Source of the DNA: an uncultured bacterium
Lineage (GTDB): Bacteria; CG03; SLGR01; JAGXOG01
Assembly: GCA_964476445.1 (NCBI GenBank)
Contig: CAYZAK010000001.1
Coordinates: forward strand, 8,351-72,350
Direction of reading: 5' to 3'
Length of the DNA: 64,000 bases
The translations under genes were made by a program, and so were the position numbers. The notes below the pieces were generated by a model. That model saw only the letters and a program-made list of their open reading frames with translations. It made no database searches and was not told the DNA's origin. Positions 1-64,000 of this stretch are shown here, one piece after another. The number at the start of each line of letters is the position of its first letter. Position 1 is the stretch's first letter.

Positions 1-210
1 AGCCACCCCGGTAATATTCGGTATCATAACCCAATAATTTCAGCCATCTACATAACCGGCCCCGCATGAAATCTACCAGAAATTTTTTATTATTTTTACA
101 TAAATATTTCTGATTCACTTTTAAATTATAAAATTATATCAACCGGTAAAACAAAAATCAAATTCTGTTATATACTATTTATATCAAAAATAATTTTTGG
201 TCGGAGAATT

Positions 211-1569
211 TTAGGAGTTACCTTTTTCATTATTTTCATCCTCTTCGGTAAGATGCTCTTCTAGAGTCTTATCACCTAAAATTTTCTCCAAGGCCTGCCG
301 GGCTTTATTTTTAACCTGCTCATCCGGATCATCCAGTAACTTTTCCAGAACCTTACTGGTTGCTGTTTCCTCAATTTCACCGAGAGCCCAGGCGGCAGAT
401 AATCTCATCCATTTGTTTTCACTGTTTGCCATGTCTTGAAGAACTACAATAGATTTTTCCGCATCATACCGGTAAAATTCTTTAGCCGCATTAGCCCGAG
501 TCCGGTTATCTTTAGAATCTAAAAACGGTTTTAACATATCCGGGGCCCGGGGACTATCTTTAAAAATTCGGGCAATGACTTCTACACTGTCAGCCCGGGC
601 CCGCGTTCGAGTGTCAATACCAGTTACCGCTTTCCTTCCCCCCTTTCCGTCAGGCAAAACCAGTTTCTTAGTACTCCCGTCCCTGGTTAATCTTTCCATT
701 ATATCAAAAACTTTTTTCCAGTTTCTCTCCAGTTCTTCGGCACGTTTATAGGAACTGCCGTACTGCATTAATTTTTCCGATAATTTCTGAGTATCTTTAT
801 TATAAGTGTTTTTTAAATTCTCTACTAACCGTTTTTCCTCCTTTATGTTTTTTATTAATTCTTCATCCCTCTTTTTAGAAAAACTAAGAAATAACTTCAC
901 CCCCATCACTCCGCCAAAAAGCAATAAAGCCCCAGCCATTAATATATAAAAAACGCCAGGACCATTTTCCTCTTTTATTTCCTGTTCCAGTTGAATTCTA
1001 AGTTCTTCTCTCTCCCTCCGTAATTCCTCCAGTTGAGATCTTAACTCTCCCTGGGAATCAGCGGACCGGGAAATTTCTCTTCTTAACTGAGCAATAGTAC
1101 TGCTTAAATTATCTATCCTATCCTCATATACTCTGACTTCTCTTTGAGCAACCCGGGAAGGAGTCGGTTCCGGATCGGGCTCCGGTTCAGAAACTGGTTC
1201 GGGCGCAAAGGCATCGGGATCTATTAAATTTTGAATTTCCCTAATACTATTGATTAATACTGGAGAATCAGGTATATGTCTTTGAGCAATCTGAAGGTAT
1301 CTCATTCCCTGTTGGTAATTACCGGTTTCTTTCACTTCTTCTGTTAATCTTTCTACACTGCTTTCCATCAAGTTAAGCGCTCTTTCATTTTCCGGGTCAT
1401 TCTCTAATACTGAATTCAGTGAAGAAATTGTCCCCTGTATATCACCCTCTAAATACTTCTGTATTGATTCTCCTAAAAGAACATCGACAGATGGCTCTTC
1501 CTGGGCATGTACTAATCCCATATTAGACAACAATAATAAAACTAAAATTTTCATAAACTTAACTCTCAT
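211..1569 (-). CDS. Signal-peptide protein with central coiled coil, one TM helix and C-terminal HEAT/PBS-lyase-like repeats
   Basis: N-terminal hydrophobic leader MKILVLLLLSNMGLVHA; E/R/L-rich heptad region; hydrophobic segment FYILMAGALLLFGGVMGV; C-terminal repeats such as KWMRLSAAWALGEIEETATSKVLEKLLDDPDEQVKNKARQALEKI typical of HEAT repeats. Confidence 0.45.
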   Translation of the reverse strand: MRVKFMKILVLLLLSNMGLVHAQEEPSVDVLLGESIQKYLEGDIQGTISSLNSVLENDPENERALNLMESSVERLTEEVKETGNYQQGMRYLQIAQRHIPDSPVLINSIREIQNLIDPDAFAPEPVSEPEPDPEPTPSRVAQREVRVYEDRIDNLSSTIAQLRREISRSADSQGELRSQLEELRREREELRIQLEQEIKEENGPGVFYILMAGALLLFGGVMGVKLFLSFSKKRDEELIKNIKEEKRLVENLKNTYNKDTQKLSEKLMQYGSSYKRAEELERNWKKVFDIMERLTRDGSTKKLVLPDGKGGRKAVTGIDTRTRARADSVEVIARIFKDSPRAPDMLKPFLDSKDNRTRANAAKEFYRYDAEKSIVVLQDMANSENKWMRLSAAWALGEIEETATSKVLEKLLDDPDEQVKNKARQALEKILGDKTLEEHLTEEDENNEKGNS

Positions 1570-1575
1570 TATCTC

Positions 1576-2739
1576 TTATCCCATTATTTCCAGTACATCC
1601 TGCAGTCTGTCAAATATATCCATGGCCTCTTGATTATCCGGTTCTAACCGGAGAGCCCTTATCAAATGTCGTCTGACGCTGTCTATCTCCCTTTCTCTTA
1701 TGCTGTGCCGGGCGGCGGAAAGATGGTAGTAAACTTGGGCTTGTTCATTACGGGGTTGCCTGAGATGGAGTAAATCAAACCTTACCAAAGCCTCGTTAAA
1801 TATTTCATTATTGTAAAGTTCCAATCCCTTTTCAAAAAGTTCATCTGTATCCTCACCTAAAATACCTAGATATAACGATATCATTGGATTATCAGGGGCC
1901 AGATAAAGTAACTTTTCGAAAAGTTCTTCAGCGGCCCGTTCATCTCCCACGGTCATATACTCTTTGGCCTCTTCAAGTTTATCATCAACCTGGTCTTTAT
2001 ACCAGCTTAAATCAAGTTCTCTGCTTTTTCTGGCTGCAGAACGAACATTTTCATACTCTTCATTTTCCAGGTACTCCAAAGCCCGGGAGTAAAACACCCG
2101 GGAAGCTTCCTTTTTGACCTGTTTGAATAATTCCTCTCCCCCCATATGTCCAGGATTTTCAGAAATAAAAAATCTTATTAAATCCAAAGCTTCTTCCCAT
2201 TCGCCATCATCTTTTAAATTATCTATTTTTTCTTTAAATTCCTCGAATCCAAGATCCTGAATATCAGCATATTCCGCTGCATAGCGGCTTCTCACTTCCC
2301 GGTCTAATTCATGTATCCGGGACTCCGGAGGCTGGGGATTATCTAATAAATAGTATAAAATTTCATCCGCGGCCTGGGACCGGGAGTTATCTTCTAAATA
2401 TCGGTTATACAATTCTTCTATCCTATCCGAGTACTCCCTATCGTAAGTTGACGCTTCATCTAGATTCTGGTTTGCCTCACTCATCCGGTTTGCATAGATT
2501 AATGTAAAACCCTTTTTTAATTTTTCATGAGCCACTTTTCTGTTTACCATATTTCTTATCTTTAGTGTCAGATTATCATCCGAATTATCTTGAAGATAAG
2601 ATTCTATATCCTTAAATGATTCGGTATAATTTTCATCTAAAAAAAAGTTCATAGACCGTCTTAACCTTTCAACCGCTTGCCCATTTACGGGAAAGGTAAA
2701 TAAAAACAATATTAACAATATTCTTGTCTTTATATTCAA
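1576..2739 (-). CDS. Secreted TPR-like repeat protein
   Basis: Signal peptide MNIKTRILLILFLFTFPVNGQA followed by helical repeat-rich sequence with TPR-like A/Y/L spacing; no enzymatic motif. Confidence 0.45.
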   Translation of the reverse strand: MNIKTRILLILFLFTFPVNGQAVERLRRSMNFFLDENYTESFKDIESYLQDNSDDNLTLKIRNMVNRKVAHEKLKKGFTLIYANRMSEANQNLDEASTYDREYSDRIEELYNRYLEDNSRSQAADEILYYLLDNPQPPESRIHELDREVRSRYAAEYADIQDLGFEEFKEKIDNLKDDGEWEEALDLIRFFISENPGHMGGEELFKQVKKEASRVFYSRALEYLENEEYENVRSAARKSRELDLSWYKDQVDDKLEEAKEYMTVGDERAAEELFEKLLYLAPDNPMISLYLGILGEDTDELFEKGLELYNNEIFNEALVRFDLLHLRQPRNEQAQVYYHLSAARHSIREREIDSVRRHLIRALRLEPDNQEAMDIFDRLQDVLEIMG

Positions 2740-2741
2740 TA

Positions 2742-3419
2742 TTATTCTGTTTTAAATTTATTCAGGAGGTCTTCCAGGTATTCTTTTTCTCTTTTTTCAA
2801 AATTAATTCGCTGGTTTTCAAATTCCTCCTGCCATTTCTTTCTTTGTTCCAGCAATTTTTTCTCCTTTTTTCGAAGCTCTTCCTCCCAAATATTCTTTTG
2901 TCTTTCAATGGCCTGTTCCATTTTAGCTTCAAGCTTTTCTCTTACCCGGGAGACTCTTTCCCGTATTTCCTGTTCTTTTTCTTTATTTAATTTTTTCCGC
3001 TGGCGGGAAAGAGCTTTTTCGTGTTCTTCCTCTAGGTCTTTAACCAATTCCTGCTTATCATTGCTTAGCCGGTCAAGTTTTTGAGTAGTATCTTTCCGGG
3101 TTAAGCTAAGATTATCCTCCAGGTCATTTTTTTTCTGTTTTAACTTTTTGTTTTCATCTTCAAGTTTTGCTATGTACTTATCAGTTTCTTTTATCTCCTC
3201 ACTTATCTGGGTTTTTAACAAGTCCAGTTGTCTTTCTTTTTTTTCCATAGAAATTTCATGAGAATTTTGTAAGATTTCCTTTTCTCTTTTCAACTCTCTG
3301 GTCTTTTTTTGGAGATCTTTTATTTCGGATTTAAGCTTTTCTTTTTCTCTATCCCAACGCTGCTCCATTTTCTGAAGCTGTTTTAAAATTTCAGTTTTAG
3401 TTTTTTCTTTTTCGTTCAT
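2742..3419 (-). CDS. Lys/Glu-rich coiled-coil protein, 4-nt overlap with ligA stop
   Basis: 225 aa of almost uninterrupted K/E/L heptads; start overlaps ligA stop (3416-3419), suggesting co-transcription. Confidence 0.4.
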   Translation of the reverse strand: MNEKEKTKTEILKQLQKMEQRWDREKEKLKSEIKDLQKKTRELKREKEILQNSHEISMEKKERQLDLLKTQISEEIKETDKYIAKLEDENKKLKQKKNDLEDNLSLTRKDTTQKLDRLSNDKQELVKDLEEEHEKALSRQRKKLNKEKEQEIRERVSRVREKLEAKMEQAIERQKNIWEEELRKKEKKLLEQRKKWQEEFENQRINFEKREKEYLEDLLNKFKTE

Positions 3420-5419
3420 AAGGGTCGTAAAATTTTTTCAAATTCGTCTTCATCTATAATTTTTACATTTTCCCGGCGAGCTTTATCTAATTTAGACCCT
3501 GGTTTTTCTCCCGCTACCAGGTAATCAATACGGGAACTAACAGAACTCAGCGCTCGCCCTCCTAATTTTTCAATCTCCTTTTTTGCTTCAGAACGGGTAT
3601 GTTTTTCCAACGCACCGGTAAAAACAAATTTTTTATTTTCCAATATATTTTTGGACTCCCCGGAAAAATTTGGTCTAACTCCCCGGGACAGCATTTTTTT
3701 TATAATATCAATATTTCTATTATTTTTAAAAAAATTCTTTACCGATTCGGCCACCACCGGCCCGATATCTTCGTACTCAGATAACCGGGAAAAATCGGTT
3801 TCCATTAAATTATCCAATGTCTTAAATTTACAGGCTAAAATTCCGGCCGTATACTTACCCACGTGCCGGATACTCAAAGCATAAATAAAATCTTTAAGAG
3901 AACAATCTTTGCTCTCATCTATTGATTCTAACAGATTATTAGCTTTTTTACGGGCAAATAAATTTAATTTAAGTAGATCTTCTTTTCTTAATTTATAAAT
4001 ATCAGCTATACTTTTTGCTAGGTTATTTTCAATAATCTGACCGGATACTTTTTTACCCAAACCCTCTATATCCATAGCCCGTGGAGAGGCGAAATATACT
4101 ATTTTACGTTTTAGCTGGGCTGGACAGGACATGTTAGTGCACCGTATATATACTCCGTCAGGGTCTTTAACTACTTTTCCCCCACAACTGGGACATTTTT
4201 TAGGAGTCTTAATAGGTTTTGCATCCTTAACTTTTTTTACCACCCCCATAATTTTAGGGATTACATCTCCCCCTCTTTTTACTTCAACTTTATCTCCAAC
4301 CCCAACTTTTAATCTTTTAATTTCTTCAAAATTATGTAGAGTAGCCCGAGATATTGTTACTCCACCTATATCAACCGGCTTCAACTTGGCCACCGGAGTA
4401 ATTATTGCCGTTCTTCCTATGTTAAAGGTTACATCTTTTAAAGTAGTTATCTCCCTTTTAGGCTTAAATTTAAAAGCCACCGCCCACCTGGGACTTTTAG
4501 AAGTAGCTCCTAAATGTAATCTTTTTTCAAGAGAATTAACCTTTAGGACCGCTCCGTCTATTTCATAATTTTTTTTATTTCGTTTAGCTTCAAAAACTTT
4601 AAACGCTTGAAATATTTCTTTAAAAGAACTGCATATATAAAAATTGGAATTTATGGGCAACCCCCATTTTTTATAATTTTGCAACAGTTCTTCTTGAGTT
4701 TCAGGATAGGGGAAATTTTTCACATCTCCCACTCCGTAAAAAAAAGCTTTTAATCTTCTCTTTGCTACCCTGGCCGGATCCAGTAATTTAAGAGTACCGG
4801 CACAAGTATTTCGAGGATTTGAAAAAGGAGTTTTACCTTTCTCTTTTCGTTTTTTATTAATTCGGTTAAGTTCGGATTTTGTTATAAAAATTTCTCCACG
4901 TATTTCAATAAAATCAGGATGTTTTTCTCCTCTTAATACCAGGGGGATAACTTTCTGAGTTTTAATATTTGCCGTTACATCGTCGCCCCGGTACCCGTTA
5001 CCCCGGGTAACCGCTAAAGTTAAATTTCCTTTTTCATAAATCAACGATATTCCCACACCATCTATTTTCTCTTCCACCGAATAACCTCTAAAATTATTTA
5101 GCTTTTTCTCAACTCTTCGGATCCATTGTTTTGTTTCCTCTCCTGAATAAGTATTATCAAGAGAGAGCATAGGTTTCCGGTGGTTTACTGTTTTAAATTC
5201 CGCTGCCGGTTCTCCTCCAACTCGATGAGTTGGAGAATTGGAATTGTCAAACTGCGGATATCTTTTTTCTAATAATAGCAACCTGTCATATAATTTATCA
5301 TACTTTTGATCAGAAATTCCAGGTTGCCCTTGTACATAATAAAGATTATCGTGATATCTTATCTTTTCTCTGAGATTTTCTATTTTTTTATTTATCTTTT
5401 CCTTATCTGTCATTCGCAA
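3416..5419 (-). CDS. ligA: NAD-dependent DNA ligase
   Basis: N-terminal Ia domain LREKIRYHDNLYYVQGQPGISDQKYD; adenylation motif VEEKIDGVGISLIYEKG (KxDG); Zn-finger cysteines CPSCGGKVVKDPDGVYIRCTNMSCPAQ; HhH and C-terminal BRCT (FVFTGAL...). Confidence 0.92.
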   Translation of the reverse strand: MRMTDKEKINKKIENLREKIRYHDNLYYVQGQPGISDQKYDKLYDRLLLLEKRYPQFDNSNSPTHRVGGEPAAEFKTVNHRKPMLSLDNTYSGEETKQWIRRVEKKLNNFRGYSVEEKIDGVGISLIYEKGNLTLAVTRGNGYRGDDVTANIKTQKVIPLVLRGEKHPDFIEIRGEIFITKSELNRINKKRKEKGKTPFSNPRNTCAGTLKLLDPARVAKRRLKAFFYGVGDVKNFPYPETQEELLQNYKKWGLPINSNFYICSSFKEIFQAFKVFEAKRNKKNYEIDGAVLKVNSLEKRLHLGATSKSPRWAVAFKFKPKREITTLKDVTFNIGRTAIITPVAKLKPVDIGGVTISRATLHNFEEIKRLKVGVGDKVEVKRGGDVIPKIMGVVKKVKDAKPIKTPKKCPSCGGKVVKDPDGVYIRCTNMSCPAQLKRKIVYFASPRAMDIEGLGKKVSGQIIENNLAKSIADIYKLRKEDLLKLNLFARKKANNLLESIDESKDCSLKDFIYALSIRHVGKYTAGILACKFKTLDNLMETDFSRLSEYEDIGPVVAESVKNFFKNNRNIDIIKKMLSRGVRPNFSGESKNILENKKFVFTGALEKHTRSEAKKEIEKLGGRALSSVSSRIDYLVAGEKPGSKLDKARRENVKIIDEDEFEKILRPL

Positions 5420-5813
5420 TATTTTTACTTCCGGTATCCAAAATACCGTTTACAAATTTATGGGATTTTTCAGTAGAAAAATATTTTGCCAGTTCCACCG
5501 CTTCATTTATGGCCGCGTTACGGGGTATGGTATCCTCAAAAAATATTTCATAAAACCCCATTCTTATTATTGCTCTATCCACTTTAGCTATTCTATCCAT
5601 TTCCCAATTATCAGTATTTTCTAAAATAATTTTGTCGATGAAATCTAGTTTATTATGGGTACCTCTAACTAAATATATAGCAAACTCAAATACTTCCCTG
5701 GATTCAAAAGAAGAACTTATTATATCCCAGGCAGTTTCTTCATCTATTTCCAGAGCATCCATAGCGTAAAGTACTCTAATAGCTAATTTTCGGGCTTCTC
5801 TTCTTTTTCCCAT
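5403..5813 (-). CDS. nusB: Transcription antitermination factor NusB
   Basis: MGKRREARKLAIRVLYAMD...DRIAKVDRAIIRMGFYEIFF...IPRNAAINEAVELAKYF matches NusB family; sits directly after ribH as in many bacteria. Confidence 0.85.
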   Translation of the reverse strand: MGKRREARKLAIRVLYAMDALEIDEETAWDIISSSFESREVFEFAIYLVRGTHNKLDFIDKIILENTDNWEMDRIAKVDRAIIRMGFYEIFFEDTIPRNAAINEAVELAKYFSTEKSHKFVNGILDTGSKNIANDR

Positions 5814-6278
5814 TTATTTGATTTTTCGATATAAATCGGTCATTTCCAGGGCTGCCCGTGCTGCCTCGGATCCTTTGTTGCCCCCCTTTCCTCCCGAGCG
5901 CTCAATAGCCTGATCAATATTATCGCAAGTTAATATACCAAAACTAACCGGACGGGATCCTCTATGTCCCTCTTCGGCTACCGTCCTGGCAACCTGGGAA
6001 GCCACATATTCAAAATGAGGGGTATCACCTCTTATAACCGCTCCCAAACATATTATTAAATCATATACAGAACTGCCAGAGAGTTTGTTTACCGCACCGG
6101 CAATCTCCCACGCTCCAGGCACTTCTATGACAGTTATATGCGAATCTTCCACCCCGTTTCTTATAAGTTCCTCAGTAGCTCCTTCCAGTAGATTTTTGAC
6201 CACCTGCTCATTACAACGGGATACAACTACAGCTGCTCTTTTTCCTTCACCATATATTTTACCTTTTATCTTTTCCAT
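5814..6278 (-). CDS. ribH: 6,7-dimethyl-8-ribityllumazine synthase
   Basis: AAVVVSRCNEQVVKNLLEGA...VIEVPGAWEIAGAV...ICLGAVIRGDTPHFEYVA lumazine synthase motifs. Confidence 0.9.
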   Translation of the reverse strand: MEKIKGKIYGEGKRAAVVVSRCNEQVVKNLLEGATEELIRNGVEDSHITVIEVPGAWEIAGAVNKLSGSSVYDLIICLGAVIRGDTPHFEYVASQVARTVAEEGHRGSRPVSFGILTCDNIDQAIERSGGKGGNKGSEAARAALEMTDLYRKIK

Positions 6279-6323
6279 GCTGTTATCTCCATTATATATA
6301 ATACTCTTTACCTTTACTCACCG

Positions 6324-7535
6324 TTATTCCAGATAATGTCCCAATTTTTCTTTTTTAGTATCAAGATATTTTTTATTTTCCCGGGTCGGCTTAGGTGTAA
6401 TAGAAATTCGATCAGTAATTTCCAACCCATAACCGGCAAGACCCACTATTTTTTTAGGATTATTGGTAAGCAATTTTATGCTTGATAAACCCAGATCAGA
6501 TAAAATTTGGGCCCCTGTGCCATAATCTCTTAAATCAGCTTTAAACCCTAAAGCATGATTGGCCTCAACAGTATCAAGACCCTCATCCTGCAAGGAATAA
6601 GCCTTAATTTTTTCATCCAATCCAATACCCCGCCCTTCCTGCCTCATATAAAGAAATACTCCCTGTCCTTCTTCGTCTAAAAGCCGTAATGCCATTTCCA
6701 GTTGCTGACCGCAATCACATCTTTTTGATCCTAACACCTCTCCGGTAAGACACTGTGAATGTACTCTGACCAGAACTTTTTCTTTATCTTTTACCTTACC
6801 CTTTACCAGAGCCAGATGGGATTTACTTTTATCCAAATTGGACTTGTATACATAAAGCTTAAATTTTCCATATTTTGTGGGAAGTACAGTTTTGCTTGCA
6901 CATTCCACAAAATTTTCATTTCTGTACCTGTATTTAATTAAATCCGCTATGGTAATTAAGTTAAGGTTATGTTTACTAACAAATTTTTTAAGTTCTTTCA
7001 TCCGGGCCATAGAACCGTCGTCATTCATTATCTCGCATATTACTCCGCCGGGAAAAAGTCCCGCCATTCTAACTAGATCTACGGAGGCTTCAGTATGTCC
7101 GGCCCTTTTAAGAACTCCTCCTTCTTGATATTTTATGGGAAAAACATGGCCTGGAGTTGTAATGCTTTTTTGACCTTTTTTCGGATCTGCCAGGACATTT
7201 ATGGTCTTAGCCCTATCTTCAGCTGAAATACCGGTAGTAACTCCATTGCGGGCGTCACAGGAAACAGTAAATTCCGCTTCACGGGAATCATGCCGTCTTT
7301 CCATGGGATTAAGATTTAGTTTATTTAACCTCTCTTCTTTTAGGGTAACACATATAAGGCCTCTCCCCTTTTTAGCCATAAAATTTATAGCTTCCGGGGT
7401 GGCCTGACCAGCGGCCATCACCAGATCCCCCTCATTTTCACGCTCTTCATCATCAACAATTACAACCATCTTACCGTTTTTTATATCCTCAACGGCACGC
7501 TCAACTCTTTTTATACAATTTTCTTTTTCATTCAT
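6324..7535 (-). CDS. ribBA: Bifunctional 3,4-dihydroxy-2-butanone-4-phosphate synthase / GTP cyclohydrolase II
   Basis: N-terminal DHBP synthase motif [19 protein letters not shown]; C-terminal GTP cyclohydrolase II with Zn-binding [15 protein letters not shown]. Confidence 0.92.
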
Positions 7536-8092
7536 AATTTTCTACTAGCCGCTGTCAACATATCCGGTTCAATGTTCAGCGGCTCGCCTTTCTTTATTTT
7601 CTTCAAATTAGTTCTCTTTAAAGTTTCCGGTATTATCCCTACGGTAAAATAGTTTTTACTTTTTTCATTAACTGTAAGAGAAACACCTTCCACTGCAACC
7701 GATCCTTTTACCATTAAATTTTTTAAAAAAATTTTACTGGCCCTAATTTTTAACACATCAGTGTTATTTCTTTTTGCTCTGGAAAGGAGTTTGCCAGTTT
7801 CCCATACATGACCGTAAACAAAGTGCCCACCTACCCGGTCTGTAAGCTTAAGGGCTCTCTCAAGATTGACAACATCATTTTTTCTAAGTCCACTAAGTGA
7901 ACTTACTCTCAAAGTTTCCCGACCTAAATCCATACTAATTATTTTATTTTCTTTTTTTGTGACCGTTAAACAAACCCCGTTTACCATAACACTGTCGCCG
8001 TTAGTTATATCCTCTAACCTACTTTCTACAATTAAAGTATTTTGTCCTATCCGTTTAATTACCCCTCTATCCTCAACAATTCCGGTAAACAT
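7532..8092 (-). CDS. ribE: Riboflavin synthase alpha chain (B. subtilis nomenclature ribE)
   Basis: [15 protein letters not shown]... two lumazine-binding repeats; overlaps ribBA start by 4 nt. Confidence 0.85.
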
Positions 8093-8097
8093 TTTGG

Positions 8098-9180
8098 TTA
8101 GATAAGATCTCCCTGCATAACAAGATCTTCTCCCAAGTTAAATCTTTTGACGTTTTTAATTTTGGGGGCCTTTCTCATTTTTTCAACTCCTACCCCATCA
8201 ACCGCTGTAGGCGCATCTTTTCCTCCTATTATTTTTGAACCATATATGAAAATAATTCTATCAACTTCTTTAGCTTCAATAAAATTAGCAGCCGTTGTCC
8301 CCCCCCCCTCTATTAAACATCTTTTAACCTTTTTTTTGCCCAGGAGTTTTAAAATTTTTTCCGGCGGCAACTTTTCATTAACTACAGAAGTTATCTGTAC
8401 TACCTGACACCCTTTTTTTTCAAGTCTCCTTTTTTTCTTGCTACTTGATTCTGAAGACGTCACTATTAAAGTCCCTTTTTTAATAACTTTTAAATTTTCT
8501 TTAATATTTAATTTTCCGTCTATTATCACTCTTAAAGGATTCTTGGCCCGGGGTTTATTTAATCTATAAGTAAGGGATGGATTATCCGTATTTACAGTGC
8601 CACGTCCGGCTATTATTGCTCCTATATTCCCTCTCATCTTCATTGTAAAATTACGAGAACTTTTAGAAGATACCCACCGGCTTTCCCCGGTACGGGTTGC
8701 TATTTTACCGTCCCATGAGACAGCGGATTTTAAAATTACGTAAGGCTTCTTGTATTTCACTAATTTTACATAGTCTTTTATTAAGTTAAAAGTTTCCTGT
8801 TTTAAAACCCCAACTTTAACCCGGACATTATTTTTCCTTAAATAGTTTATACCGTCTACTTCCGGACGGGGATCTTTCATTCCAATAACAACCCTGCTTA
8901 TCCCCTGTTCTACAATCTGTTTTGCACATGGTCCGGTTTTACCTTTATGGGTACAAGGTTCTAAAGTTACAAACATGGTCGAATTTTTTAAATTTCGGGG
9001 AGAATTTTTCATAGCGTTAATTTCTGCATGATGGCCGCCGAATTTTTTATGGTATCCCCTCCCTATTATACATCCGTCTTTTACAATTACACATCCTACC
9101 CGGGGATTTGAAAAGGTCAAGTTAGTACCTCTGCGACCCAATTCTAACGCTTTTTTCATAAAATAAATATCTGATATCAT
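8098..9180 (-). CDS. ribD: Riboflavin biosynthesis deaminase/reductase RibD
   Basis: N-terminal CMP/dCMP-type deaminase HAEINA...EPCTHKGKTGPC; C-terminal RibD reductase domain; N-terminus DIYFMKKALELGRRG aligns with E. coli RibD QDEYYMARALKLAQRG. Confidence 0.9.
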   Translation of the reverse strand: MISDIYFMKKALELGRRGTNLTFSNPRVGCVIVKDGCIIGRGYHKKFGGHHAEINAMKNSPRNLKNSTMFVTLEPCTHKGKTGPCAKQIVEQGISRVVIGMKDPRPEVDGINYLRKNNVRVKVGVLKQETFNLIKDYVKLVKYKKPYVILKSAVSWDGKIATRTGESRWVSSKSSRNFTMKMRGNIGAIIAGRGTVNTDNPSLTYRLNKPRAKNPLRVIIDGKLNIKENLKVIKKGTLIVTSSESSSKKKRRLEKKGCQVVQITSVVNEKLPPEKILKLLGKKKVKRCLIEGGGTTAANFIEAKEVDRIIFIYGSKIIGGKDAPTAVDGVGVEKMRKAPKIKNVKRFNLGEDLVMQGDLI

Positions 9181-9204
9181 TGTTATTGACTTTAAAAAAT
9201 AAAT

Positions 9205-9395
9205 TTAAAAAACCGGAGCTAAAAACTCCGGGCTTTACTTATTACATTATTATTCTTCTCCCTTCCGGCCTCTTACCGTCGGTATCCGAATTACACAGAT
9301 TCAATCTGATGATTTCAGAGTCGCGGACTGATGGCACTTTACCAAACACCGCCGGGCGGGATTTACACCCGTCCCGAAGTTATTCTAAATTTAAT
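9205..9395 (-). promoter_or_regulatory. FMN riboswitch (RFN element) with intrinsic terminator expression platform, in the ribD leader
   Basis: Minus-strand sequence cttcgggacgggtgtaaatcccgcccggcggtgtttggtaaagtgcc...agtccgcgac...attcggataccgacggtaagaggccggaagggagaagaat matches the RFN consensus CTTCGGGGCAGGGTGAAATTCCCGACCGGCGGTAGTAAAGCAC...AGCCCGCGA...GGATTCAGTTTAAGCTGAAGCCGACAGTGAAAGTCTGGATGGGAGAAG. It is followed by hairpin ccggag-tttttag-ctccgg plus a U-run at 9209-9237, just before the ribD ATG at 9180. Confidence 0.85.
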
Positions 9396-9425
9396 GTTTT
9401 AATATTAAATTTTAGGATTTTTATA

Positions 9426-9454
9426 ATTTTATATTCCTTACTATTTTTTGTCAA
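9426..9454 (-). promoter_or_regulatory. Candidate sigma70-like promoter for the riboswitch-rib operon transcript
   Basis: Minus-strand TTGACA (9454-9449), 17-nt spacer, TAAAAT (9431-9426), about 35 nt upstream of the aptamer 5' end; the AT-rich background makes chance matches likely. Confidence 0.25.
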
Positions 9455-9469
9455 ATTTTAATTGTATAA

Positions 9470-10321
9470 TTACCGGGAATTGGGCAACCGGTTTTTGATG
9501 AATTCATCTATGCATTTCAGCCAGTTAATAAGTTCACGGCGACTGGTCTGATTATGCCTTCCTCTCATAGAATGAAATTTTTTAGGTTCCGGGGCTATTT
9601 CAAATAGTTTTTCACCCATAAAATAAGGGGTTACCTGATCTTCACGGCTGTGTATTATAAGTTTGGGTTGAATTACTTTTTTTATTCTCCTGGATGCGTT
9701 ATAGTCAACCGTAACAAAAAGTTCTAAAAGAAAACGGGGAACAAATGGAAGCACTAACTCTCCCATCTCCAATGCGCTGGTAAAAGCGCTTTCTGAAATT
9801 AAAATTCCCTCATCAATATCAGCGGCTAAGTCTATGGCTACATTACCCCCTAAAGATTTACCGTATATTACTATATTTTCCGAACAAAAATTCAGAGTTT
9901 CCTTAACATGCCTGTAAGCTGCCCGGGCGTCTTTATAAAGTCCTTTTTCAGTGGGCTTACCCTGACTTTTTCCGTAACCCCGGTAATCTATTATAAAAAC
10001 ATTAAGTTTCAGACTGTTTAGTAATTTTAATCTTTCCAGACGGTGACTAATATTTCCGGCATTGCCATGAAAATAAATGAGTATTTTTTCACTGTTTTTA
10101 TAGGGGATATACCAGCCATGAAGTTTTGTACCATCTTCAGCTTTTAAATTTGTATCTCTATACTCTAATTCCACTCCGGCGGGGGTTCTATGTACATTAT
10201 TATCGGGAAAATATATTCCCCGAGCCTGGTAAAACCTTATAAAACCCCATAACAGGAAAAGTAAAACTAATACCACCCCTCCCGCTTTAATGATAAATTT
10301 AATTATCAGATGACCATTCAC
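9470..10321 (-). CDS. Membrane-anchored alpha/beta hydrolase
   Basis: N-terminal TM helix; HGNAGN oxyanion-hole region; nucleophile elbow GKSLGG (GxSxG); catalytic Asp/His region IIHSREDQVTP ... RGRHN. Confidence 0.7.
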   Translation of the reverse strand: MNGHLIIKFIIKAGGVVLVLLFLLWGFIRFYQARGIYFPDNNVHRTPAGVELEYRDTNLKAEDGTKLHGWYIPYKNSEKILIYFHGNAGNISHRLERLKLLNSLKLNVFIIDYRGYGKSQGKPTEKGLYKDARAAYRHVKETLNFCSENIVIYGKSLGGNVAIDLAADIDEGILISESAFTSALEMGELVLPFVPRFLLELFVTVDYNASRRIKKVIQPKLIIHSREDQVTPYFMGEKLFEIAPEPKKFHSMRGRHNQTSRRELINWLKCIDEFIKNRLPNSR

Positions 10322-10350
10322 TTTTTTTTAGAGCACATCAACATTAGAAT

Positions 10351-11118
10351 CTATTTTGAATTTTCAATAATAGATTTGGCAGCGTGTTTCCCGGAAAGAA
10401 GCATACCTCCGAATATGGGACCCATACGTGGCGCACCGTACACCGCATTAGCAGCCATTCCGCACACATAGAGACCGGGATACACCTCGTTAGTATTTTT
10501 CACCACTACAGACTCGGCCTTTTCCGCCCACATTGACCTTTCACCCATAATTTTACCGGTAGCAGTATTCAAATCTCCTGTCTTCTCTTCCACCACTTTA
10601 CATATTTCTAAAGGATGCCCGGTGGCTTCTATAACAAATTTTGATTTTACCGCTACCGGATCCACATGCAGTCCCGTCTGTTCAATTGGAGTCCAGTTTA
10701 TAACCACCCCGCAAACTTTATCTTTTCTTATTAAAACATCTTCTACCGAAATACAGTTATTTAGATGACAGCCGGCATCGGCCGCTCCGGCAATTAATTT
10801 GGAAACTGCCTCTATAGATGAAGAAACCAGCTGCCCCTCTTCCCTTTTATAGCTGATATCAAAATCATTCATTATCATTTCTGCTTCAGGCTGAACAACT
10901 ATTTTAGGAAACATCATACCTCCCCCCCACATTCCGCCGCCAAGAGAAAGCTTTCTTTCAAACAGGACTACTTCTTTTCCCTCCTCCGCCAGATACTTTG
11001 CGGCCACCAGCCCCGAAGGACCTCCCCCACCAATTATTACATCAACATCCAGATTATTAAGTAATTCCTCAACCGCGTTATTAATAATCAATTTAGTTAC
11101 TTTAGTTTCATCTATCAT
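10351..11118 (-). CDS. thi4: Thiazole synthase of the Thi4 family (sulfide-dependent type)
   Basis: Dinucleotide-binding motif DVIIGGGGPSGLVAAKYLAEEGKEVVLFERKLSLGGGMWGGGMMFPKIVV, characteristic of Thi4/THI1 ribose-thiazole synthases. Confidence 0.8.
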   Translation of the reverse strand: MIDETKVTKLIINNAVEELLNNLDVDVIIGGGGPSGLVAAKYLAEEGKEVVLFERKLSLGGGMWGGGMMFPKIVVQPEAEMIMNDFDISYKREEGQLVSSSIEAVSKLIAGAADAGCHLNNCISVEDVLIRKDKVCGVVINWTPIEQTGLHVDPVAVKSKFVIEATGHPLEICKVVEEKTGDLNTATGKIMGERSMWAEKAESVVVKNTNEVYPGLYVCGMAANAVYGAPRMGPIFGGMLLSGKHAAKSIIENSK

Positions 11119-11130
11119 TTTTTTTCCTTT

Positions 11131-11538
11131 CTAAAAATGCAATTCCATCGCTTTAGGCGGACAGGGTTCAATACATAATTCACAGGCTATGCAACTGTCC
11201 GATTTAAAAATTACTTCCCTTGTATGTACATCTATTTCTAAGGCGTCGGTGGGACAAATAACCACACAGGCACCGCAATGAGTACATCTATCTTCATCTC
11301 TTTTTATATCTCTGGCCAGAGGCTGTATAGAAACCCCTGCCTTTTTAAGATATTTCATACCTTCCTCATAATCTTTGGCTTCACCTCTTAAAGCCATTAC
11401 CATCAGTCCTTCCTGATCGGGTAATATTTTAGCTTTAAGTATATTAAAACTTAAATTAAAATCCTTAATAAGTCTGTAAACTATAGCTTCATTTACCAAG
11501 CTCCTTGGGAAATGAAGAACTATTTTTTTTGTTTTCAT
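11131..11538 (-). CDS. NIL-domain / 4Fe-4S ferredoxin protein (MA1822-like homocysteine biosynthesis partner)
   Basis: N-terminal NIL-like ligand-binding region followed by two CxxCxxCxxxCP motifs (CTHCGACVVICP, CIACELCIEPCP); adjacent to a COG1900 gene as in methanogen homocysteine biosynthesis clusters. Confidence 0.7.
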   Translation of the reverse strand: MKTKKIVLHFPRSLVNEAIVYRLIKDFNLSFNILKAKILPDQEGLMVMALRGEAKDYEEGMKYLKKAGVSIQPLARDIKRDEDRCTHCGACVVICPTDALEIDVHTREVIFKSDSCIACELCIEPCPPKAMELHF

Positions 11539-11588
11539 ACTTTTCCTCCAACCGTTTTTATGGTCTCTTAATAGTAACTTTTAATATT

Positions 11589-12752
11589 TTATTTTGGCCC
11601 GGGGCCGGGAAGCATTTTCTGGGGTTCCCCGATTAAAAATTCTCCGGCTTTAATATTTTCTTTTAACTTATCGGCGATCTGAACAGCCCGGTAGTAAGAA
11701 GAGAGGGAAGCGGTGGGTACTTTTTTTCCTTTAACTTTTATAGTCCCCGATTTCAACTCCTCATAATTCACCCGACCCAAAATTTTACCTCGGGCTTCAG
11801 GGTAGTCATCGGAATAGTCTACTATGGTACACTCAATATCTTTATCCGAAGCCCCGCAACTGGCCGCTATATCTTCGTCTAAAACGGGAATGGGAATTCC
11901 TAGTCCAACCATTAAACTTACCCCGTAGCCTACCATAGAAACTCCTTTTATCCATTTAGAAGACATCTGTTTTAAATCACCGGTCACCGATAAGGTTCCG
12001 GCCGGCTTTTTGGGAATACCCAGGCTGTTTCGGGGAACATCCGTAACATGCTGAGTCCCGTTCCAGGTTACATAACCGGTAGTACCTCCCAAAAATATTT
12101 TAGTGCCTATACCAATAGTTCTAAACTTAGGATCATTTAATAACGGGGACAACTGACCGGCCGAACAGTAGTTTGCATTACCCAGATCAGGTTTTAATAA
12201 GCCCATGTAGGTATATATAGTTTCATCTGATGTATTGACCGCGCAGTTATAATTCTGATACGCATTTCGAGGGTTATGCATAATAGCTTCGTTAATATCA
12301 TCTATGGTTATTTCGGATTTAACTTCCTTTCTAGGATAGCAATCTGTACCGTATGCTGTTCCCCGAAGAATTACTTTCTTCCCCTTTATTAAATCTTCTA
12401 TTACATGCCCACCTCCATACAAGAACCTGCCCGGATGAACACGGTTTAAAGAATCGTTTTCGCTCATCTGAGTAGCTCCAAGATAGACATCTACCGCCGC
12501 CAGGCCTGCATAAGCTTGTACATCGTTGATATAAATTTCCTGTATTTTTATTTTAGGTTTAGGCTGATCAAAATTTAAAAATACTCCGGAAGAACACATA
12601 GGTCCAAATGTGCCAGTAGTTACTACATCCACCTTCCGGGAAGCCTCTTTGGTGCCCTTATCCTTAACTATATCAACCATCTCTTCGGCAGTGACAACCA
12701 AGGCTTCTCCCTGTTTGATTTTAGCGTTAATCTCTTTTATGGTTTTACTCAT
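11589..12752 (-). CDS. COG1900/DUF39 homocysteine biosynthesis protein (MA1821-like)
   Basis: 387 aa, no TM helices; overall architecture and conserved co-occurrence with the NIL-ferredoxin gene match the DUF39 family. Family assignment from memory of sequence patterns; not profile-verified. Confidence 0.6.
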   Translation of the reverse strand: MSKTIKEINAKIKQGEALVVTAEEMVDIVKDKGTKEASRKVDVVTTGTFGPMCSSGVFLNFDQPKPKIKIQEIYINDVQAYAGLAAVDVYLGATQMSENDSLNRVHPGRFLYGGGHVIEDLIKGKKVILRGTAYGTDCYPRKEVKSEITIDDINEAIMHNPRNAYQNYNCAVNTSDETIYTYMGLLKPDLGNANYCSAGQLSPLLNDPKFRTIGIGTKIFLGGTTGYVTWNGTQHVTDVPRNSLGIPKKPAGTLSVTGDLKQMSSKWIKGVSMVGYGVSLMVGLGIPIPVLDEDIAASCGASDKDIECTIVDYSDDYPEARGKILGRVNYEELKSGTIKVKGKKVPTASLSSYYRAVQIADKLKENIKAGEFLIGEPQKMLPGPGPK

Positions 12753-12823
12753 TGTTTCCTCTTAAATATCTTTATTTATTCCTTATTCTATAAAATTATA
12801 TTATTTTAGCTTTTTGTTCTATT

Positions 12824-13561
12824 TTATTTCATCTGAGTTAAATTGCAAATTTCAATTTGACCGACAGCTCCCATTTTATCATCCATAATAATAAGACATC
12901 CATCCAGACCCGGTATCTTTTTTGATAAATTTAAGCCTTTTTTAATATCTTTTTTATCAATTACACTATTACATATTCTGGTTGCAGCAGCATCCGCCAG
13001 CGCGGTATTTCCGGATATACATACTACAGCATCAGCATTGCCGCCGGATTTAGAATGGCCGACCGTACCGGAAGAGGTGCATAGCCCATAACCCTCTTTT
13101 CGGGGGAACAGTTTTATCCCGACTTTCATACTTAAAGGAGAATCTCCTGCATAAACCGCACTGATCCTTTCCTGTTTAAGTTTAATAAAAACATCGCCCC
13201 CGTTTTCAACAATTACTTCTTTTGATAATTTCAAAAGCTGAACGCCAACATAATCAGACACCGCGCCAGCTACCGCCGCCATAGGACCAACTGAACATTT
13301 TTTAGATTTTCGTACCATCTCCTTTACAATACCGGGCATATCGGAAGAAATTAAAACAGGATCCATCGAAAGTTTAAAATACGGTTTTTTTTTAATGTAA
13401 TTTTCAATCTTTTTACGGGCCTGCAACAAAAATTTACAGCTCTCTTTTTTATATATACCATTCGTAGAAATAAATAAATCGGAGGTTTTTACCTTCACTC
13501 TGTAAGAATCCAGATTATTTTTTTTTATTTTATTCCTGTATTTCCTAAGTAGTTCAACCAT
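12824..13561 (-). CDS. UPF0280 / ApbE-superfamily protein (COG2122-like)
   Basis: Motif SVGPMAAVAGAVSDYVG and overall size match UPF0280. COG2122 is the third member reported with COG1900 and NIL-Fer in anaerobic sulfide assimilation. Confidence 0.5.
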   Translation of the reverse strand: MVELLRKYRNKIKKNNLDSYRVKVKTSDLFISTNGIYKKESCKFLLQARKKIENYIKKKPYFKLSMDPVLISSDMPGIVKEMVRKSKKCSVGPMAAVAGAVSDYVGVQLLKLSKEVIVENGGDVFIKLKQERISAVYAGDSPLSMKVGIKLFPRKEGYGLCTSSGTVGHSKSGGNADAVVCISGNTALADAAATRICNSVIDKKDIKKGLNLSKKIPGLDGCLIIMDDKMGAVGQIEICNLTQMK

Positions 13562-13591
13562 TTTAGCTGATTTGTTTTTTGTTTTCTCTTT

Positions 13592-14467
13592 TTAATAACC
13601 CCATATTTTTTTTTGGGCAAGCTTTTCCCGATTCTCGTCTTCCTGTTTTTTAAATGCTTTTACAATTCCCAAACCAACCTGATTGCATACCGTCTTTAAA
13701 ATTATCTCATCCTCCAGTGAAAACCCGGAAGAATTCTTATCTTTTCCCAATAGTATATACCCTAAATTTTTATTATCTGAAACCATAGATGCCCCCATAA
13801 CCCAGCAATTTTTTTCCAGGACTTTAAATTTATTACCAGAATGTTTTTTAATTAAATGTTCTGCGTTTTTTGAAGTTAAGATACTGTTTTCTGTTTTATA
13901 AACTGTCTGAAACATATCGCTGAAAGGATTTTTTATGCATACCATGCCGCCGTTAACACCTTCTATTCCACCGGACATTATTTTTAATATTCTTTTTGAA
14001 AGTTCATTTATTGAAAGATCTCTTCCCACTATTTTTCCGGTTTCATATACCATTATAAAATACTTAGAAGTTCGCCGTAATCTTATAGATAATTCTTTTA
14101 TACTGTTAAATAAAAAATATAATCCTTCCTCATGGTGTTTAGTAAGAAATTTTTTAAATTCAGAATTATTCAGTTTATATAAAATGGAATCTGTCCTGGC
14201 TATAGCAGTAGCACTACGTTTTTTACTTTCAAAAAGTGCCATTTCCCCGAACATATCTCCTTCTGTAAATAATCCCAGCAACTTGTTCTGTTTTTTAATG
14301 GCTATTTTTCCTTTTACTATTATGTAAATGGCCTGGCCCGGGTCCCCTTCATTAAAGATAGTTGCCCCGGAAGTATATTTTTCTAAAACAATAAGATTTG
14401 CCAAGTCCTGTAAAGAATTTTCAGAAAATACTCTAAAAGATTGTATGTTCTTTAATTTTTCGATCAT
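13592..14467 (-). CDS. Cyclic-nucleotide-binding domain protein with C-terminal GAF-like domain
   Basis: cNMP-binding signature FNEGDPGQAIYIIVKGKIAIK...GDMFGEMALFESKKRSATAIA; C-terminal half is GAF-like; start overlaps pilT stop by 4 nt. Confidence 0.6.
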   Translation of the reverse strand: MIEKLKNIQSFRVFSENSLQDLANLIVLEKYTSGATIFNEGDPGQAIYIIVKGKIAIKKQNKLLGLFTEGDMFGEMALFESKKRSATAIARTDSILYKLNNSEFKKFLTKHHEEGLYFLFNSIKELSIRLRRTSKYFIMVYETGKIVGRDLSINELSKRILKIMSGGIEGVNGGMVCIKNPFSDMFQTVYKTENSILTSKNAEHLIKKHSGNKFKVLEKNCWVMGASMVSDNKNLGYILLGKDKNSSGFSLEDEIILKTVCNQVGLGIVKAFKKQEDENREKLAQKKIWGY

Positions 14468-15534
14468 CGTTGAGCACCGCTTTCTCTTAGTTGCTTCTGT
14501 ATCATATCAGGATTATTTGATTTTGCTACAGCGGTTCCTGAAGTTATTTTTCCGGTTTTTACCAGTCGAATTAAATCTTTATCCAGTGTCTGGCTTCCCT
14601 CCTGCTGGCCGGTCTCTAGGGCACTGTAAATCTGATGAGTTTTGCCCTCTCTTATAAGATTGGAAATACCGGAAGTAACCACCATTATTTCTCTGGCTGC
14701 TACTCTACCCTTTTCATCTGCGGTAATCATAAGTTGCTGACATACTACCGCCTTTAGTACCCCTGCAAGCTGAGTACGAACCTGCTGCTGCTGGTAAGGC
14801 GGGAACACATCTATGATTCTGTCTACAGTCTGGGCCGCATCCGTTGTATGCAGGGTAGCCAGTACCAGATGCCCGGTTTCGGCCAGAGTAAGAGCGGAAG
14901 AAATAGTTTCTAAATCTCTCATTTCTCCAACCAGGCAAACATCGGGATCCTGTCTCATAGCCCGTTTCAGAGCTTCTTTAAAAGAATTGGAATGGCTTCC
15001 TATTTCTCGCTGAGTAATTACACATTTCTTTCTGGGGTACACGTATTCAATAGGATCTTCAATAGTAATTATATGATCTCTTCGGTTTTTATTAATATCG
15101 TTTATTAAGCTGGCCAGCGTTGTAGATTTCCCGCTCCCCGTAGGCCCGGTCACCAAAACCATACCCCGGGGTACCTCTGATAATTCCAGTAATCTTTCCC
15201 CTATCCCAATCTCCTGGGGAAGAGGAATTTCTGATGGTATTACTCTTAAGACCGCTCCTATGCCGTCTTTTTGTTCCAGAACATTTACCCGGAAGCGACC
15301 AATACCCTGCACAGATATGGATGTATCCAGCTCCATATTTTTTTTAAATTTATTAATTAAACTTTCATTTAAAAATCCGAAAATTAAATCCTGTACGTCA
15401 GCCGAAGTCAATACGTCAGTATTTAAACTTTTCATTTCCCCATTGATCCTCAAAAACGGCGGTCGGCCGGGAATTATATGTATATCGGATGCGTCAAATT
15501 TTACAGCGGCCATTAAAATCTCTTTTATACCCAT
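14464..15534 (-). CDS. pilT: Type IV pilus retraction ATPase PilT
   Basis: Walker A VLVTGPTGSGKSTTLASLI; Asp box and His box of PilT/PilU secretion ATPases; whole-length similarity to PilT, with no N-terminal extension of PilB type. Confidence 0.85.
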   Translation of the reverse strand: MGIKEILMAAVKFDASDIHIIPGRPPFLRINGEMKSLNTDVLTSADVQDLIFGFLNESLINKFKKNMELDTSISVQGIGRFRVNVLEQKDGIGAVLRVIPSEIPLPQEIGIGERLLELSEVPRGMVLVTGPTGSGKSTTLASLINDINKNRRDHIITIEDPIEYVYPRKKCVITQREIGSHSNSFKEALKRAMRQDPDVCLVGEMRDLETISSALTLAETGHLVLATLHTTDAAQTVDRIIDVFPPYQQQQVRTQLAGVLKAVVCQQLMITADEKGRVAAREIMVVTSGISNLIREGKTHQIYSALETGQQEGSQTLDKDLIRLVKTGKITSGTAVAKSNNPDMIQKQLRESGAQR

Positions 15535-16095
15535 TTTTTTTCTCCTATTTTACTTGTTATCTATACTCTACACCATCTTAACTATATTAAGATTTAAACC
15601 CGGTAATATGAAATATTTTATTAATGTAACCCGGAATTGGCCTATTTTAAAATATGATTTAAAATTACACCGGTTTTTAAAAATTAAATTTAATTTTGTT
15701 ATATGAAATTTAGATGTCTTTTTTAAATAGTTATCTAATTTAAAAGGGAAGGAAACTGAAAATATTTTTTGAACTCTAAATGTACAATTTAGAAGTTGTA
15801 CGGAATTTTTATTTGATTTAAAAATAAACGTAAATATGATCGAAAACAAACTGTCAACTGGCTTTAAAAGATATCTTATTTTCTTCAGGGGGCAGTATAA
15901 TAATATATTCATTTTATTTTTCCTTTAATAACCGGCTTTGTGAAAGATAAAGAGTTTTTATTCTTAAACTCCCGATGGGCGCCCAGCATATATCTGGGAC
16001 ACTCTGGGCTAGCAAGCTTAGTCAACCTTTTGGAAGAAAAAATATTCCTCCACAGTGCCAGTTCTGGTACTCATCCCATAAATATTTTATAAAAA

Positions 16096-16170
16096 TGGAG
16101 CGGGCGATGGGATTCGAACCCACGACCCTCACGTTGGCAACGTGATGTTCTTCCACTGAACTACGCCCGC
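16096..16170 (-). tRNA. tRNA-Gly (anticodon GCC), CCA encoded
   Basis: Reverse complement GCGGGCGTAGTTCAGTGGAAGAACATCACGTTGCCAACGTGAGGGTCGTGGGTTCGAATCCCATCGCCCGCTCCA. It has a perfect 7-bp acceptor stem, TTCGAAT T-loop and anticodon loop TTGCCAA. Confidence 0.92.
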
Positions 16171-16186
16171 TTTTATATCTATAGCT

Positions 16187-17374
16187 TTATTTTTTTTTAA
16201 GAACTTCTATGCCGGGGAGCGAACTTCCTTCTAAAAAAGTAAGACTGGCTCCACCGCCGGTTGAAATATGAGAATAATCGCTATCGGAAAATCCAAGTTT
16301 TTTAACAGCTGAAACCGTATCTCCACCTCCTAAAATAGTGGTGGCCCCTGATTTTGTTGCTTTCTTTATTCCTTTAAGAACAGATAAAGTTCCCCGGGTA
16401 AACTGTTTTTTTTCAAAAACTCCCATGGGGCCGTTAAAGACTACTGTCCGGGCTGAAAATAATTCCTTCTGATATATTTTAGCAGTTTTTCTGCCTATAT
16501 CCAACCCCATCATATCCCGGGGAATATTTTCATTATATATCTCCTCAATTTTTCTGGGATTTTCTAGGCTGTCTGCCACAATATGGTCTACAGGTAATAA
16601 AATTTCAGCTTTTGAACTATCTGCTTCTTTTAATATATCTTTAGCTGTTTTAATATTTTTTTCATCTATCAGCGATTTACCTACCGACACATCTTTTGCT
16701 TTTAATAATGTATAGGCCATACCGCCGCCTATTAAAATACTGTTGGCCTTATCCAGCATATTGCGTATCACACCTATTTTAGTAGTTATCTTTGCTCCCC
16801 CCAGACAGACAATAAACGGGTTTTCAGGGGTTAATCCCTGGGAAAGAAATTTTACCTCTTTCTGTATAAGTTCACCGGCAAAAGATTCAAGATGTTTGGG
16901 AACTCCTACCATGGAAGCGTGTTCCCGGTGAGCGGTACCAAAAGCATCCTGGACAAAAACATCCGCCAATTCAGCTAAACTCAGGGCAAACTCGGGATTA
17001 TTTTCCTCTTCACCAGAATTGAATCTTAAATTTTCTAAAAGATATACCTGACCTGCAAAAAGTTCAGCCGCTGTCTGTTTTGCTTTTTTTCCGGTAGTAT
17101 CACCAGTAAATTTTACTTTTGTATCAAGCAATTCATTCAACCGCTGAGCCACCGGTCTAAGGGAAAGCTCATTATTTATTTCTCCTTTTGGACGACCAAG
17201 ATGACTCATTAATATTACAGCGGCTCCTTCTTTCAATAATTTTTTAATGGTAGGCAGCGCTTTTTGGATCCGGGTATCATCAGCAATTTGACCTTGTTCA
17301 AGGGGAACATTAAAATCACACCTAACCAGGACCCTCTTGCCATTAACATTTATATCTTTTAGCGTTTTTAACAT
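16187..17374 (-). CDS. pgk: Phosphoglycerate kinase
   Basis: MLKTLKDINVNGKRVLVRCDFNVPLEQGQIADDTRIQKALPTIKKLL...HLGRPKG aligns with the Pgk N-terminus; start moved to ATG at 17374 (the ORF-track extension upstream has no homology). Confidence 0.92.
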   Translation of the reverse strand: MLKTLKDINVNGKRVLVRCDFNVPLEQGQIADDTRIQKALPTIKKLLKEGAAVILMSHLGRPKGEINNELSLRPVAQRLNELLDTKVKFTGDTTGKKAKQTAAELFAGQVYLLENLRFNSGEEENNPEFALSLAELADVFVQDAFGTAHREHASMVGVPKHLESFAGELIQKEVKFLSQGLTPENPFIVCLGGAKITTKIGVIRNMLDKANSILIGGGMAYTLLKAKDVSVGKSLIDEKNIKTAKDILKEADSSKAEILLPVDHIVADSLENPRKIEEIYNENIPRDMMGLDIGRKTAKIYQKELFSARTVVFNGPMGVFEKKQFTRGTLSVLKGIKKATKSGATTILGGGDTVSAVKKLGFSDSDYSHISTGGGASLTFLEGSSLPGIEVLKKK

Positions 17375-17381
17375 GTCTATC

Positions 17382-18383
17382 TTACATTGAGGCCATCTTC
17401 TTAAATAGATCAACACAACGACAGGAATATCCCCACTCATTATCATACCAGGACAATATTTTAATCATATTGTTTTCCATCACATTGGTAGATTGAGCGT
17501 TAAATATAGAAGAAGCGGGATTGTCAATAATGTCACTTGAGACTATGGGATCCTCGGTATATTCAAGAATTCCCTTGAGCTCGCCTTCGGCAGCTTCTTT
17601 CATTGCCCCATTTATTTCTTCTTCAGTAACATCTTTTTCCAGCTCTCCGACAAAATCAACTAAAGAACCGTCAGGGACCGGAACTCTTACAGCCATGCCG
17701 TCAAGTTTGCCATTCATCTCAGGAATTACTTTACCCACTGCAACAGCAGCTCCGGTGGTGGTTGGAAGAATATTTACTGCTGCCGCACGACCACGGGTTA
17801 ATTTGCTGTGAGGCATATCCAGTATAGCCTGTCCGTTAGTATAACCGTGTATAGTAGTCATGAGACCTCTTTTTACTCCAAAATTCTCATTCAATACTTT
17901 TATCAGGGGCGCAAAACAATTTGTGGTACATGAAGCATTGGACACTATCTTATCTTCAGGTTTTAAAATATCATCATTTACTCCCAGTACCAGAGTAGCA
18001 TCTATTTTATCTTTAGCCGGTACGGATAAAAGAACTTTTTTTGCCCCGGCCTGTAAGTGTTTCTCAATTTGTGCTTTTTCTCTAAATACTCCGGTTGATT
18101 CTAGAACATAATCAACCCCTTTTTCTTTCCAGGGTAAATCAGCAGGATCTTTGATACTCAATACTTCAATTTCCTCGCCGTCAACAATTAAACTGTTTTC
18201 TGTAGCTTCTACTGTACCCGGATATTGACCGTGCACTGAATCGTACTTCAATAGATAAGCTAAAGTTTTAGCATCGGTTAAATCGTTTATAGCCTTTACA
18301 TCAAACCCGCCTTCGCTCTGCATTTTCTTGAAAACCTGCCTACCAATTCTACCAAACCCATTAATTCCTATACTTAAACTCAT
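17382..18383 (-). CDS. gap: Glyceraldehyde-3-phosphate dehydrogenase
   Basis: NAD-binding INGFGRIGRQVFK; catalytic SNASCTTNCFAP; start set at ATG 18383, preceded by GGAGGAG Shine-Dalgarno. Confidence 0.92.
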   Translation of the reverse strand: MSLSIGINGFGRIGRQVFKKMQSEGGFDVKAINDLTDAKTLAYLLKYDSVHGQYPGTVEATENSLIVDGEEIEVLSIKDPADLPWKEKGVDYVLESTGVFREKAQIEKHLQAGAKKVLLSVPAKDKIDATLVLGVNDDILKPEDKIVSNASCTTNCFAPLIKVLNENFGVKRGLMTTIHGYTNGQAILDMPHSKLTRGRAAAVNILPTTTGAAVAVGKVIPEMNGKLDGMAVRVPVPDGSLVDFVGELEKDVTEEEINGAMKEAAEGELKGILEYTEDPIVSSDIIDNPASSIFNAQSTNVMENNMIKILSWYDNEWGYSCRCVDLFKKMASM

Positions 18384-18485
18384 ATTCTCCTCCTTAAAAT
18401 TCAAACTTGTCTTTTCCAATACTAAGTTACATTAATCATTAGTATTTTAAACAATTTCCTTAAACTGTCAAATAATATTATTTTT

Positions 18486-19184
18486 TTATCGTAATTGAAT
18501 ATCAGGCTGAAATTCCTGAACTTCTTCCTGGACCTCGCCCAGAATATAAAGTCTTTTAGCAGCAGTTTCTCCCCAGTAAGTGTTTTGATAACGGCTCTGT
18601 AATCTGTTATAAATTTCAACGGCCCTGTCAGTTTCATCTATTAATTCGTAAATTCTAGCTTCCCCGGCCAAGGCTTCGGGTTTCAAATAACTGTCTTCAG
18701 ATACCTGTGTATATACGTCCCGAGCTTCTTCAAAATTCTGATTTTGCTCATAAGAGGAGGCCAGAGACACCAAAATTTCATCAAATATATTGCTCTGGGA
18801 GAATTTTTCCGACGCATTAAATAATACCTGAGCGGACTTCTCAAAATCCTGCTTTTCATAATAGGACATACCTTTTAAGTAATAAACATGGTCCATAATT
18901 CGGGCATTTTTATATTTTTCTTTTATTTCGTTGCTTTTTTCTATAACCCGGTCATAGTTAAATCGTGAATATGCCTCCTGGGCCTCTGAAAATGACTGGG
19001 TTGCATATCTATTTTCAAGGACCCGGGTTCTTATTATAAAAAAACCGGCCAGTCCTAAAATTATAAAAACAGCGACTCCCACTAAAAAATTTTGTCTGTT
19101 TGCTTTTAAGTATTTTATTAGTTTAATGAAAAAATCCTGAACCGGATTTTTTTTCAATTCTTCTTTTACCCATCTTCTGGTCAT
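18486..19184 (-). CDS. Single-pass membrane-anchored TPR-like protein (YfgM-like architecture)
   Basis: N-terminal cytoplasmic stretch, TM helix FLVGVAVFIILGLAGFFII, then helical repeats with TPR spacing. Confidence 0.45.
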   Translation of the reverse strand: MTRRWVKEELKKNPVQDFFIKLIKYLKANRQNFLVGVAVFIILGLAGFFIIRTRVLENRYATQSFSEAQEAYSRFNYDRVIEKSNEIKEKYKNARIMDHVYYLKGMSYYEKQDFEKSAQVLFNASEKFSQSNIFDEILVSLASSYEQNQNFEEARDVYTQVSEDSYLKPEALAGEARIYELIDETDRAVEIYNRLQSRYQNTYWGETAAKRLYILGEVQEEVQEFQPDIQLR

Positions 19185-19187
19185 ATT

Positions 19188-19847
19188 TTAACCTCTTATT
19201 TTATCTATTAACTCTTTAGAGTTTTCTCTTAAAAAACTACCATATTTTTTTTCTTCCCACCCGCAATCCTTTAACACCTGTTTTATTTTTTGTCTATCAA
19301 GTAAATCATCCGGACCGTGTGTGTCTGTATTAAGTATAAGTTTACAGTTTTCCTTTTGAGCTACCCGAGCCACTTCATTGTTGGTGTTTCGGTGGCCCCG
19401 GCGGGTCGTCAACTCTATGTATACGTCATTTCTGGCGGCTTTACTGGCCTGCCGGGAAGTTAAACTTCCCGGGTGGGCAAGTATATCACAACTTTCTTCT
19501 ATTGCTGCCTTGTTAGTCCCGGGGGGGACAGGTTCAACCGAAGTTTCTCCGTGAACTACTACCAATTCAGCCCCCATTTTTCGGGCTTTTTTTATCATAC
19601 TTGATAAATTTTTTGGAGGCACATACGTTAATTCAACTCCGGGGATAACTTTTATATTATAATATCTTTCCAGCTGTATTGCCGCACCGGTCAGGGAATT
19701 TATAATAAAACTTATATTGGAATAATCAACGTGATCAGTTAAGGCCACCGTTTGGCAGCCTCTAACTTTATACCTGTAAACCAGCTCCGCCGGAGCAAGC
19801 ACCCCGTCCGATAAAAAAGTGTGAGTATGTAAATCAATAAGTTCCAT
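19188..19847 (-). CDS. PHP-domain metal-dependent phosphoesterase
   Basis: MELIDLHTHTFLSDGVLAP...VALTDHVDY...VVHGETSVEP...NTDTHGPDD histidine/aspartate metal ligands of the PHP family. Confidence 0.7.
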   Translation of the reverse strand: MELIDLHTHTFLSDGVLAPAELVYRYKVRGCQTVALTDHVDYSNISFIINSLTGAAIQLERYYNIKVIPGVELTYVPPKNLSSMIKKARKMGAELVVVHGETSVEPVPPGTNKAAIEESCDILAHPGSLTSRQASKAARNDVYIELTTRRGHRNTNNEVARVAQKENCKLILNTDTHGPDDLLDRQKIKQVLKDCGWEEKKYGSFLRENSKELIDKIRG

Positions 19848-19891
19848 AATATTAGCTTAAAAATATACTAATTAGTCAGTAAAAAATCAAT

Positions 19892-21976
19892 CTATATTTT
19901 TTCTAATTTTTCTGCGGGCACCCATATTCTTCTATTTTCATACTCTAAAATTACTTCGGCCCAGTTATCCGTAAACTGTAGAATTAATACTTTATTGCCT
20001 TCAGACAACCTACCCGCTACTGAAGTTCTGTCATCAAAATCACTGTATATTGAAGTCTCCTCTATTATAACGGCCGGGCCGGGCGGGGGGTCTCTTAAAG
20101 AATATATATACATATAGCCGGCTAAACATGAGAATATAATAAATCCTCCGATTCCCACCCAGATATACTTTTTATCTTTTAAAATATAAAATCCCAGAAA
20201 GCTCAAACTAAAAATCCAGCCCCAAAATACAGATAACAATACCAATTTTTCAAAAGAAAAATATTCTTTAAATCCACTGTATATTGATAAAGTTCCCCCC
20301 CTGTTTCCGGTAAATTTTTTAACCAAATTTATATTTTGTACCGTTTTTTTATTAAACGGATTAATTTCATAAGCCCGTTCCCAGTAAAGCCGGGCTTTAC
20401 CCGGTTTATTAAGATGCCAGTAACTATTTCCAAGATTGTACAAAATTCCTTCATAAATTTTATACTTTAATATAGTATTATATTTTTGAACGGCCAGCTC
20501 AAATTCATTTTCTTTATAAAATTCATTAGCGGTTTTAAAAATTTTTTGTTCACTTAACTGATAGTCTATATCTTCTCTTACATTTCCCCAACCGACAACC
20601 GGGGAAGTCCCTACCAGTACAATCAAGATCTTTATACTTTTCTTTATTATTTTTTTAATTTTATTTAAATCCCGGGCTGCGGATCTTTTATTTCCCCTAT
20701 AATCAGGAGAATATATAATTTTACGTGACCGGGCAACAATACTTTCACCTTCCGGAGGAAGTTTATCCGGTTCGCCTGAAATATTTTCAATAATTTTATA
20801 AACTTCCATTATTTGATTTTTATTTAATTTATCTTTAGCCTCTTTAAATTTTTTATTTATTTCTCTTTTTTTCCTTAGCTTAGGATACGCTGGTTTAAAA
20901 ATATATTTATTTGAAAATTTGTATAAAAGGGCCAGAATCCAGATATAAATAGGAATACCGGCGAGAACTCTGAAAATTTTTCTATCATAAATTGGCTCCC
21001 GGAAAGGCCGACCCATATTTAGGGTGATATCTGATATACCGCCGTTTACCATTGGGTATTTATCCTCGCTAAAACGATTAATTTTAGATTCCGCGACTTC
21101 ACGGGTAGCTGCTTCAACCTTAAATGATACGGGCTGGCTTCTCTTTGTAATATATTTTTTAGTATAGGGGTTAAAATAATTAAATATTACCGGGGGAACT
21201 CTAAGAACGCCTGAAGAAACCGGGACTAAAGTTGTTTTGAAAGTTCTTTTGCTATAAACGTTATTTGCTTTATTTTTAATATCAAAATCCGAGTCTGTTC
21301 CCATAACTTTAAAATCTGGTAAATGGGGTAAATCCGGACTTTTTATAAGCCGGAGATCTCCACGACCTTTTATTTTTTTAATTAAAGTAACCGCCTCTCC
21401 TTTTGAAATTGGTCCCTCTTTATCGGTCTGAACTTTAAAAGTAAAATCCCCCACCCCGCCGGAAAAATCAGCGGGTCTGTTTTTTGCGGGTAACGGTTTT
21501 ACTTCAAGAAGCAGAGCACCGGTTTCTAATTTTAATTCCTCATCTGTTGTAAATTGAAATACCCCGGACACCCCGTCTACCCCTTCTACAATTAACTTTA
21601 TCTGGGCTGGCTCTATTTTAAATCTACCAGATCTCATTGGAAAAAAACCAAATTTTCTTTCGGTTAAAATATAAGTCTGTCCCCCGGGGCCGGTGGTCTT
21701 TTCTTTTTTTCTATCCAGATCCACTCTCATAAAATCAGAATAATCAGGAAGCCTAAGGCGAGGGGTATCCTCAACTGGCCGGCCCCTAAAAAACCTAAAA
21801 GTATAGGTTAATTGTTCGCCGGCGTAAATACTTTTTTTATCCAATTCCTGTTCAACTATAAAATCTTCTATTTCTATTTCTTTAGGGTAGGTTTTTATGC
21901 TGTATATCCGTCTTTGACTGTGTAAAAACTCCAGCGGATACAATATTAAAATAAAAAAAAATATGATCTTTACCAT
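19892..21976 (-). CDS. batD: BatD-like protein (aerotolerance operon) with embedded TPR repeats and TM helices
   Basis: Signal peptide, large N-terminal extracytoplasmic domain, TM helices (YIWILALLYKF, FWGWIFSLSFLGFYIL, IWVGIGGFIIFSCLAGYMYIY) and TPR-like repeats; terminal position in a Bat-type operon. Confidence 0.55.
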   Translation of the reverse strand: MVKIIFFFILILYPLEFLHSQRRIYSIKTYPKEIEIEDFIVEQELDKKSIYAGEQLTYTFRFFRGRPVEDTPRLRLPDYSDFMRVDLDRKKEKTTGPGGQTYILTERKFGFFPMRSGRFKIEPAQIKLIVEGVDGVSGVFQFTTDEELKLETGALLLEVKPLPAKNRPADFSGGVGDFTFKVQTDKEGPISKGEAVTLIKKIKGRGDLRLIKSPDLPHLPDFKVMGTDSDFDIKNKANNVYSKRTFKTTLVPVSSGVLRVPPVIFNYFNPYTKKYITKRSQPVSFKVEAATREVAESKINRFSEDKYPMVNGGISDITLNMGRPFREPIYDRKIFRVLAGIPIYIWILALLYKFSNKYIFKPAYPKLRKKREINKKFKEAKDKLNKNQIMEVYKIIENISGEPDKLPPEGESIVARSRKIIYSPDYRGNKRSAARDLNKIKKIIKKSIKILIVLVGTSPVVGWGNVREDIDYQLSEQKIFKTANEFYKENEFELAVQKYNTILKYKIYEGILYNLGNSYWHLNKPGKARLYWERAYEINPFNKKTVQNINLVKKFTGNRGGTLSIYSGFKEYFSFEKLVLLSVFWGWIFSLSFLGFYILKDKKYIWVGIGGFIIFSCLAGYMYIYSLRDPPPGPAVIIEETSIYSDFDDRTSVAGRLSEGNKVLILQFTDNWAEVILEYENRRIWVPAEKLEKI

Positions 21977-22578
21977 AATTTATCCAGTCCGTAAAAATCG
22001 GAAATATCAAAATGCATCTCTCTTTTTATTTCCTGTTCTTCATGTTCAATCAGATTTAAAATTTGTTCGGCTAACTGCTCATCTTCGGTTTCCGGCTCCC
22101 GATCCAACTCTCCTTCGTCTTCTTCAGGCTCGGCGCCGTCTTGTTTTTCTTGTTCACTTCCTTTCTTTTCCTGTAAAGCAACCAGTAGATTATGGCGAGC
22201 ATCTTCGTCTTCTGAATCCACAATAAGAGCTTTTATCCAATATTCTACGGCTTCTGATTTTTTCTCCCGTTCATACTCAGTATTACCCAGATTATAAAGG
22301 GTTTTCTGGTTAATTCTAGAGTCTCCTATAGAAATAGCACTGTTGTAGTATTCAGCTGCTTTTTCATAATTGCCCCTTTTAAAAAAAACATTCCCTAAAT
22401 TATATAATACCTCTGGACCCTCTTTTTTTTCTTTTGCTCTCTTATAAATAACTGCCGCGCTACTGTAATATTTATTGTAGTATAGTCTATTACCCTCCTG
22501 TATGAGTTTTTCCACCGAACACTCTGCCTGCAAAATCATTGATAAAAATATTATGACCGTTCCTAATAACTTTTTCAT
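21970..22578 (-). CDS. batC: BatC-like secreted TPR protein with acidic C-terminal tail
   Basis: Signal peptide then three TPR-like repeats (YYNKYYSSAAVIYKRAKE, LYNLGNVFFKRGNYEKAAEYYNSAI, LYNLGNTEYEREKKSEAVEYWIKAL) and a D/E-rich tail. Confidence 0.55.
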   Translation of the reverse strand: MKKLLGTVIIFLSMILQAECSVEKLIQEGNRLYYNKYYSSAAVIYKRAKEKKEGPEVLYNLGNVFFKRGNYEKAAEYYNSAISIGDSRINQKTLYNLGNTEYEREKKSEAVEYWIKALIVDSEDEDARHNLLVALQEKKGSEQEKQDGAEPEEDEGELDREPETEDEQLAEQILNLIEHEEQEIKREMHFDISDFYGLDKLW

Positions 22579-23585
22579 ATTAATTTACCCCGGGTTCCTA
22601 CCATAAAATCAATTAATAATACCAGCAATGCTAAAAAAAGAGGTAGCTGATAGCGAAGTTTAAGATTCTGCAAACTATCTCTTTTGATATCATCTACAGT
22701 CTGAATATTTACGGCCCCGGCAATTTCAGTTATATCATCTAATTTTTTTGAATACCCTATATATTCCCCGCCGGTTTTCTCGGCTAAATTTTCAAGCAAT
22801 TCCTCATCTAATTTAGATACCACAATATCTCCGGAAGGGCCTCTTTTATAGGAGGTAATTTTACCATTTTCATAAAAAGGGATTCTAGCTCCTTCCGAGG
22901 TGCCTATTCCATAGGTAATTACCTTTATATTCTCTCTATTTAATTGCTTTATCCTTTTTTTATAGTCCCCCTGAAGTTCTTCGCCATCGGTTATAAGTAC
23001 TATATATCTTTGAACAACATGTTTTGAAGTCGGGAAAGATTCTATAGCGAGATTTAAAGCTTCTTCTATATTGGTTCCGGGGAGAAGTACCATATCATCC
23101 CAGGCATCTTCTACAAAAGATTCTACCGCATTAAGATCAAAAGTTACCGGACAATGATTAAAAGCCGATCCGGCAAAAAATATAAGGCCAATTCTGCACT
23201 GAGCTAGTTCCTGGATAATAAAATTAATTTTTTTCTGTGCGGCATCTATTCGGGAAGGAGCTATGTCTTCAGCCCTCATACTTGAAGATATATCGGTAGC
23301 TATTATTACATCCCCGGCAGGTTTTTGGACTTCACCCTCGTATATAATACCCCATCGCGGGCCGGCGGCGGATATAATCAACACTATCAGGCCGAGAAAC
23401 AGTAAAATTAACTTTAATATAATTTTAGTTGAAGAATATTTTACAATTCCTTCAACTTTGACCATATATTTAAAATCGAAAATCCTTTTTAATGCTCGAT
23501 AAAACAACCCCAAACCGATGAAAAAAAGTACCGGTAAAAAAATGAGAACAATAGGGTTTTCCCACTTCATCGAATCAGCCCCCAA
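22575..23585 (-). CDS. batB: VWA-domain protein BatB-like
   Basis: Two N-terminal TM helices, then a von Willebrand factor A domain with MIDAS motif DISSSM...; C-terminal TM. Confidence 0.7.
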   Translation of the reverse strand: MGADSMKWENPIVLIFLPVLFFIGLGLFYRALKRIFDFKYMVKVEGIVKYSSTKIILKLILLFLGLIVLIISAAGPRWGIIYEGEVQKPAGDVIIATDISSSMRAEDIAPSRIDAAQKKINFIIQELAQCRIGLIFFAGSAFNHCPVTFDLNAVESFVEDAWDDMVLLPGTNIEEALNLAIESFPTSKHVVQRYIVLITDGEELQGDYKKRIKQLNRENIKVITYGIGTSEGARIPFYENGKITSYKRGPSGDIVVSKLDEELLENLAEKTGGEYIGYSKKLDDITEIAGAVNIQTVDDIKRDSLQNLKLRYQLPLFLALLVLLIDFMVGTRGKLI

Positions 23586-24553
23586 TTTAAAAATCTTAAA
23601 ATTATTTCCGCCACCATAAACAGTAAGGCGGCTAATATAAAATTAAAATATAATTCATTATACTGGTAATGTCCCCTATGGGGGACATCTCTTGTTTCTA
23701 ATTTTTCAATCTCCTCATAAATTTCATTAAATTTCATTAAAGACGTGGCTCTAAAATATTTTCCACCGGTCTTTTCAGCGATCCGGGTTAAAGTTTCTTC
23801 ATCCAGTTCATCGGGGATGGTGACTAACCTGGTTTTAAACTGATCTTCGGGATGCTCTACAGGTACTCTCGCAGGGCCCGGACGGCCACAACCTATAGTG
23901 TAGATTTTTATTCCCATCCCCCGGGCCGCGCGGGCGGCAGTCAGGGGAGCAATAGTTCCGGCATTATTAGCTCCATCGGAGAGCAGCACCATTACCTGTT
24001 CCGGAGCATCGGCTTTTTCAAGATATTTCAGTCCCAGAGAAATTCCGCTGCCTATAGCCGTTCCCGGTATTTTTACCATGCCAGGTTCTATATATTCGGT
24101 CAGCCGGATTAGAGATTTTGTATCAGTAGTAAGAGGGGCATGCAACAGGGGCTTCCCGGAAAAAACCACCAATCCTATTCTATCCATGGCCCTGGACTTA
24201 ATAAATTCTCTACTTCCTATCAAAGCGGCCTCCATCCGGTTTCGGGGTTCAAAATCTATGGCTCTCATACTGGTAGAAACATCCAAAACCATCATAATAT
24301 CCACCGCCGGGTTAACCGGTGATTTCTCTTCAATTTCTCCTTTAGGCCGGGCTAGGGCCAGAATAATGAGCGTGAATACAATTCCTCTTAAAACAAAAAA
24401 AATATATTTTCTTAGTACACTACTTTTAATATTTGCTTTTAAAAACCCGGCTAACGAATATTCTATTGTTCCCGGACGTTGTTTAAATTTCCAATAAAAA
24501 ATTAATACCACCGGAATAATTAAAACTAAAAATAAAGGGTTCTCAAATTTCAT
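23567..24553 (-). CDS. batA: VWA-domain protein BatA-like
   Basis: N-terminal TM pair, VWA domain with MIDAS DVSTSM; C-terminal TM; overlaps neighbours, as is typical of the bat operon. Confidence 0.7.
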   Translation of the reverse strand: MKFENPLFLVLIIPVVLIFYWKFKQRPGTIEYSLAGFLKANIKSSVLRKYIFFVLRGIVFTLIILALARPKGEIEEKSPVNPAVDIMMVLDVSTSMRAIDFEPRNRMEAALIGSREFIKSRAMDRIGLVVFSGKPLLHAPLTTDTKSLIRLTEYIEPGMVKIPGTAIGSGISLGLKYLEKADAPEQVMVLLSDGANNAGTIAPLTAARAARGMGIKIYTIGCGRPGPARVPVEHPEDQFKTRLVTIPDELDEETLTRIAEKTGGKYFRATSLMKFNEIYEEIEKLETRDVPHRGHYQYNELYFNFILAALLFMVAEIILRFLNWGLIR

Positions 24554-25361
24554 CAGATATAAGAGTAAAAGCCTCTTCCCAAATTTTTTCCATATATCTA
24601 GGCTTTCTTCCCTGGGGAGAAAACTTAATTTTATCGCATTTTATTAAAAGTTTAGTCACTCTATTTAAATTTTTCCGGTTAAAAATAATTTTTAATTTAT
24701 TATCTAACTCCAAACCGGTTAAATTCAGAGCGTTTATCTTGTATTGTTTCTCTATATAATATCTCATATAATAGGAAATCTTTTCATAGTACTCTTTATA
24801 TTTTTTCTGGCCGGGCAGATTTTGTTTTTTTAGTTCTTTGAGTCGTTTTAAGGTTATTTCTCTGATAGATAAAGTTTTTGAATCTGCTTTTTGGGGGATT
24901 TTGTTTTTAAGAACAATATAAACAATAACAGCAGTCAGTATAATCAAAAACGCCGTAAATAACCACTGTATAAAATTTATTTCAACTACTGTTTTTATCG
25001 GACGGATATCTTCATTTTTAAGTTCTTTTTCCTCCACATTTACTACCAGCGTAGAAAGTTCTGCTCGTTTTATTATCTCACCGTCTAAATAATATAATGT
25101 TACCGGTATTTTAACTTCCCCAAGAGCATAGACCCCCAGAGTTACTGCCAGTCGGTCTTCTTTTAGCTCCTTATTGAATATATGTATGTCTTCGGATTCA
25201 ATTTTTACTTCTTTAACATTATAATGACGGTATTCTTCTAAAAAAATTTCTACTTCGGTTTTCATACCCAAACCGGTAGTAATTCTTTCACCGGACTGAG
25301 AAAATATTAATCTAAGGGGGGAGGTTAGTAATATAAATAAGCAGAGTGCTATAATTTTCAT
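24543..25361 (-). CDS. Small membrane protein of the Bat operon (DUF4381-like position)
   Basis: Signal peptide, central TM helix WLFTAFLIILTAVIVYIVL, K-rich C-terminus; located between the DUF58 and VWA genes as in canonical Bat operons. Confidence 0.4.
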   Translation of the reverse strand: MKIIALCLFILLTSPLRLIFSQSGERITTGLGMKTEVEIFLEEYRHYNVKEVKIESEDIHIFNKELKEDRLAVTLGVYALGEVKIPVTLYYLDGEIIKRAELSTLVVNVEEKELKNEDIRPIKTVVEINFIQWLFTAFLIILTAVIVYIVLKNKIPQKADSKTLSIREITLKRLKELKKQNLPGQKKYKEYYEKISYYMRYYIEKQYKINALNLTGLELDNKLKIIFNRKNLNRVTKLLIKCDKIKFSPQGRKPRYMEKIWEEAFTLISDEI

Positions 25362-26236
25362 CGTTTTTTAAACCGCCGTTTAAAATATGAGAAAAGATCC
25401 TTAAAATAGGGGCGGTTAGTAAAAAGCTCTACGTAATCCAGCTTCATTTTCTTAAAATTTTTCGAGCGACGTCGGTTTAATTTCCTAAGTTTTTCCCTGA
25501 CCTGTTTAACTTTATTTTTGGGAAGAAAAAACGACTTTCCACTTTCGCTGTCTTTAAAAATTATATCATATTGTAACCGGGGGAACTCCTCATGATTTTC
25601 CCAGGGATCTGTTATTACCACCGGGATAACATCATGTTTTTTAGAAAGTATTTTAAGAGGCTTTTCATAACCCGGTTCTAAAAAATCACTAACAACAAAG
25701 ATAACCGCTCTTTTTTTTGTCATATTGTAAGCATATTTAAGAGCTTTGCCCAGATCGGTTCCTTTACCTTTTACCCGGTAGGCAAGTACTTCCCGGATAA
25801 GTTTAAGAATCTGATGTCTGTCTTTACGGGGTTTCACATATTCCTCTATAACATCCGAAAAAATCAGCATTCCTACACGATCATTATTAACTATGGCCGA
25901 CCAGGCTAAAAGAGCGGTGATCTGGGCAGCCATCTCTTTTTTTGTTTTCTGGCTCCCAAAATTTAAGGATGGACTTAAATCCAGTAAAATTAAAAGGGTG
26001 AGTTCACGTTCTTCTACAAATTTTTGAATATAAGGCTTTCCATACCTGGCGGTTACTTTCCAGTCAATATTTCTTATATCATCTCCGGGTACGTATTCTC
26101 GGACTTCTTCAAACTCAATCCCGGTCCCTTTAAATACGCTTCTGTATTCACCGGCAAATACATTTTCAACCGACTTTTTAACTTTAAAAAATATTTTTAG
26201 TATATTTTTAAATAAATCTGTTTCTTCTTTTTCCAT
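25358..26236 (-). CDS. DUF58 protein (MoxR-associated)
   Basis: Size and position immediately downstream of the MoxR ATPase; motif DDIRNIDWKVTARYGKPYIQKFVEERELT, typical of DUF58. Confidence 0.7.
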   Translation of the reverse strand: MEKEETDLFKNILKIFFKVKKSVENVFAGEYRSVFKGTGIEFEEVREYVPGDDIRNIDWKVTARYGKPYIQKFVEERELTLLILLDLSPSLNFGSQKTKKEMAAQITALLAWSAIVNNDRVGMLIFSDVIEEYVKPRKDRHQILKLIREVLAYRVKGKGTDLGKALKYAYNMTKKRAVIFVVSDFLEPGYEKPLKILSKKHDVIPVVITDPWENHEEFPRLQYDIIFKDSESGKSFFLPKNKVKQVREKLRKLNRRRSKNFKKMKLDYVELFTNRPYFKDLFSYFKRRFKKR

Positions 26237-26282
26237 AAATTTTCAGATTATTTAAATCCGGTAAAAGTACGGTGTTCCGGCG

Positions 26283-27266
26283 TCAAGGTATTTCTATATG
26301 CTCAAATATCTGCTCTATTATATCTTCTGAGGTCAGTTCTTCTGCTTCCGCTTCATAACTTAGAATAACCCGGTGCCTTAATACATCGTAGCCAATTTTC
26401 TTAATATCTTCCGGTATAACATATCCTCTTTTATTTATAAAAGCAAGAGCTCTGGCCGCCTCAATCAAGTATATACTGGCCCGAGGACTGGCACCGTACT
26501 CAATAAGATGATCTAAATTTTTCAGACCGCTGCTTTCAGGTTCTCTAGTAGCAAAAACAAGATTAATAACATAATCTTTTATCCGCTCATCCACATATAT
26601 TAACTTCACAACATCCTGCGCTTTTTTCAATTCCCTGTAATTAGTTATCTTTTCGGGTTCTTCAATACCATTTACGGCAACCCGGTTTAAAATTTCCTTT
26701 TCCTCATTTTTAGATGTATAATCCACCTTAACTTTAAGCATAAACCTATCCACCTGAGCTTCGGGTAATGGATATGTGCCTTCCTGTTCAATAGGATTTT
26801 GAGTGGCCAGAACTAAAAAAGGGGAGGGTAAATTATGGGTGGTTTTTCCTATGGTAACCTGGTTTTCCTGCATCGCCTCTAATAGAGCGCTCTGCACTTT
26901 AGCTGGAGCTCTATTTATCTCATCCGCTAGTACAATCTGGGAAAATATAGGGCCCAGTTTAGGAGTAAACTCCGCATTTTTGGGATTATATATTAACGTT
27001 CCTATAAGGTCGGCCGGCAACAGATCCGGAGTAAATTGTATTCTTTTAAAATTTAAATCAAGTATCTTTGATAAAGTACTTACCGAAAGTGTTTTTGCAA
27101 GTCCGGGAACTCCTTCAAGCAAAAGATGTCTCTGACACAAAAGACCTATTAACATCCGGTCTATCAGAGCTTTTTGGCCGACAATAACTTTTCCCATCTG
27201 ACCAACCAGTTCAGATACAAATTTACTCTCTTGTTTAATTTTTTCTTCTATCTGTTCTAATTCCAT
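26283..27266 (-). CDS. moxR: MoxR-family AAA+ ATPase
   Basis: Walker A LLLEGVPGLAKT; Walker B VLADEINRAP; sensor/arginine finger regions; ~320 aa MoxR architecture. Confidence 0.88.
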   Translation of the reverse strand: MELEQIEEKIKQESKFVSELVGQMGKVIVGQKALIDRMLIGLLCQRHLLLEGVPGLAKTLSVSTLSKILDLNFKRIQFTPDLLPADLIGTLIYNPKNAEFTPKLGPIFSQIVLADEINRAPAKVQSALLEAMQENQVTIGKTTHNLPSPFLVLATQNPIEQEGTYPLPEAQVDRFMLKVKVDYTSKNEEKEILNRVAVNGIEEPEKITNYRELKKAQDVVKLIYVDERIKDYVINLVFATREPESSGLKNLDHLIEYGASPRASIYLIEAARALAFINKRGYVIPEDIKKIGYDVLRHRVILSYEAEAEELTSEDIIEQIFEHIEIP

Positions 27267-27361
27267 GAGTATCCTCCTTAAAGAGTGAATTTTAAATAAC
27301 TCTATGTTTACAATTTAAAAATAGAAATAATTACAATAAATAAAAGAAGTGAATTTAAAGG

Positions 27362-28504
27362 TCAATCAAGTATTGCATCGCCCATCCCATCGGGTTCGTC
27401 CTGTTCTTCCTGGCCGTCGGGCTTATGATGTATTTTATTAATTATTTTTTTAACTACAACAAAATATACTACCAGCGGTACTATCAAGAAAATCCCCAGA
27501 AAAGCCCACCAGGACATTGCCGCTTCCGGCCCCCCGGTAATTAACTGGGTCGTAAATCTATCAAGATTAAAAATAATAATTATAAAAGAACTATATATTA
27601 AACTGAAATTAGTCCTTGGGTCACTGGCTTTTACCAGTTCAAAACCCTCGGTCCGGGGGGCAAGTAAAGGCCACAGAAGCGAACCGCCTATATGCCCGGT
27701 CATATCTTCGGTTATATGGGTGGCAAAGCCTATAAAAGCAACTAAAGGGTACATCCACCATAAATACAGCCCCATAATATAGGTAATTATTCCCACGGGT
27801 ATGGATATTAAAATCCCCAAAACATATGAATGGCTCCAGGTTCTATGCCAGGGCAACCAGTTAAAGTATATGTTCCCATCGGTCTCTTTTTCCAGACCAA
27901 ACATTGTACTTGAAAGTATATCTATGGTAGATGGTTGTACTCTGGTTTTTTTCTTTTCTCCCCCTTTAATTTTCTTTCTTAAAAATCTTATAGACCGGTT
28001 TAACCAATCCACCTCGTCCGAACGCGGTTTTAAGGTATGGTTTAATTTAGCTCTTCCCACCCTATTTTTTTCAGGAGCGGTTCCCTCAAACGGAATCTGA
28101 GACGTGCTGACAATTTCATTTATCTGAACTACCACTTCATCCTTTTCAAAGAAAATACAATACTGCCTCCATCTGTTTCCACCCAGCTGTATAGGGAAAT
28201 ACTGTATCCGTACTTCTTTTCCGGTACGGGCTGCTTCATCTACAGCATTGGCAAATGCCTGAGCCATCTTCTGGGGATCAGGATTGCGGGGATCAGGATC
28301 AATTTCATATTCGGGATCCTGAAAAAACTGACCAAATTTAAAATCAAGGGTATCGGGCATAATACCGTACATACCGGCGAGAACTAAAATAAAACTGGAA
28401 GAAGCTCCCTGTACATCTAAACGGGAAGAGACCGACATTCTAACCACCTGGGGTATAAAAGTGGATACTGCAACTCCGGAGACAAAATGGGTAAGACCTT
28501 TCAT
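27362..28504 (-). CDS. Membrane-bound metal-dependent hydrolase, DUF457/YdjM-like, with a large soluble insertion
   Basis: N-terminus MKGLTHFVSGV and later GIMPDTLDF ... FATHITEDMTGHIGGSLLWPL resemble DUF457 histidine motifs; a ~170 aa charged insertion sits between the membrane segments. Confidence 0.45.
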   Translation of the reverse strand: MKGLTHFVSGVAVSTFIPQVVRMSVSSRLDVQGASSSFILVLAGMYGIMPDTLDFKFGQFFQDPEYEIDPDPRNPDPQKMAQAFANAVDEAARTGKEVRIQYFPIQLGGNRWRQYCIFFEKDEVVVQINEIVSTSQIPFEGTAPEKNRVGRAKLNHTLKPRSDEVDWLNRSIRFLRKKIKGGEKKKTRVQPSTIDILSSTMFGLEKETDGNIYFNWLPWHRTWSHSYVLGILISIPVGIITYIMGLYLWWMYPLVAFIGFATHITEDMTGHIGGSLLWPLLAPRTEGFELVKASDPRTNFSLIYSSFIIIIFNLDRFTTQLITGGPEAAMSWWAFLGIFLIVPLVVYFVVVKKIINKIHHKPDGQEEQDEPDGMGDAILD

Positions 28505-28508
28505 TGGA

Positions 28509-29924
28509 TTAAATCAACCCGAATACTCTGGCCACCGCATCACCGTAACCGGCCATATTCAAAGCTATTGGAACTAAAAGAACTGCCATACAGTGACTGC
28601 GCCGGCAACCGTAAAAAACCGGAATTAAACCTATGCTAGTTGTTATAAGGGATATGCCTATCCCCAGCCACCCCCCACCAACAAAAAATATTATTGAAAA
28701 TACAACGACCAGACCCACAATATAAATTAGCCTTAAATTTAACTTAGGCAATATTTTAACCATCCAGTTTACAATATATATAAGAAGTATAAAAGCCAGC
28801 GAACCGCTAAAAAGTATAGAGCTAATCATTACAAAAAAATCGCCTTTTTCAGCAGTAAATATGGGCCTTAAAATAAATGTTAACCCTCCCCGTCCGGTTC
28901 CAAATGGGGTAAGTTCGGTAAGAATAAATAAAAGTAAAAAAGCTCCGACATAGTATAAAAGTTTTATCATACCACCGGCTATCAGAAAAATTCTTTCCTG
29001 TCTGTAGTACATTTCTGGAGTATGCAGATGTTTATGTTCCTTTTCATTAATGGGATCTGTAAATTCCGCACGTTCTATATTTCGATGGTTGGTGACATGT
29101 CCGGCCCACATCGCTCCTATACCGGCAGTTACCGCCGGAAGATAAGCGGCCATCATCCCCCCTACAAAACCGGGTAATAAACCATATCCAAAATCTTCCC
29201 AGCCTGCACTAATATAATCATTATCATACTGTTTGGGTGGCTGGTAATTGGATATCAGGGCCTGTATTATAGAAGGTATGGCAAAAAAACCTATAAACAC
29301 CGGCATTATATTCTGAAAACTGGATTCCACCGGTAAAATTGGTTTGGTAAGAAAAATAAGGCCGAATATAGCGGCCAAGGTAAAGGTGGCCAGTCCGGCA
29401 AAACAGTTTCTCCAGGCCTCTTTAAACTTCTGCCAGGGAGTATCTCCCCGGCCCGCTCCTTTGGGCCACTCGCTCATCAAATAATGAATTATGACCAACC
29501 CCAGCACCCAGTGCAGGTGAGGGCCGGTAACTCTTGCTATATATGGCCACATATACCAAAAATAAGGATATAGAAGAGCTAAAAAAACTACTCCGACAAG
29601 CGTTCCCAACCCGGTTAAAAGACTGGCATCTTTTCCCCTACCCCGGGTAACCATATCGGTAGAAGGAAGCATAGATGCTCCTGCGGATTCATCAGCAGTA
29701 TTAAAAAAAGTCATGGGTACAGTATTTATAAAAGCAAAAGCAACCACCAGAGACATAAAAAAAGGAGCCAGAGCATAGTAAGGAATAATTCCCCTTATAC
29801 TTAACCAGGCAATCATGGCGATGCCTGCTACATTGTATATGTGGAGAGCGGGAATCGAACAAAAAAGCGCGCCCAGCAGGGTTCCCAAAATCACATATCC
29901 TATAATTACCGGGCCGACTTCCAT
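28509..29924 (-). CDS. Polytopic integral membrane protein (about 12 predicted TM helices; possibly TctA/DUF112-like)
   Basis: Hydrophobicity pattern with Gly/Pro-rich re-entrant-like motifs (GLLPGFVGGMMAAYLPAVTAGIGAMWAG); no catalytic motif recognised. Confidence 0.4.
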   Translation of the reverse strand: MEVGPVIIGYVILGTLLGALFCSIPALHIYNVAGIAMIAWLSIRGIIPYYALAPFFMSLVVAFAFINTVPMTFFNTADESAGASMLPSTDMVTRGRGKDASLLTGLGTLVGVVFLALLYPYFWYMWPYIARVTGPHLHWVLGLVIIHYLMSEWPKGAGRGDTPWQKFKEAWRNCFAGLATFTLAAIFGLIFLTKPILPVESSFQNIMPVFIGFFAIPSIIQALISNYQPPKQYDNDYISAGWEDFGYGLLPGFVGGMMAAYLPAVTAGIGAMWAGHVTNHRNIERAEFTDPINEKEHKHLHTPEMYYRQERIFLIAGGMIKLLYYVGAFLLLFILTELTPFGTGRGGLTFILRPIFTAEKGDFFVMISSILFSGSLAFILLIYIVNWMVKILPKLNLRLIYIVGLVVVFSIIFFVGGGWLGIGISLITTSIGLIPVFYGCRRSHCMAVLLVPIALNMAGYGDAVARVFGLI

Positions 29925-31111
29925 TATTGTATATTAAATTCAGAGGCTTCCAGCAGGTTCAGTTGTATATCCCCGTCAACCTCTGTAACCTTTACAGGCG
30001 CTTTTATTTTCTCCTGTCCCGAATCTAAATCGGAAAAATCTTCAATTTGTTCCCGCTGATCATAAGACACAAACATTGGAAACTCGGAATCAGAAAGCTC
30101 CAAATACGCTCCCTCTATCCCTAAACTTACCCGTTTCACGTCAGCCAGAACTATATATTTTTTGCCCTCATCAAGCAAAGAAATTTCCGACGACGGGATT
30201 TCATCTAAAGAATCGACATCTACTTTTTCTACTATTGTCACGGCTGTCTCATCCAAAAGCTGTATATTCTCCGGACGTCCGGACGGATCTACCAGATCAA
30301 TCTGGGGGTCGCCGCGAAATTCGCCTGCCCTAACTTTCATTCTGAACGGGGCGCCTTCCTGGGTAATAGCCTGTTTAATTTTATCCGGAAGAGCTTTAAA
30401 CTGACCGTCAAAAAGAACCATTTCTATACTACCAGAACCGTCATTAAAAGCTATTCTATGTAGAATCAAACCCTCCCGAGGCGAATCTTTGCTATAGTAT
30501 TCCACATCGGCTTCCACCCAGTAAATTTCCCCTTTATCAGCGGGAGTTATACTGATTATCGGCTGTTCTTTTATCTCATAGTTTTCCACCAAACGCATAC
30601 GGTCGGGGATAGATAAAAACATGGACACTCCCCAGGTCTGAGAAACATTAAGGGTACCTATAACATTAACAACATCTCTTAAGTCAGGCATGTCATCCCC
30701 GTGATATCTACGAAAATTATCCAGGTCATTTACTGCCCTGGCGTTTATCTGGCCGGTTCCGTCATCTATTGTCATACTAAAACTGTTTCTGTCCTCCTGA
30801 TACTCCACCTCCCTGACTTCACCTTCAATTTCAACCAGGGCGTTATTCATAGTTTCGGTAATATTGCCAATATTAACCCTGGGGGGCTTTTTCATATAGG
30901 CTGCCACCCATAAAAGTATCAGTCCTACAATAGAACATATAATGGCAAGTTTTTTAATAAGATTTATGGATATGCGTTTTTCGATCCTGGATCCGCATCT
31001 TACGCAGGTAGCTCCACTCCCGACATAGTACCCGCAAACAGGACAGTTACTTATTCCTTCAGAAGAATTTTCGGGATTTTGTTCTTTTATTTGTGTGTTT
31101 TTTTTAGACAT
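29924..31111 (-). CDS. Zinc-ribbon, single-TM protein with two extracytoplasmic OB-fold-like domains
   Basis: CPVCGYYVGSGATCVRCG zinc ribbon, TM LAIICSIVGLILLWVAAY, then two repeats resembling OB-fold cores (TIDDGTGQINARAV; FNDGSGSIEMVLFDG). Confidence 0.45.
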   Translation of the reverse strand: MSKKNTQIKEQNPENSSEGISNCPVCGYYVGSGATCVRCGSRIEKRISINLIKKLAIICSIVGLILLWVAAYMKKPPRVNIGNITETMNNALVEIEGEVREVEYQEDRNSFSMTIDDGTGQINARAVNDLDNFRRYHGDDMPDLRDVVNVIGTLNVSQTWGVSMFLSIPDRMRLVENYEIKEQPIISITPADKGEIYWVEADVEYYSKDSPREGLILHRIAFNDGSGSIEMVLFDGQFKALPDKIKQAITQEGAPFRMKVRAGEFRGDPQIDLVDPSGRPENIQLLDETAVTIVEKVDVDSLDEIPSSEISLLDEGKKYIVLADVKRVSLGIEGAYLELSDSEFPMFVSYDQREQIEDFSDLDSGQEKIKAPVKVTEVDGDIQLNLLEASEFNIQ

Positions 31112-31154
31112 TTTTTTTATTATACTAAATTAATTTTATAAATCAATTTTAATA

Positions 31155-31991
31155 TCAAAGGGCTTCTTCTATAGTTTCTTCCACAGCAGTAGACAGCCGC
31201 TGTACAATTAAATCCACCCGGCGGTTCATAGCTCTTTGTTCGGCTGTACGGTTAGCAGCCACCAGGTGTCTCTGAATAACTTCTTGCATCTCTCTTTGGA
31301 GACTCAACTGCCGATGCCGTATTTTTCTTATTACCATCTCTTCTTCTTCGGGAGTGCCGGCTTCAACAATTTCTTCGGAAAATTCGTGGGGGACATCTTT
31401 TACTCTCTGTTTATACCTGCTAATTTCCTCATTAAACTCTGTCTCTACCGCAGGATGGTATTTACTGTATCCTCCCGCCGATAGACGGCCCGGAGGAAAA
31501 TCCAGCTGTTCGGTAAGAAATCTAGTTATATTAGTAGCCCGGGTGGCCGAAAGTTCCCAGTTAGAGGCAAACTCCGCCGTTCTTATAGGAACACTGTCAG
31601 TATGCCCTTCCACTCTGATATCATTGGGGATATCTATTATCTCTTCGGAAATATCGGCCAGAATATCTTTTGCCTCTTCGTATATATCAGCTTTGCCGGA
31701 ATCAAACATAAGTTTTTCACTTAGACTTATTACCAACCCCCGGGTATCTATTTCCAGAACTATGACTTCTTCAAGCTGGTTTTGATCAGCGTAGGTTTCC
31801 AATCTTCTTTTTACCTGAAGTAACTGCATCTCGTTTAGAGTAGCAGCCAGGGCAAACATCATGACAAAAAATATTAAAAGCTGGGTTACTAAATCAGAGT
31901 ACGTGGTCATCCAGGGCGGGGACCCTTTACCTATCTCTATATCTTCATCCTCACCTTCTAAGAGAATATCATTTTCTTCATATTCGGCCAT
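31155..31991 (-). CDS. motB: Flagellar-type stator protein MotB (OmpA-like peptidoglycan-binding C-terminus)
   Basis: Conserved TM with proton-binding Asp: WMTTYSDLVTQLLIFFVMMFALA (cf. E. coli MotB YADFMT...); OmpA-like core RVEGHTDSVPI...NWELSATRA...NRRVDLIV. Confidence 0.82.
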   Translation of the reverse strand: MAEYEENDILLEGEDEDIEIGKGSPPWMTTYSDLVTQLLIFFVMMFALAATLNEMQLLQVKRRLETYADQNQLEEVIVLEIDTRGLVISLSEKLMFDSGKADIYEEAKDILADISEEIIDIPNDIRVEGHTDSVPIRTAEFASNWELSATRATNITRFLTEQLDFPPGRLSAGGYSKYHPAVETEFNEEISRYKQRVKDVPHEFSEEIVEAGTPEEEEMVIRKIRHRQLSLQREMQEVIQRHLVAANRTAEQRAMNRRVDLIVQRLSTAVEETIEEAL

Positions 31992-32878
31992 TATTTTTTC
32001 TTCTTGGATTTATACTTAAATTTTTTCTTTTTAGTCCTTTTATTGGTTCTTTTTGATTTTTTCTGTTTAGTTTTCTTACCCTTTTTATTTTTTTTCTTAT
32101 CTTTCTTACCGGTATTTTCTTTGTCCGTCGACCGGGGTAAATACGCCCTGAGTTTAGATACCGCAATAGAAGGTATTTCACCCGCCTGTAATGAAAGAAC
32201 CCCCCTTAAAATAACTTTTTTAATAAAAATTTCATCTTCCGACCGTCTTTTTAACTTACCGGCTATAGGCAAAAACAACAAATATGCAACCAGGGCTCCG
32301 TAAAACGTGGTAAGTAAAGCCACGGCCATTCCCGAAGCTATCTGAGCCTGATCCCTGAGATCGGCAAGCATCAATATCAACCCCATTATAGTACCTATCA
32401 TCCCAAAAGCAGGAGAATAAGTTCCTAGAGTCACAAAAATTTCCTGCCCGACCTTATGGCGTTCCCGGGTAAAAGCCAGCTCGGTCTCAAGTTCCTCCTT
32501 AATGAGCTCGTAGCTCTGACCGTCAACAACCATCTTCACACCGCTTTTTAAAAACTCGTTGTCCATACTTTTTATATCATTCTGAAGAGATAGAACACCT
32601 TTTTTAGAAGCTTTTACTATTAAGGCCCGGATGGTATCAATATATTTCTGGGGATCTTCCTGCTCCTCGGTAAAAACCTTTTTCACTATTTTAAAAGCTT
32701 TTAAAACCTGTTTAAGGGGATAAGTAACCATAAGAGCGGCAAAAGTTCCTCCGAAAGTTATTAGAGCCGAAGGTAAATCTATAAAACCCATTAGACCGCC
32801 CGCTCCACCTCGTTGAAAAACAGACATAACTACAAGGATTATCCCCCCGGACAATCCTATTATAGTGGTTAAATCCAT
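31991..32878 (-). CDS. motA: Flagellar-type stator protein MotA with ~45 aa poly-lysine C-terminal tail
   Basis: Four TM helices; TM3-TM4 signature GTIMGLILMLADLRDQAQIASGMAVALLTTFYGALVAYLLFLPIAGKLK close to MotA/PomA. The C-terminus ends with STDKENTGKKDKKKNKKGKKTKQKKSKRTNKRTKKKKFKYKSKKKK. Confidence 0.85.
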   Translation of the reverse strand: MDLTTIIGLSGGIILVVMSVFQRGGAGGLMGFIDLPSALITFGGTFAALMVTYPLKQVLKAFKIVKKVFTEEQEDPQKYIDTIRALIVKASKKGVLSLQNDIKSMDNEFLKSGVKMVVDGQSYELIKEELETELAFTRERHKVGQEIFVTLGTYSPAFGMIGTIMGLILMLADLRDQAQIASGMAVALLTTFYGALVAYLLFLPIAGKLKRRSEDEIFIKKVILRGVLSLQAGEIPSIAVSKLRAYLPRSTDKENTGKKDKKKNKKGKKTKQKKSKRTNKRTKKKKFKYKSKKKK

Positions 32879-32882
32879 AGAA

Positions 32883-33104
32883 TTATTCTTCTTCTTTTAA
32901 ATTGGAAAGTTCTTTCCAGGCTTCTGCGTTGATATTTTTACGGTACTCTTTAACTTTTTCTACAATTTCTTCAATTTTTTCTTTAACCATTAACCGGTTT
33001 CCGCTGGTAAGAGAGATATGAGTATCCGGATGGGCGGTAATTGTCTCTATTAATTCGGCATTTAAAACTATCCGGGTACCGTTCATTTTTGTCACAGTTA
33101 TCAT
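32883..33104 (-). CDS. flbD: FlbD-family flagellar protein
   Basis: MITVTKMNGTRIVLNAELIETI...TLTSGNRLMVKEKIEEIVEKV matches the short FlbD family encoded immediately upstream of motA in spirochaete and Firmicute flbD-motA-motB operons. Confidence 0.75.
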   Translation of the reverse strand: MITVTKMNGTRIVLNAELIETITAHPDTHISLTSGNRLMVKEKIEEIVEKVKEYRKNINAEAWKELSNLKEEE

Positions 33105-33106
33105 AA

Positions 33107-36100
33107 TTATAAAACTAAAATATCTTTAGATGAATTTTTCTTAAATTTATCAGTAATTTTTTTAAAGAAAGATTTCCGCTCTTCCTGAAGTTCACGTAAA
33201 AGACGGGCCTGGTTTTTCTCCAGTTCCTGTCTTTTCTTCTTCTCCTGTTCAGCTATTTGGGATAGCTGTTTCTGGTCTCTTAACATTATATCAAATTTTT
33301 TCTTTAAATTATCTCTTTCCTTAATAACTTTCTGAGTTTTATCTATGAAATTCTTGATTTTTTTCTCCCGATCATCCCATTTTTTCTGCCAATCCTGTTC
33401 CATTTTTTTCTTATCGGCTTTTGAAATCCGGTCGGAATTTTGTTTAGACATTTCCTCTAATCCTATTTCTAACTGAGCTTTAAGTTCCCGAATTCTGTCT
33501 TTTAAAGTGTTATTTTTCTGTTTAAGATTATTAACTGTAGTTTTATTCTGAGAATTCGAAACAGATTTTTCTTTTAGTTCCTTTAACTGTTTGTTTTTAA
33601 GCTCTATATCTTTTATAGCTTCTTCAAGTTCTCCTTTCAACTCGTTTATCATATTTACTTTTTGTTCCTGCTTTGCCAGAATTTTTTTGTTTTTTTCAAG
33701 TTTTTGGTTTAACTTTTTATTTTCCTGTTTTAAATTTTCCAGCTCCTGTTCATCCTCTTCAGAAGGTGTCCGGGAAAGATTTTCCTGTAAATTTTCTATC
33801 TTTAAAGTTTTCTCTTCCAACTCATTCTTTAAGTTTTCAATAACCTTACTTTTTTGGGTCAAATTTTCCTCAAGGTTTTCCTGCGCTTCAAGTTCTACGT
33901 TTAAATTTTCCACTCTGTTGGATAATTTTGCTATCCGTTCTTCTTTCTTTTTCAGTTCGTCATTATCAGGCCTGCTGGAAAGATTTTCCTGTAAATTTTC
34001 TATCTTTAAAGTTTTCTCTTCCAACTCATTCTTTAAGTTTTCAATAACCTTACTTTTTTGGGTCAAATTTCCCTCAAGGTTTTCCCGCTCTTCAAGTTCT
34101 ATGTTTAAATTTTCCACTCTGTTGGATAAGTTTGCTATCCGTTCTTCTTTCTTTTTCAGTTCGTCATTATCAGGCTGGGAGGCGATTTTTTCTTCCAAGT
34201 TTTTGATTTTTTGTTCTTTTTTTTCAAGTTCTTCTTTTTCAGGATTATGTATTAATTTCTTTTCTAAATTTTTAATACGGTCTTTCTGATTTCCTATAAT
34301 TTTTTCTTTATCAACTACATCGGTTTTTAAAGTTTCTATCTTTTCTGCTTTAGCCGTAATTTCATCTTTTAAATTATTGGCTTCACTCTGGTCTATTTTA
34401 TACCTCATTTCTGAGGTTAAATCCTTTATTTTAGAATCTTTTTTTTCAATCTCTTTTAAAATCTGGTTGATCTCTTCTTGATGAGAGGCCTCTTTTTGGG
34501 AAAGTCGCTGTTCTAATTTTTCTATACGCTCTTCTTTATCTTTTAAATCGTTTTTTACCCTTTTAAATTTTTCTGTTATATCTGACAGTTCTCTTTCCCG
34601 ATTTTCTGATATTTGGTTGTTTTTATGGAAATTCTCAACATATTCCTCGGTCTTTTGTTTGAACCGGTTAAAATTATATTTTAAATTATCCAGTTCCTTG
34701 TTTTTATATTCAAGCTCTCTGTTTAATTTATTATTTTCTTCCTCTAATTGTTCCAGCTCTAATCTAAAATCCTTTTTTCTTTCTTCGTATTTATCAGCTG
34801 AATCCCATTTTTCCTCCACCTTGTGCAACAGATCCTGATAATTATTTTTAAGCCGGTCTATTTCATTTCTAAGCTTATCTTCTCGCTTTTCAAGTTCAAA
34901 TTTAATAACCTTGTTTTCTTCTATCTTTTTATCATATTTATTTTTCCACATTTCTATTTCCTCCCTAGCGGTTTTAAGCTCTTCCCGAGCTGACGCAAAT
35001 TTAGCTCTGTGTTCTAAGAGCTTGCTTTCCTGAGTTTCTAATTTTTGATTAAGTTCAACAATCTTGTTTCTGGCATTATTTAAATTCTGTTTAAGTATAT
35101 TTTTTTGTTTATATATATGACTTTTGAGATCTTTTATTTCGGATTTATAATCTTCTATTTTTTGGGCGTGTCTTTTTTCCTGTTCATTTAATTTTAATTT
35201 TAATTCCTCTTTTTCAGAGGTTCTTTGTCTTTTAATATCTCTTACCCGGCTTTGAAGACTTGAAATTTCATCTTTTAACTCTTCTTCTTTTTCCTGATAA
35301 TTAAGACGGAGTTCCTCCTTCTGTTTATCCCATTCCTCTTTAAGCCACCGGGTATTTCTTTTATAATCTTCGAATTCTCTTTTTAAACTCCGTATTCTTT
35401 GATCCTTACGGTTTCTTAATTCTCTTACAGTATTCCGGGATTCTTCAAGCTGGTTATTAAGTAACTCTAATTGCCGGTTATAATCCTCTTCGTTTTTATT
35501 AAGTTTTTCCCGTTCTTCGCGTCTTATTTCTCTAATTTTACTCTCTATTTCAAAAGCTGCGTCTTCTTTTTCCTTAATTACACCGGACAATTTTTCCTTC
35601 ATCTCTTTATTTGTACGGTTTAGATTATGATTTTCATCGTCAAATTCCTGTAAATCTGTTTTTAACTGTTCATTTTTCTTTTTAAGATTACGGTTCTGCC
35701 TTATATTATTTTCCAGTTCTTCTTCTAAATTTTCAATCTTTTGGGCTGTTTTACGGTGTATTTTTTCTTTCTCTTCTTTTAGAGTTTCCACTTTATTTTT
35801 CTGAGTTTCATAACTTTGTCTTAAACTGTTCATTTTTTCTTCATATTCATCTTCTATTTTGGTTTTTATTTTTTCATAATTTACTTTTTTTGTTTTTATA
35901 TTTTCTAACGCTCGGCTGTGAAGTTCTTCTTTAGCGGAAATCTGCTGTTCATATTTTTGCTGAATATTCTTAAACTTTTCTGCCAAATTAGCCTTGCTGT
36001 TCTCTAAATCTTTAATTTGGGATTGGTAATCTTTAATTTTATTACTATATTCTCGTTCCAAAGTTCTAATTTTATCTTCATTCTGTTCATTAATATTTCT

Positions 36101-37426
36101 TATTTTTTCAGTCCAACGGCGGTGGTGAGTATTTAATTTAGATTCTAGATTATTAATTTTTTCATTATAAACGTCCCGCTGAGATTCATATTTACTCTGT
36201 TTGGACTTTATCTGATCAGTGAGTCTATTTATCTTGTTTTTATATCTTCTATCTAATAAATCCTTTTCTTTATTTAAACTGTTAATCTTATTTGTGTACT
36301 CTACCTTTTCCTGTTCGTACTTTTGTTTAATATTTTCATACTTATGTATAGCATCTTCTTTATTTTGAACTTCTCGGGTGAGTTTTTCCTTGTAATTATA
36401 TTTAAGTTTGCTTATCTTCTGCTGAAATTCAGAGACCGCTTTTTCCTTCTCGTTTATATTGTCCCTTAATCTTTCTTCCCACAGTTCGCTTTTATTATTA
36501 AATTTCTGCTGAATTTTCCACAGTTCTCTATTAGTTTCGTCGTTGTTTTTTTGAAGTTCATAAATCTTATTTTTTAAATTATGCCGAACTTCTTTAAGCC
36601 TGTTTTGATAGTCAAGTTTTAAATTATCTCTTAAATTTTCACTTCTTTGAAGTTTTTTACTCCATTCTGTTCTCTTCTCTATAAGTTTCTTTTCCATCTC
36701 CCGCAGTTGCTCCCGGAGTTGTTGTTTCTCTTCACGGGTCTGGTCAAATTTTTTATTTAACGCCGTACTCTGTAAAACTTCCTTTAATGACTGTTCAACT
36801 TTAACGGCATTTTTTTCTTCTTCTTTATATTTTATTCTTTCTTCGTAAGCTCTTTTTTTTGCTTTTTCAAGCTCCTCTTTTAATTCCTTAACTTGTTCCT
36901 GAACCTGGTTTTGAGCTTCCCTGTATGCCTCCTGACGGATCTGATTCTGGGTTTTTTCTTTAGCTATCTTAGCTTTATTTTCTTTACGTATCTTTTCTAA
37001 AGTTTCCTGCCATTTTTTTCTTTCTTCGGCAAGTTCCTGCTCTCTTTTTTTATATTCTTCCTCCAGACTCTTTTTAAGATTAGCCAATTCTCTCTGTCTA
37101 TGGCGAGTCTGTTCTTTTTCTTTCTTGAGAAATTTTTCCTGAAGTTCTAAATTTTCTTCCTCAGTTTCTTTAAGACGGTTCATTAATTCTTCTCTTTCTT
37201 TTACCATCCGACCTTCTATATCTTGAATTTTATTTTTGGCTTCTTCGGCTTTTTGAGACTTTTGTTTTTTCTGTTTATCTTTTTCAGACGGGGGTCCCGG
37301 CGGGAGGGTCGGACCCTGGCCGAAATTGCTGGAGCTGGAGCTGCTATTTTTACCGGGGCCGGGTACCGGAGGAGTTCCCGGCGTCGGATCAGGTAAATTA
37401 GGAAATTTTGAGTTTTTGTTTTTCAT
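33107..37426 (-). CDS. Giant (1439 aa) Lys/Glu-rich coiled-coil protein with Pro-rich N-terminus and internal 68-aa tandem repeat
   Basis: N-terminal PNLPDPTPGTPPVPGPG...SSSSSS low-complexity, then >1300 aa of continuous heptad K/E/L/N/Q sequence. Residues ~1085-1225 contain two near-identical 68-aa units (SQPDNDELKKKEERIANLSNRVENLN...KIENLQENLS). Confidence 0.7.
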   Translation of the reverse strand: MKNKNSKFPNLPDPTPGTPPVPGPGKNSSSSSSNFGQGPTLPPGPPSEKDKQKKQKSQKAEEAKNKIQDIEGRMVKEREELMNRLKETEEENLELQEKFLKKEKEQTRHRQRELANLKKSLEEEYKKREQELAEERKKWQETLEKIRKENKAKIAKEKTQNQIRQEAYREAQNQVQEQVKELKEELEKAKKRAYEERIKYKEEEKNAVKVEQSLKEVLQSTALNKKFDQTREEKQQLREQLREMEKKLIEKRTEWSKKLQRSENLRDNLKLDYQNRLKEVRHNLKNKIYELQKNNDETNRELWKIQQKFNNKSELWEERLRDNINEKEKAVSEFQQKISKLKYNYKEKLTREVQNKEDAIHKYENIKQKYEQEKVEYTNKINSLNKEKDLLDRRYKNKINRLTDQIKSKQSKYESQRDVYNEKINNLESKLNTHHRRWTEKIRNINEQNEDKIRTLEREYSNKIKDYQSQIKDLENSKANLAEKFKNIQQKYEQQISAKEELHSRALENIKTKKVNYEKIKTKIEDEYEEKMNSLRQSYETQKNKVETLKEEKEKIHRKTAQKIENLEEELENNIRQNRNLKKKNEQLKTDLQEFDDENHNLNRTNKEMKEKLSGVIKEKEDAAFEIESKIREIRREEREKLNKNEEDYNRQLELLNNQLEESRNTVRELRNRKDQRIRSLKREFEDYKRNTRWLKEEWDKQKEELRLNYQEKEEELKDEISSLQSRVRDIKRQRTSEKEELKLKLNEQEKRHAQKIEDYKSEIKDLKSHIYKQKNILKQNLNNARNKIVELNQKLETQESKLLEHRAKFASAREELKTAREEIEMWKNKYDKKIEENKVIKFELEKREDKLRNEIDRLKNNYQDLLHKVEEKWDSADKYEERKKDFRLELEQLEEENNKLNRELEYKNKELDNLKYNFNRFKQKTEEYVENFHKNNQISENRERELSDITEKFKRVKNDLKDKEERIEKLEQRLSQKEASHQEEINQILKEIEKKDSKIKDLTSEMRYKIDQSEANNLKDEITAKAEKIETLKTDVVDKEKIIGNQKDRIKNLEKKLIHNPEKEELEKKEQKIKNLEEKIASQPDNDELKKKEERIANLSNRVENLNIELEERENLEGNLTQKSKVIENLKNELEEKTLKIENLQENLSSRPDNDELKKKEERIAKLSNRVENLNVELEAQENLEENLTQKSKVIENLKNELEEKTLKIENLQENLSRTPSEEDEQELENLKQENKKLNQKLEKNKKILAKQEQKVNMINELKGELEEAIKDIELKNKQLKELKEKSVSNSQNKTTVNNLKQKNNTLKDRIRELKAQLEIGLEEMSKQNSDRISKADKKKMEQDWQKKWDDREKKIKNFIDKTQKVIKERDNLKKKFDIMLRDQKQLSQIAEQEKKKRQELEKNQARLLRELQEERKSFFKKITDKFKKNSSKDILVL
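33770..34177. repeat. Two tandem near-identical 204-bp direct repeats inside the coiled-coil gene
   Basis: Unit ggaaagattttcctgtaaattttctatctttaaagttttctcttccaactcattctttaagttttcaataacc... at 33773 recurs at 33977 (offset 204) with only a handful of substitutions, ending ...ttcagttcgtcattatcagg at 33970 and 34174. Confidence 0.9.
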
Positions 37427-37542
37427 AAGATTATCAAGTACTAATGTAAAATTTGATTTTTTTCAAGTTTTAAATTTTATTTTACAGTTTTATATTATTA
37501 TATCCTTATTTTTCTATTGCCATTTTCATTGTATTTATATTC

Positions 37543-39495
37543 TTAATGAACTTCTACCCATTCTTTTAATTCCTGATTATCCGGATTTAACTGCAGGGAT
37601 TTTTTATAAGAAGCTTTAGCTTTACTTTCCTCCCCCATAGCTAAATAACAGGAGCCCATATATTGATGGGTCTGCCATATATCAGGGTTGTACTGTAAAG
37701 ATTGCTGGAATTGCTGCACGGCCTGGCTGTAATTTTCGTTCTTATAGGCTTCCAGACCCTTTTCATAAAACTTAAAAGCTATTTCATCGTTATTGGTCTC
37801 TTCTTTTGGCGGACTTTCCATATTTTCTTTTTCTTCAATTGCTTCTTTGGCCGCATTTATTATGTTCTCAAGAACGGACTCTTTCTCTTCTTCTCCAAGT
37901 TCTTCTTCCCAAAGCTCCGCAGTTCCTTCCCCTGTTACACCCGTTATAGTACCGTCCGCTTCCAATTCTTTTATTTTGGCTACAATACCACGCTGACTGT
38001 TTTTTATCTGCTCTCCAGTCACATTACGACCGTATTCAATCTCTTCTTTTAATAAAGCTGCCGCTCCTTCACTCATGTTTTCCATAAACCTCTCCCTGAA
38101 CTCTTCAGAAGTATTTTTAAGGGCAACTCCCAGATCTTTGGTTTCTACTTCCTGGATAATCATCTGTATAGCCGCATCATCCAGATTCATTATATCTTCA
38201 AAACTAAAAATTTGACTTTCAACTTTCTGAGAAAATTCAGGATCTTCTCTGGAAATAGACTCAAGTATCTGATCTCTCTCAGTTTCGCCCATCACCTCCA
38301 GCATACCTACCAGCTTGTCCGCTCCACCGGACACATATTCTATCTTTTGGCTTAAAAATTCATCCACGTGCTCCATAATCTCTTTTGAAGTGCATTGCAT
38401 ACTCACTATCTTTTTAGCAATTTCCGCTTTATTCTCTTCCGGTAAAGCGGCTAACACTTTTGCCGCTTTCGGCGCATCTAAATAATCTATTAACAGTGCC
38501 GCCACAGACGGCTTTTCAAAATTCAAAAGATAGGCCAGTTTTTTTAAATCTTTATTCTCCAAAAACTTTAAAGGTTTATAGGTCATTTTTTCAAACTCCT
38601 CCTCTTCGGTCTCTTCTTGTGTTTCCCCTTCTATATATTCTCCGTCTTCAATTTCTTCTTCCGGTTTTTCTTCATCAAATTCTTCCTCCAGTTCTTCTTC
38701 CATTTCCATTTCAGTTTCCCCGGCCCCCATACCGGCACCTATGCCGCCACCGCCGGCCGTGGCACCGGTAAATTCTGTTTCGGATTTCATCTTTTTTAAA
38801 TCTTTTAAAGTCTGAAGAGTAGCAAAAAGAAATTTACGGAGAGGACCGAACAGAAAAAGGCCAATTATACCCAAGGTAATTAAGCCCAGGACGATTACAT
38901 AAAAATAAGGATTAAATAAAAACCCTACAAAATCAATAGTTCTCCCGGCAAAATCCACCCGCTGAATAGTAAGCCTGTCTCCCCGGGCCGGATTTATATC
39001 AAGAACATCGGTTAGTACATTTTCAATAGTTAGTACGGTTTCATCAGGTATTCCCCGGTCCAGTATTAAACTGACCTGAATACTAGCCAGAAATTCAGAA
39101 GGCAGAGTAATTACATCTTCTATTCTTTTTGCCCCGCCGGTACCTCTTTCGGCATCCTGATCTTCGGGCTGTTCCTCTAACTGTTGTCTTCTTAACGGAA
39201 CTCCGGGAAGGTACTCTTCTACTTCAGGGGAGTACGGCTGATCTTCTTCTCTTTCTTCGGACCACTGCTCGGTCTGAGTTCTGGATTTTTCCAGATCGGC
39301 CAGCTCAACGCTGACAATGACCGATGATTTTCCCTCCCCTACAATTCTTTCCACTATACCGCTTAAATGGGTTTCCAGGCGCTGTTCAGTTTCCATCTTC
39401 TGATTTATCAGGGTAGTATAATCAGAGAATTCAGCTTGGCCCATAAAAAGGGGTACTGCCAACAGTACTGCCAGTTTTTTTAGTATATTTTTCAT
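37543..39495 (-). CDS. Membrane-anchored FliF-like ring-building-motif / FliG (middle + C-terminal domains) / TPR fusion protein
   Basis: Residues ~35-185 contain two FliF/YscJ-like RBM blocks: RLETHLSGIVERIVGEGKSSVIVSVELAD and SIQVSLILDRGIPDETVLTIENVLTDVLDINPARGDRLTIQRVD (cf. FliF ASVTVTLEPGRALDEGQISAVVHLVSSAVAGLPPGNVTLVDQSG). TM at ~187-218; acidic/Gly-rich linker. Residues ~305-525 align with the FliG M and C domains: ILESISREDPEFSQKVESQIFSFEDIMNLDDAAIQMIIQEVETKDLGVALKNTSEEFRERFMENMSEGAAALLKEEIEY versus T. maritima ILESLEEEDPELAEEIRKKMFVFEDILKLDDRSIQLVLREVDTRDLALALKGASDELKEKIFKNMSKRAAALLKDELEY. The C-terminal ~85 aa form TPR repeats. Stop overlaps the upstream FadL-like gene start (ATGA). 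Confidence 0.7.
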   Translation of the reverse strand: MKNILKKLAVLLAVPLFMGQAEFSDYTTLINQKMETEQRLETHLSGIVERIVGEGKSSVIVSVELADLEKSRTQTEQWSEEREEDQPYSPEVEEYLPGVPLRRQQLEEQPEDQDAERGTGGAKRIEDVITLPSEFLASIQVSLILDRGIPDETVLTIENVLTDVLDINPARGDRLTIQRVDFAGRTIDFVGFLFNPYFYVIVLGLITLGIIGLFLFGPLRKFLFATLQTLKDLKKMKSETEFTGATAGGGGIGAGMGAGETEMEMEEELEEEFDEEKPEEEIEDGEYIEGETQEETEEEEFEKMTYKPLKFLENKDLKKLAYLLNFEKPSVAALLIDYLDAPKAAKVLAALPEENKAEIAKKIVSMQCTSKEIMEHVDEFLSQKIEYVSGGADKLVGMLEVMGETERDQILESISREDPEFSQKVESQIFSFEDIMNLDDAAIQMIIQEVETKDLGVALKNTSEEFRERFMENMSEGAAALLKEEIEYGRNVTGEQIKNSQRGIVAKIKELEADGTITGVTGEGTAELWEEELGEEEKESVLENIINAAKEAIEEKENMESPPKEETNNDEIAFKFYEKGLEAYKNENYSQAVQQFQQSLQYNPDIWQTHQYMGSCYLAMGEESKAKASYKKSLQLNPDNQELKEWVEVH

Positions 39496-41090
39496 TCCAT
39501 TAAATCCTCTATTTCAAATTCTTCACTGTCTCTATCCACCGGCCGGCGAACCTGATTAATAAAATTCCTCAGATCATCATCGGCCGGATTAAGCTGCAGA
39601 GATCTTTCCCAGGCCTCCACAGCTCTCTCTTCGTTGCCTATAGAGTAAAAAGACGAGCCAATTCTTTTGTACGCCTGGGCGTTTTCGGGCTCAATAACCA
39701 GCACTTCCTGGTATTCTTCAATGGCCTGGGCATAATCCTCGTTGTAAAAATGCTGAAGTCCCTTATGTAATTTGTACTCGGCCAGGGACATTCCCGAAAC
39801 AACTCTTATCCGGGGATCTGCTAAATTTTCCTTTTCCCCTATCCATCTTAAAAGCTCTTTAGCCTGTTCATCAGTGGGATCTTCAGTAATTATGTGATTT
39901 AAAGCCAGTACTATGATATCAACATTATCATTTTCTATGTACTCCCTTATACCTCTTCTTAAAAGAGAACCCGATCGGGTATCCTCCACTTTACGGGGAA
40001 TCCATTCTGCTATATCGGATAAAATATCCCTTTTTCTGGATACTTCACGGTCAAAAGGATTTAAACTGTAAGCTTTTTCAAAACTTTTCAAGGCATCGTC
40101 ATAAAGACCTTCCCGGTAAGCCACATCACCTTCCGTTTTATATTCCCGGGCGGACCTTTCCTTTATTTCCTTAACAGAACGTCCGAAACTTATAGTGGCC
40201 GATAGCCTGTGCGAGCCACCTAAATCATGGGCCGCATAGGCATAATCCACTCCGTAATCATCATATTCAATTCCAAAACCCAGGTTTAATTCCTGGGGAT
40301 CTATACCCATCCTGAGAGCCAGATAATCCAGAGCCCAGAACTCCATCCCTATATTGTAAGGAAGTCCGCTATCCCAGCCTATGGCAGTACTTATATCCGC
40401 ACCCAGGGACAACCGGTCCCTTAATAACTTGTAATTCACTCCCAAACGGGCCATTATGGGTAATTCATCGGAAGTATTGTAGGATTCGGAAAGTAAATTC
40501 TGCATATTCAATCCCACTCTTAAATCCTCTATGGGGGTATATATTCCCCCAATATCTAAAATATAACTGCCGCTTTTATGATTATCAAGGGTATGGCTCA
40601 TTTTTTTAAAGGTTCCTCCAACTGCCAGCTCTTCTAAAATTCTCTGGCCGTAAGATAAACCGTAAGCACTCTGAATATCCTCAAATGTATGGGTAACTCT
40701 ATTTTTGGCATCTCTTCCTTCAAATCCTCCCATAAAAAGCCGAGTTCCCGAAAACCCGAAAGTTCCCCCGAACTCGGTGGGCTGAACATAACTTACAAAA
40801 TCATATACCGACCCTCCCCATAAAACTGAATGAAGAGCAGTTAATTCACTCCGGTGAAGGTCAGCCAGTCCGGCTGGATTCCAGTAAGTAGCCGAAGCAT
40901 CGTCGGCCAGGGCAACAAAAGCTTTTCCCATGCCCAGAGACCGGGCTCCCGCTCCCCAGGACATAAAAGCACCGGGCATACCCCCACGACCGCTCTTACG
41001 AGCCCAGTTTAAAGTAAACTGGCCCAGCGAAATTATATAAGCCAGAACAATTAATACCAAGACTGATTTTTTTATCAATTTATATATCAT
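39492..41090 (-). CDS. FadL/PorV-like outer-membrane beta-barrel protein with ~230 aa C-terminal TPR extension
   Basis: Signal peptide MIYKLIKKSVLVLIVLAYIISLG (start set at ATG 41090); hatch-domain motif ARSLGMGKAFVALADDASATYWNPAGLADL matching FadL [27 protein letters not shown]; alternating amphipathic strands; C-terminal TPR repeats (YKLHKGLQHFYNEDYAQAIEEYQEVLVIEPENAQAYKRIGSSFYSIGNEERAVEAWERSLQLNP). Confidence 0.6.
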   Translation of the reverse strand: MIYKLIKKSVLVLIVLAYIISLGQFTLNWARKSGRGGMPGAFMSWGAGARSLGMGKAFVALADDASATYWNPAGLADLHRSELTALHSVLWGGSVYDFVSYVQPTEFGGTFGFSGTRLFMGGFEGRDAKNRVTHTFEDIQSAYGLSYGQRILEELAVGGTFKKMSHTLDNHKSGSYILDIGGIYTPIEDLRVGLNMQNLLSESYNTSDELPIMARLGVNYKLLRDRLSLGADISTAIGWDSGLPYNIGMEFWALDYLALRMGIDPQELNLGFGIEYDDYGVDYAYAAHDLGGSHRLSATISFGRSVKEIKERSAREYKTEGDVAYREGLYDDALKSFEKAYSLNPFDREVSRKRDILSDIAEWIPRKVEDTRSGSLLRRGIREYIENDNVDIIVLALNHIITEDPTDEQAKELLRWIGEKENLADPRIRVVSGMSLAEYKLHKGLQHFYNEDYAQAIEEYQEVLVIEPENAQAYKRIGSSFYSIGNEERAVEAWERSLQLNPADDDLRNFINQVRRPVDRDSEEFEIEDLME

Positions 41091-41112
41091 ATCATTTGTA
41101 CAAAAAAAATAC

Positions 41113-41149
41113 CGATTTACCTTTATAAACATGATAAAGGCAAATCGGC
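41113..41149 (-). terminator. Intrinsic terminator-like hairpin between the two FadL-like genes
   Basis: Minus-strand RNA gccgatttgcctttat-catgttt-ataaaggtaaatcggt (15-bp stem, 1 G-U) followed by AUUUUUUUUG. Lies 22 nt upstream of the ATG at 41090 and ~220 nt downstream of the stop of the 41371-42444 gene. Confidence 0.55.
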
Positions 41150-41370
41150 AATTCCAATACATCAACCTGTATTGACTTCCAATTCAACCTACTGGCAATT
41201 CAGCCTTCCTTAACTTTACCAGGAACTGTAATTTTGCGTTACGACGGTTACCCACCGGTTGCCTTTATCAGTAGTTTTTCAATATTCTATTTTCTTTTCC
41301 TATTAAATTAATAACACGAAATCCGGTTTTTTTCAAGGAATTCATTAATGTACCGGTAACTTTCCGTTAT

Positions 41371-42444
41371 TTAATTATCAAATTCAGTTCTTTTATTTTT
41401 AGTTCTTTCCATCCAGTTTCTAATTCTCTTATAATTACTATCTAAAGAATATACCTTATTGAACTCCAGCCAGGCCTTACGGTACTGTTCATCCTTAAAA
41501 AATTTTTTGCCTTTTCTGTACATCTGTTCTATTAATACCGGTTCACCGAATTTAAAATTTAAATCCACCCGATGAGAAATTCCCAGTTCCCCAAAAGGTG
41601 CCAGAGCGTAATCTAGTTCTAAATCCCCCCATCTAACACCTCCCCCAAAACGAAAAGTTTCATCTATATCCGACCGGCTATTCCAGCCGCCCCTAAAATA
41701 AAGAGATTGCCACAAGTCAAACTCCACCCCCCCACCGTATCTTAACTGGTCATTTATATAAATAACGTCGGCGGCTATAAGGGTAAATTTATTCAGTCTT
41801 AATCCCAGACCCGTAAAAAATGAAACAGGCATAGAAGGAACTTCTTCAACCAGCCTCCCGCTCACCCCGGCGTTTTTAACCCCCCCCGAAAGCCACAATC
41901 CTTCAACAGGTTCTACTATAACTCCCCCGTCAAGTCCCACGGCAAAAACACTGTCTTCATGGAGTTGTTCAAATATTCCCTTTAAAGTTAATCCACCGGA
42001 CAGGTACCGGGTAATCCTCTGGGCCTGGGTGTAAGATATATAGTAGTCCCTGGCCGACAATGTCCCGGAAGGTTCCCCATACCAGTCATACCCTTCTATC
42101 TGCTCCACTGAAAGAATGGATATATTAATCCCCCCGGCGGCCATATTCTCCATAGGAAAAGCGAACCCTATTCTCTGCTGGTTTACATCTTGAAAATACT
42201 GATTGTGCATAGCCGAAACAGAGTATCTTTCCACATATCCCAGCCCGGCAGGGTTCCACCAGTAGGCATTGGGGCCATGAGAAACCGCCGTGCCCACCCC
42301 CATTCCTATTTCCCTGGCCCCCACGGGCAAATTAAGAAAATCAAAGGCCGTACTCCCCGGGCCGCTTCCCCAAAGAGAGGGAATTGCTATAACAGATATA
42401 TAAAGAAAAATTATGTATGATTTTTTTAGTATTTTAATCGTCAT
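41371..42444 (-). CDS. FadL/PorV-like outer-membrane beta-barrel protein (paralogue of 39492-41090) with short C-terminal TPR
   Basis: Signal peptide; same hatch motif VGAREIGMGVGTAVSHGPNAYWWNPAGLGYV; C-terminal QMYRKGKKFFKDEQYRKAWLEFNKVYSLDSNY TPR-like repeat; its start overlaps the stop of the 1915-aa CTD protein by 4 nt. Confidence 0.6.
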   Translation of the reverse strand: MTIKILKKSYIIFLYISVIAIPSLWGSGPGSTAFDFLNLPVGAREIGMGVGTAVSHGPNAYWWNPAGLGYVERYSVSAMHNQYFQDVNQQRIGFAFPMENMAAGGINISILSVEQIEGYDWYGEPSGTLSARDYYISYTQAQRITRYLSGGLTLKGIFEQLHEDSVFAVGLDGGVIVEPVEGLWLSGGVKNAGVSGRLVEEVPSMPVSFFTGLGLRLNKFTLIAADVIYINDQLRYGGGVEFDLWQSLYFRGGWNSRSDIDETFRFGGGVRWGDLELDYALAPFGELGISHRVDLNFKFGEPVLIEQMYRKGKKFFKDEQYRKAWLEFNKVYSLDSNYKRIRNWMERTKNKRTEFDN

Positions 42445-42700
42445 CTTATTATCATCAGTTTACCGGTTTTCCGGTTCCCGCCGCTTTTTATATGATAGAT
42501 ATAAGTCCCGCTGGCCACAGTCGCTCCCCGGGTATTTTCCACCGGATACCAGTTGTAAATTCCCGGCTGGGGCGCCTGGGCGTCAGAATGTTTCAGCGTT
42601 TTAACCACCCGCCCGGAAAGAGTGTATATTTCAATTTCGCATTCTGCAGGCAGATATCTGAAAGTAATACCGTCCCGGGGGGCGCCAGTTGGCCTCTCGG
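42441..42700 (-). other. T9SS-type C-terminal sorting domain (CTD) of the 1915-aa protein
   Basis: Terminal ~80 aa with the IY.LSGR.V...G.Y.W...G..VASG.Y.Y.I..G...GKL pattern ending in basic residues. Confidence 0.55.
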
Positions 42701-45700
42701 ACGGTTTATAGGGAACCGGATAGGGATGAGAGTCCTCCATATCGTAATTTCTTCCCCCCATTACCGTGTATACACTAAAATTTTTAAGAGGTGCGCTTAC
42801 CCTGTTTTCTTTGATATTTACCTTCGATGAGATCGGAACCCATTTTTTAGAATTTTCGTCAAGGTAGTAAACTTTAAGAGTACTTTCCTTTACCGGGGGA
42901 TTTAAACCGCTCCTTAAATATTTATCCTCGTAAAGTAAATCAGTATAGTCAAAAGTTATGGTTCCCAGATCTTCAAAAATTTGGTTTTGAGCTATCCCTT
43001 CAGTGGATCTGAAAATTACTTCAGTTGTAAATTCCTCAAACGGATAGTGAAACTTATCCCCCCAGGTCGCCTCAGCGTTATTTGCCGATATTACTTCCGA
43101 AACAGAGGCCAGCTGAGGTTCATTCTGGGGAATTTCTTCGGTGAACTCTATACGGCCGGAAGAGGGAAACTGGCCCGGTTCAACGGTTACTCTTATTCTT
43201 CCCGATGGACTGACAAGGTGATTTCTGTCTTCGTTTTCCACGATAGTCCGGAAACTCCATTTAAAATCTTCATGCATGTTTATCCTGAAAAGGGAAATAA
43301 TATTTTCAGAAGATACCTTTACCCTTATTTTAGAGTTGCCCGGCAGTGACCGGGCGGGAGTAAAAGTTATTGAAGACATGACCACACCCTGCTCGGTTTC
43401 CCGGGGCTGGGCGTAATTTCCGGCCTGAACCGAACTGAAGTGAATTTCCCGGTTAACTTCATTTCCTTCGGAATCGTTAACCTGAATAACCCTTAGGGCG
43501 TCCGAAATTCCTTCGGGAAGTATAAACTGGTCAATATAAATTTCTATCCGGGCGGTGGTATTGTCCTTATTTTTATCCAGTATATGTTCAAGATCCTCAG
43601 GAAACACGGATACAATTCCGGGTCCTTCCTCTTCCTCGTCAATATCTATAAAAATATCAAAATTTTCTTCCGGATCCACCTTATTCCCCGACAGATCTCT
43701 TATTGTCCGGCTGCTGACATCAAGATAGAGCTTGTCATCATCCGCTTCCTCCCGCAAACTCCATATTATATTATGTTCTTCTTCGGGTATCCCTATATAA
43801 ACACCCTTAGAATTCATCTCGCCGGTCTCTATAGTATAAATCTCGCCGGTAAACTCCCGTTTATTTTCGGTGGACGCATATATCGAAAGACCGTCCAGTT
43901 CTATGGTGGTGGAGGAAAGTTCCGGGGAAGTCCATACATCCATGTACTGGTTAAATTCAAGGAAAAGACGAATATCTCCCCCTATAATTTTATAGGTCGC
44001 CTCTTCCAACTGCGGTGAGGTCTCATCCCGGTGCCAGTTAATATCCTGTCTGAATAAAGCGGTGGCCCTTTTTATTGAGTAATTGCCGTGGGTATCTGCG
44101 GTGGCCGAAGATAAGATCCGAAGAAACGGTTCGCCTCCGGGGGGTTCCCCGGCGGCCCGGAAAGCGGCGTCCCACCGGGAAATTTTTTGGCGAAGATGTT
44201 TAGGTATAATAATTTCAACAGCCGAACCGGGGGGACCCACAGTACTGTAATCGAATCCTACAAGAGAAACAGGATTCTCTAATGAGGTCGAACTTTTATA
44301 TAATTCAATCTTTGTAATATCAGTTTTTTCTTTATCTAATTCAGGATGAGGCTCGTTCTCAAAACTTTCTCTTTTGAACTTTAAGTTCAATATAGATTCA
44401 TCGTGTTCATAATAAGTACCGGTTATATCTAAAATTGGTCGGGAATTATTTATTAAAAATTCTTTGCTGGTTAATTTATAATCTATTCCGGGTATCCCGG
44501 ACGAACCGTCATTTACGATTACCCTTAATTTTGTCTGTTCATTATAGGCCCCTTCTTCATCCTGTTGAGAAAGCCAGTTAAAAGTTACCGTGTTAGTACC
44601 GTATTCGGTAACGATATTTTTTATTTGATACTCTTCTTCCGGAGTAAATTCCACGTTCTCTTTCCCTTCAGTTACCGCCCCGGTAGAAGGTAAAGTTGCT
44701 TTTTGCCAGGGAGCATCCGGAGCAGTAGAATACTCCACTTTAAACCTTACTTCGTAGTTAGATTCAGCCCCTACATCCACCTTTACTATTACTTCACCGG
44801 AACCGTCTCTTTTCTTATTCGGGGTTTTTGAAAAAACAGCAGACGGAGGGTCCCGGGTCAAAGCTGTAGTGGTGGCTGTTCGGCTTTCATACCCAAACTC
44901 ATCATAAGCCCACAGACAACCCCAGTACCTGGTATCTCTTTGATGTTTCAGAGTTGTCGTTGATTGAGTATCTATATTTTTAAATTCTATAACCTCCGCT
45001 GTAGAAGTATCTCTGTATATTACATACTCATAACCTGAACTGGAATACCATAATTCATACCGGTCAAAATTCGCTTCTACTGCCTTATCCCACGACCAGT
45101 CCATACTTGTTTCAATGGGATTTTCTATTTGTACATTACCTAAAACCGGGGAACTAATATCTACCGTAAAATCTGTATTATAACTAGCAGAAGTTTCATC
45201 TTTATGATCAGTAAACTTAAGCTGAACAGCGGTAATACTATAATCCTCACCGGCGGCCGGTTCTAAATCTTCTTTTGCATTCCAGACAAAAGTATAGGTG
45301 GAAAACTCATTGTTAAAATTTAATTCCGGGCTGAACTTTTTATCTTTATAGGATGGAGCCATAATATAATTTTCTCCGGCGCCCAGCCAGAACTGGTTTC
45401 CATCCGGAACATAGGTGGAAATTTCCACGTCGTGATCTTTTCCTTCAAACTCAATATCTACCAGTCCGGAACCATCCCTTCTCTGAGCCGCCGAAAGAAT
45501 ATTTACTTTGGGCGGATGATTGGTCTTTTTTACAGCTTTATATGAATAACTATAATTTCCAAAATTATCGTACCCGAAAATAGAAAAATGGTAGGTGGTA
45601 TCCGGGGTAAGACCCGAAACGGTCACCGAAGACCTGCCCCCGTAATAAACAAAATCCAGAAATCCATACCCGGGATTATCTTTTGTAATACAGCCGTCGT

Positions 45701-48188
45701 AAAATTCCGGTTGATGATAGGGAGCTTCACCCGGCGAGGGATCCTCCAGCCAGAATATCTTGTACTCTCGAAAATTAGTATCCACGGCGGTATGAGTGCT
45801 TAAATCAAACTCTATACTCTGCCGGTCATAATTTTTTGTTGGCTCCGGGGGGCCGGGTTTTTGGGGATTTTTATTGTCCACCGTAAATGTGGAAGATACA
45901 ACCGTGGTGGATGCACCGTGAATATCAAAAATAGTATATTTTATCCTGATATCCCCCTCAAAATTTTGGGGAAGATGCTGACCGGTTATCCAGGTGAAGG
46001 TACTCATCTCAAAATCCGATGTAGCCGGGTAGTAATGGTAATCGCTTTTTGAGTGGTCCCAGACTCCTTTTAAATTTTCATCCTCATCGGCTACCGGATG
46101 CCATTGGCCGGCCGGCGAAGTGGAGTATTTAAATCCGGTGAGGTAGCAATCGTTAAATTCCAGATCCAACAATTCAAAATGGATATCCAGGTGGTACCTG
46201 TTATCCGCAATATATTCTAAAGGTTCATCTTCAAAGACAAAGTTTTTATCCCTCTGCTGAGCCCCGCTCCACATTCCTTCGGGCGGGGTATTTACTATCT
46301 GGCTGTCCGACCAGCCGCCTCGATTTTTAGCCGTATTTACAGCCTGAACCTGCCAGTAAAAAGTTCTTGAGGGTATATTGAGATAGACATAGGTGGACCG
46401 TCCAATATTCCCCCAGAACCCCCCCGACCTGTCGGTAGTTCCCATGGCCCCGGATATTACTGTCCAGGGTCCAAATTCTGATAAAGAACTTATCCGGATA
46501 TTATAAGCAAGCTGACTTTCGCTAGTTTGGTAATCGTCGCCGGGACCCCACTCAAGTTTTAGATGCCCCTCCTGAAAATCATAGGCCCCGTTAAACTCTC
46601 CTGAAGGGGGGGAAGGGGGTTCGTTTACCGGCCCGTCATTATTTACAAAAAATATATCGCTGTCTTCACGCAGGCCCCAGGTCATATCCAATCTGCTGTC
46701 ATTTGTAAAATCATAAAGAATGGTAGACCGGGCCTCTTCATTATTATTAAAACTGTGGCCAAACATTTCAAACGTATCCTGACCCTCGACATATTTATAC
46801 AGACGGTTATAATTATCTGAGTTTCCCGAAAAGTAGTCCATCATACCGTCTCCGGTAATATCCCCGGAGGAAACAGAATAACTGCTGTCCGTCTCCCAGG
46901 TTTCCCCGACCAACTCGAATTTACCGGATCCGTCGTTTATATAGTAAACATCCGGTTCATTCTGTTCGTTTACCGCCACAAAATCCCATATCCCGTTTCC
47001 GTTGATATCGGTAACCGCCACTCCCCGGGTGTTGTCAGGCTGCTCACCGGTTATATCCTTTAAACTAAAATTACCTTCGCCGTCGTTTATAAAAATCCTG
47101 TTGGGCTCCCCGTCAGTACCCCCGTAATTCCCAGCTATAATATCCAGGTAGGAGTTCCCGTTGACATCGGCAAGGACCACCGAAAGAGTATTGTCAGCTG
47201 TTGGAACATCAGGCAACTCCTGCGGAGCACCGAATTTTCCTGTGCCGTCATTAAAAAATATCCGGTTTTCTGAATTGTAAAGAGCCTCTACAAAATCCAT
47301 GTGCCCGTTACGGTTTATATCCCCTACCGCTATGGCCCGGCTGGCCGTGTTGTGTCTTCCCAGCTCCCGGTCAAACTCGAAATTACCGTCACCGTCGTTC
47401 ATATAAATTGCAATATCCCCGTAAGGGGTGACAGTCTCATTTATTATTATAAGGTCCAAATATCCGTTGTTATTTAGATCAACCAGGGCTACCACGCGGG
47501 AATGAGTATCCTCAATGCTCTGGCTTAAACTGAACGAACCGGTCTGATCGTTAATATAGATATCCACCGTTCCTCTGTCGTGTCGGGCCAGTACTAGGTC
47601 TGTATAATCGTTGCCGTTTATATCCCCCGCGGCATGGCCTTTGTTAGAACCCTCGCTCTCGTATTCAAAAATTTTTCGGCGTATAAAATGGTTCATTTCA
47701 AAAAATGCCGGAACAGAATAAGGGGAGACTTTATCCGCTTCATCCCAGGTTCTCACCGCCCAATAGTAGGTGGCGCTGGATTTTAGTTCCTCCTCTCCTC
47801 CGCCGGGAAGGCCGTAAGAGGTATAGGTATGGGTGGATTCCACCTTGGAGCTGTCCCAGCTATTCCCGGTACCCGTTTCCACATCCCCCAAATCTGTGGA
47901 GACAATTACCTGCCAGGCGCTCTGTTGGACCCCGGGATCGGGAATCCAGCTAAACTCAGGACGGGGTTCCTCTACACCACCAGGATTTCCCGGCTCAATC
48001 CAACCCTCAGTCCTCAGATCGTCAGGAGCTTCTACGGCCAGGGAAATCCCCGAAACCCATAATAACAAAACCGGAATTAATATTAACTTCTTTTTTATTT
48101 TTATTGTTAAATTCACCTGATTATCCAAAATATAATCTCTTTTTTCTCTTAACCTAGATATTATGTCAAATACGCCAAATATATTCAA
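42441..48188 (-). CDS. Giant (1915 aa) cell-surface protein: FG-GAP/VCBS beta-propeller, FN3/Ig-like domains, T9SS-type C-terminal sorting domain
   Basis: N-terminal signal/TM; at least six FG-GAP repeats (DINGNDYTDLVLARHD, DLNNNGYLDLIIIN, DINRNGHMDFVEALY, DVNGNSYLDIIAGNYGG, DINGNGIWDFVAVN, DITGDGMMDYFSGN); C-terminus ...CEIEIYTLSGRVVKTLKHSD...GIYNWYPVENTRGATVASGTYIYHIKSGGNRKTGKLMIIR resembles the Por secretion-system CTD. Confidence 0.7.
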   Translation of the reverse strand: MNIFGVFDIISRLREKRDYILDNQVNLTIKIKKKLILIPVLLLWVSGISLAVEAPDDLRTEGWIEPGNPGGVEEPRPEFSWIPDPGVQQSAWQVIVSTDLGDVETGTGNSWDSSKVESTHTYTSYGLPGGGEEELKSSATYYWAVRTWDEADKVSPYSVPAFFEMNHFIRRKIFEYESEGSNKGHAAGDINGNDYTDLVLARHDRGTVDIYINDQTGSFSLSQSIEDTHSRVVALVDLNNNGYLDLIIINETVTPYGDIAIYMNDGDGNFEFDRELGRHNTASRAIAVGDINRNGHMDFVEALYNSENRIFFNDGTGKFGAPQELPDVPTADNTLSVVLADVNGNSYLDIIAGNYGGTDGEPNRIFINDGEGNFSLKDITGEQPDNTRGVAVTDINGNGIWDFVAVNEQNEPDVYYINDGSGKFELVGETWETDSSYSVSSGDITGDGMMDYFSGNSDNYNRLYKYVEGQDTFEMFGHSFNNNEEARSTILYDFTNDSRLDMTWGLREDSDIFFVNNDGPVNEPPSPPSGEFNGAYDFQEGHLKLEWGPGDDYQTSESQLAYNIRISSLSEFGPWTVISGAMGTTDRSGGFWGNIGRSTYVYLNIPSRTFYWQVQAVNTAKNRGGWSDSQIVNTPPEGMWSGAQQRDKNFVFEDEPLEYIADNRYHLDIHFELLDLEFNDCYLTGFKYSTSPAGQWHPVADEDENLKGVWDHSKSDYHYYPATSDFEMSTFTWITGQHLPQNFEGDIRIKYTIFDIHGASTTVVSSTFTVDNKNPQKPGPPEPTKNYDRQSIEFDLSTHTAVDTNFREYKIFWLEDPSPGEAPYHQPEFYDGCITKDNPGYGFLDFVYYGGRSSVTVSGLTPDTTYHFSIFGYDNFGNYSYSYKAVKKTNHPPKVNILSAAQRRDGSGLVDIEFEGKDHDVEISTYVPDGNQFWLGAGENYIMAPSYKDKKFSPELNFNNEFSTYTFVWNAKEDLEPAAGEDYSITAVQLKFTDHKDETSASYNTDFTVDISSPVLGNVQIENPIETSMDWSWDKAVEANFDRYELWYSSSGYEYVIYRDTSTAEVIEFKNIDTQSTTTLKHQRDTRYWGCLWAYDEFGYESRTATTTALTRDPPSAVFSKTPNKKRDGSGEVIVKVDVGAESNYEVRFKVEYSTAPDAPWQKATLPSTGAVTEGKENVEFTPEEEYQIKNIVTEYGTNTVTFNWLSQQDEEGAYNEQTKLRVIVNDGSSGIPGIDYKLTSKEFLINNSRPILDITGTYYEHDESILNLKFKRESFENEPHPELDKEKTDITKIELYKSSTSLENPVSLVGFDYSTVGPPGSAVEIIIPKHLRQKISRWDAAFRAAGEPPGGEPFLRILSSATADTHGNYSIKRATALFRQDINWHRDETSPQLEEATYKIIGGDIRLFLEFNQYMDVWTSPELSSTTIELDGLSIYASTENKREFTGEIYTIETGEMNSKGVYIGIPEEEHNIIWSLREEADDDKLYLDVSSRTIRDLSGNKVDPEENFDIFIDIDEEEEGPGIVSVFPEDLEHILDKNKDNTTARIEIYIDQFILPEGISDALRVIQVNDSEGNEVNREIHFSSVQAGNYAQPRETEQGVVMSSITFTPARSLPGNSKIRVKVSSENIISLFRINMHEDFKWSFRTIVENEDRNHLVSPSGRIRVTVEPGQFPSSGRIEFTEEIPQNEPQLASVSEVISANNAEATWGDKFHYPFEEFTTEVIFRSTEGIAQNQIFEDLGTITFDYTDLLYEDKYLRSGLNPPVKESTLKVYYLDENSKKWVPISSKVNIKENRVSAPLKNFSVYTVMGGRNYDMEDSHPYPVPYKPSERPTGAPRDGITFRYLPAECEIEIYTLSGRVVKTLKHSDAQAPQPGIYNWYPVENTRGATVASGTYIYHIKSGGNRKTGKLMIIR

Positions 48189-48224
48189 CCGGCCGGATTA
48201 TGGGAAGATTCTTTGGGTCTTAAT

Positions 48225-48540
48225 TTACCTTATTATGGCTATCCGCCGGGTCTTTTCCACCGTTCCTTCGTCGGATTTTACCACTATTCGGGCCAGGTAC
48301 CCACCTTTAGCCACGTCCTGACCCCGCTCGTTTACGGCGTACCAGGGGAAACTGTTGTGTCCCTGCCGACCGCCGTTCTCCCCGGCGTCAAATTCCCAGT
48401 ATTTAACCAGATACCCCATCATATCGTACAGATATACTTCAACATTGGCGTCCTGATTAAGAATGTAGGTTATCTTAGTCTTCTCGGCGCCCAAATCAAA
48501 CCGGGCGGGATTGGGATAGTTGGATACCTCGCTTACAACC
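48225..48540 (-). other. T9SS-type C-terminal sorting domain of the giant adhesin
   Basis: Last ~100 aa SNYPNPARFDLGAEKTKITYILNQDANVEVYLYDMMGYLVKYW...GGYLARIVVKSDEGTVEKTRRIAIIR: NP.NP start, Y.Y.D..G..V, G.Y..R pattern of Por_Secre_tail-like CTDs. Confidence 0.6.
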
Positions 48541-51500
48541 TCATCGGGCATTCCGGTAACCGCAGGTTCGGAAATTTCCGACCACGGTCCCCAGTTTCCG
48601 GCGTTATCCCGGGCCCTTACCCGGTAGTAATAGAAATGGCCGGGATCTTTTTCTTCAATGAAATAACTGTTATTATCCGAAGAAACATAAGCTACTGTCT
48701 GCCAGTCAGGTGAAGTATCTCTTCTTTCCTGAACTTCATACCGGGCGACCCCGCTTTCCGTTTCCGAAGCATCGTCCTGGGCGTCATCCCAGCTTACGTT
48801 ATAAGAGACCATGGGTTTATCCTGTCTTTGCTGATCGGGAACGGGTTTACCGGGTTCGGTCGGCGGATTCAGATCCACTCTGAAACTAGCTTCCCCGTGC
48901 CCCGGCGACCAGACCACGTTGCCTTCGTCATCCTGGGATGCTGTTCTTACACGGAAAGTATAAATTTCACCGTGTCTTAAAGATAATCCGTGTAAAGTAG
49001 CTTCGGCCGAAGACCATCCCTCGGAATCGGACGTTTTACCCAGGTCTCTAAATTCGGCACCGGCGGCAGAATAAAGATTATGGGTAATACCTTCTTCAGA
49101 AGTGGTATGAGATCTCCAGTTGGCACGGACCGTAGTGGGAGAATTTATCCACTCTTCCACGTCTACCTCCGGTATAGTGGGAGCATACTCGTTTCTTATG
49201 AGCATGGCCGCCACTTCAAAAAACGGTTCCTTTTTCTCTCCGGTAATTATTCTCTGCTGGGGAGTTATATTTAAATTTGTGGTTATATCCGACTCCAGTC
49301 GGAGACCGATTAATCCGTTCACCCGAGCGGCGTGAGCAACATCAAAAGTCAGGTAATAGATCTGATACTGAGCGGTTATCACATTACCAGTAGTTAAATC
49401 TATCCTGGCCGCGCCGGCTTCAAAAATGTCATCGCCGGAAGTTACAAGCATATCTTTAACCGGGTCGAACTCCCCGTCTCCGGTGGTATCCCGGTACATC
49501 TTTATAATGTCTATACCGGTATCGTCAAGATCGCCGGTTTTTAAAAACCGAAGATAATTCAAAGTGGGTCCACCATCGGCGCCGGCTGCGGTTTGGGTCG
49601 CCACCCGGACTCTGAATTCAGCCATGGTTACATCCCTCTCATTCTGTCTGGCCCCCGCCGGAGAAACATCCACCGGCTCAAAATCAATTTTAATCGGATC
49701 TATAAAGGCTTCTTCGCTTTCTACAGGGTAAATCTCAGGTTGTTCGGCAATCTCATTGTTACCGCTGATTGAGAATATTCCGGGAGAAGTAATCCGGGAG
49801 CCGGGGGCATGCTCCGGTTCAGCTTCCACTGCAATATCGTAAACAATAAAGTACCGTCTTGCCCGCGAACCTATAGTCTGTATGTGTTCTTTAGGGAAGG
49901 TTATATTCACATCTCTTCCTTCAGAAAAAACTTCTGTGGAAAGAGTTATCAACCGGTCCGCTCCGGGTTCAAAAATACCGTTATTGTTGGAGTCATAGTA
50001 TATCTTAACCGCTTTAATATCATCTATTATGCTTTCACCGGTAAGTTCTATTCTAACCCCGTACCAGTCGGCTTCGGCAGAAGGTATATAGGGATCCGGA
50101 TTTCTGGTGGTAAGAGTGAACTGGTCCATAAGGACATCGCCCTCTCCCTGGACAACCCGGGCAGGGGTCGGAGGACGTCCGTCCGCATCCCTTTCGGGAG
50201 TTAACCGTATAATATCTTCAAATTCGGTTATTTGGGCCAGCGAAGTAGTGAAATCACCCTCATCAAATTCTATCCAGTCATTATTAATTCCCGGTTGGGA
50301 CATATTCTCATCCACCGTAGATTCCCATAGCTGTTCCTGATATTCAACCACATCTCCTATCTGATAAGCCTCTTCTTCCTCTTCCGGTTCGCTCCACCGG
50401 GAATAATTTCTCCATCTCACTTCATCCCAGTCCCCAACATACCTAAAGTCATCGGTATTGAAACGTATTCCAACCTCTCTTCCCACGCGGGCCTGGTTGG
50501 ACATTTCAAGGACAATAAAATATCTTTGAGGATTGGTATCTATTGTCTGATAATTCTCTTCCCTGAAATTGAGTTCGCAAACCCCGTCCACAAAAATATT
50601 CATGGCGTCGCTTACAAGTTCGGCGGTTTCCGGGTCAAAGACTCCTTCATCCTGGGTATCTTTGTAAATTCTGGCGCTGGAAATATCCGGGTCGGCGGCG
50701 TCTCCCTCTAAATGTATATCCATCCCGGTCCATATAGATGCATGGGCATCGGTCTCCAGCACAATTGTACCGGCCAGAAGTCTGCCGTAAGGATTGTCTT
50801 CAATTTCTTCGTATTCAATTTCTCCTTCCTCATAAAGGTCCCTTAAATGCTGAAAATACCGTACACTGTCTCCCTGAACTACTCTGAGCATTTCCCGGTC
50901 ATCGGGAGTTACTATCATGGTATCCTCTGTGGGATCAATCTGAATATGTCTGGTCTCAAATTCTATATCATCCACGGCATGAGGATAAGCTACCGTGAAG
51001 TATCCCCGGTCTCCGATTCTTAACCCCACTTCACTGTTATTGTCAGCGTCAGCGGAAATATCGGCTACTATAAACCAGAAGTTTTCCTCATCTGACCTAA
51101 TAATCTGACTTCCATATTGGTCGGTAAAATTCAGATTGACAAATCCGTCCCGAACTTCGCCTTCGGCCACCAGTTCATCCACATCCGGAGTGAACGGAGG
51201 TTCTTCCCCGGGGTCATGGGGGGACTCGTTCCGGTAAACAGCAACCCGGGAAAAATCGCTGTCTCTGGAATAATCGTTGCCCACTCTACGCAATCTCAAT
51301 CCCTCCCAATCCACGTGGTAACCGTCAACTTCCATATCCAGTGTGGCCATGTGAACATCTCTTGTCCCCTGAAATTCACGGACCGGAGCTTTGTCTGCAG
51401 GATCCACAGTTACTAAACTGGGCGAAGCTATTATAGTGGAAACCTGAGTGATATAAGGCAGATTTTCGTCGCTCATAGTATTGGGAGAAGATATGGAAAA

Positions 51501-54500
51501 ATTAGCCTGTTCATTAATAGACAGCTGAATAGTTCTATCAGGTACAGCGTGACGATCCAGGTCCAGGGAAATGATAAATGATTTGGGCAGAGGCTCAAAG
51601 CTGCCGTCAGGTTCGCCTAACATCTGGGCTTTATCTTCAGGTATCCTAATCCGGCATACTCCTTCGGTAAACCTGTTCCCGGTAGATATTCTTACATCAC
51701 CGGTATTAATCCGGCCGGTCAGATCTTTATCCCACCACAGGGTGACGTTTTCTATGTCCTCATCGGAGGCGGTACCCTCCTGGAAAAGTACCAGGGCGGG
51801 TTCATTTTCTGCTTCGTTATCCATCCAGTGAGCATAAGAAATTTTTGTTTCAAAATTAAGCCGTAAAGTGGGCATATCAGTTCTGTTCTGGATAAAAAGC
51901 CCGTCCTGTACCCCGGTATCCGGATCGGTAATCTGGTAAGAAATATCCGTGGGCTCGACAGTAACGGTATCCGGATAGGGATTCACTATTTTTTCAGAAA
52001 CATCAATTGGAATCTGAGCATCTGAAACCTGATTGGGATCCGTCACAGTAAAATAATCCGTATCGGCTATTCTTATACCCAGTGATTCATCTTCCGGAGC
52101 GTAAGGATTAAGATCTATAGTCACCAGATAACGCCTTGGATAACCTGGAGTTCCACTGTCTCTTATATCCTGGTGGTTGTCTTCGTCAAATTCCATAAAA
52201 GTTGTCGAAGAACTGAATACGTCGGCTCCCTCTGATATAAGCCTATCTGCCAGTCCCGTGGGACTATTGGTAGTGGTATTAACCACCGGCTGGCCGGCAG
52301 CGTCCGTAGAACCGGATACCCACCACCAGACCTTGACTGCGTCAACCCATTCATCGGTAAGGGACCCGGTCTTATCCACCCGGAGACCGGTCCATATTAC
52401 TGAGTTTGCATCCGAACGTAAATCCAGTATTGAATATGCAGCGTTCCGGGCACCCTGTCTTATATTGCCCATTGTAGAATCTCTGGCTATAAGCAAAGTA
52501 TCTTCGGTGGGCTGAATCTCAGGCTGGGGTGTATCTTCATCCGCAGGCATAGGAGCGGGAAAGGTATCTTCTTCACCGGGATCCTGAACCCCGTCTCTGT
52601 TTTTATCGTTAAAATCCAGAACTCTGTTTTCTCCTTCATCGTCCCTGGCTATAACTCTGTCGGGAGAATCAATCCTTATACCCACTTCTGCTCCCGGAGT
52701 GGCCGCAGGGTCAAAATCTAGAGCCACAAAATAGGTCTGGGTAGACTCTCTTATGGTCTGGGGCCGTTTTTCAAATTCTCCGTCCACGTAGTGCCCTATA
52801 TCAATCATAGCCACTCCTTCTATTTCGGCACCGAACCTATCGTGACCGGAACTAATAATTTCATCGGCTAAGGGTTTAAAATCCTTATCTCCCGTCGCGT
52901 CCCGGAAAATTTTTATAGCCCGGATATCGTCATCACTAACTCCGTCTCCACGCAGGGTAACTCTTAACTCAGTCCAGTCAATAGTATACCTGGTGGTAAC
53001 CATATCGAAGGCCATAAAACCTACATCTTCTTCAGCCTGTCTTACCGTATCGGTATCTTTTATAAGAGACCAGGACGGCATAACAATATCTCCGGGCGCA
53101 ATTCTCACCGTAACTGTGGGAGTATTAATATCAAAGTTATTGTCAGCTACTTCGGTACCTCTCCATCTTCCGGAGGCTGAAAAATATCTTTTTTCCCAGT
53201 GCAGGTTCAGGTAGTTATCCGGTTCGGCGTCATAGGCCATATCCACGGTTATAAAATAGTGTCTGGCACTTTGACCTATATATTGGGGATGACCGGTATT
53301 TTCCTCCAGATCCAGTATGGCAAACCCGTTCTGAAAAGTTCCCGAAGAGAGCAAAGTTTCCGGAGACGAACCATCAAGATTATTGGGGTCGTCCGGTTCC
53401 GGCGGAGTAAATGCTCCGTCACCGTCATCCAGCCATATTCTGACAGCTATTACATCTTCATCGGGAACCGTACCTTCCAGATCCACCCTCATTTCCGACC
53501 ATTCGGCAGTTCCGGTGGTGGTAAAAATATCCAGCCGGTCCATTAAAGCGTTTGTATGATCCTGGAAAAGATCGTCAACGGTCATTCTTTCCCCGGTCAT
53601 TGCGTCCGTGTAGGGCCGTACTATGGCCCCGGTCACGGTAAGCTCATCGGATTCGCCGTATATTGTATCGTCTTCTGAATCGGTCATCTGTATAACTATG
53701 GGCTCAACCCCCACCGCTTCGTCGGTAACTACATCGGCTCTTATTTCAGCGGTCAGTTCGCCGGGCTCCCAGAATTCGTGCCCCACCGAATTTGCAAAAT
53801 CATAAGTTTCCGTCTGGCTTCCGTCTATCGTAAATATAGGACGTCTCTCCTCGGGATAACCGGGCGCTACTATATTAAAGGTAGCCTTTCCCACATAGTA
53901 ATGCCAGGTATCCGTTGAACCATAAGGTTTATTGGGATCCGGATGTCCGGATGCATGGTTCCCGTAGGTATCCTTCGCGGTTATGTCCACTCCTTTATTC
54001 CGGTACACTGTAGCGTAATTGTTATCATGTAAATCCAGTTCAAACTCCACCGGATCGGCCGGATATACGTTTACAACCTGGCTGGCCTCTTCCCAGCCCC
54101 GGTAAGGATCTTCGGATACCGTGACCTTATTTTTGCCCGCCACACGCGAGGTATAGTAAAATGAGGAAGAATGACTTCCCCCGGGAATTGAAATAACGCT
54201 AACGCCCCAGTTTTCACCGCCATCAGTGGAAAAATTCGCGCCCGGATCTTCGATTCCGGGTGGACCCGTGGCATCCAGACTCAGATCCACCGATTCTTCC
54301 ACACGGGAATAGTTGCCGTATTTATCCCTGGCCTGAACGGTGATTCTATAATCTTCCGGATTGTACTGAGTGTAATCGGAATACTCCGGAGATACTATTA
54401 TATTCCGGGTGGAAGTAATTATCTCCAGCTGGGTTATTTCTCCTCCTACCACTTCAACTTCCTGACGGCCCCAGTTCCAACCTCCGGCAGCCCTTTCGGC

Positions 54501-57500
54501 TTCTATTTCCCAGGTACCCGATCTGTATGCTTTCATATAGTAAGACACTCTGGACGTTCCGGTAGTCATCACCACCCTGTTATCAGGGTAAATATCCACC
54601 CAGTTAGTAGAAGATTTGGAAAACTCATATATATCCGATGAAGTTGAATCGCCGGTTTCCGCGTCTTTAAAATAGAGGTTAATTTCTTCGTTGTAATCCA
54701 CTTCCGACCAGTTTCCGTACTGATCCCTGGCCTCTATGTCAATTCGCCAGCTGGTGGCCCCGGCAACCAGAGGATGTTCGGAAGTGTAAGGTTCGGATAC
54801 ATATACCAAACGGTCTGGATCGGCGGGATCTACCTGCTGAACCTGCTGGGCGCTTCCCCAGTTCACCGGCGCGCCTTTGTATTCAGACGGTCCACTAACA
54901 TCCACCCTGGGATTACCCCGGACATGATCCAGATAATTAAACTCAGCCTGGTAGGGCAGCAGAGATTTTTCAGAATCCGTTGAAATATATAACTTTGGTC
55001 TGGAGGGTTCCCAGTCATCCACGTAGCTGAACGTTCCCATATTGGTTTCAAAACCGCACCATGAGGAATCCGAATCCAGGGTCAATTCCACGGTTTCGGT
55101 AACCGGTTTGACATTTCCGTAATCATCGTAAAGGCGGATTCTCATCTGAGGGGAATAGTTTCCGGCCCGCATCTCCATGGACCCGGTATCAAAATTTATA
55201 GACATTATATCGTCGGGATCAACCCGGACATCATATACACCGTCACCGGTCGGGGGGTGGGGATCCCCGGTTCCTCCCAGATTGGCATCGGCGGTTATTG
55301 TATGGGAAGCCATAGTTACTTCGTCCCAGGAAGCTTTTTCCTCATAATAATATATTTCCCTCACGTACTCCCCGCTGGGTATTAAAATATCCTGCAGACC
55401 GTTATTATTATTGTCCGTCAAAGGTAAATTATTTTCATCGTAAAACCGGTGCCTGGGACTAACATTCGAACCCACATCCCACGGTGACCCGGAATCAGTA
55501 TATATATTAATTCTGGTATCCCCGGTCACCGCATCGTTGCCATACTGATCTTTTCTAAATAATACGTAAGGTATATCCACATCCGGCGAATCCCCGGCCG
55601 TAAACTGCGGATTTCCCTCTTCAAATATCAAATAATCGGCAACTCCTCCAATAGAGGTTATCCATGCCGACTGTCCGCTTATGGGTTTTGTGGAAGCTGA
55701 TACGTCTATTATGGCCTCGTCGCCGGCGTACTGGGAGACGGTATAACTTATCCCTCTAACCATACCCGAAGAATCAACCACCGAGGTCTGGGGGGTTATT
55801 ACACTGCCTTCATTTTTATTGCCGATATCTAAGGTCTCAGTAAAAGAGATATTATAAGTGGAAATTTCAACTTCCAGTCCCTCAGCCCCTTCTATGGTGG
55901 TATTGTAATAATTATCGGTGGCGAAAGCCCTAATTTCTCTTGTATCGCCAGCCGGAATATCCACCGGATCCATGGGGAATACCGTAAACCGGCTCACCGA
56001 TCCGGGCGATATTTCTATACCGGTCTGTTCGCCGTAAATACCGTTGAATTCGTAAAAACTGTCCTCCACCCGTACGGTCCGGTCGCCGGCCCGTCTTAAA
56101 GTTACACCGGCGTCCCAGGTTCTTACTCCTTCATCTTCCACAGTAAAAGTGTAGTTACCGGGTAAACCGGAGCCGGGAGCTTCCGTGGTTCCGGGCCAGT
56201 CGGCGTCCTCATCGGCGGAAAATACTACCTCGCCCTGATAGGCCCGGTCTTCGGGCACTGTACCGCCGTCGGCTACATTTCCAAACTGGTCCCTGGCGGT
56301 GACCGTAACATCGCTGGCTGACCCGGCGGAAGTATCCTGGATGCCGGTAACATCCAGATAATCGGTATAATCCGGGTCCAAGGGCTGATGGGAGGAAGTA
56401 GCCCTTATTATACCGTAACCGTCTACAGCATCCGCATATATCCGGTTTGATTCCAGGACCGTCTTTAAAGTTATATCCGGAAAAGTTCTGTCTCCGCCGG
56501 TCAGCACCCGGGCAGAAGGTAAATCAGCCTGGGGATCTTTAGAAGATAGTCCTACTTCCGGACCGGTGGAAACCAGGTTCCAGTAATCATCCACTGCCCG
56601 GACGGTAATATCAAATCCCTCTCCGGCTCGCTGTATATCGGGAGTTCCGGCGATACCGTCATCGGAACCGGGTTCGGGAAATTCATCGGGAAGTACTACC
56701 TGCAGCCGGCTAAACTGGTTGGGATAAACCTCTATTTCGGGGGTATATCCAACTTCAAGCTTTTCGGCAGTATCGGTCAGTTCCACCGTCCAACCGCCGT
56801 CTGGCGTGGTCCCGGCGTTACGGGCGGTTCTAAAGGTAATATCAATATTCCTTTCACCATCTGAAAGCGTACTGGGAGCCGGAGTTATACCGTAGGGATC
56901 ATCCACTGTGGCGTGCACCTGGGCGGTGGACCGGGCTACATTCCACCAGTCATCACAGGCCTGTAAATAAGCTATGACAGGTTCACCGGCGATTTGAGAA
57001 TCGGGATCGCCCGAAAAACCGGTAGCCGAATTTCCAACATCAGCTTCAAGTCCGGGTACAAGGACCCTTAACTGAGTGGCCTCGTTGGCCACTACATCTA
57101 CCGGCTGGGACTCATCTGACTCATAGGGGGGGAGTTTTCCGGAGTCATCCTCCACAGTTAGGGTAGTCTCTCCCTCCCTGGCGGTGACCAGGGTGAGAAA
57201 AGCTTCGGCGGTACCATTTTCAAGATGGACACTTTGAGCGGTGTATCCATAGGAGTCACTATGGGGATCACTAGAATCAAGCTCCACTACCGGACTTGTG
57301 GTAGTAACCACATTCCAGTGTCTGTCGGTTAAATTTATAGTAACCGGAAATACCTGACCGGCTACCTGAGTTTCCGGAGAACCTTCTCTTCCGTCTTCGG
57401 AACCTGGTAAACCCGTAACTCCTTCTGGCAATACCTGGAGCCGGTCAGGATCTCCAACCTGGACTGGGACCGGATCGGATGTATCTTCATCCAGAGCACC

Positions 57501-60500
57501 GGTGGAGGCAGTATCTTCGGCAGTAACCGTAAATCCCGTATCATTGGCGGTTTTAAATATTACTGTAAAATCAGTAGTTCCGCCGGTCAGGATCTTCTGG
57601 TTTTCTATAACTTTGCCGTATTGATCAGTTACGGTAACTAAGACTTCAGGAGCGGCGCCGGTAACGTGGTTCCACCAGGTATCCACTGCCTCCACGGTTA
57701 CTTCAAACTCCTCCCCGGCGGTCTGGGGAGCGGGTTCGTCGGTACGCCCTTCAGATCCGGTATTACCGGGTTGAGGTTCGACCCCGGGAACCAGTACTCT
57801 CAATCGCTGGGCGACATTGGGATCAACGGTTACCTCTGATGAAGTATAATTGACCAGGTCCGAATGTTCAGCAGTGACCATAGAAATTCCCGCGGTATAT
57901 AAAGTTATAGGTACCTGCGCCGTACCACCTTCAACATTTACCGGACCGGGATCAACATCGTAAAGATCGCTGGTATATACCTCCACTTCTTCGGTTACAT
58001 CGGTAATATTCCAGAACCGGTCGGTAATACTAACCGTGGAATAAAAGACCTGGCCGGCTACCTGGTCATCCGGATCTATACCGGAAACTTTTCCGTAAGG
58101 TTCCTGAGAATTCTTAACCTCCGGTTCGTCGGCATTACCGGGCAGTGCTTCTTCACCTTCTAAAAGAACCTGCAGTCTGGCCGGAGAGGCGGCATCAACC
58201 TGTACTACAGAAGAAGTGGACGAACTGTAATATCCTCCGGTATCCACCGCGGTAACCGTCCAAGTAGACGCGGCAACCAGGGGCATATCAAAATCCCTGT
58301 AACCGTCCGAGGTGAGAGACCGGGCCGTTGGCCTTTTGGCGAAAGGATCCTCCGGATACACTCTTACCGTGGGATTGGGATCAATATCTTCGCCTTCAAC
58401 AACATTCCATACAGAATCGGTCAGGTACACCCTGACAGTAAAATCTTCACCGGCGGTCTGGGGATCAATTTCTCCGCCGTCGTGACCCACACCGGGAACG
58501 TTTTCCTGGTAGGGGTGTATCAGAGCCTGCAATCTTTCCGGGGGCCCTGCTTTAACCGGAACTTCCCGGGATATATCCCCGGTAAGATCAGTCCCGTCAT
58601 CGGTAGATACATACACTGTCCAGCCCGAATAATCCTTGGTAATTAAAGTAAGACCGTCCTCATCGGACCCAAAAACATATCTGCCGTCAAACAAAGCGGC
58701 CCGGTCAGGGTCGTAACCGGCGGCATTTTCATCATCGGACCAGATACGGATAATATTGTCGGCATCGTAGTCCCTATTCCACCATTCATCCACCGCCATC
58801 ACTTCAACTTCAAATGATTCTCCGGCGGTCTGAATTTCCGGCTCCCCGGTCCGGCCGTACGGAGCTTCGGAAACGGGAGAATTTTCCCAGCCCCCGGGCT
58901 GATGTTCAACTCCGGGAACTAAGACAATAAGTTTTGTGGTTGTAGAAGCGGTAACTTTCACCGGTTCTGTAGTATAAGAATCCAATTCCCCGTCAGCATG
59001 GATAGCCCTGACCCAGGATGTTGCCGCTCTTTTTAGGGTAATTTCAAAACTATCATATCCGTCAATTAGATATTTTTCAGCCGGTTCTATATCGTGGGAG
59101 TCATACGTTTCTATATCCACCAGGGGCTCATAATCCGAATTGATATTCCAGTGATTGTCCACCGCATATACATCCACTTCAAACGGCGCGCCGGCAACCT
59201 GTTCTTGGACTTTTCCTACCTTTCCCGTATCCGTACCCGGTTCATAGGTTTCCCCGGGTAAAATAACCAAGAGTTTTTGTGCAGAATCGGGATCAACCGG
59301 AATTCTTGCCGATTGAGAGGATAAAAGAATATCTTCGGTATCTTCCGCCCTTATCCACCATTCTGTATTGGCCGTCTCAAAAGTGACTGTGAAAGTAGAC
59401 TTACCGCCCATTAAATATCTATCTTCTATAACAGTTGTATTTGGATCTTCGGTTATTAAACTAACCGTGCCTTGAGCTTCTTCATCTAAATTCCAATGTT
59501 CGTCGACCGCCCGTACAATGGCAGTAAAACTCTGTCCGGCAGTCTGCTCTTCGGGCTCACCTATAATCCCATATTCTGTGCCGGGTAAATATTCCTGTCC
59601 GGGAACTTCAACCGAAAGTTTTACCGCCCCGGCCGGGCCGGTGTAAACTGTGGAAGTACTGCTGTAAAGATTATAGTCCGTATTCCATTCATTAGCAGAA
59701 ACTTTATTGTACTGATTGGCAGTCTTTAATACCATGGTAAATTCCGTCGTTCCTCCTATAAGCGTTCCGGTTGAGGGAAGAACGGCGTTATCATCGGTGG
59801 AAGTTATCCTGACCGCCGCCGTAGTATCGGTAATATTAAAGTCCGAGTCCACCGAATAAACATCAAAAGTAAACTCTTCTCCCGCAGTCTGGGTATCGGG
59901 CTGACCTTCTTTCCCAGTGGGATAATTCCTAGACGGGGTATGCTCTTCTCCCGGAAGAACAGTCATCAACGCGTAAGGTTCGCCGGCCTCGGTATATATT
60001 CCTGAATGAGTTTCTCCGGTAAGCAGCTCGGGATAAATATCCTCCACGGTAAGATAAGAAGTAGTATGGGCCCGGGCCAGGGTGACATCGAAGAAAGCCC
60101 GGCCGTTGGTGAGCTCTTCAGCGGGGGGATCTATATAATCAGCTTCTAAATAATCGCTGGTAAGTTCCACTATTGTATCATCTTCTACGTCCGGAGTTAA
60201 GTTCCAGAATTCATCCACTCCCCTCACTTCCACTTCAAAAGAGATCCCGGCGGTCTGCATCCTGACTTCCCCGCCGCGACCGGCTTCCGCGACATTGCCC
60301 CCGTCCTCGTATTCATCGGGAGCGAGTATCTGAAGTTTGACCGGAGTATTGGGCCGGGTAAATATACCCCGGGGTGTAGTATAATTTTCTATTCCGGAGG
60401 CCACCGCATCTATAGTCCAGGTGGAGTGGGCCCGCCTAAAATCTATGTTAAACGTGGTCGCTCCTCCGGTAAGAGACCGGGTGGGCGGATGGGTATCGTG

Positions 60501-63500
60501 GGGATCCTGGGTATTTATACTGACCGAAGGTTCGGCGGTGGTCTGGTTCCAGAATTCGTCAGTAGCGTAAACGTCTATTTCAAAAGGTTCTCCGGCAACC
60601 TGGACTTCCGGTAACCCGGTCTTACCCTCAGAAGAACCTTCCACATAATCTTCGCCGGGTAACACAATAATTAATTTTTCCGTACCTGCCGATTCAACAT
60701 ACACCAGCTGAGAAGTGTGGGATTCAAAAGCCTGGCCGTCAACGGTAGACACCTTTACCCGCCAGGAATCATTGGCTGTTCTAAACTCATGACTTATTTC
60801 AGTCTCTCCCACAAAACTAAACTCTTCACTTGAATCATGGGGATCGGTAGAAGTTAGTTCCGCGGTAACTCCGGCCTGGGTAATGTTCCAGAAATCATCA
60901 ACTGTTCTTACGGTAATATTAAGAGGCTGACCGGCCACCTGACCTTCAGGAATCCCCGTACGGCCCGAAAGGCTTCCGGGATCCCCCCCTTCACCGGGCA
61001 GAAGAACCTGCAATTTTTCCGGATCGGCAGACTCAACCGGTATATAGGAAGAAATATTCGGCAGTATATTATCACCCTCGGATGTGGAAACCTTCACCTG
61101 CCAGGGGGCGTTTTCGGCGTCTTTTAAGATAATCTGAAAATCCTGTGTACCGTTAGTAAGGCCCTTTTCTGTTTCCGGAGACTCAAAATATTCATCTGTG
61201 GCCTCTATTTCTACTCCGGGATTGGCCGAAGGTTGTAGGTTCCAGAACTCATCCACCGCTGCTACATTAACCGTAAAACCGGAACCTGCCACTGCTTCCT
61301 GAACCTGTCCTGTCTTACCGGATACCGAACCCGGGGTTACACTTTCACCGGGTACCAGAGCCTGGAGTCTTTCAACTTCAGCGGGTTCCACAGAAATTTC
61401 AGATGATACATAATCATCCCAGCCGGCGGCCTGGGCGGCAACCGTCCAGGTAGCCTGAGAGTAATTTTGCCACTGGGTATTGTCCTTCCATGCAGTCTTT
61501 AAAATAATGCCGTAATCCCGGGTGCCGGTAACCATTCGTGATCGCGGCGAGGATTCGCCGGGCTCGCCGTGAGGATCATTTGCGGCAACGCTTACTTCTG
61601 CGCTGGAAGAATATTTTATATTCCAGTATTCATCGGTTAAATTTACGGTCACATCAAAATCTGCGCCGGCGGTTATTTCCTCTGTTTCTCCATCTTTGCC
61701 GGTTCCCGGACCGGGAACTCTTTCCTGACCCGGAGTAAGTACCTGAAGCCGGTTTCCGGCGCCCGGGTCAACGGTAACACCCACTGAATCGGTATCCAGA
61801 TCTCCGTCAACATTCACCACGGTTACAGTCTGAACCTCTGCCCGGTACATGGTAAAGAATCCCTCCCCGTGTCCGTCAACTAAGGGCATACTGGAAGATT
61901 TCGTACCGTAGGGATCAGTTATCTCAAAATCCACCCAGGGTTCAGCGTCTGTAGTTACATTCCAGTAATCGTCGGTAACGTAGATATCTGCGGTAAATTC
62001 CTCTCCGGCAACCTGGACTTCGGGCTCCTTCTCCGGGTTCTTTCCGGTATCCGTACCCGGAAAGGTCTCTTCCCCGGGAAGGACAAGCTGCAATTTTGAA
62101 GGAGTATCAGGTTCAACAGTAGCCGGATTATTCTGGGAGTGACCGGCAGGGAAATTATCATAACCGTCAGCGGCCGCCTCAACGTGCCAAGTATCTGCGG
62201 TCACCATAGTTACCAGAATATCTTCAGTTCCGGTTATTTCCAGACTTCCCGGATTATCAGCGTTGGGATCGGTAGTTGTAACATTTACCGTTCCCGTGGC
62301 CTGAGGCACTATATTCCAGTATTCGTCACATATATTTACCGTAGTGTAGAACGCGTCCCCGGCAATCTGGTTTTCAGGCATAGCCACCGTCTTACCGGAA
62401 TCCGTACCCGGATCGGTCTCTTCTCCGGGAAGGACAACCTGAATCTGTTCGGCAGTGGTGGGTTCCACGTTTATATTGGCCTGTTCGCCGTACACCGAGG
62501 GAGTGGCCGTATCATATACCAGCAAAAATTTGCGGGAGGACGGATCAATCGAAGCGGTCCGGAATCTGACAAGGTTGGTCAGAGTTATTATTCCTTCGTC
62601 TTCCTCGGGTACGAAGGTATAGGTAGCAACTTCCACGTCGTTCCCTTCTATTCTAAAATCCGATTCAGACCATTCTTCCTCATCACGTTCGGCGATCTGG
62701 TCCGGATCTTTAGTTCTGAACCTTACCGTCCCGTTGTAAGTAAGAGCAGTCTGCCCATCTCTGTCTAAGGCCTCTACGGTTATATGCTGGCGAGCGCCGG
62801 CCTCGACGGGATCGGAAATACCGGTCACCCTAAACTCTTCCGCGGGAAGAACAACCACAAAATCGGAGACATCCGGGGCGGTTTGAACATTACCGGCCAT
62901 ATCTATACCCCTGCTGCTCATCCTGTACTCCCGGCCGGTGACCCACATCTCAGAGGGAAAAGAATATGACCAGGTGCCTTCCTGCTCCCCAGATGGATAA
63001 TTATGAGCATCCATCCATAGTTCGGAACTGTCCGTCCATGTAGAACCATTCCAGTAGTAACTGTCCCCTTCCTGGGGATAATCATCTATTCTGAGGGAAA
63101 ATTCAACCTTATCTACCAGTCCCGGCGGCGTATCGGCCACTTCCCCGGAAAGCAATGTCAGGGCGTCCCGGTCTTCGGTAGCTTCGTCAGCCGGGCGGAT
63201 ATTTTCTGAAACCGGCGGAGTTTCGTCGTAAATCATTTCCACAGGACCCATCCACCCGGAAAGGTTGCCCACATTATCCTCAGCCCGGGTGTAAAACTCA
63301 TACACCCGGTTATCGTCCCAGGAAAGGTTGGCGTTAACATAACTCCAATTTGTGGTACCGGGTTCAATCCCGGTATCCAACGGCACCGGGTCTTCAGCCT
63401 GAAAACCCACTCCGTCAAACCAGTTTCCGGTGGCGCTGTCAAATATACTCAGTTCAACTTTCTCAACTTCGCTGGTTTCATCATGAGCAGTACCGTATAT

Positions 63501-63992
63501 AGTCTGTCCGTAAGAGTTGTAGTGGTTGCCGTCTTCCGGTTCGGTCACTGTTGAAAGCGGCGGCGTGTCGTCAAATAAAAACTCAATTTCAGCCACCTGG
63601 GACTGAATATTTTCAGGAGTTGCCGAATCTTCGGCATAAACTTCCAGACGATAAGTATTTCCCGATTCCCAGTCAAGATTGGTATCTATTCCCAGTCCTT
63701 CAGCATTCCACTCTATATCCGGCCCCTGGGATAGAAAATTGGTACTCCACCAGTTATCCGGACTTTCAGCCCAGTCTTCAAGGGCCCAGTAGTAAGTAGT
63801 TGAAGCGGTAATATCAGAAATACGTACTCTAACTCTTCTCACATCGCTTAACCCGTCGCTGGCCGTTCCGTGTATATCGGCGCCGGCAAGCTCAGGCAGA
63901 GTCTGGGCATCGGCCGGGTTTACAATTTCAGAATCGGGTTCGGTCATATCTATGGTAAACCGATGATGGTTCCGGTCCCCTTCCGCACCCAC
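48225..63992 (-). CDS. Giant (>5255 aa, 5' end outside window) repetitive surface adhesin-like protein with T9SS-type CTD
   Basis: ORF is open to the window edge (true N-terminus upstream of 63992). It contains 17 tandem ~112-aa repeats with motif [KR]LQVLLPGEE.PG...GKTG.P..Q.AG..F...V...D.[FW]WN and a second repeat family with motif L.G......DI..V.IY.D..GDG.FDP..D.L. It also has Big_1-like segments (DVTVTARDQFGNV) and two FN3-like domains. C-terminal CTD: VEVYLYDMMGYLVKYWEFDAGENGGRQGHNSFPWYAVNERGQDVAKGGYLARIVVKSDEGTVEKTRRIAIIR. Confidence 0.7.
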   Translation of the reverse strand: MGAEGDRNHHRFTIDMTEPDSEIVNPADAQTLPELAGADIHGTASDGLSDVRRVRVRISDITASTTYYWALEDWAESPDNWWSTNFLSQGPDIEWNAEGLGIDTNLDWESGNTYRLEVYAEDSATPENIQSQVAEIEFLFDDTPPLSTVTEPEDGNHYNSYGQTIYGTAHDETSEVEKVELSIFDSATGNWFDGVGFQAEDPVPLDTGIEPGTTNWSYVNANLSWDDNRVYEFYTRAEDNVGNLSGWMGPVEMIYDETPPVSENIRPADEATEDRDALTLLSGEVADTPPGLVDKVEFSLRIDDYPQEGDSYYWNGSTWTDSSELWMDAHNYPSGEQEGTWSYSFPSEMWVTGREYRMSSRGIDMAGNVQTAPDVSDFVVVLPAEEFRVTGISDPVEAGARQHITVEALDRDGQTALTYNGTVRFRTKDPDQIAERDEEEWSESDFRIEGNDVEVATYTFVPEEDEGIITLTNLVRFRTASIDPSSRKFLLVYDTATPSVYGEQANINVEPTTAEQIQVVLPGEETDPGTDSGKTVAMPENQIAGDAFYTTVNICDEYWNIVPQATGTVNVTTTDPNADNPGSLEITGTEDILVTMVTADTWHVEAAADGYDNFPAGHSQNNPATVEPDTPSKLQLVLPGEETFPGTDTGKNPEKEPEVQVAGEEFTADIYVTDDYWNVTTDAEPWVDFEITDPYGTKSSSMPLVDGHGEGFFTMYRAEVQTVTVVNVDGDLDTDSVGVTVDPGAGNRLQVLTPGQERVPGPGTGKDGETEEITAGADFDVTVNLTDEYWNIKYSSSAEVSVAANDPHGEPGESSPRSRMVTGTRDYGIILKTAWKDNTQWQNYSQATWTVAAQAAGWDDYVSSEISVEPAEVERLQALVPGESVTPGSVSGKTGQVQEAVAGSGFTVNVAAVDEFWNLQPSANPGVEIEATDEYFESPETEKGLTNGTQDFQIILKDAENAPWQVKVSTSEGDNILPNISSYIPVESADPEKLQVLLPGEGGDPGSLSGRTGIPEGQVAGQPLNITVRTVDDFWNITQAGVTAELTSTDPHDSSEEFSFVGETEISHEFRTANDSWRVKVSTVDGQAFESHTSQLVYVESAGTEKLIIVLPGEDYVEGSSEGKTGLPEVQVAGEPFEIDVYATDEFWNQTTAEPSVSINTQDPHDTHPPTRSLTGGATTFNIDFRRAHSTWTIDAVASGIENYTTPRGIFTRPNTPVKLQILAPDEYEDGGNVAEAGRGGEVRMQTAGISFEVEVRGVDEFWNLTPDVEDDTIVELTSDYLEADYIDPPAEELTNGRAFFDVTLARAHTTSYLTVEDIYPELLTGETHSGIYTEAGEPYALMTVLPGEEHTPSRNYPTGKEGQPDTQTAGEEFTFDVYSVDSDFNITDTTAAVRITSTDDNAVLPSTGTLIGGTTEFTMVLKTANQYNKVSANEWNTDYNLYSSTSTVYTGPAGAVKLSVEVPGQEYLPGTEYGIIGEPEEQTAGQSFTAIVRAVDEHWNLDEEAQGTVSLITEDPNTTVIEDRYLMGGKSTFTVTFETANTEWWIRAEDTEDILLSSQSARIPVDPDSAQKLLVILPGETYEPGTDTGKVGKVQEQVAGAPFEVDVYAVDNHWNINSDYEPLVDIETYDSHDIEPAEKYLIDGYDSFEITLKRAATSWVRAIHADGELDSYTTEPVKVTASTTTKLIVLVPGVEHQPGGWENSPVSEAPYGRTGEPEIQTAGESFEVEVMAVDEWWNRDYDADNIIRIWSDDENAAGYDPDRAALFDGRYVFGSDEDGLTLITKDYSGWTVYVSTDDGTDLTGDISREVPVKAGPPERLQALIHPYQENVPGVGHDGGEIDPQTAGEDFTVRVYLTDSVWNVVEGEDIDPNPTVRVYPEDPFAKRPTARSLTSDGYRDFDMPLVAASTWTVTAVDTGGYYSSSTSSVVQVDAASPARLQVLLEGEEALPGNADEPEVKNSQEPYGKVSGIDPDDQVAGQVFYSTVSITDRFWNITDVTEEVEVYTSDLYDVDPGPVNVEGGTAQVPITLYTAGISMVTAEHSDLVNYTSSEVTVDPNVAQRLRVLVPGVEPQPGNTGSEGRTDEPAPQTAGEEFEVTVEAVDTWWNHVTGAAPEVLVTVTDQYGKVIENQKILTGGTTDFTVIFKTANDTGFTVTAEDTASTGALDEDTSDPVPVQVGDPDRLQVLPEGVTGLPGSEDGREGSPETQVAGQVFPVTINLTDRHWNVVTTTSPVVELDSSDPHSDSYGYTAQSVHLENGTAEAFLTLVTAREGETTLTVEDDSGKLPPYESDESQPVDVVANEATQLRVLVPGLEADVGNSATGFSGDPDSQIAGEPVIAYLQACDDWWNVARSTAQVHATVDDPYGITPAPSTLSDGERNIDITFRTARNAGTTPDGGWTVELTDTAEKLEVGYTPEIEVYPNQFSRLQVVLPDEFPEPGSDDGIAGTPDIQRAGEGFDITVRAVDDYWNLVSTGPEVGLSSKDPQADLPSARVLTGGDRTFPDITLKTVLESNRIYADAVDGYGIIRATSSHQPLDPDYTDYLDVTGIQDTSAGSASDVTVTARDQFGNVADGGTVPEDRAYQGEVVFSADEDADWPGTTEAPGSGLPGNYTFTVEDEGVRTWDAGVTLRRAGDRTVRVEDSFYEFNGIYGEQTGIEISPGSVSRFTVFPMDPVDIPAGDTREIRAFATDNYYNTTIEGAEGLEVEISTYNISFTETLDIGNKNEGSVITPQTSVVDSSGMVRGISYTVSQYAGDEAIIDVSASTKPISGQSAWITSIGGVADYLIFEEGNPQFTAGDSPDVDIPYVLFRKDQYGNDAVTGDTRINIYTDSGSPWDVGSNVSPRHRFYDENNLPLTDNNNNGLQDILIPSGEYVREIYYYEEKASWDEVTMASHTITADANLGGTGDPHPPTGDGVYDVRVDPDDIMSINFDTGSMEMRAGNYSPQMRIRLYDDYGNVKPVTETVELTLDSDSSWCGFETNMGTFSYVDDWEPSRPKLYISTDSEKSLLPYQAEFNYLDHVRGNPRVDVSGPSEYKGAPVNWGSAQQVQQVDPADPDRLVYVSEPYTSEHPLVAGATSWRIDIEARDQYGNWSEVDYNEEINLYFKDAETGDSTSSDIYEFSKSSTNWVDIYPDNRVVMTTGTSRVSYYMKAYRSGTWEIEAERAAGGWNWGRQEVEVVGGEITQLEIITSTRNIIVSPEYSDYTQYNPEDYRITVQARDKYGNYSRVEESVDLSLDATGPPGIEDPGANFSTDGGENWGVSVISIPGGSHSSSFYYTSRVAGKNKVTVSEDPYRGWEEASQVVNVYPADPVEFELDLHDNNYATVYRNKGVDITAKDTYGNHASGHPDPNKPYGSTDTWHYYVGKATFNIVAPGYPEERRPIFTIDGSQTETYDFANSVGHEFWEPGELTAEIRADVVTDEAVGVEPIVIQMTDSEDDTIYGESDELTVTGAIVRPYTDAMTGERMTVDDLFQDHTNALMDRLDIFTTTGTAEWSEMRVDLEGTVPDEDVIAVRIWLDDGDGAFTPPEPDDPNNLDGSSPETLLSSGTFQNGFAILDLEENTGHPQYIGQSARHYFITVDMAYDAEPDNYLNLHWEKRYFSASGRWRGTEVADNNFDINTPTVTVRIAPGDIVMPSWSLIKDTDTVRQAEEDVGFMAFDMVTTRYTIDWTELRVTLRGDGVSDDDIRAIKIFRDATGDKDFKPLADEIISSGHDRFGAEIEGVAMIDIGHYVDGEFEKRPQTIRESTQTYFVALDFDPAATPGAEVGIRIDSPDRVIARDDEGENRVLDFNDKNRDGVQDPGEEDTFPAPMPADEDTPQPEIQPTEDTLLIARDSTMGNIRQGARNAAYSILDLRSDANSVIWTGLRVDKTGSLTDEWVDAVKVWWWVSGSTDAAGQPVVNTTTNSPTGLADRLISEGADVFSSSTTFMEFDEDNHQDIRDSGTPGYPRRYLVTIDLNPYAPEDESLGIRIADTDYFTVTDPNQVSDAQIPIDVSEKIVNPYPDTVTVEPTDISYQITDPDTGVQDGLFIQNRTDMPTLRLNFETKISYAHWMDNEAENEPALVLFQEGTASDEDIENVTLWWDKDLTGRINTGDVRISTGNRFTEGVCRIRIPEDKAQMLGEPDGSFEPLPKSFIISLDLDRHAVPDRTIQLSINEQANFSISSPNTMSDENLPYITQVSTIIASPSLVTVDPADKAPVREFQGTRDVHMATLDMEVDGYHVDWEGLRLRRVGNDYSRDSDFSRVAVYRNESPHDPGEEPPFTPDVDELVAEGEVRDGFVNLNFTDQYGSQIIRSDEENFWFIVADISADADNNSEVGLRIGDRGYFTVAYPHAVDDIEFETRHIQIDPTEDTMIVTPDDREMLRVVQGDSVRYFQHLRDLYEEGEIEYEEIEDNPYGRLLAGTIVLETDAHASIWTGMDIHLEGDAADPDISSARIYKDTQDEGVFDPETAELVSDAMNIFVDGVCELNFREENYQTIDTNPQRYFIVLEMSNQARVGREVGIRFNTDDFRYVGDWDEVRWRNYSRWSEPEEEEEAYQIGDVVEYQEQLWESTVDENMSQPGINNDWIEFDEGDFTTSLAQITEFEDIIRLTPERDADGRPPTPARVVQGEGDVLMDQFTLTTRNPDPYIPSAEADWYGVRIELTGESIIDDIKAVKIYYDSNNNGIFEPGADRLITLSTEVFSEGRDVNITFPKEHIQTIGSRARRYFIVYDIAVEAEPEHAPGSRITSPGIFSISGNNEIAEQPEIYPVESEEAFIDPIKIDFEPVDVSPAGARQNERDVTMAEFRVRVATQTAAGADGGPTLNYLRFLKTGDLDDTGIDIIKMYRDTTGDGEFDPVKDMLVTSGDDIFEAGAARIDLTTGNVITAQYQIYYLTFDVAHAARVNGLIGLRLESDITTNLNITPQQRIITGEKKEPFFEVAAMLIRNEYAPTIPEVDVEEWINSPTTVRANWRSHTTSEEGITHNLYSAAGAEFRDLGKTSDSEGWSSAEATLHGLSLRHGEIYTFRVRTASQDDEGNVVWSPGHGEASFRVDLNPPTEPGKPVPDQQRQDKPMVSYNVSWDDAQDDASETESGVARYEVQERRDTSPDWQTVAYVSSDNNSYFIEEKDPGHFYYYRVRARDNAGNWGPWSEISEPAVTGMPDEVVSEVSNYPNPARFDLGAEKTKITYILNQDANVEVYLYDMMGYLVKYWEFDAGENGGRQGHNSFPWYAVNERGQDVAKGGYLARIVVKSDEGTVEKTRRIAIIR
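49400..53600. repeat. Second family of ~8 tandem ~150-170 aa repeats with DxDGDGxFDP-like putative Ca-binding loops
   Basis: Recurring blocks MRVDLEGTVPDEDVIAVRIWLDDGDGAFTP, LRVTLRGDGVSDDDIRAIKIFRDATGDKDFKP, GMDIHLEGDAADPDISSARIYKDTQDEGVFDP, GVRIELTGESIIDDIKAVKIYYDSNNNGIFEP, LRFLKTGDLDDTGIDIIKMYRDTTGDGEFDP and others; coordinates approximate (+/-150 nt). Confidence 0.6.
56390..62450. repeat. Array of 17 diverged tandem ~336-bp (112-aa) domain repeats inside the giant adhesin gene
   Basis: Protein-level periodicity LQ[VA]L.PGEE...G..GKTG.P..Q.AG..F...V.A.D..WN recurring every ~112-127 aa from residue ~515 to ~2535 of the window-truncated translation; the copies are diverged at the nucleotide level. 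Confidence 0.8.
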
Positions 63993-64000
63993 TATTTCCT

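What the first reader, a model, noticed from the sequence alone, without database searches (positions are those of the whole stretch)
48225..63992. Window-truncated >5255-aa adhesin with two distinct internal repeat families, putative Ca-binding loops, FN3 domains and a T9SS CTD
The ORF is still open at the window edge, so the real protein is larger. It contains 17 tandem ~112-aa Ig-like repeats (conserved LQVLLPGEE…GKTG…QVAG…F…V…D.[FW]WN) and then a second set of ~8 repeats whose conserved core (IY.D..GDG.FDP..D.L) resembles EF-hand/thrombospondin-type Ca-binding loops. Two FN3-like domains and a Por-type CTD follow. The architecture is reminiscent of SprB-like gliding adhesins and RTX/BIg giant adhesins. 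Its GC content is visibly higher than that of the housekeeping genes in the window, driven at least in part by G/P/T/D/E-rich composition.
Basis: partly seen in the sequence, partly recalled or inferred. Interest (0 to 1): 0.6.

Follow-up and report, generated by a model that had tools for sequence, protein, structure and literature searches.

The report
Giant surface adhesin beside orphan motor
This is the last 5,257 residues of an enormous (over 8,258 amino acids) cell-surface fibre protein from an uncultured Elusimicrobiota bacterium. It is built from long runs of antibody-like domains, ends in a secretion and anchoring tag, and in several related lineages sits next to flagellar-motor-like genes, in a phylum whose members mostly lack flagella.

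Summary
Window 48225-63998 (- strand) is one ORF, still open at the window edge. It has 17 tandem Ig-like repeats, 8 larger beta-sandwich repeats, an FN3 region and a C-terminal sorting domain.

Corrections:
- The source contig,258 aa and itself starts inside the gene. A complete ortholog is 17,658 aa.
- A third repeat family (Big_7-like Ig) begins at the window edge. An ortholog has at least 32 copies.
- Only one FN3 domain passes Pfam.
- There are no RTX repeats.

Neither main repeat family matches Pfam or any PDB sequence. Family 2 occurs in about 1,600 protein clusters and carries a conserved DxDxDG-type loop. The 8 family-2 copies, the FN3 region and the tail form a conserved base, and the tail is the best-conserved part.

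The organism is an Elusimicrobiota MAG, outside the phyla where type IX secretion is known. Even so, the tail family passes the T9SS type-A model, and two PorV/PorQ-family barrels lie just downstream.

In 8 lineages the giant gene abuts a phylum-wide module: PorV-TPR, a FliF-FliG fusion, a coiled-coil protein, FlbD, MotA and MotB.

Best reading: a giant CTD-anchored adhesin. Open possibility: it is the working end of an undescribed motor-driven surface machine.

The parts
48225..63998 (-). Visible part of the giant gene: 5,257 codons plus stop, open at the window edge. The same gene is called as 8,258 aa on the source contig, which itself starts inside the gene.
62883..63959 (-). Three Big_7-like Ig units (aa 14-372). 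They are the visible end of a third repeat family. An ortholog (L040) has at least 32 tandem copies upstream.
   Evidence: Pfam Big_7 E 2e-10; own profile; L040 Pfam Big_7, Big_13 and Big_3_3
62508..62873 (-). Single Ig-like unit with an invasin-type 'ALDRDGQ' motif (aa 376-497).
   Evidence: Weak match to the family-1 profile; motif scan
56409..62507 (-). Family 1: 17 tandem Ig-like repeats (aa 498-2530), 113-132 aa each. No Pfam or PDB sequence match.
53631..56408 (-). Middle region (aa 2531-3456), apparently further Ig-like domains: four 'xRDxxGN'-type motif sites at aa 2569, 2694, 3091 and 3224, spacings of 125-133 aa where adjacent. It is 44-45% identical to orthologs.
49206..53630 (-). 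Family 2: 8 beta-sandwich repeats (aa 3457-4931), 155-200 aa each, with a DxDxDG-type loop. Each unit is positionally orthologous to the same-numbered unit in other giants.
48864..49205 (-). FN3-like stretch a (aa 4932-5045). FN3-like by pattern only; no significant family hit.
48549..48863 (-). FN3 domain b (aa 5046-5150). Passes the Pfam fn3 cutoff.
48228..48548 (-). C-terminal sorting domain (T9SS type-A / FlgD-Ig-like). It is the best-conserved part of the protein, 63-75% identical to orthologs.
42441..48188 (-). Second large secreted protein (1,891-1,915 aa): Ig_Rha78A_N, FG-GAP/VCBS repeats and a T9SS type-A CTD (23.4 bits against a cutoff of 23).
41371..42444 (-). 357-aa PorV/PorQ-family outer-membrane barrel (NF033709 99.8 bits against a cutoff of 90). 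Overlaps the FG-GAP gene by 4 nt.
41110..41150 (-). Terminator-like hairpin (17-bp stem followed by T8) between the adhesin module and the motor module.
39492..41165 (-). PorV/PorQ-family barrel (120.6 bits against a cutoff of 90) fused to a C-terminal TPR domain. It is the first gene of the conserved motor module. The true start is probably near 41090.
37543..39495 (-). Fusion protein of 650 aa: FliF C-terminal periplasmic domain, a TM segment, an acidic linker, FliG middle and C domains, then TPR.
33107..37426 (-). 1,439-aa Lys/Glu-rich coiled-coil protein, about 31% GC, no Pfam hit.
32883..33104 (-). FlbD (73 aa, PF06289).
31991..32878 (-). MotA. Best matches are flagellar stator models (MotP/PomA/MotA), not ExbB/TolQ. 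Has a poly-Lys C-terminal tail.
31155..31991 (-). MotB with plug, an Asp in 'TTYSDLVT' at the start of the hydrophobic segment, and an OmpA-like peptidoglycan-binding domain.

Best explanation
The ORF is the C-terminal 5,257 residues of a giant (over 8,258 aa) fibrillar cell-surface adhesin of an Elusimicrobiota bacterium.

Shown:
- The protein is a string of at least 39 beta-sandwich modules: Big_7-like Ig units, 17 family-1 Ig units, about 7 further Ig-like units in the middle region (estimated from its length and motif spacing), 8 family-2 units, the FN3 region and a C-terminal sorting domain.
- The C-terminal roughly 2,700 aa (middle region, 8 family-2 units, FN3 region, CTD) is a conserved, position-by-position orthologous base.
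- The N-terminal Ig arrays vary in number between lineages. Total lengths run from 3,471 to 17,658 aa.

Inferred:
- The protein is exported by Sec. Complete relatives that share the family-2 array, FN3 pair and CTD have N-terminal signal peptides.
- It crosses the outer membrane and is held there through its CTD by a type-IX-like route. The CTD would be recognised by PorV/PorQ-family barrels encoded immediately downstream.
- The conserved base, stiffened by Ca2+ bound at the DxDxDG loops, forms the cell-proximal stalk. The variable Ig arrays project outward, probably well over 100 nm, to bind particles or other cells.

Whether the fibre is passive or driven by the adjacent FliF-FliG/MotAB module is left open (see the novel case).
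For: Gene reality and size:
- 15.8 kb without a stop.
- 8,258 aa is called on ENA contig k141_484687, starting at contig base 3.
- Ortholog lengths are 17,658 aa complete, 3,471 aa, and over 4,266 aa.
- Locus L040 shows 7,284 codons open at both ends.

Module folds:
- Big_7 and fn3 pass Pfam cutoffs.

Extracellular character: only 5 Cys in 5,257 aa, composition rich in Asp and Thr and poor in Lys.

CTD:
- Matches the C-termini of the PorU, PorZ and T9SS-cargo models.
- Six homologous tails score 23.1-34.9 bits against the TIGR04183 cutoff of 23.
- Always sits at the extreme C-terminus and is the most conserved segment, 63-75% identical.

Partners: the 357-aa and 557-aa neighbours pass the PorV/PorQ-family model, and the neighbouring FG-GAP protein also ends in a type-A CTD.

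Conserved base:
- BLAST matrices for the 8 family-2 units against three orthologs are strictly diagonal.
- 83 of the 150 best family-2 proteins end in the same CTD type.
- Complete relatives begin with signal-peptide-like N-termini.

Ca-type loop: D 86%, [ND] 73%, [ND] 73%, G 67%, [DE] 81% over 1,177 copies.
Against: - The window copy of the CTD scores just below the curated cutoffs (21.7 against 23; Pfam 15-20 against 27).
- The domain is also FlgD-Ig-like, and that fold is not exclusive to secretion signals.
- T9SS is regarded as specific to the FCB superphylum (PMC12398890). No paper found links it to Elusimicrobiota.
- The neighbouring barrels pass only the broad PorV/PorQ subfamily model, not the PorV or PorQ equivalog models (29-86 bits against 220-250).
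- SprA/Sov, PorK/L/M/N and PorU could not be searched for in the genome.
- The N-terminus, and so the signal peptide, of this particular protein was not recovered.
- No binding target, Ca2+ binding or expression has been shown.
Confidence: 0.7

Rival explanations
1. Motor-coupled adhesin. The giant protein is the external working part of an undescribed trans-envelope machine derived from the flagellar motor. MotA/MotB/FlbD stators turn or push a ring of the FliF_C-FliG fusion in the inner membrane. The force passes through the periplasm to the PorV-family barrel via its TPR domain. That barrel holds the CTD of the giant fibre, which is thereby moved (gliding or a surface conveyor) or secreted. 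This would be functionally analogous to GldLM/GldKN/SprB but built from different parts.
For: - The module PorV-TPR, FliF_C-FliG-TPR, coiled coil, FlbD, MotA, MotB is conserved in order across Elusimicrobiota down to 26% FliG identity.
- The PorV-TPR and FliFG genes overlap by 4 nt in the window and are adjacent in every locus that shows both.
- The giant CTD gene lies immediately upstream of PorV-TPR in 8 lineages (L001, L005, L006, L007, L010, L014, L017, L019).
- PorV-family proteins are the CTD binders of T9SS (PMC8754138 and PMC9143113, listed).
- The FliG part is genuine: E 1.5e-40 to T. maritima FliG 1LKV.
- The FliF_C part passes Pfam PF08345 (25.9 bits against a cutoff of 23.8).
- MotA and MotB match flagellar stator models best, and MotB has the Asp expected beside its membrane segment.
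- Non-flagellated Elusimicrobiota are reported to carry motAB, flbD and fliG homologues whose role is unclear (bioRxiv 10.1101/2022.07.08.499144).
- The CTD is the most conserved part of the giant, at 63-75% identity, close to the 58-64% of FliFG.
Against: - A strong terminator-like hairpin separates the adhesin genes from the motor genes.
- Close relatives L003/L004, L013 and L015, and the loci of the more distant clades that include DNA upstream of PorV-TPR (L016, L020, L021, L023-L025, L027-L030, L036), have no detectable CTD gene in the DNA available upstream of the module. The link is therefore frequent but not obligatory.
- Adjacency is the only evidence. No interaction, structure or phenotype exists.
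- A distant FliF_C-FliG/MotAB locus sits beside type IV pilus genes instead, and the same preprint suggests a twitching link.
Confidence: 0.3
2. Passive coat or scaffold. The protein is a static surface layer, spacer or cellulosome-like scaffold rather than a specific adhesin. Its position next to the motor genes reflects only general clustering of envelope genes.
For: - No recognisable ligand-binding head domain lies in the visible part. All modules are generic beta-sandwiches.
- Elusimicrobiota carry many huge uncharacterised proteins (PMC11573180; bioRxiv 10.1101/2023.11.21.568195).
- The terminator-like site points to separate transcription from the motor genes.
Against: - Best fold matches for family 2 include Bap and Esp biofilm adhesin domains and lectin/CBM-like modules.
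- Best fold matches for family 1 include invasin, intimin and FdeC.
- Synteny with PorV-TPR recurs in 8 lineages.
- Variable N-terminal arrays on a conserved base are typical of adhesins under diversifying pressure (this last point is inference).
Confidence: 0.15
3. The C-terminal domain is just another Ig-like (FlgD-type) structural module, and the protein leaves the cell by a different route (type I, type V or unknown). In that case the 'T9SS CTD' label would be wrong.
For: - The tail hits FlgD models and FlgD_ig at similar weak scores.
- The window copy is below the TIGR04183 cutoff.
- The phylum is not known to have T9SS.
Against: - The domain is always the very last about 95 aa, ending ...KIAIIR or ...KIGVIH, in 83 of the 150 best family-2 proteins.
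- Relatives pass TIGR04183.
- The best hits are the CTDs of PorU, PorZ and T9SS cargo.
- Two PorV/PorQ-family genes are adjacent.
- No RTX repeats. No T1SS or autotransporter genes were identified among the window ORFs that were scanned.
Confidence: 0.12
4. Artefact: a misassembled repeat region or a pseudogene.
For: Giant repetitive genes often break assemblies. The ENA and NCBI contigs here end inside the gene.
Against: - 5,257 codons without a stop.
- The repeats are only 21-39% identical in protein, with no DNA tandem repeat.
- Orthologs from independent assemblies keep the same order, the same count of 8 family-2 units and the same tail.
- L040 is open for 7,284 codons.
Confidence: 0.01

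Closest known systems
SprB gliding adhesin with SprF (PorP-like) of Flavobacterium johnsoniae, T9SS type-B cargo
   Same: Both are very large repetitive cell-surface filaments with a C-terminal T9SS-type sorting domain, encoded next to a dedicated PorP/PorV/PorQ-superfamily outer-membrane barrel and associated with a proton-driven motor system (own knowledge; PMC9143113 and PMC9127263).
   Different: - The tail here is type-A/FlgD-Ig-like. No type-B model (TIGR04131) appears among its NCBIfam hits.
- The repeats are unrelated families with no Pfam match.
- The host is Elusimicrobiota, not Bacteroidota.
- The neighbouring motor is MotAB/FliG-type, not GldLM.
PorU-PorV and PorZ-PorQ attachment complex of Porphyromonas gingivalis
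   Same: The best sequence matches of the CTD are the CTDs of PorU and PorZ. These are held by PorV and PorQ barrels (own knowledge). PorV/PorQ-family genes are adjacent here.
   Different: - The neighbours reach only the subfamily cutoff, not the PorV or PorQ equivalog cutoffs.
- One of them carries a C-terminal TPR domain and is coupled to a FliF-FliG fusion gene.
- No PorU sortase was identified.
Invasin, intimin and FdeC Big_1 Ig-like arrays, and GH2 C-terminal Ig domains
   Different: No sequence-level match to Big_1 or any Pfam family. Those proteins are secreted as type Ve autotransporters with an N-terminal barrel. The anchor here is a C-terminal CTD.
Bap/Esp biofilm surface proteins and RTX/BIg giant adhesins (LapA, SiiE, MpIBP)
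Giant and huge proteins of Omnitrophota, Elusimicrobiota and other PVC-related phyla
   Same: Elusimicrobiota are reported as enriched in proteins over 5,000 and over 10,000 aa, largely uncharacterised (bioRxiv 10.1101/2023.11.21.568195; PMC11573180). This gene is one of them.
   Different: Those surveys do not describe this architecture. The West-Roberts preprint contains none of the terms FliG, MotA, PorV or 'type IX'.
Flagellar rotor-stator (FliF/FliG with MotA/MotB/FlbD)
   Same: The neighbouring module contains genuine FliF_C, FliG_M, FliG_C, FlbD, MotA and MotB homologues.
   Different: - FliF and FliG are fused.
- FliG_N and FliF RBM1/2 are missing.
- No other flagellar genes lie nearby.
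- The magnetotactic and most free-living Elusimicrobiota that carry motAB/flbD/fliG are reported to lack flagellar structural genes, although some Elusimicrobiota are predicted to be flagellated.
- The module adds a PorV-family barrel, TPR domains and a 760-1,660-aa coiled-coil protein.

Membership tests
T9SS type-A CTD cargo | Beta-sandwich sorting domain of about 70-100 aa at the extreme C-terminus | tested here: met
   The last about 105 aa match the C-terminal ends of the PorU, PorZ and T9SS-cargo models (E 1e-7 to 3e-8). The domain is terminal in all orthologs.
T9SS type-A CTD cargo | Score at or above the curated cutoff of TIGR04183 / PF18962 | tested here: inconclusive
   The window copy scores 21.7 against 23 (TIGR04183) and 15 against 27 (PF18962). 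Six homologous tails from the same family score 23.1-34.9, all at or above 23. The neighbouring FG-GAP protein scores 23.4.
T9SS type-A CTD cargo | Genome encodes PorV/PorQ-type CTD-binding barrels | tested here: met
   Two adjacent genes pass NF033709 (99.8 and 120.6 bits against 90). They fall below the equivalog cutoffs for PorV and PorQ.
T9SS type-A CTD cargo | Genome encodes the translocon and core (SprA/Sov, PorK/L/M/N, PorU sortase) | not testable with these tools
   Only this contig and 10-kb flanks of relatives were accessible. None of these genes was identified among the window ORFs that were scanned.
SprB-type (type-B CTD) gliding adhesin | Type-B CTD (TIGR04131) and SprB repeats | tested here: not met
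   An NCBIfam scan at E up to 1 lists no type-B model for the tail or the body. Pfam finds no SprB repeat.
RTX adhesin (T1SS) | GGxGxD nonapeptide repeats near the C-terminus, with adjacent T1SS genes | tested here: not met
   No GG.G.D match in 5,257 aa. No ABC/MFP/TolC genes among the window ORFs that were scanned.
Big_1 (invasin/intimin) Ig domain, PF02369 | Sequence match to the family profile | tested here: not met
Big_7 bacterial Ig domain, PF17957 | Sequence match above the gathering score | tested here: met
   41.4 bits against 24.1 for the N-terminal 500 aa. 90.4 bits in the upstream region of ortholog L040.
Fibronectin type III, PF00041 | Sequence match above the gathering score | tested here: met
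   26.4 bits against 25 for aa about 5066-5145. The preceding stretch has no hit.
EF-hand / thrombospondin type-3 Ca-binding repeat | Helix-loop-helix (EF-hand) or a TSP3 profile match | tested here: not met
   In the AF2 model the loop lies between two beta strands. No EF-hand or TSP_3 Pfam hit.
DxDxDG-type calcium-binding loop (motif class) | D-x-[DN]-x-[DN]-G with a downstream acidic ligand | tested here: met
   The family consensus over 1,177 copies fits. In this protein unit 7 (DSNNNG) fits exactly, units 1, 2, 6 and 8 approximately, and units 3-5 are degenerate. Ca2+ binding itself was not tested.
Flagellar FliG (neighbouring 650-aa protein) | FliG_N, FliG_M and FliG_C domains within a flagellar gene set | tested here: not met
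   FliG_M and FliG_C are present. The score is 154 bits against 226.7 for TIGR00207, covering profile positions 110-332 only. FliG_N is replaced by a FliF_C-TM fusion. No other flagellar structural genes lie nearby.

The most novel reading that the evidence does not exclude
The giant CTD-bearing fibre is the output element of a previously undescribed trans-envelope machine of Elusimicrobiota that re-uses flagellar motor parts. These are a FliF_C-FliG fusion rotor, MotA/MotB/FlbD stators and a giant coiled-coil protein. The machine is coupled through a PorV-family outer-membrane barrel with a periplasmic TPR domain. The motor would drive movement or secretion of surface adhesins, a third kind of motor-driven surface motility beside flagella and Bacteroidota gliding. 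This would explain the unexplained motAB/flbD/fliG genes of non-flagellated Elusimicrobiota.
Probability: 0.3. Interest if true: 0.9.

Novelty: new variant of a known kind. Interest (0 to 1): 0.62.

Why it matters
1. It gives a concrete architecture to one of the huge, uncharacterised proteins for which Elusimicrobiota are known. The plan is a conserved base of about 2,700 aa (middle region, 8 family-2 units, FN3 region, CTD) carrying variable Ig arrays.

2. It defines two domain families that are absent from Pfam. One of them is present in about 1,600 protein clusters.

3. It extends T9SS-type sorting domains and PorV/PorQ-family barrels to a phylum outside the FCB group. That raises the question of what translocon serves them there.

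4. It links, by conserved gene order, CTD-bearing giant adhesins to the orphan FliG/FlbD/MotAB genes of non-flagellated Elusimicrobiota, whose function the literature calls unclear. This turns an open question into a testable model: does a flagellar-type rotor-stator drive a surface adhesin through a PorV-like barrel?

Tried and rejected
- A whole-protein homology search failed twice, once for a query over the 5,000-aa limit and once by time-out. Searches with aa 1-860 and with the last 662 aa returned only 4 and 2 short fragments. The giant proteins themselves are evidently not retrievable from that index.
- An exact-product look-up of the 1,915-aa neighbour failed because the called start differs.
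- A scan of GTDB species genomes with the N-terminal 500 aa found nothing.
- The true N-terminus could not be reached. The ENA contig starts inside the gene. A 161-kb NCBI contig carrying the same FliFG protein exists but was hidden as a 'similar place'. The one metagenome hit (L040) is open at both ends.
- Pfam, NCBIfam and PDB sequence searches gave no family for either main repeat. A weak GEVED hit (E 0.025) was not pursued.
- The AlphaFold-database fold library was unavailable.
- The RTX, EF-hand, thrombospondin and SprB type-B assignments were tested and rejected.
- Papers combining Elusimicrobia with FliG or type IX secretion, or describing FliG-like non-flagellar systems, gave nothing beyond the Uzun et al. 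preprint. The Méheust and Herlemann papers were either not held or silent on motility.
- A broadened CTD profile found no CTD gene upstream of the motor module in the distant clades.
Full report
**1. What is in the sequence**

Window 48225-63998 on the - strand is a single reading frame of 5,257 sense codons ending in a stop at 48225-48227. It is still open at the window edge.

I built a profile from motif-anchored units. It finds exactly 17 contiguous copies of the first repeat (aa 498-2530, numbered from codon 63998; i-E 3e-27 to 1e-43). A second profile finds exactly 8 copies of the other repeat (aa 3457-4931; i-E 3e-47 to 9e-56).

Family-1 units are 113-132 aa and 27-39% identical to each other. 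Family-2 units are 155-200 aa and 21-29% identical. Tandem Repeats Finder sees no repeat at the DNA level inside the gene. These are old, diverged duplications and not an assembly artefact.

For family 1 it is LQVLxPGEE..PG...G..G.P..Q.AG..F...V..VD..WN. For family 2 it is W.GLR..L.G...D.DI.AVKIY.D...DG.F.P..D.LIS.

Three Big_7-like Ig units lie at aa 14-372 (Pfam Big_7 E 2e-10).

Between the two main arrays lies a region of about 930 aa that appears to hold further Ig-like modules. Four 'xRDxxGN'-type motif sites fall at aa 2569, 2694, 3091 and 3224.

After family 2 comes an FN3-like stretch with no significant hit, then one FN3 domain that passes Pfam (26.4 bits against 25), then the C-terminal domain.

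**2. Composition**

The gene is 49.3% GC, against 35-43% for the housekeeping genes of the window. Amino-acid composition explains part of this: Lys is 1.9% against 9.5%, and Asp, Thr and Pro are enriched.

GC3 is also higher (0.47 against 0.27-0.39), and four-fold degenerate sites are GC-richer (Pro 0.78 against 0.53, Thr 0.61 against 0.43). Synonymous codon usage therefore deviates as well.

GC3 declines stepwise along the cluster: giant, then FG-GAP protein, PorQ-like, PorV-TPR, FliFG. I have no explanation for this.

**3. True size and source**

An exact-sequence look-up of a neighbouring protein located the source: ENA metagenome assembly ERZ27266011, contig k141_484687, 81,439 bp.

By coordinate arithmetic the window is bases 9004-73003 of that contig, reverse-complemented. 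The giant gene is called there as 8,258 aa beginning at contig base 3. The contig itself therefore starts inside the gene.

Orthologs found through synteny have the following lengths:
- 17,658 aa, complete, starting about 3.1 kb into a 70-kb Logan contig.
- 3,471 aa in GCA_016934855.1.
- Over 4,266 aa, cut by the contig end.

A soda-lake sediment contig (L040) is 64% identical over the window's first 500 aa. It is open for 7,284 codons at both ends of the fetched locus. It contains at least 32 Big_7-like units followed by at least 22 family-1 units.

The unseen 3,001 residues of the present protein are therefore most likely more Big_7-like Ig modules. This is inference. The true N-terminus was not recovered.

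**4. What the modules are**

Neither main repeat matches Pfam (even at E up to 1), NCBIfam or any PDB sequence.

A profile search of 1.84 billion representative proteins finds family 2 in 1,608 proteins at E up to 1e-3, and in 243 at E up to 1e-30. Most are 1,000-7,200 aa long with 8-10 copies.

This is a DxDxDG-type calcium-loop motif lying between two beta strands. It is not an EF-hand or a thrombospondin repeat. In this protein, units 3-5 have lost it. Ca2+ binding is inferred, not shown.

There are no RTX nonapeptides, and only 5 cysteines in 5,257 residues.

**5. The tail**

The last about 105 aa match the C-terminal ends of the NCBIfam models for PorU, PorZ and a T9SS-dependent protease (E 1e-7 to 3e-8). 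The match to the T9SS type-A sorting-domain model is 21.7 bits against a cutoff of 23. FlgD Ig-like models hit at similar weak levels.

The tails of orthologs and of more distant family-2 giants are clearly homologous to it (E 1e-31 to 1e-51). Six that I tested all reach the type-A cutoff, at 23.1-34.9 bits.

The domain is always the very end of the protein. 83 of the 150 best family-2 proteins end in it.

It is the best-conserved segment of the giant. Identity to orthologs is 63-75% for the CTD, 47-69% for the FN3 region and 38-63% for positionally matched family-2 units.

No type-B (SprB-type) model appears among its NCBIfam hits.

**6. A conserved base with variable heads**

BLAST matrices of the 8 family-2 units against the 8 units of three orthologs are strictly diagonal. 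Each position is individually conserved and the number is fixed.

The middle region is also conserved, 45% identical over 887 aa to the L009 ortholog.

By contrast, the N-terminal arrays differ greatly in number between lineages.

More distant complete relatives (4,000-7,000 aa) begin with signal-peptide-like N-termini. They have FG-GAP/VCBS, LamG-like or Kelch-like heads, then about 10 family-2 units, two FN3-like domains and the same tail type.

The architecture is therefore a common cell-proximal stalk and anchor carrying interchangeable distal parts.

**7. Organism and context**

Homologues of the neighbouring FliG-like protein are annotated as Elusimicrobiota. A scan of GTDB species genomes returned 31 loci, almost all from Elusimicrobia or Elusimicrobiota MAGs.

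The rest of the window is housekeeping: ligA, rib genes, thi4, HcyBio, pgk, gap, a Bat operon and pilT. Every ORF is on the - strand.

Directly downstream of the giant gene lie, in order:
- A 1,891-1,915-aa FG-GAP/VCBS protein ending in a type-A CTD (23.4 bits against 23).
- A 357-aa PorV/PorQ-family barrel (99.8 bits against 90), overlapping the FG-GAP gene by 4 nt.
- A strong terminator-like hairpin (17-bp stem followed by T8, 41150-41110).
- A PorV/PorQ-family barrel (120.6 bits against 90) with a C-terminal TPR domain.
- A 650-aa protein, overlapping the previous gene by 4 nt.
- A 1,439-aa Lys/Glu-rich coiled-coil protein.
- FlbD, MotA and MotB.

The first 237 aa of the 650-aa protein pass Pfam YscJ_FliF_C (25.9 bits against 23.8). 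A transmembrane segment and an acidic linker follow. Then come genuine FliG middle and C-terminal domains (E 1.5e-40 to T. maritima FliG 1LKV), and finally TPR repeats.

MotA and MotB match flagellar stator models best, not ExbB/TolQ. MotB has an Asp in 'TTYSDLVT' at the start of its hydrophobic segment, matching (from my own knowledge of E. coli MotB) the position of the proton-binding Asp.

**8. Synteny**

The module PorV-TPR, FliF_C-FliG-TPR, coiled coil, FlbD, MotA, MotB keeps its order across Elusimicrobiota down to 26% FliG identity.

A giant gene ending in the conserved tail lies immediately upstream of PorV-TPR in 8 lineages: L001, L005/L018, L006, L007/L009, L010, L014, L017 and L019.

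It was not found in the DNA available upstream of the module in L003/L004, L013, L015, L016, L020, L021, L023-L025, L027-L030 or L036.

The FG-GAP gene and the 357-aa barrel come and go together. They are present in three lineages and absent in five. This suggests that the 357-aa barrel serves the FG-GAP protein and that PorV-TPR is the neighbour common to the giants. This pairing is inference.

**9. Literature**

T9SS is described as specific to the FCB superphylum (PMC12398890). I found no paper connecting it with Elusimicrobiota.

Elusimicrobiota are known to be enriched in proteins over 5,000 and over 10,000 aa, and these remain uncharacterised (bioRxiv 10.1101/2023.11.21.568195; PMC11573180).

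A preprint on magnetotactic Elusimicrobiota notes that these bacteria, like most free-living species of the phylum, lack structural flagellum proteins yet carry motAB, flbD and fliG homologues. Where there is no Gld system it calls their role unclear (bioRxiv 10.1101/2022.07.08.499144). The same preprint predicts that some Elusimicrobiota are motile by flagella.

The absence of flagellar genes in the Elusimicrobia genomes compared there is also stated in PMC7031533.

None of these papers mentions the FliF-FliG fusion, the PorV-family partner or the link to CTD-bearing giants.

**10. Interpretation**

The best-supported reading (confidence 0.7) is a giant fibrillar cell-surface adhesin. It would be exported by Sec and then passed across, and held at, the outer membrane through its type-A-like CTD by PorV/PorQ-family barrels.

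The conserved base would form a stalk, probably stiffened by Ca2+. The variable Ig arrays would be the distal, binding part.

What is shown:
- The gene is real.
- The module folds.
- The tail's family membership.
- The adjacent PorV/PorQ genes.
- The conservation pattern.

What is inferred:
- The export route.
- The orientation.
- Ca2+ binding.
- Adhesion.

The most interesting reading my evidence does not exclude (probability about 0.3) is that the fibre is the output of a new trans-envelope machine built from flagellar rotor and stator parts and a PorV-like barrel.

For it:
- The conserved adjacency in 8 lineages.
- The tight coupling of the PorV-TPR and FliFG genes.
- The known CTD-binding role of PorV-type proteins.
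- The tail being as well conserved as the motor proteins.

Against it:
- The terminator-like site between the two gene sets.
- Lineages in which the module stands alone.
- A distant FliF_C-FliG/MotAB locus beside type IV pilus genes.
- The complete lack of physical evidence.

**11. Verdict**

The feature is real and correctly located. It is a new variant of a known kind, namely giant CTD-anchored surface adhesins. It has two uncatalogued domain families, and it occurs in a phylum where such a system is unexpected.

Its value lies mainly in the testable connection it offers to the orphan motor genes of Elusimicrobiota.

Noticed in passing
window 31155-41165 (- strand): A conserved Elusimicrobiota module: PorV-family barrel with TPR, a FliF_C-TM-FliG_M-FliG_C-TPR fusion, a 1,439-aa coiled-coil protein, FlbD, MotA and MotB. 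It occurs in a phylum whose non-flagellated members are reported to carry such genes with no known role.
   Followed up: partly
window 41110-41150 (- strand): A strong terminator-like hairpin (17-bp stem followed by T8) lies inside the annotated 5' end of the PorV-TPR ORF. The true start of that gene is probably the Met near 41090. The adhesin genes and motor genes are likely separate transcription units.
   Followed up: partly
window 33107-37426 (- strand); repeat at 33773-34175: A 1,439-aa Lys/Glu-rich coiled-coil protein at about 31% GC with no Pfam hit. It contains a 204-bp unit repeated twice at 97% identity. Homologues of 760-1,660 aa occupy the same slot in every motor module.
   Followed up: partly
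window 31991-32878 (- strand): MotA carries a C-terminal tail of about 40 aa that is almost pure Lys/Arg. The FliFG fusion has a long poly-Glu linker. A charge complementarity is possible but was not examined.
   Followed up: no
window 41371-48188 (- strand): The FG-GAP/VCBS protein (type-A CTD) and the 357-aa PorQ-like barrel behave as a cassette. Both are present in L001, L005 and L006, and both are absent in L007, L010, L014, L017 and L019.
   Followed up: partly
window 31155-63998: GC3 falls stepwise along the cluster: giant 0.47, FG-GAP 0.44, PorQ-like 0.43, PorV-TPR 0.40, FliFG 0.37, coiled coil 0.29. Housekeeping genes are 0.27-0.39. The cause is unknown.
   Followed up: partly
L008 10001-21401 (JGI 3300033233 contig Ga0334722_10001243): A distant FliF_C-FliG fusion (466 aa) followed by MotA, two MotB paralogues, a TPR protein, PilC (T2SSF) and four prepilin-like genes. 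Here the orphan rotor-stator sits beside type IV pilus genes rather than adhesin genes.
   Followed up: no
window 13592-15534 and 19892-27266 (- strand): A PilT-family ATPase lies next to a cyclic-nucleotide-binding protein. A complete Bat-type operon is also present (MoxR, DUF58, BatA, BatB, TPR, BatD).
   Followed up: no
window 1-64000: Every ORF of 120 aa or more that looks like a gene is on the - strand. GC skew of the + strand is negative throughout, so there is no strand switch in 64 kb.
   Followed up: no
proteins P0101 and P0120: Some family-2 proteins end not in the CTD but in hydrophobic-plus-basic tails resembling PEP-CTERM-type sorting signals. The family-2 stalk may therefore be used with more than one anchoring system.
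   Followed up: no
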